A stretch of DNA of 45,942 nt from Chara braunii (GCA_003427395.1 BFEA01000014.1:2394517-2440458), one strand, 5' to 3'. Shown: positions 1-45,942, numbered from the stretch's first letter. Notes: generated by a model not told the origin, from the letters alone. Numbers and translations are program-made.

Positions 1-1159
1 TTAATCGAGCTCTTTTGGTAGCATCTTGCTCTTGTGCAAGCCCGTTTTTCATGGACTTCCAGGCTTGATGAGTTTGTGAAATTATCTCATCATTGAGCAC
101 AACTTTAGCCTGTGGAAAGTCAAACGTTTGTTGGTTTCTTTCATGGGAGGACCTCATCCTCCAGGCCACCATCAGAAGCGGAAGTCTCATGTATTGATGT
201 ATGTTGAGTGCAAAGGGCGACCAGTGTGAAAGATCCTCGTTGTCCTGCCCAAAGAGAAGGGATAGGACATTCCAGGGAGGATGATGTCCCGTAAGGAAGT
301 GGTAGGTGGCGTCCCACCATCTCCATACGCGCACCACCATTGGGCAATCAAGGAGGCAATGTTCCAGTGTCGCTCTCTTTCTGGGCACACTCGTTTCACA
401 GAAGGAACACAACGGGGAGATTATGCCTTTGGACTCGTAGTCCGTTCTGTCTGTTAGCCAGTCCGGGGTAGGCAGGCATCGATGGATGATCTGCCACTAG
501 AGCGCCCTGTAGTTGGTGGGTTTAATGTGGGAGTAGTCAGACCATTTAAAGAACCGGAGATCCTCTTTATTTAAGGGGGAGTCTCTTTCCCAGCGCTGCA
601 TTATTTTGTCCATGGTATCTATGGGTTTTCGAGCCGCTCTATACCTCTTCTTAACCGTGTATTGCCATGGGTCCATAGTCTTATCTTTCCCCCACTTCCA
701 CTCCCATTCAGCAGGATCAAATGGGAGGTGGGGGATAGAGATGGTGGATTCATACACGTAGTGGATTTCCTCCTCGTCTTGCAATACTCTGACTCTCATG
801 TAGGAATCCGCTGCCTGATCTTGTCTGTCTAACTCTTGTGTCTGTTTCAACAGGCAGATTTGGGGAAAAGGCATGGAGGCCTATGCTGTTGTGGCTATGG
901 TTAACCTGTGCCACTCTATACACAGTCATTGGTACTGGTAGATCGTCCATATTAACCACCCAATCCCCTTCAACCAGCATGGGCCCAGCCTTAAGCGTTT
1001 TGATCCAGGCTAATGGTATTGATTCCTGTAGCTCTAGTAATTCTTGGGCGATGGAGGGCATTTTTCCTATTCGTTCCTGGATTTCTTCCACCGTCACCCA
1101 GTTTGTGTTCTGCGTATCCCATACATCGGCTAATGTAAAGACTCCTCTTGATGTATTCC
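1..1159 (-). mobile_element. LINE (L1/Tx1-like) ORF2 C-terminal fragment, frameshifted (LINE-1)
   Basis: Minus-strand pieces GVFTLADVWD..WIKTLKAGPMLVEGDWV, LPFDPAEWEW and the zinc knuckle CSFC..LEHCLLDCP..VWRWWD (~310-410) match the ORF2 C-termini of the other LINEs in this window. Confidence 0.85.
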
Positions 1160-1160
1160 A

Positions 1161-1300
1161 GGGACGCTGGACCCATTTTCCAGCAGGTGACACTCCCCAC
1201 CAATAGATGGAGCGGCTGGTGAGAGGGCTACTTGGCGGGGTGGCTCCTATCCCGGCCTCCCAAGCAGTCTCTGACTCTCTGTAAAATAAATAAGAAATAA
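1161..1300 (+). mobile_element. Short retroposon 3' end: double-pseudoknot motif, long hairpin, A-rich tail
   Basis: Motif at 1161-1213, hairpin at ~1222-1279, tail AAAATAAATAAGAAATAA. Confidence 0.7.
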
Positions 1301-1972
1301 CTGCGCGGGTGACTGCTGCACGGTTCCCAATTCGTAGGAAGGAATAACAGTAACAGGGCACTCAGTCTCCGGTTATGGGTCGAGGGAGGGCAGTTAGAAA
1401 CTGCAAAAACAGAAGTTACAGAATTGTTACAGCTTTGTGCACTTCTAGCCATTGGAAGTTCGGAAGTGGCAAAATCAGGTCGCCACTCGTGTTGTTTATT
1501 TTTATTTTTTTTTCCCGCGCCTGCGACTTTTTTTTTTCTTTTCCTGCGCCTGCGGCATTTTTTTTTTTCCGCGCCTGCGGCATTTTTTTATTGTTTTTTT
1601 CTCTGCGCCTGTGGCGTTCTTTCTTTTTTCGCGCCCGCGTTTTGTTTTTTTTTTTGCGCGCGGCCATTGCTAGGCCACGGCCGAGGTGTCTACGCCGCAC
1701 CAGTGGCTGGGCCATGGCCGAGATGTCTTGGCCACGCCCATGGCTGGGCCACGGCCGAGATGCCTAGGTCACACCCCTGGGGAAACGACCAGTACCGGTA
1801 CCGGTACCTCCCATTTTTCGCCAATTGTTGAACTGGCAGGACCGGTCCCGCTACCGGTACCTGTTTTTTTTGCAGTTTCGAGTTAACTTTCGAACAGCAC
1901 TGCGTTCAGATTGCAGTCCGCTGTTATTCCCCACTGCGAATTTGGAACTCTGCGGCGGTCACAGCCGCAGTT
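1299..1972. mobile_element. Non-autonomous TIR/foldback element (MITE-like)
   Basis: 1299-1350 is an imperfect reverse complement of 1921-1972. AACTGCAAAAA (~1399) mirrors TTTTTGCAGTT (~1867). The interior has T-rich GCGCC repeats and GGCCACGGCCGAG / ACCGGT repeats. No clear TSD. Confidence 0.55.
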
Positions 1973-3019
1973 TTCTCTTTCTTTTCTTTTGGCCAAGAGT
2001 CTATGTTTTCTCAGTTTGGTACTTGTACGTTGTGCCTTTTCCCTTGCTGCTTTGTGCTGTTTGTCTACCCACCCACCCACCCACCCACCCACCTCCCTGG
2101 TGTCCTTCACCCTATTTGCCGTGTAACCGTGTGTTCTCCAATGCCTTGCTGCCTCCCCGCCTTTTGCCTCTTTACATTTTGCCTCTTCTTTTTTTTTTCT
2201 TTTTTTTTTTTAACAAAACCCGGGTTTACTAAAGGCACTGGTAAGCCTTTGCATGACATTCCCTGGACATATCTGACTGCTGCCACTGTACCTCGGAGTC
2301 CCCTGTTTGTTGGTTGCTTTTTATATAATATTATACCCTGATCACACACACTGTGACACACACACTCACTCACTCACTGCTTTTTTCTCAGTAAGACAAT
2401 CTGGCTATCTGGGTAGGGCAAGGACTCAGGCATGAAGGCTGTAAAACCGAACACCGTTCTCCTTGACATTGTCTGTGAGTGTGCAGTTGCTGTTGTCCCC
2501 AATGTCCTCACAGTTGCTGCGGGTTGTCGGAGGGTATACTGACAGCCTGAGGGAGTTTCGAACACGGTTGATGTTTTTCTGCAGCTGCCGCTGTTTGTCG
2601 AAGGGAACCTGTTCGAACGTCGAATTTGGGCAGCAACTTGTCTGGGGGCAGCCAGAAAAGAGGTCTGCCCGGTAGAGGGGCAGATCCTGTGGGCCCAGTT
2701 GTCGACAGCCAGCCCCTGGGCACATAGTTGGGCACCACAGGACAGGGACATATGCAAAAGAGAGGCCTGTCATATGCCTACTGGTAGTATCCAGCCTCTT
2801 CAACAAACTGCCCTTCAAAAAAAAAGAAAAAGAAAAAGAAAACGAGAGGGCCATCACACAATACCCCTCTCTTTTAGGGGTATCTGACAAAATTATAGGG
2901 TATTTCCAAAACGAAGGTGGACATTGCGGCAGACATTGGTTTTGGAAATACCAGGCCTTTCATCATTGGGCATCTCACAAAGTTTTGTCATTCTTGTGAT
3001 TGCATGAGGATTCAAGTTT

Positions 3020-3108
3020 TTGTTTTTTTTCGTTTGTGTGAGTGTGTGTGTGAAGGCTCCATCTAATGGTCGGGAGCTGCACCTGCTGAGAACTGGGCCT
3101 AGTGTCCC
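3020..3108 (-). mobile_element. Short retroposon 3' end with a degenerate double-pseudoknot motif
   Basis: Motif at 3056-3108 (minus) followed by an AC/A-rich tail. Confidence 0.6.
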
Positions 3109-3241
3109 AATATTACTTCTTCTTCTTTTTTTTTTTTTCTTTTTTTTTTTCAAAAGTCCCCTTCGGGTTACTAGGGGTGCCATGGATCTGTAATTTGAAG
3201 AGGTTACCGTAGGAAACTCGTGTTGTCCAAACCATGTTGTT

Positions 3242-3646
3242 GTTGTTGTGTTTTTTTTTTTTTTTTTTTTTTTTTGAATAGCCTCTCGAAAACCCACTAT
3301 CCCGGCGGTGGTGAGAGAACCGCCAGGTTTGAGGGTTTGCCCGTTGGGCTGCTCCATCTATTGGTGGGGAGCTACACCTGCTGAGAACCGGGCCCAGCGT
3401 CCCTTAAGCCACCAGTACCTCGCTCAGCTATTGAATCCGAGCCTCCCAGCACGCTGCGCGCCAAGTCCTGCCGAACCGCCGTCGCAATTTTCTTTTTCGT
3501 TTTGCCTGCGGCCTCCAGCCAATGCGGTCCGGCAGGCCGAAGCCCAAATGGCGCGGCGCGTATACGGGAAGTGCCGCGGCCGATAGCTGGGCCAGGTAGT
3601 GGTGGTTTAAGAAACAGACATGTGGCACTGAGGGTACCTTATGTTC
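3242..3646 (-). mobile_element. Short 5'-truncated retroposon with poly(A) and a candidate 12-bp TSD, interrupted by a MITE
   Basis: Motif at 3351-3403, hairpin, poly(T) at 3251-3275 on plus. AACCATGTTGTT occurs at 3230-3241 and 3647-3658. Confidence 0.65.
3408..3606. mobile_element. MITE flanked by TTAA
   Basis: The left end GCCACCAGTACCTCGCTCAGCTAT and right end ATAGCTGGGCCAGGTAGTGGTGGT are ~24-bp imperfect inverted repeats. TTAA lies at 3404-3407 and 3607-3610. A solo copy of the TIR plus TTAA is at ~29346-29372. Confidence 0.7.
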
Positions 3647-3899
3647 AACCATGTTGTTTGTATCGACCGGCGCTGATCCCACTTCAGTCACCCCTCGTCT
3701 GTGACGATATCATTTGTGTCATTGCTCTTAAAGCCTGCCTCACCAACTTCAAGCTTGTCCCTCCCACCTTCTTAGTCCAGTTGCAGTTGCAGTTGCTTGT
3801 CTCTTGTATTCTGTGCCGAAGCCATTTTGTGCCTTTACTCTTGACCCCTTCCCTACAGTCATCAAGCTTATTAGTCATTTTGTAGCTCCTCTGTTCTGT

Positions 3900-5426
3900 G
3901 GGTCGTTGCTGGCCGCATCCTGTCGCTGATCTGTTGCGACCAGGAGGCTGCCAATCCCAGATAGGCCTGCACCGGAACGAGTGGAAGAGATCCTACGCCA
4001 ACCCCTTTTTGGGAACAGGGCAATTACGGACAGGCAAGGAAGAGTTTTCGCTAGCTCGGACCCCCACTGGGCCTCATGGGTCAGGCAAGAACTTCTTAGA
4101 GTGGGGGATATATGGGACGAGGCAACCAAAGAATGGAAAACGGCCCAACTGCTACGACCCTGCCTACGTTACGCTCGCAAGCTGGCGGACGCCCTGGACC
4201 ATTTGATGTTTTGGATTCCCCTTGCATGGGTGGTGACCCTAAGAAAGGGCCCGTTACTACAAGATCAGGATTGGGTAGCAGTAAGGGTAGCGAACCCCCC
4301 TTTGCAAATTGGCACAATAGTGGAAGTTAGACCAGAAGGGGCCATGGTCAACCTTTTCAAAAGAAGAGGGGATGACACCCTGGTCCGCTACCACCCAGAC
4401 TCGGTCCAATGGCATGAGAAGACCAACCTCTACCGGATCCGGGTTGTGCAGAGCCATAAGGAAGAGAGGACTCAATGGCGTGCCTACCTACCAGAAGTAC
4501 CCCCGTCCGCTTTAGCCCTGGACCCTCTAGAATGGCAATGGGTTAGGGGACAGAATGGACAATCTGTGCACCTCTCTGAACTGTCTGTAAAAGCCACTTA
4601 TAGGATGATCAAACCCTGGGTCGACATCCGGGCAGGAATAGAAGAACGATGCCAGAAACACCTCGGCCTGCAGAGGGATCAAGTTAGAGGGCTGCAGTGG
4701 TTCAGAGGGGTGAAAGAGAGACCAGCAAAGAGGTCCTCTCTACAGTGGCAAATCTGCCACAGATGCCTCCCCACCAATGATTGGATTATAGATTGGACGA
4801 ATCTGGAGCAAAGGGGGGCCGCACTCCTATGGTGTAAATTCTCTAATGCAGGTTCCCGACCCAAAGAATATGCGAGACAATAGAATACATTTTCCTCCAA
4901 TGTCCGGGAGCTACCCTGCTGTGGCGTTGATGGGATCACATTTTGTCCCAACTGGGCACCAATGAGGAGTGGCCATGGAAATGGGAAGCTCTTCTGCTGG
5001 GACAGTGGAGCAGGCCACAAGCATCACGCTTCGCCAACAACCTCTTTACCATATCTACAAAGGCGATGATCTGGACCTTGTGGACAAGAAGGTGCACATT
5101 CGATCAAGAAGGGGCCAGAATGGAGGAAGGAGAAGTGGCGATTACAGTTACGAAGACAAAAATAAGAGCACAATGGCAAAGAACTCAGGGAAAAAATGGA
5201 AATTCTCCCACAGATATTAGACATTATCAAGGAAATCCACACCAGGTCCTTCTGCGCAGAATGGCGGGGGGGGGAAAGGAGGGGAAGGATGGCTCAGGTA
5301 GAATGGCCTGGGGAAAAGGGAGATGAGGGGGGAGGCAGCGACTTCGCCAAGGACTACAAGCTCAGATTCCACGGCTGGCTGCAAGTTGACCCCAGCATTC
5401 CAATGAAAAGCCCTGCGGATTTCTGA
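3900..5426 (+). mobile_element. LINE ORF2 C-terminal fragment (LINE-2), 5'-truncated and frameshifted
   Basis: ORF 3981-4883 (RQPLFGN, GDIWD, LDPLEWQW, LQWQICHRCLPTNDW) continues into 4943-5326 and 5196-5426. It is colinear with the 9285-10790 region of LINE-3. Confidence 0.88.
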
Positions 5427-5504
5427 GACATGTTCCCTTTGGCAGCCACAACCATAGTAGAGAGGCAATGGCTTGGACAGAAGTAGAAAAAGGGGGTGGC
5501 TTAG

Positions 5505-5666
5505 AATTATTATTATTATTATTATTTTATTTTATTTTATTTTTTTCTCCAAACAGCCCGGGTAACTGCTAGAGATGCTGATGTGATCAGGCAACACTAG
5601 CAGTTCCTGGGTGGCTCCATCTATTGGTGGGGAGCAGCACCTGCTGGAAATCGGGTCCAGCGTCCC
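5505..5666 (-). mobile_element. Retroposon 3' end: double-pseudoknot motif, hairpin, A/(AAT)n tail
   Basis: Motif at 5614-5666, hairpin at ~5557-5611, tail at 5505-5546. Confidence 0.7.
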
Positions 5667-6806
5667 TGTAAAACATATTTGAGTTCCTCAGTTGGAAGTC
5701 ACCATGCGAGCATGTGATATCAGAGTAATCGTAAGAGATCATAGTGTACATGTGGATGATGTGAAGTAGGCTATAACCCGTGTGAGCATGAAGTTAGTTG
5801 TAAGAGCTTATCATGTTCTGGGCGGTGGGCTGTCGCCCTGTCCGCATCTAGTAGATCCTGGTGAGTGTTTATGCTATTGACATGCACAGTTTACTAGTCA
5901 TTTTGATGCTATGTGTTCTACTGTTGCCTAGTGTACTGCAGCTGTTGTGAAATGGGCTATACTTTGTCCAGCACTCCAGTTGTGCCTATGTGTAGTTGCT
6001 GTGACAGCTGTTTCCCCTGTCATTTGTCCTGTATGGGGTCAGTTGTAAGAGCTTGTCAGATTCTGAGAGGTGGGCTATCATCATGCCCCCATCTAGTTGG
6101 TCCTCATGAATATTTATGCAATTAGAATGCACTTAGAATGCACAGTATGCTGGTCATTTTAGTGCAGTGTATTCTACTATTCTCCTTGTACTTGGTGATG
6201 CTGGGAACCAATCGAGCCATAGTTAGATGCAATTCTGATCTGTTTGTCTTTGCTGCTGCTCCGAACACTGAGGTTGTTGTTGTTGCACTCCGTCTTTCAT
6301 TGATACCCGACCCCCGGCCGGCCACTGAGATTGTAAGAGAGTGGGGCGAGAGGGGAGGGGGGGGGGGGGGGGGGGGGGGGGACGGAGGGGTTGTGAAGTC
6401 AGAGGTCGGCCAGTTGGGGAAAGCTGGGAGATTTCTGAGAAGAAACTATGACTGTGAGATGTCAAAGGGGTCGGGTACGAGGACGAAGTCGGTTGGTTGA
6501 AAGGGGATGACGAAATGGATTCTTGACGAGACCTGGGGAGGAAGGAATTAGTGTGCAACACGAACTAGCTTCATTGGGATCTCCATATTTATTTCTTGAG
6601 CCCTTTCCTCCCTGAGATCTAGCCTTAGTGGATATGGATTGGTATGGTCAGGGTGATGGGTAATTCATAAGTTGCTGGATAATTAGTTTTTTCATTCACC
6701 TGGGTAGATACTGCTAGAGAGATAGGCTTATCTGGTGGCTCAATCGGGCTGAAGAGGCAGGTTTCTACTTTCACCTCACAATGTCCTGTTCTGAATAATC
6801 ATGTAA

Positions 6807-6902
6807 GGGACGCTGGACCCGTTTTCCAGCAGGTGTTGCTCCCCACCAATAGATGGAGCCAGCCCAGGGGGTGCTAGAGGTGTCTGCTCCTATCAGCACT
6901 CC
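6807..6902 (+). mobile_element. Retroposon 3' end with the double-pseudoknot motif, cut by an opposing poly(A)-tailed insertion
   Basis: Motif at 6807-6859, then a half hairpin resembling the one at 20410-20460, ending at the T-tract 6903-6917. Confidence 0.65.
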
Positions 6903-7156
6903 TTTTTTTTTTTTTTTATAGAAAGCCCTGGTTGTTGTAGAGACCGGACTCCGGACACACGGGGTTGCCGACACAGCTATTGGCTCTCCTGACACTCTCT
7001 TATTCACCGTAAGACCACCTCCTTACCCATCCTCTCGGCAATTCTCCTAGCGCACCCCTATCCCTACCATCCTACCTCAGTATTACTACTCAGGACTATC
7101 ACCATGGTATTTCAGAGGGCGACTTGGACCAGACAGTAGTTCTAGGCACCGGGGCT

Positions 7157-7590
7157 AGGCTGGACCAAGCGCGAAGCCTTGAGCCCCTCCCAGCCCCAGT
7201 TGAGGCACAGTCAAGCAAGCCACGTTACTCAGGTACATCGGGCGCCAGGCTCTAGTATTATGTCTGCTTCACCTACCAACCCCCATTCTGGCATGTGTAT
7301 ACTATATATATGTGTGTCGTATTCTGGCATGTTTCTCCTTTCTACAGATGTCAGATACTGAGGCTGGACAGGGCCAAGCGCGAAGCCTTGAGCCCCAGCC
7401 AGCCCCAGTCATGTGTGTACGTGCTATCTGTGTGTTATCCATGGTTCTCGATACCGAGGCCAGGCAAGGACAAGCGCGAAGCCTTGAAAACCCCGGCCTA
7501 CCCCCAGTCATGTATGTGTATATGCCACGGTTCTAGATACTGAGGCTGGACAGGGACAAGCGCGAAGCCTTGATCCCAGCCAACCCCAGC
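7157..7590 (+). repeat. Four degenerate repeats with core GAGGCTGGACAGGGxCAAGCGCGAAGCCTTGAxCCCAGCCAxCCCCAG
   Basis: Copies at ~7157, ~7360, ~7456 and ~7542. The spacers are themselves related (CATGTGTxT..TTCTxGATAC). Confidence 0.8.
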
Positions 7591-7982
7591 AGTAGTGCGG
7601 ACCCCCACCAAGCCCCCATTGAGTTCTGTATATATATGTGTAGGGTTGTATTGTCATATGAATGGTGGGCCGGTCTGTGCAAGAAACCGCCCCAAAGTCT
7701 CTAGCCAGACTCGAACCCACACCCTGTGTTGTGTAACTACAATGCCCTATCTTATGTGCTGTGTTCTGAATTGATGCCAATGTATGGAATGCCAGAACAG
7801 GGGAGAATCTCAGAACAATCAATAGCTACGTCAAGCAACCCACGCATAGTCAAGACCCAGCATACAACAACCAGGACTACCCCTTGGGTGGTGCGCAGGC
7901 AGTGTCTGTAATAGTACCATGCGTCAGCCCAAGGGGATGTGTGTCCAGCCGTGCGTCACTCTAACGCCCTGCCGGTGTCCAT

Positions 7983-8069
7983 GCGCAAGGCTGCGGAGTT
8001 TTGAACCCGCAACCTTATACCACAGTGCGCATTTCCAACAGGTGCTCTAACCACTGAGCTACATCGTGC
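7983..8069 (-). pseudogene. tRNA-derived sequence (SINE head or tRNA pseudogene)
   Basis: Minus strand has A-box TAGCTCAGTGGTTAGAGCA and B-box-like GGGTTCAAAACTCC. The acceptor and anticodon stems are imperfect. Confidence 0.55.
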
Positions 8070-9284
8070 AAGGGAATGTTCAAAAAAAAAAANNNNNNNN
8101 NNNNNNNNNNNNNNNNNNNNNNNNNNNNNNNNNNNNNNNNNNNNNNNNNNNNNNNNNNNNNNNNNNNNNNNNNNNNNNNNNNNNNNNNNNNNNNNNNNNN
8201 NNNNNNNNNNNNNNNNNNNNNNNNNNNNNNNNNNNNNNGGAACAAAAGCTCCAATCTATTCGTGGGGAGCATCACGTGCTGAGAACTGGGCTCAGCGTCC
8301 CTTTGAAGTACAACTGAGAATATGTAACACATTTGAAATTCCAGGGCCATTGCCCGGCTTTGGCTAGGAAAACAATCAGTCAATTACCTATGAGAAACAA
8401 CTGCAGTTCTCAGAAAACTGCCTAGGATCTACCCAATCACAATCCAAACCTGGAAGCAGAAGATCCTAACTAAAACCTCCTACTGTTTACACCTCCCTTT
8501 CAACAAGCGAAAAATGTGAAGTCCAATACCAGACTGTCGAATCAGAAGCTTTTTTTTTTTTTGTTGAGCTGCTGGGAGGAAAAACCTCTTCGCCTTATAC
8601 CTGGCGCCAAATTTCTGCAGCTGACGGCCTAGTCTTCCCCCTGCAGGCCTGATGAACCGCTCCACCCTGTGCCCGGCTGTTTTTCCGCTGCAGGAGCCTC
8701 TCTTTTTGACAGTGTGGCACATAGGGGGAAAGTTGAATGGTGACTGGGAAATGCCTGCCAGCATTGATTGCTCCAGGGTCCAGAGGATTAACTGAGCAGG
8801 TGTGACTGTGACCTGGACCGTGGTGGTCCCCTTCTCCCTCTCCACCCCTGTGCCCGGTCAGGGTTCCGGGAAGGGCCACTGGGGGGCACCAGTGACCTTC
8901 CGTCTCCCTGCCCCGTTCCCCAAAGAACCTACTGTCCTCCACCTACTGACCGGCGGCGAACTTGAAGTGTTGCAGAATGAAGCAGAACTACTAAAATGGG
9001 TGGCCCAGATTGAAATGCACGAATACTGAGGCTGGAAGACGAGACTTGACACAATCAGACAGACTGCAACACAGAAAAGCAAAAAGGTTGAAAAAACTGA
9101 CAAAACAGACTTTTTACAGAGTGAACATAGTCTGAACAAACAAACACAGCATGTCCAAAACCCGAGCGACAAGGCGAACAAAAAACAAAAAGGTTGAAAA
9201 ACCGGACAAAACCAGACTCTTGTATTTTTGGAATGTATGTGCAGCATAGTGCCCCACCTATCATTGAAGATAAAGAGTTATCCA

Positions 9285-12200
9285 TCAATCTTGATTCAGT
9301 CTTACTTCCAAGGACAGTGAGTGGGGCGGGAATGGGTCCGGGAAGTCCTCTGCTGGCCTCAGGGGGACACTGCAGTCTATGGTCATCCAGTCTTTGAACT
9401 GTAAGCGATAGTCTCGTGGCACCGTTCTCTTTCCTTGTCCTCCCTCCCTTCCCTCGTCTTCGTTCCCTTCCCCTGACCATCGTACCGCTGCTATCCACCC
9501 CTCTCGATCCCCTCCCAGCCATTCTGTGGAGAATTGTGTTATTCTGTCCTTGATGTCTTTTGCTCTGTTGAGGGTGTCCAGGGTGCATTTGGCGGTCTTC
9601 CATCTATGTTCCAGTTCCATTTGTATGTGTTGCTTGAACTGTTCTACCCTCTCCTCCCCCTCGACTCGGACGTGGTCAAACACCAAAGCGCACCGTTGCC
9701 ACCATAGGACCCATAGGACCGTCCTTCTGCCCAAGTGGAACATGTTCCAGGCAAAAGTGTCTCCTTGGAGAGGCGGGTAGTGGCCTAAGGGAATGGCACG
9801 CCAATCCCACGGCCACTGATGTCCAGGAACAATTTGCTGCCACACTCGATCCCACCATCTCCAGGTTAGAACTGCTATCGGGCATTGTAAAAAGATATGT
9901 TCTATTGTTTCCGTCCTCAATCTCGTTGGGAAGCCCGAGCAACAGCGTGAACACCAAGGGAGGGCCCGGCCCTGCTGTTCCAAACTCGAATGATCTATCA
10001 ACCAGTCATTTGTTGGCAGGCAGCGGTGCAGTATTTGCCACTGTAGGGACGTAATCTTTGTCGGTCTACTCTTAGTGTCACTGAACCACCAAATTGGTGT
10101 AAGGAGCTGGCGATCCACGTTGAGATGCCGCTGCCATCTGTCTATCACGACTGCTTTCAGGCACCGTTTGGTTCTGATCTTTCTGTAGGTTGTTTTCACA
10201 GAAAGGTCAGCAAATGCTGTGGAGGAGGATTGCCCCGATTGGTGTCGCCCTTCGTGGGTCCAGATCCACTCCAGTGGGTCTATGGGTAGGTCTTGTATGG
10301 CCATCTCTGGCATGAACGCCCTTTGGTTCTCCCCATCCCCAATGATCCTAATTCGGTATAGGGTCACCTTTGATACCCATAGGAGGGGGTTCCGACTTCC
10401 AACTAATGGTCCACCTGTTTTCACCTGATACCACTCTATCAGTGCATCGTCCGATCGGACCTAGTGGACCAAACCCACTTGATCTGTCACCCCATCCTTG
10501 GACACCCAGTCCCCTTCCTGTAACTGTGGCCCCTTGCGCAGGATGAGCCACCACCCCACCGGGAGGGCTTCCGTGATCTCTTCTACTGCTGATTCTATGT
10601 TATGACAATATCTCAGGCTCTCTTTCATCGCCATCGGGCTCTTCCAGTCGTTCTCCTCGGCGTCCCAAAGGTCTCTCACGCGTGTTACACCATTCTTCAC
10701 CCATCCTTTCCATGGGGATTCAGAACTGCAATAGATCTGACTCAGACCATTGGTGATCCAGCAGTTGCCAAAGAGGGGTTGTCTTGCCACCTCCTCCCAC
10801 CTGGTTGGGGGTGGGCGGGACGGGGGGGGAAGTCTCCTCCATGTTTTTAGCAGACGGGGCTAAAAGTCGTCCCCCCGCCTCTCCCCCCCCCGGGGGCGTC
10901 GAGGTACTCTCCAATATCGATCATCCAACCACTGGAGCGGATGGACCGTTGGGGGGGCCTCCGGGGCTAAGCGGGCAATCTGTTGAAGGGCGAGAGGTCT
11001 CCACACCAGCGGGTTTGCGAAAATCAACCTCACGATCCATTGAAGGCTGAGGGTCTGTGTTTGGGTAAGGGGGTCTAATATTCCGAGCCCCCCTTTTGTC
11101 TTGGGTTGGGTAACCGAGTCCCACGCGACCCGGCTGATGGCGTGGGGATTTTCGCTATCACCTCGCCATAGGTAAGCTGCCGCTTTCTTCTTCAGGGATT
11201 TCAGAGCCCCATCACTCAATGGCCAGAGGACGGCCTTGTACCATAGAGATGTCAAGATCACATTATTAATTACCAGTGCCCGTCCGAAGAGTGACGTGTT
11301 CCTATGGTTCCATTGGGAGAGTTTAGCAAGGGTCGGGGCTGAGATCCATTCGTCATTCTCCGGAGTCCTTCCTTTTGCAGACATCTTGACCCCTAAAACC
11401 CGGATCGGGGTCTCCGGAGGGACCCATGTGACCTGTTGTCATTCTGGCGGGCGGCCTCCTTGATGATGGAGCCACCAACCGAGTGTTTTTTGTCCCCAGT
11501 TTACATCCATGTCAGACAGGGTGCAGAATCGGTCCATTAGCCGTTGTATTTCCTCTATGTTATTTTGTGTAGCATCGACCATGATTGTCAAGTCGTCTGC
11601 AAACAGGGAGCACACCGGGATTGCCTCCTCTGGGATGCTTGCTATGCGAATTCTCGCCAAATCTTTGATGTGCCGAAGGTTGGCTGCTAGTGCTTCCATT
11701 ATGATGATAAAGAGGAAGGGGGCGATGGGTCACCCTGTCTCACCGAGCGTTGCAATTTTATTTATGGAGCCAGGGACCCATTGATTTGCACCCTTGTGGT
11801 TGCGTTCTGATGTAAGATGTTTATCCACCATCGAAAGTTTGTTCCAAAGTTCAGTCTTTCTAGACATCTATCTAAGAAAAGTCAGTCTACATGATCATAT
11901 GCTTTCTCGAAGTCAATGAAGATGAAGGCTGCATTGCTCTTGGATTGCTGCGCCAGGCTGATCATTTCATTGACCAGCAGTATGTTTTCCTGAATATTTC
12001 TGTGGCGGATGAATCCCGTCTGGGCCGGATGGATAAAATCCTCAATTACTTCGATTATTCTGTTTGCCAATGTTTTGGACAGCATCTTGTATACTACCGT
12101 CAACAGGGTGATAGGCTGGTAGTCGCGCATATTCATCTTGTCCCCTTTTTTGTGGAGCAGAGAGAACACCCCTTGCCCTGCCAGTTCCCCCAAATCCCCT

Positions 12201-13822
12201 GACTCCCAGACTGCTGCATAGAAGCGCATCAAGTCACTACTGAGGAGGGGCCACATGGTTTCCCAAAACTCTTTCGGGAACCCATCCAGACCAGGGTTTT
12301 TCTCTTCGTCCATTTGCATAAGCGCTGTCCAAATTTCGTCTTTAGTGATGTGCCGGTCCAACCTGTCCTTTTGTGACGGAGAGAGGAGGTTTTCCATTGG
12401 GCTCAGAAATTCATCCATCGCAGCAAGACGGTCGGCCTCGAGACGGGGAGGGACGTGAGAGGAGAAAAGGTCCTTATAGAAGGATTTGGCAATCCTTATG
12501 CAATGGGCTGTGGTTGTGGCCAGTTCGTCAGTCCTGGGGTCTAGAAAGGCTTCAATGGTGGTGCGGTGTGCTCTTAGTGACGCCATACTGAAAAATTGTG
12601 AGTCCATGGTGCCTTCGGTAGTCCATTGTTTTAATTTACCTCGTATTCTGATTCCTTGCCATCTGTGTAATGCGAGCTGTAGAAGTTGGTCCTTCAATCC
12701 TTGAATCGTCAGAGTGTGGTCGCTCGAGTTGTCCTGGTTTACCAGGTTATGAAGTTGTCGATGAATGTCCAGTTCATGTGCATTTTGTCTGCTCGCTACA
12801 AGTTTTGAATATTCCTTACATTTTTTGGCTAGGAAAAACAGTCCGTTGGTAAACCATCTCACCTCAGAATCGAAGGTCTGTCTTTGGTCTCGCCAATATC
12901 CCCATACATCGCGGATATATGCCAGAAAGGATTCGTCCTTGAACAAGGACGTGTTAAGTTTATAATACCCAGACCCCTGGTCTGGTCGTTTTCGAAAGGA
13001 GAATATGGCTCCGCAGGCACAGTGGTCCAGATCGGGGTAGGGGCTCAGTGGTAAGATCGCGGTACGTTGCAGGGCATTTTGTATCTCCTCTGATATTAGG
13101 ATCAAGTCAATACGTGATTTTGAATGTCTTACCGGCTCATTCGTGCGAAAACATGTGTAGGACCTCTCCGTTGGGTGCAGATACCGATGTGCATCTACCA
13201 GCCCCAGTGTGCCACAGAGGTCTGTTATTAGTTTTTCGTCCTCCTCTACATAGTTCGAGCAGGGGGATTGGGTGTTCCATCGATCCATCCATCTATCTGG
13301 GGCCGCATTGAAGTCGCCTGCGATAATAAGCGGGATGCCTTGAGGTGCCAGGGTTTTGAGGTGCGTGTAAAAGAGGTCCTTGTCGACCGTGGTGTTAGGG
13401 GCGTAGATGCATAGAATGCATATTAGCTCCAGTTCCAGCATTCCAAGGACCGACACCCACCTTCCTTGTTCCTCGTCCACCACCCAGTTAACCACCTCGA
13501 GACGGGATTCGGGTGGTACCCAGATCGCCACCCCCGATGAGCCAGGAGTTACTGCATGCGCCCTGAAGGCCTGGTGTGGCCAAACTATCTTATGGGCCCG
13601 GTGGTGCTTCGGCTTGTCCATTAGGTGCGTTTCCTGGATACAGATGACGTCCGGCCATGTCCTACCCCCCACCCCTTTCAGTTGATCCCAAATTGCTTGC
13701 TTTTTAGAAGGGTTAAAGGAGGCCAGCCCGTTCACATTTAGGGTTCTCAGATCGAGATCCGCGCTTCGGAGGCAGCTCTTCCACTGGGGGTTCCTGCCAT
13801 ACAGGATGTCAATGTCGTCCAT
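9285..13822 (-). pseudogene. LINE-3 ORF2 (APE endonuclease, reverse transcriptase, zinc knuckle), frameshifted
   Basis: TLNVNGL, ICIQETH, IYAPN, AGDFNA, SRIDLIL, DH, PGLDG, YQPITLL..YKMLSK, QTGFI, IDFEKAYDHVD, LFADD (11439-11699), GGLGILDP (10860-11384), CSRC..EHIFLQC (9285-10424). Confidence 0.95.
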
Positions 13823-13848
13823 TGTTTCCTTTCAATTCTTTTCCTGGA

Positions 13849-16800
13849 TCAGACTCTTAACCATGGGCGCTCGGACCAGTTAACTATGCACAACAACCCA
13901 TTCATGAGGATCCTTGCCAAGCAAGTGTGGAGATCCTCCTCAGCCCAGAAGGAATTGGCCTTTACCTGTTGAAGAGGAAGCTCCATCAGGGCACCGTGGT
14001 TGAACCATTTCAGGTTTGAATCCTTATCCTCCTCGAAGAGGACATACAGGTCCGTGGTGGCCACCCTCATCAACCCCTCAAACTGCGGAAGGATTGCTTG
14101 GATACCGACAGGGTAGTGGCGGCTCAAGAAAGGTTCCGCCTTTTTTCCTAAAGTCGCCATCCCTCAGGCCGGGGAGGGACCAAATGTTATAGAAGTTCCA
14201 TCCCCGTATAGTAAACCCCCCTTGTACCGGGGAGAGACCCACCTCCATTTTGTCCCCCTCCTGCCTTAGTGGGATAACCACCACCCCGTCCTTCCGCTGT
14301 AGGGGCTTTTCATATTGCCCTCCGGCCACCAGATGTCTGAGCTTTTTGTGTCTTGGCGGACCAGGGTTGTGGCTGACCGGGTTCATTGTACGGCCACCCT
14401 CTGGTGGATCTGAAGAGGGCCGGTGTGGATCAGGGGGGCGGAATTGCAAAGCCGAGAGGTGTCGAATCCGCTGGAAAATCTCTGGCCAGGATATGTGTGG
14501 AGGAGGGCCCTCTTGAAGGGCTCTTCGGAGGGTGGGGCTATTGTCCAACATAGAAAAAAGTTGGACATATGTGCAGTCCCAGAATTCTGGGGAGGCCTCC
14601 GGGTGTTGGGCTTGAAAGCCTGCTAGCAGCCACTCCGCAATTTTTGTTAATTTTTGCTCAATGTCCATGTCTGCCGGGGGTGCTCCCGTGTCACCCTGTT
14701 GGTCCACATCCATCATCACAACCTCCGGGGGAGGGGGGAGGGTGGAGGGGTCCTCAATTTCCATTGGGTGGGGGCCAAAGGCTCCCTCGAGATGGTCCAC
14801 CCTATTGGGGTCCCCCTCAGAGTCGGCGTCCGGTTGCTTCTCCTGGATTTTTCATGTTCCTCGATTGCCTCGAGTTCCCTCATCCCCTGCTAACATGCTT
14901 GCCCCTTCCGAACCCCCAGATGGGGGGAGCTGCTCATGCGGGCACTTTGCGAATTGCTGCTCCCTGGCTAAGTCCCCTGTTGCGGTGAGCTGCTCTAGCC
15001 AGCTTTTGTTGTTTTGCAGCTCCCTGGCTGGTTCTGTTGGGGTCCGAAAGTGTGCTGCAGAGATCTAGAACAGACGTTGCAGTGCATCCCCCCATCGAAT
15101 GTGTTCAGGGGGGCCATGTTTCAGAATTGTTTGGACTTGCAAACTACTCCCTAAGGCTTCCTTCAGCTGCATGTGTGCCTGTGTCCAGAAGTCTGCCGAA
15201 ACCTCTGAATGCAGGGACCGCAAGCCTGTCATGATCCAATCTGAGATTTGTGTAATGGAGACATTCGGGTCCTGTACCTGTTCCAGGCTCACCGGGTTAA
15301 TGCGTCCTTGCATCAGTGTTGTCAATGCCCCTTCGTAAGGATCCTTCGGTGCCTTATCTGGGGGTGGATCGTTCCCCACGATCTCTTGAAGTCCCATACC
15401 CTTTTCCTCCTGCCGAAGAATCAGCTGCCCTTCCTGGACCCGGTCACCCGCAGCCTCCTGCTCGCCCCCCCTCAGACCCCCGTCTTCTATGTCAAGCAAG
15501 GAAAATCTGTTGCTTTGTTCCTTTTGTTCCTTTTATTCCTTTTGTTCGCTCGTCCTGTGCCCTGTCCGGTTCCCCCCGCTGTCCTGGTTCCTTTTCTGCG
15601 GTAGCTTGGAAGGAGTTGGGTTTTCCGGGTGCTTGACGTAGTCTGCCGGGTCCGGGCCCAACTTTCCTGCCTCGAGCTTTCCCCTTTCCTTCCTTTCGTC
15701 AGGAGGGGGACCGTCTGACTTACGTAAGTGAATTTCCACTGTTTTCGGGGGTATCCATGTGGCCGGGGGTTTTGTCTGCAGGGCGGGCTCCCCCGCCTTG
15801 TCCCACACCCAGCCAATAATATTCCCTTTTTCATCCGTCTTATCCGCGTAGACCCATCCCTCGTGCCCCGGGTCCACGGTACGCCAGTGGGTGCTCCGGA
15901 AGGGATCTTGAATCAGACGGCCCGTGGCTCTAACTTGGTTGACAGGGTGGTGACGGCAGGTAGGGTCTGTGTACAAATGGCCGTAGGCCTGGCATTTAAA
16001 ACACCATGGTCGAAGCTTGTGTGCAGTGTGAATTTTGACATCCTTCTCTCCCACCCTGAAGGAGATTATGTCGTCAATGGAGAAGGGCTGGCTTTCCGGG
16101 AGGTCGATCGCCAGCATAAGATAGTCGTCTCGTTTGGCAACGTGCGGGGGGAGGGGGTCTATGAAGTCGATAACGTCATATTTTGCTCCAAAGTCCTGCA
16201 CGAAAGAAACCTGTATTTCGATTGGAATGTGGCGAAATTCCACCCAAAAGTGGTCCGCCATCATTCTGTCCCTCCTCACCTCCGGCCGTTGCTGCTTTGG
16301 TGGCGCCCATGGGTAGATTCTCACCTCAGATCTCTCGCATCTTATTGATCGCCAGTTGTCCATTGCCCGTTTATCGGTGTCGTGTCTGCATATGACGGTC
16401 ACTGTTGACGCTGACACGGGTTGGAGCAGAAAGAGGTCGTGGGCTTCTTCCAGACTGCCTTTAAGGGAGGCTAACCGCTTCCTGATCCAACCGATTTTGT
16501 TGTTCGTTGATTTAAAAGCGGCCATGAAACACCCAGTTGTTTGCGTGTTTCAGATACAGATCATTCCTTTCAGTTACTTTAGCGGCGGGCAGCGATTTGA
16601 TTAGAGATGATTTGCCCCCGTGATTGACCACTTTTGGTTCGGAGGGGGTCAGAAGGTGGGATAGGAAGAATGCCGCAACAGATGACAGGTTATCCATGGG
16701 AATCTTCCATACCCGCTCCTCGCCCTCTTTTTCTTGTCTGTGGATTGAGAACGACTGGCCCGCGTGCGGGCACCGAAGGCGGGCGGCCCAAGAGGGGGCA

Positions 16801-17069
16801 GGGAGGGTCGGGGATTCTAGTGGGGGGCCTGGGGGCTGTATGGTGCTCTGATCCTTATTCTGCTGGGACGCCCCAGGAGGCAGTGTATTACTATTCCTTC
16901 CATTCTGCTGGTTAGCCTGTGCATCACGCCGATTCCCCTGGTTGTTTGCGGCCAATCGTCTTTCTGCATGTTGTCTTATGGCCCCTCGGTACAGAAGAGT
17001 GGAGTCCAACTTCTTCTGCACCCTTTGGTACCGGCTCCCGGTGCGCCGTGCCCCCATCATTCCTCCCAA
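13849..17069 (-). pseudogene. LINE-3 ORF1 (Gag-like zinc-knuckle protein), fragmented
   Basis: Same-strand ORF pieces directly upstream of ORF2. WVEFRHIP and CFKCQAYGH..C in 15533-16525 are typical of plant L1/Tx1 ORF1. Confidence 0.75.
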
Positions 17070-17949
17070 TATGCCTTAAGTTGTGTGTCTCCCTTCCCGG
17101 ACCGATCTGTATATCAGACTGCCCGCTCAAATCTGTTTGTCAGAATGCCCAGAGCTGTGTGTCAGAGTGCCCTTGTCATGCAAGCCTCGTCTGAGCGGGT
17201 GGTCCCCCTGTCCTGGTTTGCAATCTTAGCTGTCTGTCGACCTCCGAACTTTTCTTTCAGCGAGCAATGTGCCCCCCTGTCCTGATCTTCATTCGGCTGT
17301 CGAGCCCCCCCCTTATTTTGCTGTCGAGCACCTTCTCACTTCCGACCCTGACTGTCGAGCACCTTCTCCTCTTCTTCTAAACCAAGTGATATGCCCCCCG
17401 GTCCTAGTTTCTCCCTTTTGTGTCCCGTTCTCCTTGTTCGTACTATGCCCAAAAACCTGTTCCACGTGGAACCAAATGATATGCCCCCCCTTCCGAGATT
17501 CTCCCTCTTGTCTCCCGTTCCCCTTGTTCGTTCCAGTCCAAAACCTGCTCCACGTGAAAAAAAAAAAAAAAAAAAAAAAACCCTGAGATGCTATTGCAGT
17601 GGTTGATTGATGCCACGTGGCGTTCTGATACTTTTGCTGTGTTTGATTATGCGTGGGATGACGCTAGCGTCCTGTTTTGTACTTCCGGGTGTGATGAAGG
17701 ACACTTACTCCCTTTGTAATCTCTGGCTGAGGACACTTCCCCTCCTCCACCGGGGGGAAAAATCCCTCCCGGGGCCCCAAGAGGAGTAGTGAGGCGTCCG
17801 TCGTCGCTTTGCCCTTCCTCTGTGGCTATGGGCACCTGGCTCCCTTCCCTCGCTCGCTGTTGCTTTACTTCAGTCACGTCTCGCCTGCCGTCGTGTTTCG
17901 CTTCCCCTTCGTCCCTCGCTCGAGTGCTCTTCCCTCCAAGATCCTGGCG

Positions 17950-18982
17950 GCTTCCCTTCTTGCGCCAGGCTCCTGTCCGCTCGGAGATTTAACCCCGTTA
18001 CCTTCCCCGGTTACTTTCCCCACCATGCCTGTCTCCTCTTGCCACCTCGTTCTCCATGCTCCCCTCCCTCCGTCGTGTCTCCCCGGGCGGCTATGGCAGT
18101 TTGACCGGGTAACCCTACGTTCCCCTTCCCTCGTGGCAGAAGCACCGTCCGCGCTCGCAGCGGTGCGAACCCGTCGCAGTGTCGGTGCGAGGCGGTCGTC
18201 CAATCCGCGTTGTCAGACGAAAACAGTGTGGCTGCTTCTCTTCTTGCGCCCGGGCTCCTGTCCGCTCGGAGTTTTAGCCCCGTTACTTTCCCCACCGTGA
18301 TTTGTCTCCACTCTGTCTTGCCCTCCTCTCGCCGGACTCTCCTTGGTCTTACCTCTTGTTCCCTTTCCCTGCGCCGCCGTGCTTCACTTCCTCTTCGTTC
18401 CTTGGTGTTCCTCACTCGTTTTGTTCATCCCTCCGTCGGTTTGGCATCTTCTCGTGTATACTACTGTGCTCCACTGCTCCCCGGAGAGACAGTCCGTCCT
18501 CGTGACCTCCCGCCGAATCCTCCTTGGTCAGTCGCCGCCTTATTTTCCGGCAGCCTTTCATCATCTAACTTTATGTGATCTGTCAAACCATCTAGTTGTG
18601 CTATCGCTCCTCCTCCTTGTCGTCCGTTCGTGTTCGTAGTCTGGTCCCTCCCGGCGCCGGAGGATGACTCCATGCACGCTACTTTCTGATAGCCGCACGT
18701 GTGATTCCCTCTTATCCCGACCACCCACCTCCAGTCTACTTGCGAGGGTCAACCCATCGCGCTGCGGCCATGCGCCCAGCGATGTCCTCGCCTTCATCTG
18801 GTACTTTCCCTGCCTGTCTCCTCTCGCCTCCTCGTTCTCGATGTTCCCCTCCCTCCGTCGTGTCTCCCCGGGCGGCTATGGCCGTTTGACCGGGTAACCC
18901 GACGTTTCCCCTTCCCTCGTGGCAGAAGCGCAATCCGCGCTCGTAGCGCTGCGAACCCGTCGCAGTGTCGGCGCGAGGCGGC
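17950..18982. repeat. GC-rich region with internal direct repeats
   Basis: ~18045-18195 is repeated at ~18830-18982, and ~17955-18025 at ~18238-18297. Confidence 0.75.
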
Positions 18983-19612
18983 TAGCCGAATTCGGGTGAC
19001 ATCAATGACCAGGTCGAGACTGTGGTGCCCATCCCACCTCCATTGTACAACTACAATATTAACTGCTCATTTGCTTATTAAACCCTTCTACGACTCAACC
19101 TTCCACGTCCTTTAGTCTCGTGTTTAAATCTTCACCGTCCTACCCTACGAACCTCAGAAGGGACTAAAGATCAGGTCTGCTTATCAACATTTCATTTATT
19201 TTTATTTGAGTTTTTTCTAAAACTAATCAATATTATTCTCTCAATCTTCTTTTGTATATATTGTCTCATCCTCTGGCTACACTATGTACAGTACGGGCCC
19301 TACGGGGGAACATCAACCAAACCTGGAACTGTCCCCGGCCCACGGGCCCACGGGGTATGTTGGCACCACAGCAGTGGTGTCAGTGCAAGGCTTGTATCGG
19401 CCCCTCGTCATGATGATGCAGGGTGATCAGGCATTGCTGACGGGGGAAAGCGGCAATGCTAGTGCCGAGCATCTTTGGCCAGTCGCTCGCACCTCCCTCT
19501 ACCCCCCTCCAACCCCACATTAGCGGTGTCTAATGGCCAATATCATTGCTGCATAGCAACCAACAATATTGGCCAAGGTCCTGCCAATGCTGGCATGGAG
19601 GGCCGACTGGTT

Positions 19613-19723
19613 ATCTCTACCTGGTAGAACACCAAGCTTGCCCAGGCACGTACGTGAGGCCACTGGGGATTGAACCCACGACCTCCTGAATGCAACTTCT
19701 GTGCCTTACCAACTGAGCTAACA
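19613..19723 (-). mobile_element. tRNA-derived SINE head
   Basis: A-box TAGCTCAGTTGG (19709-19720) and B-box GGTTCAATCCC (~19666-19676). The tRNA-unrelated tail CCTGGGCAAGCTTGGTG is shared with the 20680 copy. Confidence 0.75.
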
Positions 19724-20356
19724 GTTCTGAATCATGGCTCTTAGGGCATACCCACACTGGGCCTTGCTCCACTACACTCTCTTTTTGTGTTTTGTTTTGT
19801 TTTTTCTTTTCTTTTCTTTTTGGCCTTGCTCCATGCATGAAGATGAACCTGCGACAATGGACTCCTACTACTGCAGGGAATGGACCGCTCTGATTTCATA
19901 TAGCACAGACAGGGAACACAGCATTTAGGGCTCTCCTCTGGTACAGGGGCCGAGAGAGGGCCCCTAGATCAGGTGGGAAGGTGGATGGTGACAACAATGG
20001 ACAACCTGGGACAACGGACTACTACTACTGCAGGGAATGGACCGCTCTGATATAATATAGCACAGACAGGGAACAGAGCAATGGGGGGCTATGAGCGAGC
20101 AAGATTAGCATAAAAGTAGTTAGTCTGTTGTCGATAACAGCATTATGCTCCTCCGACAGCAGGAGACAGTGGCGATAGCTGTATGAGAATAGGGGGCTGC
20201 TGCGATAGGGCTGGGTTAATAGATAAGGGGCGCTCCTAAAAAGGGATGGGTGACACTAGCAGCGCCATGGGATAGAGGAGCCCCGAGTTGAGATTGAATG
20301 GGCCACAGCCCCGGGGAACAACAAACAGCATTCTTTGTATTGCACGATGTATCAAA

Positions 20357-20492
20357 GGGACGCTGGACCCGGTTTCCAGCAGGTGCTGCTCCCCACCAAT
20401 AGATGGAGCCCCCCGACGGTGCTAGATGTGTCTGCTCTTACCAGCACACCTAGCATCCGATTGGGTTGTTCCTAAAAAAAAAAAAAAAAAAA
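20357..20492 (+). mobile_element. Retroposon 3' end: double-pseudoknot motif, hairpin, poly(A)
   Basis: Motif at 20357-20409, hairpin GGTGCTAG..CTAGCATC, poly(A) at 20474-20492. Confidence 0.72.
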
Positions 20493-20679
20493 GATGATAA
20501 TATAGTCCTTCGGGACAGAGCGCAAGGATGACATGCATAAATCGAGAAGATGATAATATAAGCGTTGGGCACTGGGCCGGTGTTTTGAAAGGAAAAAAAA
20601 AAAACATGCACGAAGGTTCACTTTTTTTTTTTTTTTTTTTTTTTTTCAAAGAACATAAAAAACCACATTTGTGATCAGC

Positions 20680-20795
20680 GGCGGCCTAGCTCAGTTGGTA
20701 AGGCACGCAAGTGGCATTCAGGAGGTCTTGGGTTCAATCCCCATTGGCCTCACGCACCTTCCTGGGCAAGCTTGGTGCTCGCCACCTAGAGATAT
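20680..20795 (+). mobile_element. tRNA-derived SINE head
   Basis: A-box TAGCTCAGTTGG at 20687 and B-box GGTTCAATCCC at 20731. Homologous to 19613-19723. Confidence 0.78.
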
Positions 20796-21937
20796 GCCGT
20801 TGGGCCCCCCGAGTGGCATTGAGCAGAGACTGCTGATGTTCATAGGGGGAGGGGACTGGAGGGGAGGCACGGTGACTGGCCCATCGAAGAAGCTCGTTCC
20901 TGATGCAACCGGCTGACCCCTGGCCGGTATCACCCACCTGCTGTAGCAGGTATCGCACCTGCTGGTGGGTGCAGCTCCCGCATGTTCCCTCGTTGGAGGC
21001 TTGAGCACGGATGTGGCTGCTACGGGGTTCCCCGTAATTCTATAATGACAATAAAAAAGGCCTGAAAGGCCATCCTGTCCAGATTTGACAGGTAATTGAA
21101 TTGGTTGGGCTTAAAGAATTAGCCTTTTTTTTAAAAAACGAAAAAAAAAAAAAAAAAAAAACATTTGTCACGAGGCACGAAGATTCAGTCGTTTTGCTCA
21201 TTTCGACAGTAGTGGAGCGAGGCCCTGTCGTTTTGCACATGCACGAAGATTCACTGTCGTTTTGCACATTTGGACAGTGGACAGAAGTGGAGCGAGGCCC
21301 ACTATCTCAAATGTATCTGAATGCATTTGAGGGCAGACCAATATGTATCTGACCGCAATTTCCTCCAGAAAAATTCATTCAAAAGACCAAGTGTGAGCAT
21401 TGCCCATACAGTACCGTACAGCCACATGGGCTGGGTTTTCTTCATTCTTTGGAGGGGGGGGGGGGGCATTAAATTGCTATTTATTTTCAATGGGACCCAT
21501 CATTGCCCAGGGCAATAACATGACGTCCCACCTGACGTATGAGCAGGAACCAGCTGAGTCTTCAACCTGAAACAATAGGCAGAGATCCAGCCTCTACAGC
21601 TCATCAATCAACCGTGGGCATCAATGGGCCTCACTCCACTACTCACCACATGCACAAAGGACAAAAAATATGGCTGTGTATCCGCCCATGTTCTAGTGGA
21701 AGATTCATTCTCATTTTGCACATTTGACGAGTAGTGGAGCAAGGCCCAATACGTATCCCCCAACCCAATAGGAGGCAGGCACCTTTTGCACTGCAACCCT
21801 ATGGGGACTCTCTTTCCAGATAAGGGTGAGGCAGGTATCTCACAAACAGCTTACGATGCTGCTCGATTCAGATTGGCGAGGAGGTGCAGGTGCTACAAAC
21901 AGGGTGCATGCTTTCCAAATTAGGAAGCAGGCATCTC

Positions 21938-22018
21938 TTTTTTTTTTTTTTTTTTTTTTTTTTTGCTCCAATCTATTCGTGGGGAGCTGCACGTGCTGGG
22001 AACCAGGCCCGGCATCCG
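21938..22018 (-). mobile_element. Retroposon 3' end (CGTG/CACG motif variant) directly followed by poly(A)
   Basis: Motif at 21965-22018 abuts poly(T) at 21938-21964. Same variant as the LINE-3 3' end. Confidence 0.7.
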
Positions 22019-22879
22019 ATTCAAGATCATATTGAAAAAAATGAGAAATTTAAAGAGAGATCCTTGAGATACCGGGGCCATTCCCCGGCTTCGGCTAAGA
22101 AAACAACTGTGTAATCTGCACAAGAACACTAAGATTCTCTGTCCCCCAAAGCTCAGATCAAAGAAACATTCAGAACAAAAAAAACACCTGCCTTAGGGCT
22201 TTCAGCAGCCCAACCCTACCTGCCTCACCCCTATACCCCGATGCCCAATCTCTACCAGGCCTCATGCCCCCAACTGCTAGCTTACAGAGTGGCGCGACCC
22301 ACTCCAGAAACCCCCCACCTGCTAGGCCACAGGGCAAAGCGACCCGCCCCGGCTCCGGTCAGCATCCACTATGCACTAGCTCACCAAAAGACACTAGAGT
22401 GCCTTCCACCCTCAACAACTCCCCAGATCTCTCTACCAGGTCTCATGCCCTCGTACAGCTCGAGTTACAGGGCAGCGCGACCAAGCCCCAGCACCAACCA
22501 TCGTCGTTCTGGCCTCATCTATTCGCAAACCACCAGGACTCAGGACTAAGCCAAATACCAGTCAAGCCACCAATCAGCACCATAGCTGTAGATCCCCTCA
22601 TTCATCTCCTTCATGCACTGTTATACCGCGTCAAACGCGGGGACGCAGCCATTCGGGTAGCATGCTTTATGTTCTAGACAGTGAGCTTGGCAAAGGTCTT
22701 ATGAAGTGGGGGACAGGCAGCCTTCTGGATGGTAGTGTCCAAAGCCAACACTCTCCCACACACCACACGCAACCCACTCACATGCGCACTCACACCCGTG
22801 TTGGCTGAAGACCTTAACTGATACGGAGTGGGAGGATCCAGCTCACTATCTCAGTTGGATGGCATCAAGAGTGCCACAG

Positions 22880-22950
22880 CCAGCGGTGGGGATAGAACCC
22901 ACAGCCTCCTGAACGCCAGTTGCGTGCCTAACCACTTGAGCTAGGATGCT
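22880..22950 (-). mobile_element. tRNA-derived SINE head
   Basis: Minus strand CCTAGCTCAAGTGGTTAGGCACGCAACTGGCGTTCAGGAGGCTGTGGGTTCTATCCCCA is related to the other two heads. Confidence 0.68.
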
Positions 22951-23259
22951 GGATGGAACCCAGATTCTTTTATCGCAGGATGAAAAAAAAAAAAAAAAAA
23001 AAACTGAAAAACGAATAGCAAGCTACTGAGGGCTGTACCACCCGAGACGTGGCCAGGAAAAAGGGCATTTCAAGCTCTAAACTACTAGCAGTGTATCTAC
23101 CCATGTTCTACCAGAAGATTCATGCTCTTTTTCCACATTTGGTCAGTAGTGGAGCAAGGCCCTGGATCTCCACAACTCTCCAGGCAAAGGTAAGTACGCT
23201 TTTTCTGCTTTTTTTTCCCAAAAGTCAATACGTACGTTTTTTCTTTTCTTTTCTTTGGT

Positions 23260-26200
23260 AAGCCCTGCCAACGAGGCAGGGCAGTCCGTTCTAAATTTCG
23301 TTACTTGGGTGTAGTAAACAGCAGAATGCTTCGATACTGCATTTCTGGAAGAGGAAACAGAGGACTCGGAGGAATCAGAAGGCAAGGAGTCCGAGAGTGA
23401 AATGGACGAAGACGGGGAGGAGGAAGAAGAGGAAGAGGAGGGGGAGGGAGAAGAAAGAAAAGGGGATGATGGTACAGAGTCAGAAATGGAACAAGGGCCA
23501 GAAAAAGTGGAAGGAAAGAATGGGCTCGAAGAAAGCGAGGACGAGAAAGATGAGGAAGGGGCAGAAGGAATGGAAGAGGGTAGAAGGGGGAACGAAGGAG
23601 AAGCGGAGGAGGAAGGAACGAAAGAGCCTTTGGATTGGGAAGAAAAGGTTGATCTAGAAGGTAAGGAAGAAGAGGAGGAAGGGGACCTTCCGAGTCAAGA
23701 AGAAGGAAGTAAGACAATTGAATTTGAAAGGGGAAAGGAGAACTCCGTCGATGAGGGAAGACGGGAAGAGGACAAAGGGGAATCTAGTCACCCCCGGACA
23801 GATGAATTGGCCAGGGAGAAGGGCGAGGAAACAGGTAAGCCCTTAGAAGAGGACGGGGGTATGATGATGAATGGGAGGAGCAAGGACAAGAAGAAGTGAA
23901 TCAGGGCGGCAGTGAGAGCGAATCAGAGGATGATCTGTTAGGAGTAGTGGGTGAGTCCCTACTAGAAGAACCGTCGCCTGCCCAGGAGATAATTCAGAAA
24001 GGGATAGGGCCTATGTGGACTCTCCCAATGTTACCCCTGAGTAATGCGTCGGAGGAATTTAAGCTATATTGCAATGACGTATTTGACTCGGAAAAACGGG
24101 AAGGATTCCAACCAGTCGGCCTTTTGGAAGGGCAATCTACCGACGGGGGACAGAGGAAGCAAAAAGGGGTAAGTCGGGCAGTGACCGACCCAATGTACCA
24201 CAACACAATCGCAGGAGGTTCCCCCTCCAGAAAGGCCAAAATAAATGAGACTGTAGGGGTGGGAATTGTCAGGGAAGATCTGACAGAAACTTCACCTGAG
24301 CCAGGGAAGAACGGAAGCCTCGTAGGTCGAAAGCGCAGCCATATCTATCGGGCTACTCGTAAGGAGTTATCCCATGCGGAACCAATGAAAACGCTGACAA
24401 AGGCTGACAGGGCGAAAGGAACAGTGAAGAAGTTCCTGGTTCCATTGATTTGTTCGGATGTGCCTCATAATGGCACTCTTGTTCTCACTAGACTTACAAA
24501 CAGTGAAGCGCTGGAAATCCCAGCTATCCCAGTCAACTCAACCTCGACAGACGAAGAGGTAGCAGAGTTGACAAAGAGGCATGTATTACATCATAGGGGA
24601 TCGGTGGTGCATTTACCTACCTTCAAACTGAATCGATATCTGTCGTTAGTGAATAAAGGGGCCCCGGTGGTGTTTCACTTTGCTCTGCTGGGTCTCAAAA
24701 CTATCACAGACTCTTTTGAGAAGTGGTGTGACCTGAGGGTCCACTTGATCCCACTGCAGGAATTGCTGGCGAATCAGTCAGAAAGGACTTCGCCTCTCCA
24801 GCTTCCAGCAGGAAGACAAGGAACACTGGTCTCAGAATGTGTCAAGCACGTTGGACTGCAGGACAGACTAACTAATGAAAATATCTCAGGCCTGTTGACA
24901 GCAGTCCGAAACGGGAACCCACATCAGAAGGAACAAAGGAGCAGGAAGCAGGGGACCTCGCCAGCCTCCTCGAGCCGTATTCAACAAAACGGCGGGTGCA
25001 GACTAGATGGTCCAACCGCCTAAACTCCGTATTGCCTCTTGGAATATACGGGGTTTGAGAGACACTAATCGAAGACTTAAAAGATCGCGTTTTCTCCAGT
25101 GGATTCACTCTAATAATGTGCAGATCGTAGGATTACAAGAGACAAAGGTTAATAATGATAAAATCAGAGGAGTCAGGGCCTTTTGGGACGGCCCACAGGT
25201 TTGGTCGCCCGCGGTAGGCACTTGTGGGGGGGTGGCGGTGCTAATAGATAAAAATTTATATATAACAGAACTCGACTCCTTCTCGGATACAGAGGGCCGC
25301 ATTGCCTGGTTGAAGTTCCAACTAGGAGACGAAGAGTGGGCAGTAATGTCCATCTACGCCCCGGTGGAACTTAATCAGAGAGTGGATTTTCTGGCTAATC
25401 TCCCCAGCTGTGTACCGGACAAAGAGAACTTGATCCTGCTGGGGGATTGAAATACAATCCTGCTTCCAGGATTGGACTCCCTGTCCAGACACCCAGCACG
25501 AGCAGACGCAGAAATGCTCTAAGAATTTACAAAATCACAGGCGCTGACCGATGTATTCCAGATTTTGAATCCGGATGCAAACGGGTTTTCATGGTACGGG
25601 CCGCGCCCCTCTAAAAGAGCACAAGCTCCTCGTAGCCGGCTGGATTCTATTCTGGCCAGAGGATCCCCGTGGGACAGGTGCTGTTGGTCGGATGTCCAAT
25701 ATGCGTCCCTATCTGATCACTACCCAGTCCTTATGGACGTTTTAGCGGTTGACGTAGTAGAGAAGGAGAGACTCCCTTTCAGGCTTAATGTTATTGAAGG
25801 ATGAAGGGATCAAGTCGTGGGTTGTAGACCAAATGCGCTGTTGGGAAGAAGCAAAGGACTTGTTTGAGACTCATTCAAGTTTAGAGTGGGCGGAAGGAGG
25901 GATAAACATAAAGAGAGCCGCTCTAATGAATTTCTCAGGAATGAAAGTTGCCTCTCGTGCGTGGAAGGAAAAACAACTTATAAAAGAAATTGAACAGGCA
26001 GAAAGAGAGATGGGAGGTGACCCATTCTCTGGTTACTACTGGTCTGAAAAAAGAAGCCAAGCAATGTTAGAATTAGAAAAAGTAGAAGTTAGAAAACAGT
26101 CCGAATGGTTGGACTGGCTGAAGCTAAGGGGGATTATCAGTTACGATAGAATGACCAAGATTTCTTTCCGGTCCTTGATCATCAGACAATCCAAATCCCT

Positions 26201-29200
26201 TATCAGGGAGTTAGCCCACCCGTTTGCGATAGGTTCGCTGCTTGCTACGGATACGGAGACAATGTGCTCTTTCGCGTTCGATTATTTTAGTGACATTGTC
26301 ACCACAAGAAGACCATTCGACGCCTGTGACACTGACCTATCCACTAACAGCCTATTCTGGGACAGAACCACGGTTAGACTTTCGACGGGGATCGTACAGA
26401 TGTTAGAAGAGCTGTTCACAGTGGAACTTGAAGAACTAAGGAAAGCAGCCAATCAGATGGCGAGAGGTAAATGCCCTGCCTTGACGGCCTCCCAGTGGAA
26501 CTCTACGTGGAATGCTGGGAGGCCTTTGGCCCCTTCTTGTGTGAGGTGTACAATAACATAAGAGAAGGAGGCTCTCTTCCACACGGTTTTCTAAAAGGAT
26601 ATGTTTCGTTATTGTATAAAAAAGGAAGCAAGTCGGAAGTTAGGAATTATCGACCAATTTATGTCCTAAATGTGGCATATAAAATTTTAGCCAAAGCCCA
26701 AACCGTCAGATTGGGGGAGCACCTGCCCAAACTGGTAGGCCTGGAACAAGGGGCCTTTGTTAAAGGACGTAAAATTTTGGATAACATAATGACTACCCTG
26801 CAGGCCCTAAAAAAAAGAAAAAAGGGAGATCGCAGTCCTTCTCCTTGATGCGGAGAAGGCTTACGATAAAGTTGGTTGGCCCTTTGTTTTCACGACCTTA
26901 AACAGAATGGGCTTTGGCCCCAATTTCCAGCACTGCGTAAAGACCATGTACGCAGTCTTTGGGAGAGCACTGGTGCTTACTTCTGCGACCTTCTCAATTA
27001 TGTGGTTCCCCCTCACAGTTTCACTACCTGGGGGACAAGGCGTACTTAGCAATAAAGAGAGGGGCGGCTCGCTATTTATGGAAGCCCGATGCCAGGGAAC
27101 AACAAGGATTCATATATAAAGTGGCATGGGATATAGTCTGTCAACCAAGGGAGCAAGGTGGATTGGGGTTGCTGGATCCAAGAGATCAGAACCTCGGTCT
27201 ACTGGTCAAGTGGATTATAAAAGCTTGCTTCCAAAAAAAGCTTAAACAGTGGGTTCCTTTGGCAGAGTACATCTTGAGGAAAGACTGGGACTTGGTGGAA
27301 GGGACCAATGTGTGGGCCTGCGTGCTACAAACGGAGTTCGCCAAAAAGAGTGGACCGAAATTTTGACTGCATGGCCAAAGATCAAGCCTGGAAGATGGAG
27401 GGAACCATGCACGAAGCTCGAAGTGCTGAACCAATGCTTGTTTGACAATAATCTGATCAGACAGGCATCGGGGACTCCCTTCGGGACAAAGGACAGAGCA
27501 GGGAACTTTGGCCGCTCATGGATGGAGAAAGGGGTCTTCCTGGTTAAACACGTGTGGGATGGGGAAACACTAAGTTGGTGCTCGACAGGGGAACTACGGA
27601 GGAAACTACCAAGAGTGCGTAAGTTGAAAAAACACTATAATGAGCTGCTAGCAGATATTCCCCCTCATTGGGAAAACCTCATAAAGGAGAGTACGGAGCA
27701 CGCGATGGGTACGTGGTTACTCCAGCCAGATGACCCACAGTTTATTCTGAAGGTTTTGGGCCCAGACCTCCCAAAAGGCATAAAGATGGAACAATGGAGG
27801 AAAGGGAGGTCCCTCAAGGAGGGTGTAGAACTGGTCAGAGAAAAGGAACTCTCACTGGCGTCCACAGTGGATTTGCTAGAAGTAAGAGTATGGGAAGCTC
27901 AGGACCCGACGGCCAAGCAAGTGGTTTTGTTGGACGGACAGACAGAGCATTACAAGGTGGAGCCACTGCTGTATGGGTGGAAAGGATTAAGGGGAAAGAC
28001 AACACCTCTGATTCACTACCGGCCGAAGATTGGGGTGATGCAGTTTCCTCTGAAGAAGACACGACCACAAAAAGTAGCTCTTACGAGATTTCAGAAATCT
28101 TTGGGAGTAGCGAAGCCTCCCCCTGACTTTGGAAGATTGTGGAATTTGTTAAGGAAGGTTCCTTCACAGAGACAAGCAAGCCTTATGTGGGCTCAAACAT
28201 TGGCAGTGATACCCTCGGCGGTTTGGCTAAATCATAGAGGGATGGACCTGGATGTGACATGTGTAAGATGTAACGGGGGGAGGGAAACTACGGAGCATCT
28301 GTGGCTCCTCTGCCCCCTGGCAGATGAGTTATGGAGATGGTGGAAGCTTCAGTGGGAAGAAGGAGGAGGCACATAGTGGGAATGGTCGGACGATTGGATT
28401 TTGTACGCCCTCCCACCCTCTACTGCTAAACTTACGAACAAATGGGGACATGTGGCGCTTGTCTGCAGAGGGATACTGCTTGAGATAATATGGAAAGCAC
28501 GGAATGCCAAGGTTTTTAGAAAAGAACAGATGTCTGTTCAACAACAGACTTGCTTGGTTAAGGAAATGCTTAGACTGACGGTACTGACCGAATGGAGGAA
28601 ATCCAAGCTGAGAGCAGGTCAGGGGCTCTATTGGTTCCGAAAAGTATGGACAGAAAGAGATTTTCTGGCTTCGGTTTCGCCGGATGGTAACTTGAAAATA
28701 TCAAAATGGTTAACATAGGTCCAGGAGCGGTTGTCCGAAGTTAGGCCAACATTGTATTCTGGGCGGAGATATCGGAATTGGTCGACAGTCCTTTGTATCC
28801 TAAGTCTTATCGTTTTCGAGTTACAGAGAATAATACTAGGATACTCAGCTGTCTGATTTAAGTTGAGCTTGCCTGTCAATAGAGATCTCACCCTGCACTT
28901 TTTTGGGGACATGATAGGTGCTGAGTTTTATCAGCCAAAAGGCTGCGGATAGACAGACGTTCTCCACTTCAAGGGACAATCCCTTACTTTTATTGAGATT
29001 CAAGGTTATTCTTTGGAGAGCACGGGTCATAGGAAGGAGACACTGAAACCGGAGTCTAGTTAATGGGAAAGGGAGTCGGTCCCAGCAGCGAACAAAGTAG
29101 AGATGAAAGCTAAACAAGCTAATGCTGCCAGGATAACTCCGGGTTGAATTGTGAGGTCCCCGGCCTCCTTCTTATGAATTTTGTAATAAAGACATTTGCT

Positions 29201-29222
29201 TTCAAAAAAAAAAAAAAAAAAA
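23260..29222 (+). mobile_element. L1/Tx1-like LINE (LINE-4): ORF1 3' part, ORF2 with internal RT deletion, 3' UTR, poly(A)
   Basis: Acidic ORF1 pieces at 23402-25023. EN motifs SWNIRGL, GLQETK, IYAP, LGD, SRLDSIL, SDH (25007-25800). RT N-half DGLP, RNYRPI, QGAFVKGR, DAEKAYD. GGLGLLDP. CVRC..EHLWLLC. Stop at 28718, AATAAA at 29185, poly(A) at 29204-29222. Confidence 0.93.
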
Positions 29223-31129
29223 CGTAAAGTAGGTTTGTTTTTTCTTTTTTTTCTGAGCCTTTTAACAGATGAAATGCAGCGACCGGTTGCTCACTGCTGC
29301 GACCTCCGTCCGACGTGGCGTGTTAACAGCCACTTTGGAGAAAATTAGCTGGGCGAGGTACTGGTGGTTTAAAGAAGAGGAGGTCGTGCTCATTCTTTTG
29401 GGCACGAAGCTTGTCTGGCACGCCTGTTTGCATGCTGGGAGTGGGTGTGGAGTGACGTGTGTGGTGACATGAGTATTTTGAGCGTTGGTGTGCCTTCGCT
29501 TATAATTACGCTAATTGTAATCAAGATGAGGGTGTGATTGGCGTTGGTGATCTCAGATATGGAGATTGTATTACAGAACGGGAGTTTCTGGACGTTTGGC
29601 TCGTCCTTTCAGACGGGCCTCGGTTATGAACGAAGTTGAAGACTCATATCAGACTGGTGACTCTTGATTGGCGAATGGCGACCCTCCTTTGACGACCCTT
29701 GGTTTGACGACCCTTGGTTTCCCTTACGTCCCCTGTTGACCTTATGGTGGATTCATATGCCTTCGACTCTTCAAGGACTGTTGGCTGATCAAGCTTTGAG
29801 GATTCAAACAGCTTCGACACTATGATATATTTTAAAGTGCTGCTATCTTGCGAGAAATCGGGTACTAGCACTTCTTTGCTTTGCTCTGTCAATGACATTG
29901 TAGACGGGCATACCATTTTTGTGCACTGGATAGTTTGTTTCATGCCACTAGTTTTTTTTTTTTTTTAATGGTCTCATAGTAAATACATCTCGTCTTTACT
30001 TGGCTTTTTTGGAAATTTGGAGTTCTGCTTAGGTCTATTGCAAGGAAAAGAAAAGAAAAGAGAAAACTGTCTGGCACAGGACTGTCACAGTGAAAGCATG
30101 AGGACGAAGGAGAAAGATACACCCAAATGGAGCACTTCGTCACGCACGCAAATATTGGATATCGAATTTCAAATACCACCCAAAAAAATTCCACACTTAA
30201 AACGACAGAGCACAAAAGGAGCGGCAAAACCTCCACACATTTAGTCTGCGCCACGAACAGACTCATCAGGAGGAGACATGCAACACGAAACCAATTGGGC
30301 CTTTCCTTTGCCTTGCCCCATTAAATAGCTAACCTACTCTGACCCGCCTCATCAGGAGGAAACGCACAAAGTCCATCCTAGCCCAGACACAAGGTACATG
30401 ATAGGAATCGAACAGTGAGATCTGCCTCTCGATCCGAGCAGCTTGAAGTAGCAGGCACAAAGAACCCATCATGAACCCCTTGCGCCCAATGAATACCTGC
30501 ACAGCCAAACAACAGAGACACGGCACAGAGAAACAGCACAGAGAGGAAACCAAACACCTCGCACAAGGGTCGCAGGTCCGAAGATGAAAGTACAACTCAA
30601 CCTTCCTCGATGTAACACCAGAGAGGTGCCTAACGGCACACCAAATACATAGTACAGGCTACAGCTGGAGCACGTCGTGAAGAAGAGTGCAGAGCAGGCA
30701 GGACGAGATGCCTGTGCCGGAGGCTGAGTATAGTGCACAACCGTCACCTCAAGAACTTCAGGAATTTCTGTCTTTATTAAAGTTTATTTGTTTTTCTGTG
30801 CAGCCTTGCTTAGGTTAATTACAAAGAATTTAGGTTGACAAATTTAAAATTTCTGTTACTGTCTTGGTTGAATTTTGTAGGGCTTTTAATAATAATATGT
30901 AGTTGTGAAAAACTTGTGATAGAGATTGTGTTGTGACTTTTTCAACTTTGCCGGTTTAGGCAATAAACGACTTGAATGCGTGTGATCTTAGGAATTTAAT
31001 TTACTTGGTCGAGACAACTGTCCAGATACAATGTCATGTAAAATGTTGCCCATACATTGAAAATGTTTGAACACTTGGAAAATGTTTTCAGTCTAGAAAA
31101 CTGTCCAGATGCATGTAAAATGTTGGCGC

Positions 31130-32436
31130 AGATCAGCCCATTCTTGGTAAAATGTTATAATGATGTATTGGTGGGAGGAAATCTAACGAAAGGAATGATG
31201 AACGGGATTATTTCCCTTCTCTATAAGAAGGGGGATAAATCAGAAGTAAGGAACTGGCGTCCAATCTCAGTCCTTAATGTGTCCTATAAAATTCTAGCCA
31301 AAACATTGGCATTACGGCTAGCGCGATATCTCCCGGATCTGATTCAGAAAGAGCAAGGGGCTTTTGCAGATATCAGGACAATAGGTTGGTGGAACAGTAA
31401 AAAAAAGCAGATCTTAGGTCTGGATGAGTATGGGACTAGCGAAGGTACTAGCTTACTGCGACAGAAGGTCAAAAAACCCCCTCAAGGGGTAGTGGCCAAG
31501 AGAAGGCAAGATCAGGGTCTGCTGGCCATCTCAGAAGAACAGCTCCGGTCTATTTGGCAACAGATTAAACAGCTTCCTTCGCAGCGTTTAGCCAATATCT
31601 TGTGGCTACAATCTATGTTAGCAACAACCTCAACAGTATGTCTAGTCGCCAAAGGAATGGAAATATCAGCCTCCTGTGTCCGGTGCAGGTGGATGTGGGA
31701 GGATTCACGTCATCTGTGGCTGACATGCCCAACTTCGAGGAGAATTTGGGATTGGTGGATACAACATTGGGACCGGATCACCGGAGGAAATTTTGTGTGT
31801 CGGATGATTGGATCCTAAACGGAGTTCACGAGAAGGCAAACGCAAAGGCTGGCGACTGGCTGTATGTAGCACAGGAGGCTCGAGCTATCCTTATGAAGAT
31901 AATCTGGGATGACAGAAATGATCAACTGTTCAAGAACAAGTTCATCTCTGACAATGCCATCAAGAATACGGTAATGCAGCAACTTAGATACACTATTCGC
32001 AGTGATTGGATCCGTAGAAACAATGGAGGCAACAAGTACAAGGTGAGAAAATGAATTGGTGACACCTGGGGTAAGAGGTCCAGATTAGTCCAGCTTAATG
32101 CAGAAGGCAGGATTTGCTTTTCGCCCTGGCTCCTCACCCCAGCTGGGCATGGGAAACGTTTTAGCTCCCCTCCGTAACTCATTTATCATTGGAAGTCTCT
32201 GTTTTGGTACCCATGATTCGACATAGTAAGTGCTTTTTGCAGTGAGGAATTTTTTAGTTTTGGAGAGATCTTTTGGTAAGGGACACTGGACCCGGTTTCC
32301 AGAAGCCTAAAGCTGGGTAAATGGCCTGAGCATGTTTGTGTACCGGGTTGATATGTGGGGTGTGTTCCCGGGCCCCGGTCCCTCACTTGGAATAAATGGT
32401 TTATTTTCTCAAAAAAAAAAAAAAAAAAAAAAAAAA
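31130..32436 (+). mobile_element. Internally deleted LINE fragment (LINE-5) with poly(A)
   Basis: LLYKKGDKSEVRNWRPISVLNVSYKILAK..EQGAF is fused to a C-terminal region with CVRC..HLWLTC. AATAAA at 32391, poly(A) at 32411-32436. Confidence 0.88.
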
Positions 32437-32950
32437 GCATGGTAACCGCCGACCCGGGGACACTTCTTCCGGACTAGTGTCTGGACCGGTCCAGACTGTT
32501 TGATTGATCCGGACACCACCAGACACCCGGACAATGCGGACATCACCGGACCCAGACAGTCCAGACCGGTGTCAGGGGGTGCAAAATATACGGACCGAAA
32601 AAAAAAAAAAAAAAAAAGGGGGGGGGGGGGGGGGGGGGGGGGGGGTGTTGGCAGACACTCACTCGCTTTGCACTTTGTAGTTCGGGCAGCAGAGCACCTG
32701 TCTTGCCAGCTTGCAGCAAATCAACAAGCACATTCAACTACCGTAGCAGACGTGCAGAGTTGCAAACAGTGCAAAGCAGGCACAAGACTAAAGAAACAGA
32801 GAAAAAAACAAACTTAAAAAAAAGAAAAAAGTACGATAAAATTTAAAATTTGAGTTCGTAACTTCATATGTTAACTTCAAAGTTCGAACTTTGTACTGCT
32901 TGCAGTTCAATTCAGAACGTCAGTCTTCAGACTGGCAGCACTGTCACAGT

Positions 32951-33027
<77 letters not shown>

Positions 33028-33557
33028 ACAATGGGCAGGGGCGGCACTTCAAAACGGCCGCTTTGAAATTGCTCGGGCCTGTGTGAAACCCGCCACCCCA
33101 AAAACCTGTAGTGTCTTGTGTCCGGACCTGTAGGCAAAAATCACCCCGTTATTTTGTAAGGGGTGGCCAGGACCCAAGAGACGTCCTGGGATGCCCCCTT
33201 TTTTTTTTTTTCGAATTTTGCCCTGGGGGCCTACATACAGACATCATGGACCGGACACCAAACCTGGACATGTTGTTCCGGACTGTGGGCGTTAACGAAA
33301 GAATGAATCTTCCCACAGAAAATGGCCAGGTTCATCGGTTTGCTATAAATGGTAACGAGTGTATTTTGCCACCTTTGTTGGGAAGATGCACTCGTTTTGT
33401 TTTCGTTTCGTGTGCCGTGCAGCGAGACCCTGTATGGAACCCTGTCCGGACCTTACTGTGAAGGGAAAAGGCTCTGGCTCCATTACTGGACATTGAAGAT
33501 GTATCTTGACTCTAATGAGGACCAAACACATGCAGAATGATGTTGTTGTTGTTGTTG

Positions 33558-36200
33558 TTTTTTTTTTTTTTTTTTTTTTCCCAACAGATCTTTGTTTAAT
33601 CTTAAATGTCATGAACCAGAGGCCGGGGACCTCACAATTCTACCCGGGTTGCTGGAAAACAGGTCCAGCATCCTATTCGGGTAACCAATCTGGAAAACAG
33701 GTCCAGAGTCCTCAGAAAGAAAACAGACTACCGGCTGGAAACAAGGTCCAGCGTCCTTCTTGAAGGAACAGTTCTATAGGCTTGGGCAAGTCCCTGCAGA
33801 GTCAGACAAAGAGCACCCCTCTTGACAGTCTATTGACTATCCCTGATCGAGCTTTTAACACAAGGGTTTGAATTCTGGCTGTCGCTACTTCTCAAAGGAC
33901 TTGCTTTCAAATAACAGATTGTTCATCCCACAACAGTCTTGAAAAGTACACTTGGCCTGAAGCCAGTGATCCTGCCCATGTAAAGGGCTGTTCCCACAGT
34001 CTGAGACTCTTATTCTTCCTTAGCTCTGCTAATATTAGCAGGCGAACCGAATACCGAAATTGGTTCCTGATAACAGTCTGAGAAGTAGGTTTGGAGTAGA
34101 ACCTTCTATCCCTATGTGCTAGCCAAAGAATCCAGAAGGCTATCGCACGGAATTTGTAGGCCACAACCTTACCTTTCATTACTGTAGTAACCCCAGAGAT
34201 CACAAAGTCTTGAGTCCATAAGTCAGTCCATGTAAGCTCTAAACCATGTGTCTTGTAACCATTCCCAGAAGCCTCTGGCCACCACACATTCCCACCATAG
34301 GTGTGCAGAGGATTCCACTCTTGGGTAGAGGCAATGGTCACAGAAGATACTCACCAACATGCCTTTTTCTGAACACTATTCTGCAGTGGGCACACATGAA
34401 TGCATATGCATCCACTGCAGCCCTCCCATCACCTGCGATCATCTGGCAATAGAAAGGTAACCATTTATCCACAAATGTTAAAAAAGGCATAGCGTTGAAC
34501 CGCTTATTCCACGATAAGCATGATTGTGCTTTCAGAGAGGGGGCTTTCGAGTGTAGCTTGTACCTCAATTTTGGTCTGTAGTCACTGATTGAAATTTTGG
34601 TGGGTGTTGACACCCCGGAATCCAATGCCCATCCCATCTCGGATGAGTCTGGTCTGTTGTCCTCCAATTGTGTTGCCTGACCGAGAACTTGGGCCACCAT
34701 AGTCCCTTCTTGAGTGAGGAAAGAGACTACTCTGATAGGCTTGCCCATCCTGCAGTTGGGTAAGAGAATGATATCCCTCTTAACAAAATTTGGTGGCAAC
34801 TCCTTGATCCAGACCTCCGCTTCCAGACCATTTCCGGCCTTTGCGTCTGTGATATGCAGTATTCGTTCAGCTGATTGGGAATCCAACCACCAAGTGTCCT
34901 CTAGCCAGTCCCCACTTTCAGTTCTCAAGAGTTTAAACCATGCTTGGGGAACAACCGAGATCAATGCCTTCAAATGTGTAGGTATCCCTTGAAGGCCTCT
35001 GAGTTTATGCTTCAGGACTTCTGCAGTCTTCCACTCTCTCCGGTTCTGGTCCCAAATGTGTTCCACTTTCCATATGCCCTTCTGGAGCCATTTGCGTCCG
35101 AAGTTACCTTTCCGTGAGGAGACACTGAAAACCGCCCCTATCTCCCCTCGGATTGCAGGATTCTCAAAGAGGGGCATTGACAGAACCCTTTCTGCTGATG
35201 TACATTCCTTGATCGTGGTCGGATGCATTCTGGACCATGCTTTGAGTATTGGGCTCCAGGTAGGAGAGTTAGTATTCTTGGCAAGTGAGGGGAGAAACAA
35301 GCAATCCCATAATGCTGAGTTGTCGGATAACGACCATTCGGTAGAGAGGATGGAGATGGTTAACTGAATCCAAGGGGTGTCAATTGGAAGCGTCAGTAGT
35401 CTAGTAACCCATTTCGTTAGTAATGCTCTGTTCTGGATCTCGGGGTTAATGATCCCAAGTCCCCCATCGTTCTTCTTCTCAATAATTTTCCACCACGCTA
35501 TTTTGGATATGCATGGGGACACTTCTGAGTCCCCTTTCCAGATGAATTTGGAGATAAGTTGACGGATCAGCTGAGCTGAGGATTGAGATAACTCTCAGGC
35601 TCTAAACGAAAGGATACCCCAGATTGTGGAAAATATCGAAACGTTAGTCACCGTTGCCCGACCAAACAGCGATAAGAAGTTTTTCTTGGACCGATGTGCG
35701 CATGAGTTCCCGATTCTTTCTTCTATGATGGCATCCTGTGATTTTGAACAGTCTGAGAAAGATATTAGGATACCTAAGTATCTCTCTGAGTCTGTGTTTG
35801 GGAGAACTTTGATGCCCCAGTCGATTGCCAATGGGCTACCATGTGGGGTCATGGCAACAGATTTATGCCAGCTGACCTTCATCTCGGATGCTGCCTCGTA
35901 TATCGTAAGGCATTGTCTTAACGCTTGAAGAGATTCCACAGAGTTCTCTGAAACTGCTGAGAAATCGTCTGCAAGCGCGGACGCTTTGAGCTCGAAGGAT
36001 CTAGATACTCGGAGACCTTTGTATGATTGGTGTGATCTGACCATATTCAACAAGACTTCCATCTGGATGACAAAGAGGGAGGGGGCTAGGGGGCATCCCT
36101 GCCTCAATGATCTTGATACTGTGAAAGGGTCTGAGATAAACCCATTGACCAGAACTCTGCCTTGGTGTGATCTGACCATATTCGACAAGACTTCCGTCTG
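33558..36200 (-). mobile_element. 5'-truncated LINE (LINE-6): RT C-half to 3' UTR and poly(A)/(CAA)n tail
   Basis: LRQGCPLAP, LADD, RYLGI (35595-36224). GGLGIINP, PLFENP, HIWD (34338-35522). C-terminus at 33907-34341. T-tract at 33558-33579. Confidence 0.92.
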
Positions 36201-37419
36201 TTTTTTTTTTGCAAAACACCCCAATGAGTTTTTTTTTTTCTTTCTTTTTCTTTTTGCACCCTGATGAGTTCAGATACATGCCAAAATGCCTCTGAATTCC
36301 GGAAAAAAAAAAAAAAAAAAAGCCTCCGAAAGATGTGAGCAGAGAGGGGAATGCCCTCTGCCCTCTGACAAAGTAAAACTTTTTTGTGGAATACCTCTGA
36401 CGTCGGGTAGATGCCAACTTTGCAATATACCCCTGCTGGGTACCCTCCATCTTTGCAATATACGCCTAGTACGGGGTACCCTCCAACATTGCAAAACGCC
36501 CTGGTACATGCCAGCGTTTCCAAGGCCCTATTGCCGAAGGCCAGCGCCCAAAAGGTGGGGTCTAAATTGCACCTTTGCTCACCGGGCTGACAGGGGCATA
36601 ACAAAGATTTCGCCCCAAAAGGGTATTCCGCTCAACTTATGGGGGTATTTTGCGAAATAGGCCTTTTTCCCAGTGAGGCAATATTTTGACTGTATAGGGA
36701 CCATTATTACCCGTACCCGGTTGCATGTACAATTTGGGCGAGACCCCAATAGCAAAGAGATTGGATTGAAAACCTGAATGTGGACGTGTTTGAGGAGATG
36801 TGCCGATGATTGTGATTGCTCTGCGTTTCTGCATCTCTACATAAAACGCCTCCAGATTCAGGCGGTTAATCCCATCTTCTTGCCTAGTGGGATCTCGCCC
36901 TTAGTCTGTTGTACAGTGGAGCGAGGCCCAAAGAAAGCAAGCAGCAGCCTGATTGCAGTCCATCCTGACCGGGCTAATATTGCCCAAAAAAAAAAATATA
37001 ATAAATAAAATAAAAAAAATGCCGATTACAAGCCACCACGCAGGTGTGCAAAGGCTACGTCGTGAGTGATTGGAAGCGACATTATTTCCTGAATGTAGAC
37101 GAACGGCATTGCGCCTAGATGCGTCTGGATGGGCTAGAAAAGGTATAAACAGGCGAGCCCCATGCGATGGTAGGTGCGGTGACCATGACCATGCAGTTCC
37201 CACGACGTCGGAAAACGCTGCGCCGGCGGACTGCGACAGACAAGTGTGAGGAGCCCCATGCATGACACCTCCCGCGGAAAACGAGAGCCCAGCCAGGACG
37301 TTGTGCCATACGTAGCCCTTCGTCCAAATCACGTGAAACGGCGTACAATACTTGATTGCACACCAATACACAACAGAAAATTCCGAGTGTTGTAGGTGTA
37401 CACTGCACGTCCTTCACCT

Positions 37420-37454
<35 letters not shown>

Positions 37455-37994
37455 TGTTTTTGGGTTGTTTTTTCGTCTCTCTCTCTCTCTGTGTGCGTGT
37501 GTGTGTGTGTTGGTCGGATTTAGGCAGTGGTGAGAGAGAGATGGGAGAGTGTCGTTTCGAGATATCAGTGGGGAGGGGCTTAAGGAAGGTGGGAGCAGCG
37601 AACCGGCGGAAAGCTAGCGGAGCTTGCAGTGACTCAGACTGAAATAGCCACAAACTTTAAGGGAGAGGCACGTCAGCATTCTGCATCGAGATTGAAAGTC
37701 GATAAGAAGCCAAAGATCATAAAAGAGAAGGGGAGGGGAGGGGAGGGGAGGGGAGGGGACGGGACGGAGGGAGGGAGAAGTAGGAGAGGAAGGAGATAGA
37801 GAAGGACAGGTCACGGGGGTAATCGAGGAGGAAACGAAGACAGGAAGACGGAATTGAAAGGAGGCGGACATGAAACAAGACCGGAGGGGAAGAGGGACAG
37901 CGGAGATTGCAGAAAGGGAGAAAGAGGTGCAAGAAATGGAAGAAGGGAGGTTAAACTGAAGGGAGACAGGTAGGGAGGAGGGGACGGGTAATTG

Positions 37995-38031
<37 letters not shown>

Positions 38032-38783
38032 NNNNNNNNNNNNNNNNNNNNNNNNNNNNNNNNNNNNNNNNNNNNNNNNNNNNNNNNNNNNNNNNNNNNN
38101 NNNNNNNNNNNNNNNNNNNNNNNNNNNNNNNNNNNNNNNNNNNNNNNNNNNNNNNNNNNNNNNNNNNNNNNNNNNNNNNNNNNNNNNNNNNNNNNNNNNN
38201 NNNNNNNNNNNNNNNNNNNNNNNNNNNNNNNNNNNNNNNNNNNNNNNNNNNNNNNNNNNNNNNNNNNNNNNNNNNNNNNNNNNNNNNNNNNNNNNNNNNN
38301 NNNNNNNNNNNNNNNNNNNNNNNNNNNNNNNNNNNNNNNNNNNNNNNNNNNNNNNNNNNNNNNNNNNNNNNNNNNNNNNNNNNNNNNNNNNNNNNNNNNN
38401 NNNNNNNNNNNNNNNNNNNNNNNNNNNNNNNNNNNNNNNNNNNNNNNNNNNNNNNNNNNNNNNNNNNNNNNNNNNNNNNNNNNNNNNNNNNNNNNNNNNN
38501 NNNNNNNNNNNNNNNNNNNNNNNNNNNNNNNNNNNNNNNNNNNNNNNNNNNNNNNNNNNNNNNNNNNNNNNNNNNNNNNNNNNNNNNNNNNNNNNNNNNN
38601 NNNNNNNNNNNNNNNNNNNNNNNNNNNNNNNNNNNNNNNNNNNNNNNNNNNNNNNNNNNNNNNNNNNNNNNNNNNNNNNNNNNNNNNNNNNNNNNNNNNN
38701 NNNNNNNNNNNNNNNNNNNNNNNNNNNNNNNNNNNNNNNNNNNNNNNNNNNNNNNNNNNNNNNNNNNNNNNNNNNNNNNNNNN

Positions 38784-38859
<76 letters not shown>

Positions 38860-39131
38860 GAGAGAGAAACTTCAACGTAGCACAAGAGGGCGTCTGGCAG
38901 ATTAGGAGGAAAGAGAGGCAGGAACCTCTTCTGTCTTTTTTTTTTCGTTGAAATTTCAATTGTTGCAGAAAAAGAAGGAAGGAAGAGGAAGGTGAGAACA
39001 CTGAGAAGAAAGAGCAGACTCAGCAGAGGAGGAGGGAAGGAGCAAAGCTGCTGCCAAGGCAATTGTAAAGAAAGAGAGTAGTGGAAGGATCATTGAAAAA
39101 AGCAGGAAAATAAGAATAATAAGAATAAGAA

Positions 39132-39162
<31 letters not shown>

Positions 39163-39177
39163 AAGAAGAGGGTAGAG

Positions 39178-40977
39178 ATGGCTTCTCAGGACAAGAACCT
39201 TGAGCAGACTCCGACCTATCGAGTGGCCTTCATCGTGTTTGTATTCGTTGCCGTGTCGTTAATGTTCGAAAAGGGCCTTCATCATCTGGCTGTGTATCTT
39301 AAGAAGCGCCGGAAAAAGGGTTTGTACCACGCCATCGAGACGGTTAAGGAAGAGTTAATGTTGCTGGGCTTCATCTCTTTGCTGCTTACCATCTTCCAGC
39401 AGGATATAACTCGCTGGTGTGTACAAGAGACCCGCGGTTATGACTGGATCCCCTGCGCAAGGGAGGAGCTCGTGCGTTCCGGTCTTGTTGACGTCAACAG
39501 CACGTTTCCCAGCCCGAACACCACAGTCACGATGGGATCAGCACACTCAAAAACAAGTGATCACGCAGCAGGGGGAGGAGGGGGAGGAGGAGGAGGAGGA
39601 GGAGGAGAAGGAGAAAGAGAAGGAGGAGAAGGAGAGGAAGGCGGTCCTAAAGGAAGGCATCTACTTGCAACATCATCATCAGCAGGAGCAGTAGCAGCAG
39701 CAGCAGCAGGAGGAGGAAGAGGAGGAGGAGGAGGAGGACAGGGAGGAGGAGGAGGAGGAGGAATGATTAATAGGAGGAGGAATGGAGAGAGAGGAGGTGT
39801 GGGAGATGTTCTTCCGTGGCTTGGAAATGATGGTGGAAGAGGAGGGAGGGTGTCTTCACTGTCTTGGACGTCAGGGGGGGCAAGGCAGCTTCTTGCAGCC
39901 CCAGATTCTGGCGAGAAAGTGATGCAGGGCTCGAAGCTAAGGGGTGACTTCTGTTCGGCCGGCAAAGAGCCGTTCATGAGCTTCGACGCCATGCACTACG
40001 TGCACTACTTCATCTTCATCCTGGCGATCGTAATGATCGTGTACTCCTCCTTGGCATTTTTGTTGTCGTTTATGCGGATCCAAGGGTGGAGAGCGTGGGA
40101 GGAGAAAGCGCAGACCCCAGAGTACTTGAGAGATGCGGAGGCAGCCTCGACGAGAGAGGAGAAGCTGCGTTTCGCTGGCCTTAGAGATCGCAAAGCCGTC
40201 GTCTATGCTATCGACTCCAGGGTAGTTTGTCGCACTCCTCGCTTCTGGGTCGCCTCCTTCTTCCTGCAGTTTGTGCGATCGCTTAGCGAAGCTGATTATT
40301 TGACGTTGCGCATGCTGTTCATAACGAATCACAACTTGCAAATGAAGTTTGACTTCCATGATTACCTAGTACGATGCATGGAGGAGGACTTCGCCAATGT
40401 GGTGGGGATAAGTATACCCATGTGGTTGGTGCTCGTCTTCTTGCTCGTGTTTAACATGAGACATAACGCGATCTTCTTCTGGTTTGAGATGTTGGGACTG
40501 CTACTCTGCATGTGTGTCGGGACGAAGCTGGTCGCAATCTTGAGGACGATCTCGGCCGAGAGCTCGACGGGAAGTGGGCACTTCGTGGCCACCGATCCCA
40601 AGCCAACTGACGAGTTGTTCTGGTTCGGCAAGCCATCGCTGCTGCTGGTGTTTATACACTTCATCTTTTTCGCAAATTCATTGGATCTGGCGGCATTCAT
40701 ATTCTATTCGTGGAAATTTGGACTAGATTCGTGCTTGCAGGAAGAGCCAACAGTGATCAGTGTGAGGCTGATATTCTCCGTGCTGCTGCTGGTACTTAGT
40801 TCCTATGTCACTTTGCCGCTCTATGCGCTTGTGGCGCAGATGGGCACGTCCTACAGACGGGCGCTCCTGCCCGAAGTAGTGCAGACGGCACTCAAGTCAT
40901 GGGCCAAAGGAGTGAAGAAGAACAAGTCACTGCCATCGCGTCAACAACAACAACAATCCTCTCCCTCGCGTGTGTAA
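39178..40977 (+). CDS. MLO: MLO-family seven-transmembrane protein (Mildew resistance locus O-like)
   Basis: LEQTPT, VKEELMLLGFISLLLT, HYFIFILA, DYLTLR..FITNH, KFDFHDY, MEEDF..VVGIS, PTDELFWFGKP, SYVTLPLYALVAQMGT and the calmodulin-binding-like ALKSWAKGVKK are all hallmark MLO motifs, in the correct order. The extreme 3' end may be spliced. Confidence 0.96.
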   Translation: MASQDKNLEQTPTYRVAFIVFVFVAVSLMFEKGLHHLAVYLKKRRKKGLYHAIETVKEELMLLGFISLLLTIFQQDITRWCVQETRGYDWIPCAREELVRSGLVDVNSTFPSPNTTVTMGSAHSKTSDHAAGGGGGGGGGGGGEGEREGGEGEEGGPKGRHLLATSSSAGAVAAAAAGGGRGGGGGGQGGGGGGGMINRRRNGERGGVGDVLPWLGNDGGRGGRVSSLSWTSGGARQLLAAPDSGEKVMQGSKLRGDFCSAGKEPFMSFDAMHYVHYFIFILAIVMIVYSSLAFLLSFMRIQGWRAWEEKAQTPEYLRDAEAASTREEKLRFAGLRDRKAVVYAIDSRVVCRTPRFWVASFFLQFVRSLSEADYLTLRMLFITNHNLQMKFDFHDYLVRCMEEDFANVVGISIPMWLVLVFLLVFNMRHNAIFFWFEMLGLLLCMCVGTKLVAILRTISAESSTGSGHFVATDPKPTDELFWFGKPSLLLVFIHFIFFANSLDLAAFIFYSWKFGLDSCLQEEPTVISVRLIFSVLLLVLSSYVTLPLYALVAQMGTSYRRALLPEVVQTALKSWAKGVKKNKSLPSRQQQQQSSPSRV

Positions 40978-40988
40978 ATCGGTTGCAT

Positions 40989-40992
<4 letters not shown>

Positions 40993-41052
<60 letters not shown>

Positions 41053-41082
41053 ACACATCACACACACACGCGCGTACAAACT

Positions 41083-41139
<57 letters not shown>

Positions 41140-41451
41140 ACACTCAATCAATCAATGAATCATTGACAATCAATCAATCAATCAAACCTTTTTTTTTTTA
41201 ATTTTGCATGTGCATTTTTTTCAAACACCTCATTTGCCTGCGAAGAACAAAAATCCAATTCTAAAAAAAAACAGGTGTACTCAGGGACCATACATGTCAT
41301 GATAAAAAATGGCAGAAAAAAATTCCTGCTTTTTTTTTTTTTTTTTTTGGTTTAAANCGGGCGCGCCTGCTTGTGTCGATCGTTCATCGATTTCTCTCTC
41401 CCTCTGCGTCACTCTCTCGCCCGCACGCCTGTGACTCGGTTGTGTTACAGT

Positions 41452-41530
<79 letters not shown>

Positions 41531-42134
41531 GCTCACACAGTGAGGACTGTAGTCGGCTCGCAGCAGTCATGCGAGGAAAGGACGAGAGAAAGAGAGTGGG
41601 TGCTTGGGAGAGGGGCAGCTACGTAAGGACGGACGAATCGTTTCGACAGCCACTGCGTCAACAACGATGACCTCGCTCGTGCATGTGAGCTGTTCCTCCA
41701 CTTTCTCTCTTCCTTACGCCCCGGCTCCCTTTCCGCTCCAGTCTCCTCCCCCTCCTTCCCCCTCCCTTTCTTTCCCCTCCTCTCCCCTCATTTCCCTGCG
41801 CCCGTGCGATAACGCGTGTACAAGGATATATATATATTTTTTGTCTGTGGAGAATTTCCAATGATGGGTTTTCTTACAGTAATACATGTTAGCTTGCGTT
41901 GCATTTCGGATTTTTTTTTACTTTTTTAATGTTTTTAATTTTCGTATTTTTTGTATTTTTTTTAAATTTACTTGTGTATCTGCAGTCGGATTCCAAATAA
42001 GAAGGTGAGATGCAGACTGTTGTTGTTCCAGCAACACAAGCTAGAAACGCTCAGGTGTGCTGACAGGACGAAGATATCCACTGTATCAAATACATTTTTC
42101 TTTTTTTTTTCCTTTTCGCCCCGGTAGTCGGTGG

Positions 42135-42183
<49 letters not shown>

Positions 42184-42405
42184 CTTCCTGTTAGCAAGTA
42201 GACTGAAACGTAAGTCAGCTTCATGTCCCGGTGTCGATCGGAGAGCAGCCCTTCTTTTTTTTTTTTTTTTTTTTTTAAGCAGCCATGTTTTGGACTGGAG
42301 TTAGCGGACAAGCTTGATTCTTACGAGAGATAATGTAGTTCAACTCTGTGTTTGTGCGTGTTTTGGATTTTTGTGTTTACGATGGTGAATGTCACACGCT
42401 GTTTC

Positions 42406-42468
<63 letters not shown>

Positions 42469-43565
42469 GGTGTGTGGGGGTGCATGCTCGGGTTTGGCAG
42501 TGTAAGGAAAGTGTGTTCGGATGTAGGTGTACGTGTACCTGTGTTGAAGTAGGGTGTGCGTGTGGGTGTGTGTAAGCGTTGTGTGTAGGTGTGTGTTGAT
42601 TGTGTGCACGTGCGTGTGGGTGCGTGTCACTGAGTGTTTGTGCGTTTTCTCTACTTCCTTGCGGCACGAAGATTTGAAATTAGGAACGCGAAATCGAGAT
42701 TTCACAACGCCTGAAAAGGCTGAAATCGGAACATCTGAACGTACCTCCATGCGAAACACGGTCACATGCATGATGTGAACTCGGCTGTCATTCGATCAGG
42801 GGCACAACGAGGTGTTTCCATTCTGGACGTTACTACATCTTGTCGTCCCATCTCTGATCTTGTCCACTACCTGTTTGCTTGCTNNNNNNNNNNNNNNNNN
42901 NNNNNNNNNNNNNNNNNNNNNNNNNNNNNNNNNNNNNNNNNNNNNNNNNNNNNNNNNNNNNNNNNNNNNNNNNNNNNNNNNNNNNNNNNNNNNNNNNNNN
43001 NNNNNNNNNNNNNNNNNNNNNNNNNNNNNNNNNNNNNNNNNNNNNNNNNNNNNNNNNNNNNNNNNNNNNNNNNNNNNNNNNNNNNNNNNNNNNNNNNNNN
43101 NNNNNNNNNNNNNNNNNNNNNNNNNNNNNNNNNNNNNNNNNNNNNNNNNNNNNNNNNNNNNNNNNNNNNNNNNNNNNNNNNNNNNNNNNNNNNNNNNNNN
43201 NNNNNNNNNNNNNNNNNNNNNNNNNNNNNNNNNNNNNNNNNNNNNNNNNNNNNNNNNNNNNNNNNNNNNNNNNNNNNNNNNNNNNNNNNNNNNNNNNNNN
43301 NNNNNNNNNNNNNNNNNNNNNNNNNNNNNNNNNNNNNNNNNNNNNNNNNNNNNNNNNNNNNNNNNNNNNNNNNNNNNNNNNNNNNNNNNNNNNNNNNNNN
43401 NNNNNNNNNNNNNNNNNNNNNNNNNNNNNNNNNNNNNNNNNNNNNNNNNNNNNNNNNNNNNNNNNNNNNNNNNNNNNNNNNNNNNNNNNNNNNNNNNNNN
43501 NNNNNNNNNNNNNNNNNNNNNNNNNNNNNNNNNNNNNNNNNNNNNNNNNNNNNNNNNNNNNNNNN

Positions 43566-43634
<69 letters not shown>

Positions 43635-43737
43635 CCTCCTGATGAGTCGGTGAAAGTCCGACGAAACAGTCTCAGACACACAGTCATCTTTTTTTAGTGT
43701 ATAGGGAATATGACAACACACACACACACACACACAC

Positions 43738-43789
<52 letters not shown>
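40993..43789. repeat. Cluster of (CT)n, (CA)n, (GA)n microsatellites and T-tracts, including the gap at 42884-43565
   Basis: Visible directly. Similar tracts occur at 32953-33024, 37420-37510, around the gap 38032-38783, at 39110-39168 and at 44674-44735. Confidence 0.95.
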
Positions 43790-43792
<3 letters not shown>

Positions 43793-44112
43793 TTCGTACT
43801 CTAGTTAGGAGTTTTAGTTTTTCCCAGCGTTGTTGGGGCTGTCGTGGAGGGCGAGGAGGAGCCTCTCCGCGTACTCACAGTGGACTTCCTGAATGTACGT
43901 GACCCCTGTTACGGCGCTATGCATCCTTATAAGGGCTGCAGCGGTCCGAAAACATAGCTTGTATACATTCGTCATCAGGGTGTGTTGTGTTCGGGGGAAG
44001 ACGGTAGTGTGACTACCGCCTTACCGGTTCTTGTCCGAGTCTGGTGCCGCAAGGTGTCAATCTTTGGGCTCTGTTTTTTTTTTTTTTTTTGTCAAAAGAC
44101 TCATAAACCATA

Positions 44113-44391
44113 CTAGCTTAGCGCCCGCGGTGCGGGCGGTGCGGGCTACGCCCGCATAAAAAAACACGACAAAAATCAGTCGAAGTACTCACACAGACTC
44201 ACATGGACATACAGAGCACAACATACTCAACATGTACTTAAAACACGCTGGTTGAGTTAGTTTGGGCCGCGTTTTATTACATGTTGAATGTGTTGTGCTA
44301 TATATGTCCATTTGAGTTTGTGTGAGTACTTCGACTGATCTTTGCCATGTTTTTTTATGCGGGCATAGCCCACACAGCGGCGCTAAGCTAG
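44113..44391. mobile_element. Foldback MITE (~280 bp, almost fully palindromic)
   Basis: CTAGCTTAGCGCC..GGCGCTAAGCTAG termini. The arms pair imperfectly over ~125 bp (e.g. ATCAGTCGAAGTACTCACAC / GTGTGAGTACTTCGACTGAT). Confidence 0.85.
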
Positions 44392-44670
44392 CCTATTACT
44401 TATACGTACCGCCGCATGTTGCATTGTATACAACATATTTTCCCGCTCGGATACAGTCATACTGCGAAGGGGGGGGCATTCTATTCGCTGCAAGGTATGT
44501 TGCAGCGAGATCTCACAATTTGCCACGGAGGGAGCATTTGTTTGCCCAAGTCGCCACAGTATACGTCCATGTGGCCCTAGAATGTATCCACGTGGTCACA
44601 GTACAGATGTCCACGTGGCCACATGGAGATTTTCGCATTGGAGGGCATTATCCACAGGACCGATTGTCCC

Positions 44671-44738
<68 letters not shown>

Positions 44739-45942
44739 TGCAGGCACTGCTGCAACAGAGGTTGGGCAACCGCTGCTGCAGCTCCATCTGCAACCAGCGC
44801 TGCAACAGCTGCTGCAGCTGCTGCTTCAACCACTGCTGCAGCAGAGCCTCCAGCAACGGCTGCGGCAGCACTGCCTTCAGCTGCTGCTGGCTACTGCTGG
44901 AGCACTCCTACCCTTTATGGGTCCTACTGTTGAGGGCTTCTGAACTCATCCTGTCAAATGAACACTTGGATTTTCATATAGCCATCACAGCTTCCTTATA
45001 GGTCTTTATTCATAAAAAATCCAACAGTTACTGTGTTTGTCTGTGCATTTCATACATGCGCGCTCAACTTGGCTACCAGCCTCTTTGAAGGTTCGAAAAG
45101 ATCTACACTTCTATGCAACCTTGAAACCAAATCTGATCTCCAACCTCTTAGGTGGCACTGCTGCTCTGTTTGCAATGGGGAAGTTTGTGAAGATAGGCGT
45201 TTTTATGATCGGCCTCATGCTTTCTAAGCACCAAGAAAGTGTAAGTCTAGGGGCCTTTGTAGACCTCTATAGGGTTCTGAGAGTACCAACAACCTACACG
45301 AAAAAAATGCAAAGACCTTTGTACACCTTTATAGGGTTCTGGGAGTACGAAGGTCTCTCCAGTCGATCAGACAAAAAAAGAGGAAGGTCTTTGAACTTAT
45401 TTCCTTTGTTTTTTTTTTTCCTTTGTGGAAAAAATCATATTTTTACAGTGCTGGGAAGACGGCCCAGCCTCCCTCACAACAATTTGCCTGGCCCGAAGGA
45501 GTGCGGCCGACATCAATTTCTTCCTTTTTTGACTGGCTGTTGTTGGAATACTACCATACTTAAAATGGGAAAATATTCAAGAGAAGAATAAAAGTGGAGG
45601 GAAAAGAAAAAGCAAAAGAAGAAAGAGGCTGGGGGAAAAAAATGGAAAAGAGAAAGAGGATGAGGTAAGATATGTTTCCAGTGAGCCAGCAAGATTGTCA
45701 TCATCCTTATCAAGACCACGGAATGTGAAAAGCCACTTGCATTCCAGATGTGGCAGGAAAGTTCACTTTCTTCCCAGCATATATCGAATACGAATTTTTT
45801 TTGGCCGAAAAAAAAAAAAAAGTTCACCTTCTTCTTGACATGAGGAAATGTCCCTCCCTCTATGAGGTTGAAATAATTGCATCTCAGTCAAAAAAAAATA
45901 AAAAATTGAAAGAAGGAACAACCCATCCCACTCAGCACCAGC

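Follow-up and report, generated by a model that had tools for sequence, protein, structure and literature searches.

A conserved RNA module, most likely a hairpin and a pseudoknot, precedes the poly(A) tails of divergent Chara braunii LINEs as a candidate reverse transcriptase recognition tail

Why should one ~53-nt sequence stand before the A-rich tails of retroelements whose flanking sequences show so little similarity? The question is raised by a 45,942-nt stretch of Chara braunii DNA (GCA_003427395.1 BFEA01000014.1:2394517-2440458), hereafter the window, in which an earlier note had listed eight copies of such a motif; when the sequence was re-read, every position and strand proved correct (Table 1). 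Chance does not account for this number, as the 22-23-nt core pattern has 6 exact matches in the window compared to 0 expected (100 shuffles), and a 19-mer allowed up to 3 mismatches has 6 matches, again with 0 expected by chance. A covariance model trained on six of the copies recovered all eight with scores of 49.7-85.3 bits (E 1e-13 to 1e-24).

Table 1. Copies of the module and associated features in the window
Feature	Position	Strand	Score or remark
Full module (unit 1 + unit 2)	1161..1213	+	covariance model 79.5 bits
Full module, decayed	3056..3108	-	covariance model 72.3 bits
Full module	3351..3403	-	covariance model 83.2 bits
Third hairpin (HP3, CTAG type), downstream of 5614 copy	5551..5613	-	z -3.1
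Full module	5614..5666	-	covariance model 84.9 bits
Full module	6807..6859	+	covariance model 85.1 bits
Full module, CGTG/CACG subtype, extra T in loop 3	8248..8301	-	covariance model 64.9 bits
LINE-3 ORF2 pieces (endonuclease, reverse transcriptase, zf-RVT), L1-type	9288..13822	-
Full module, top-scoring	20357..20409	+	covariance model 85.3 bits
HP3 hairpin 20410-20472, then A19 20474-20492	20410..20492	+	HP3 z -3.0
Full module, CGTG/CACG subtype	21965..22018	-	covariance model 49.7 bits
First unit alone	32280..32306	+	hairpin with CCC loop, GGG before it
Three tandem first units, all AGG...CCT	33642..33757	-	LINE 3' end
Diverged first unit alone	45448..45473	-	~25 nt ahead of A-rich tract

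Six of the eight copies are followed in sense by an A-rich tail, as had been claimed, and the tails are seen at 0 to ~77 nt (a spacing of 0 to ~80 nt). The 1161 copy lies antisense within a LINE ORF2 remnant, its tail beginning ~70 nt downstream, and the 3056 copy, mismatched within hairpin 1 and at pair 29-38, belongs to a tiny insertion whose start is at most 17 nt from the poly(A) tract of another element; both are short insertions of module plus tail, which may represent either dedicated SINE families or LINE copies truncated at the 5' end. At 3351 a GGCGGT/ACCGCC-type hairpin comes after the module and precedes A25 (T25 on the plus strand, 3251-3275), and at 21965, where the first unit reads CGG...CCT and pair 1-14 is unpaired, A27 adjoins the module directly (21938-21964). 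The 6807 copy is indeed cut by another insertion: the break falls 43 nt past the module, and its downstream hairpin is interrupted by an opposite-strand insertion with T15 at 6903-6917. The 8248 copy is intact, with 9 nt remaining before the gap 8093-8238, its tail unread; none of the conclusions drawn here relies on continuity across this gap. Ahead of the module, at a distance of 2-8 nt, TGTA or TGTGA is found repeatedly. A tRNA-like head, of which no second copy was found, lies 860 nt upstream of the 21965 copy on the same strand; ARAGORN detected 0 tRNA genes in the window.

Among 20 full copies the mean pairwise identity is 85% within the module but 49% in the upstream and 50% in the downstream flank, compared to 45% for random sequence. 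The flanks are largely unrelated, as first described, except that many copies have in common a covarying hairpin downstream. This third, family-specific hairpin (HP3) is frequently found between module and tail, and 12 of its 18 pairs are compensatory. A reading without function would hold that a single, highly active master gave rise to the copies not long ago, with 5' truncation close to the module, and that their upstream flanks are insertion sites. The tiny truncated insertions at 1161 and 3056 would agree with it, and so would the several copies that are 100% identical to each other across the module. However, the retroposed stretches past the module are of several unrelated types (50% mean identity), which a single truncated master cannot explain; in addition, the module is seen after ORF2 remnants from LINEs that are only 32-48% identical, compensatory variants exist, and two other organisms hold the module in reads that lack the flank. 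We consider this reading very improbable and already largely refuted. The proposal of the earlier note that the module is under selection and spans families is supported, as is its position in sense just upstream of poly(A).

The hosts are L1-type LINEs, besides short retroposons. Pfam domains Exo_endo_phos, RVT_1 and zf-RVT were detected in the window, and one of its ORFs matches Chara braunii CBR_g8636 at 81% identity. The 8248 copy had been taken as the sense 3' end of LINE-3; it does lie downstream, 987 nt past the ORF2 homology, but an A13 run (8550-8562, sense strand) intervenes between ORF2 and module, so that the assignment is likely rather than certain. At 21965 the final 143 nt match the LINE-3 tail at 73% identity. 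At other Chara loci the module follows same-strand homology to the ORF2 C-terminus without an intervening A-run, at distances of 155-1,113 nt (L001, 155 nt; L002, 427 nt; L008; L009), and the type B form does likewise (L007, 315 nt; L012, 349 nt). The C-terminal ORF2 amino-acid sequences of these module-carrying LINEs are only 32-48% identical and module types track LINE lineages. The module is absent from three LINE relatives outside Chara.

The two units are separable, the first being found also alone and as tandem arrays and the second, in another LINE lineage, with a different hairpin. Two first units standing alone in the window come in addition to the eight copies; the one on the plus strand lies 495 nt past a LINE ORF2 remnant and ~105 nt ahead of A26. 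The array of three first units begins 584 nt downstream of the end of ORF2 homology and is followed by A22 at 33558-33579. We propose that the module, in combination with poly(A), probably serves reverse transcriptase as a stringent-type recognition tail.

How this tail is folded can be judged from the changes that pairing has tolerated. Read from the sequence, the helices of the module follow the order a-b-a'-b'-c-d-c'-d', which the earlier note had parsed as two back-to-back H-type pseudoknots. For the whole structure 94.1% of cells are paired, compared to 24-53% when partners are slid, and its covariation score exceeds that of all 500 shuffles; the independent events are nevertheless few (~six), and many of the copies are decaying pseudocopies. 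In hairpin 1 (GCTGGA/TCCAGC) three pairs changed on both sides with pairing kept: A-U became G-C seven times, and further changes are found at pairs 6-24 and 10-20. The variants reported before are all present, namely GCTGAG/CTCAGC in the 8248 copy, GCTGGG/CTCAGC in the 3351 copy (one G-C swap and one G-U) and TCTGGA/TCCAGA at 33686-33712, as are CGTG/CACG in the 8248 and 21965 copies and AGG/CCT in each of the three tandem units. In GGTG/CACC the adjacent pairs 26-41 and 27-40 each flip from G-C to C-G, in separate lineages (pair 27-40: GC 17, CG 8, unpaired 0; pair 26-41: GC 13, CG 2, GU 1).

The proposed pair of pseudoknots is thus half supported, as hairpin 1 and GGTG/CACC covary and the two other helices do so in one lineage or not at all. 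GGG/CCC changed in a single lineage, the AGG/CCT array (pair 1-14: GC 21, AU 3, unpaired 4), pairs 2-13 and 3-12 being invariant save 1-2 unpaired cells each, and GCTCC/GGAGC, stem 2 of the second unit, is invariant, 94.7% paired, with zero compensatory or two-sided changes among ~32 copies. A competing GGGA/UCCC helix exhibits no covariation and is disfavoured because units that lack the second unit still keep GGG. Restricted to nested pairs, the 53 nt fold no more stably than shuffled sequence (z -0.5 to +0.45). The pairs also give no indication of the folding strand, G-U cells (8) being fewer than A-C cells (12).

It is possible, albeit doubtful, that the same role is served by a simpler fold, two plain hairpins (GCTGGA/TCCAGC and GCTCC/GGAGC) without pseudoknots, in which a protein would directly read the conserved bases of loops and flanks, CCC, GGG, CACC and AAUAGA. 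Both hairpins already appear in the nested minimum-energy and centroid folds, and the near-invariance of GGG/CCC and GCTCC/GGAGC could mean base-specific contacts. Yet the two-sided changes at 26-41 and 27-40 are hard to explain without a crossing GGTG/CACC helix, AGG and CCT occur together in all three units of the array, and a variable loop 1 with a conserved A-rich loop 3 is the usual H-type pattern. In the second unit loop 1, of 2 nt, varies freely, as had been stated, and the A-rich loop 3 is conserved. We therefore regard the module as most likely a hairpin followed by a pseudoknot. The CCC loop of the 6-bp hairpin 1 may pair with the 5' GGG, and the second unit is most likely an H-type pseudoknot in which GGTG/CACC is crossed with GCTCC/GGAGC; the helices GGG/CCC and GCTCC/GGAGC are predicted from their sequence, and loops of 2, 1 and 7 nt would be sterically ordinary for such a knot.

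The module is extremely abundant. With the copy at 20357 as reference, 18,116 contigs of one Chara braunii DNA run aligned to the module, and the depth is ~1-3 million there compared to 500-3,000 at the flank. In raw oligo-dT RNA reads the depth is ~3,000-3,900 at the module and 3-5 at the flank. The RNA strand ratio of 4:1 toward sense is no proof of transcription of its own, because oligo-dT selection itself favours sense copies with an encoded A-tail. In the DNA contigs similarity stops sharply at 20355-20357, the 5' edge of the module.

Such an edge could be the mark of an element that blocks RNA decay through host factors, the knot stalling exonucleases in the manner of an xrRNA or protecting the tail, so that stable 3' fragments accumulate, are retroposed and give rise to many copies that begin at the module. 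Consecutive small 3' UTR pseudoknots with an A-rich loop 3 are known from the tobamovirus upstream pseudoknot domain and from flavivirus xrRNAs, where they serve RNA virus genomes in translation and replication or in exonuclease stalling; these have no sequence relation or Rfam match to the Chara module. Two insertions in the window (1161, 3056) start within ~17 nt of the module, and the use of one module by LINE lineages whose proteins differ greatly would be in keeping with a host factor. Sharp 5' edges are, however, equally expected if unrelated families have only the module in common, no pile-up of RNA 5' ends at the edge was reported (a weak point, as reads mostly fitted only partly), and module types that track LINE lineages are as expected from co-evolution with element proteins. 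Decay blocking thus appears an unlikely explanation.

Nor does a signal for 3'-end processing appear adequate, in which the module and the UGUA-like motif just upstream of it would together serve as far- and near-upstream elements for cleavage and polyadenylation. The recurrence of that motif and an AAUAGA 13 nt ahead of the A-tail in the 21965 copy are compatible with this idea, but the distance to the tail is variable, with other hairpins between, and covarying helices are no requirement of poly(A) signals. As retroposed tails are copied from RNA, processing alone would not explain any sharing with non-autonomous elements, and we judge this explanation quite improbable. A recognition tail read by reverse transcriptase remains the reading that we prefer.

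Is such a tail new? Rfam gave 0 matches at the gathering score over the whole window and matches at chance level around the module (E 1.9-8.5), and the module was matched in no paper text searched, in agreement with the earlier statement that it was not recognised as described. Self-cleaving ribozymes (HDV-like, hammerhead, twister, pistol, hatchet) had no Rfam match, and the HDV-like fold is a nested double pseudoknot, as opposed to the helix order of the Chara module. The curated covariance model of the R2 3' UTR element had no match, and ARAGORN found no cloverleaf in the window that would indicate a tRNA-like 3' structure. While this form of the module appears undescribed, the kind of signal is already known, since structured, conserved 3' tails with poly(A) have been reported in maize and Chlamydomonas for LINEs of the L1 clade (PMC3472496). 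There, tails are shared between maize LINE1-1_ZM and ZmSINE2/3 and between Chlamydomonas L1-1_CR and SINEX-3_CR (Ohshima 2012, PMC3472496).

The stringent tails of green plants resemble the Chara module in belonging to the L1 clade, in a conserved 3' end of 45-80 nt that is far less diverged than the rest, in compensatory stem changes, in the poly(A) that follows, and perhaps in being common to LINEs and non-autonomous elements (PMC3472496). By their descriptions they are single hairpins, one lineage each (PMC3472496), whereas the Chara module has a crossing helix, its units are also met with singly, as arrays or joined to different partners, and it spans LINEs with 32-48% ORF2 identity. In A-clade R2 elements a 3' UTR pseudoknot-hinge-stem-loop is protein-bound, as determined by cryo-EM and by mutation and rescue, and the pseudoknot is necessary and sufficient for target-primed reverse transcription (PMC11601368, PMC12222951). 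Like the fold proposed for Chara, this compact structure (~65 nt) combines a pseudoknot with a stem-loop and closes the 3' end of a non-LTR RNA, but R2 is an rDNA-specific animal element of another clade with a restriction-like endonuclease, its spacing to the template end is fixed where that in Chara ranges from 0 to ~80 nt, poly(A) is not needed, and there is no sequence or Rfam similarity. The 3' stem-loops of eel UnaL2 and zebrafish ZfL2 are recognised by the ORF2 protein and are essential for mobility (PMC1636434, PMC4176376); a conserved 3' hairpin is common to LINE and partner SINE there, but these are L2-clade elements with one hairpin, no pseudoknot and a short terminal repeat in place of poly(A).

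Whereas binding is proven for R2, a role in protein binding and priming is inferred for the Chara module. In this scheme the ribonucleoprotein of the LINE, containing ORF2 protein and perhaps also ORF1 protein, would first attach to the folded module and then begin target-primed reverse transcription on the adjoining poly(A). This arrangement resembles the requirement for tail sequence plus poly(A) that was proposed for the ancestral green-plant L1 (Ohshima 2012, PMC3472496). Rather more tentatively, and with considerable doubt as to the whole, the module might be a true tandem of two H-type pseudoknots serving as a portable 'copy me' tag, exchangeable among L1 lineages with proteins ~30-45% identical, multipliable in arrays and sufficient with poly(A) for retroposition. 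If so, the L1 clade would have its first template signal based on a pseudoknot, and the view that stringent recognition was ancestral in the L1 elements of green plants would gain direct support.

The motif of about 53 nt that the earlier note had placed at eight positions of the window was found at all eight by direct reading of the sequence (copies 1161(+), 3056(-), 3351(-), 5614(-), 6807(+), 8248(-), 20357(+) and 21965(-), named by their starts), and every compensatory change it had listed is there. The full module (type A) consists of unit 1, GGG with hairpin 1 (GCTGGA/TCCAGC) enclosing a CCC loop, and unit 2, GGTG/CACC crossed with GCTCC/GGAGC. A core pattern of 22-23 nt gave 6 matches in the window versus 0 expected (100 shuffles), as did a 19-mer with up to 3 mismatches allowed (6 versus 0). 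The covariance model suggested earlier, built with six copies as input, recovers all eight at 49.7-85.3 bits, together with matches to unit 1 only. As had been reported, six copies are followed by an A-rich tail at a spacing of 0 to about 77 nt, and the 6807 copy is interrupted by the T15 of an opposite-strand insertion. No target-site duplication of at least 7 nt was found flanking the 1161 insertion. At 3109-3250(-) there is a nest of retroposons, each inserted into another's poly(A) tail, in which a short poly(A)-ended element devoid of the module is located between copies 3351 and 3056.

The window ORFs encode Exo_endo_phos, RVT_1 and zf-RVT domains, one being 81% identical to Chara braunii CBR_g8636, and the LINE remnants share 24-45% mutual identity in C-terminal ORF2. 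The window also holds an Mlo gene, an uninterrupted 599-aa ORF at 39178-40977(+) with an Mlo-family match (E 7.5e-129) and AGG/AAG low-complexity repeats in its first third, near assembly gaps at 38032-38783 and 42884-43565. Our comparison set of ~430 kb comprised the window, eight loci of GCA_003427395.1 reached via further Chara LINE proteins, and three small contigs; here the covariance model detected 20 full copies and 9 copies of the first unit only. At L001, L002, L008 and L009, homology to the ORF2 C-terminus is followed by the module, on its own strand and with no intervening A-run, and the LINEs concerned are only 32-48% identical over C-terminal ORF2 to LINE-3, an L1-type element of the window.

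Pairs of the 20 full copies share on average 85% identity over the module, 49% over the 53 nt before it and 50% downstream of it; for random 53-mers the figure is 45%. The flanks were described earlier as largely unrelated, which does not hold for the 3' side of many copies, as these share a third hairpin, HP3. The retroposed stretch between module and poly(A) is of several unrelated types, excluding a single truncated master. Set against the rival that it has no function at all, the module, judged by these comparisons, is kept by selection and is not one young family.

The earlier note had read the module as two back-to-back H-type pseudoknots, and its helices fare differently. In 28 distinct rows 94.1% of cells are paired, compared with 24-53% when the 3' partners are slid, and none of 500 shuffles reaches the observed covariation score. 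Hairpin 1 (6-11 with 19-24) has changes on both sides at three pairs, pair 11-19 being A-U 21 times and G-C 7 times. In the crossing GGTG/CACC helix, pair 26-41 is C-G in the subtype of 8248 and 21965, and another tail, type B, gives C-G at the adjacent pair 27-40, for a combined count of GC 17, CG 8 and unpaired 0. For GGG/CCC there is a single compensatory lineage (AGG/CCT, one tandem array), and the pair that changes there is unpaired in four cells; a generic hairpin descriptor scan for more variants of it returned background only. GGG is kept in first units that have no second unit. GCTCC/GGAGC is 94.7% paired with zero two-sided changes. At the level of sequence there is therefore support for hairpin 1 and for the crossing GGTG/CACC helix; the second unit probably forms an H-type pseudoknot, and a pseudoknot in the first unit is plausible but unproven. 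The rival of a plain two-hairpin fold has to be set against the changes in the crossing helix; the nested folding energy of the module is unremarkable, in line with expectation if crossing pairs matter. Counts of G-U (8) versus A-C (12) cells do not identify the folding strand, and as G-U is not in excess, much of the non-pairing is likely to stem from decay after insertion. A rival long-range helix, GGGA.GC/GC.UCCC, is 91% paired but was rejected, since it lacks covariation and is in conflict with hairpin 1.

The units are also used separately. The first unit is found alone directly before tails and as a triple array in the window. Contigs of Chara braunii and two other organisms carry direct repeats of the whole module or of the first unit, with spacers of 0-37 nt, indicating that tandem multiplication is general and not peculiar to 33642-33757. 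In type B, found in other loci, the second unit stands behind another hairpin (CCGGT...ACCGG) and reads ACTG, a 2-nt loop, GCTCC, C, CAG, AATRGA plus a few bases, and GGAGC, CTG/CAG replacing GGTG/CACC; it is followed by a covarying 7-bp hairpin with an NTAA loop (CAGGACC, CAGAACC and CGGAACC forms) and poly(A), and lies 315-1,037 nt after ORF2 of a LINE lineage other than the full-module one. HP3, downstream of many type A copies, has a conserved apical CTGCTC-containing loop and compensatory changes at 12 of 18 pairs. Tail architecture follows LINE lineage, with the full module in LINE-3-like elements, type B in the P0011/P0171 LINE group and the first unit alone in LINE-5- and LINE-6-like elements. 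A further tail, type C, is found either behind copies that have the first unit only or by itself, and comprises a CTGGG-TAATGG-CCCAG-like hairpin, a CCGGGTTGA-N-TGTG-N-CCCGG-like hairpin, an AU-rich stretch and poly(A); a type C-like hairpin, GCCGGG-NAATGG-CCC, precedes the 8248 and 21965 modules by about 60 nt.

Locations of partial modules and associated tail elements in the window (plain coordinates) and in other loci (L numbers)
Feature	Location	Strand	Remark
First unit only	32280-32306	+	covariance model search
Three first units only, tandem	within 33642-33757	-	covariance model search
First unit only	45448-45473	-	covariance model search
Module after ORF2 C-terminal homology	L001	same	distance 155 nt
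Module after ORF2 C-terminal homology	L002	same	distance 427 nt
Type B tail	L004:47339-47367	-	type B rows: among others
Type B tail	L007:6810-6838	+	
Type B tail	L008:31370-31396	+	
Type B tail	L009:17048-17074	-	
Type B tail	L011:18482-18510	+	
Type B tail	L012:28626-28654	+	
HP3	20410-20472	+	also L003, L004, L009, others
HP3	5551-5613	-	
HP3	6860-6902	+	truncated
Type C tail	29110-29203	+	
Type C tail	32307-32410	+	
Type C tail	33580-33641	-	
Type C tail	L010:40448-40560	+	
Type C tail	L006:15380-15466	+	

The 8248 copy had been taken for the 3' end of LINE-3 (ORF2 pieces at 9288..13822(-)). It is followed by 9 nt and then by the gap 8093-8238, in which any tail sequence would lie. As an A13 run at 8550-8562, on the sense (-) strand, lies between LINE-3 ORF2 and the module, 250 nt upstream of the latter, this run could be the true LINE-3 tail and the 8248 copy may belong to a separate short retroposon beside it; against this, all other LINEs with a full module are closest to LINE-3. 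Near the 21965 copy, the sequence at 22880-22960(-) is tRNA-like, has motifs resembling box A and box B and follows a T21 run. It shares the strand of the module, from which it is ~860 nt upstream, and may represent the head of a long tRNA-derived SINE whose tail is of the LINE-3 type. ARAGORN called 0 tRNA genes in the window, this sequence included, and no second copy of the head and body was found in the 430 kb. Antisense tRNA-like pieces of similar kind occur near 8000-8080 and 25200-25296.

Beyond these loci, 18,116 contigs from one Chara braunii DNA run match the reference 20200-20520, around the 20357 copy, their depths summing to about 1-3 million on the module versus 500-3,000 in the flank, and similarity ends at 20355-20357 and 20409-20410. 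Read data place the module in two other organisms as well, in one of which coverage is confined to 20343-20419. Small samples from elsewhere, namely a metagenome LINE (L005), a Logan LINE contig (L013) and a 26-kb Closterium locus (L014), lack it; L005, 31% identical to LINE-3, carries a tRNA T-arm-like GGTTCGATTCC hairpin in its 3' UTR (L005:5636-5652(+)), about 100 nt before poly(A). The module pattern gave 0 matches in viral and prokaryotic genome collections and 3 metagenome contigs, which trace back to the Chara project's own sequencing (BFBZ01, GCA_003427375.1) and hence are no independent occurrence. Raw oligo-dT RNA reads reach about 3,000-3,900-fold depth on the module versus 3-5 alongside, with the mate orientation expected of sense RNA in 4:1 excess. 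As oligo-dT capture favours sense copies with an encoded tail, this shows that the module is present in RNA and not that it is transcribed independently. As rival roles, the module could block decay or otherwise stabilise, or it could be a polyadenylation signal. A TGTA or TGTGA motif recurs 2-8 nt 5' of most modules (e.g. 20346-20356, 6796-6806 and 5667-5678(-)), in the loose-end consensus of RNA reads and in the two other organisms; it could act as a far-upstream polyadenylation element or as a protein site.

L1-type elements are usually held to choose their template through poly(A) alone. By analogy, the position, sharing and conservation of the module most likely mark it, in the classical manner, as a recognition tail of the stringent type, which the element's protein would bind and use in priming. 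Stringent tails with poly(A) kept occur in L1-clade LINEs of maize and Chlamydomonas (Ohshima 2012, PMC3472496), and from these two isolated cases the ancestral green-plant L1 was proposed to need a specific 3' structure plus poly(A) (PMC3472496). In R2, a protein-bound 3' pseudoknot-hinge-stem-loop, documented by cryo-EM and by mutation with rescue, is both required for priming and sufficient for it (PMC11601368, PMC12222951); the hairpins of UnaL2 and ZfL2 offer further precedent (PMC1636434, PMC4176376). Ribozyme, ENE triple-helix and tRNA-like readings of the module were rejected, given the wrong helix order, no visible U-rich internal loops and no model match. Rfam gave no match at gathering score in the whole window and only chance matches (E up to 10) around the module, and no paper text found describes its sequence, motif-string search included, in agreement with the earlier note, which had not recognised it. 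The kind of element, a structured 3' tail plus poly(A), is already known, and it is the module sequence for which we found no earlier description.

Chara is intermediate in position, with chlorophyte algae on one side and land plants on the other. As structured tails before poly(A) are pervasive in this alga, they fill the chlorophyte-land plant gap in Ohshima's idea, which can now be tested on an RNA of 53 nt. Should the pseudoknot prove real, and the element's protein bind it, the L1 clade would have a parallel to the R2 3' pseudoknot, which is now in use for directing RNA-templated insertion. With units reused alone, in arrays and recombined, these elements are a clear example of retroposon tails evolving by the shuffling of small RNA parts.
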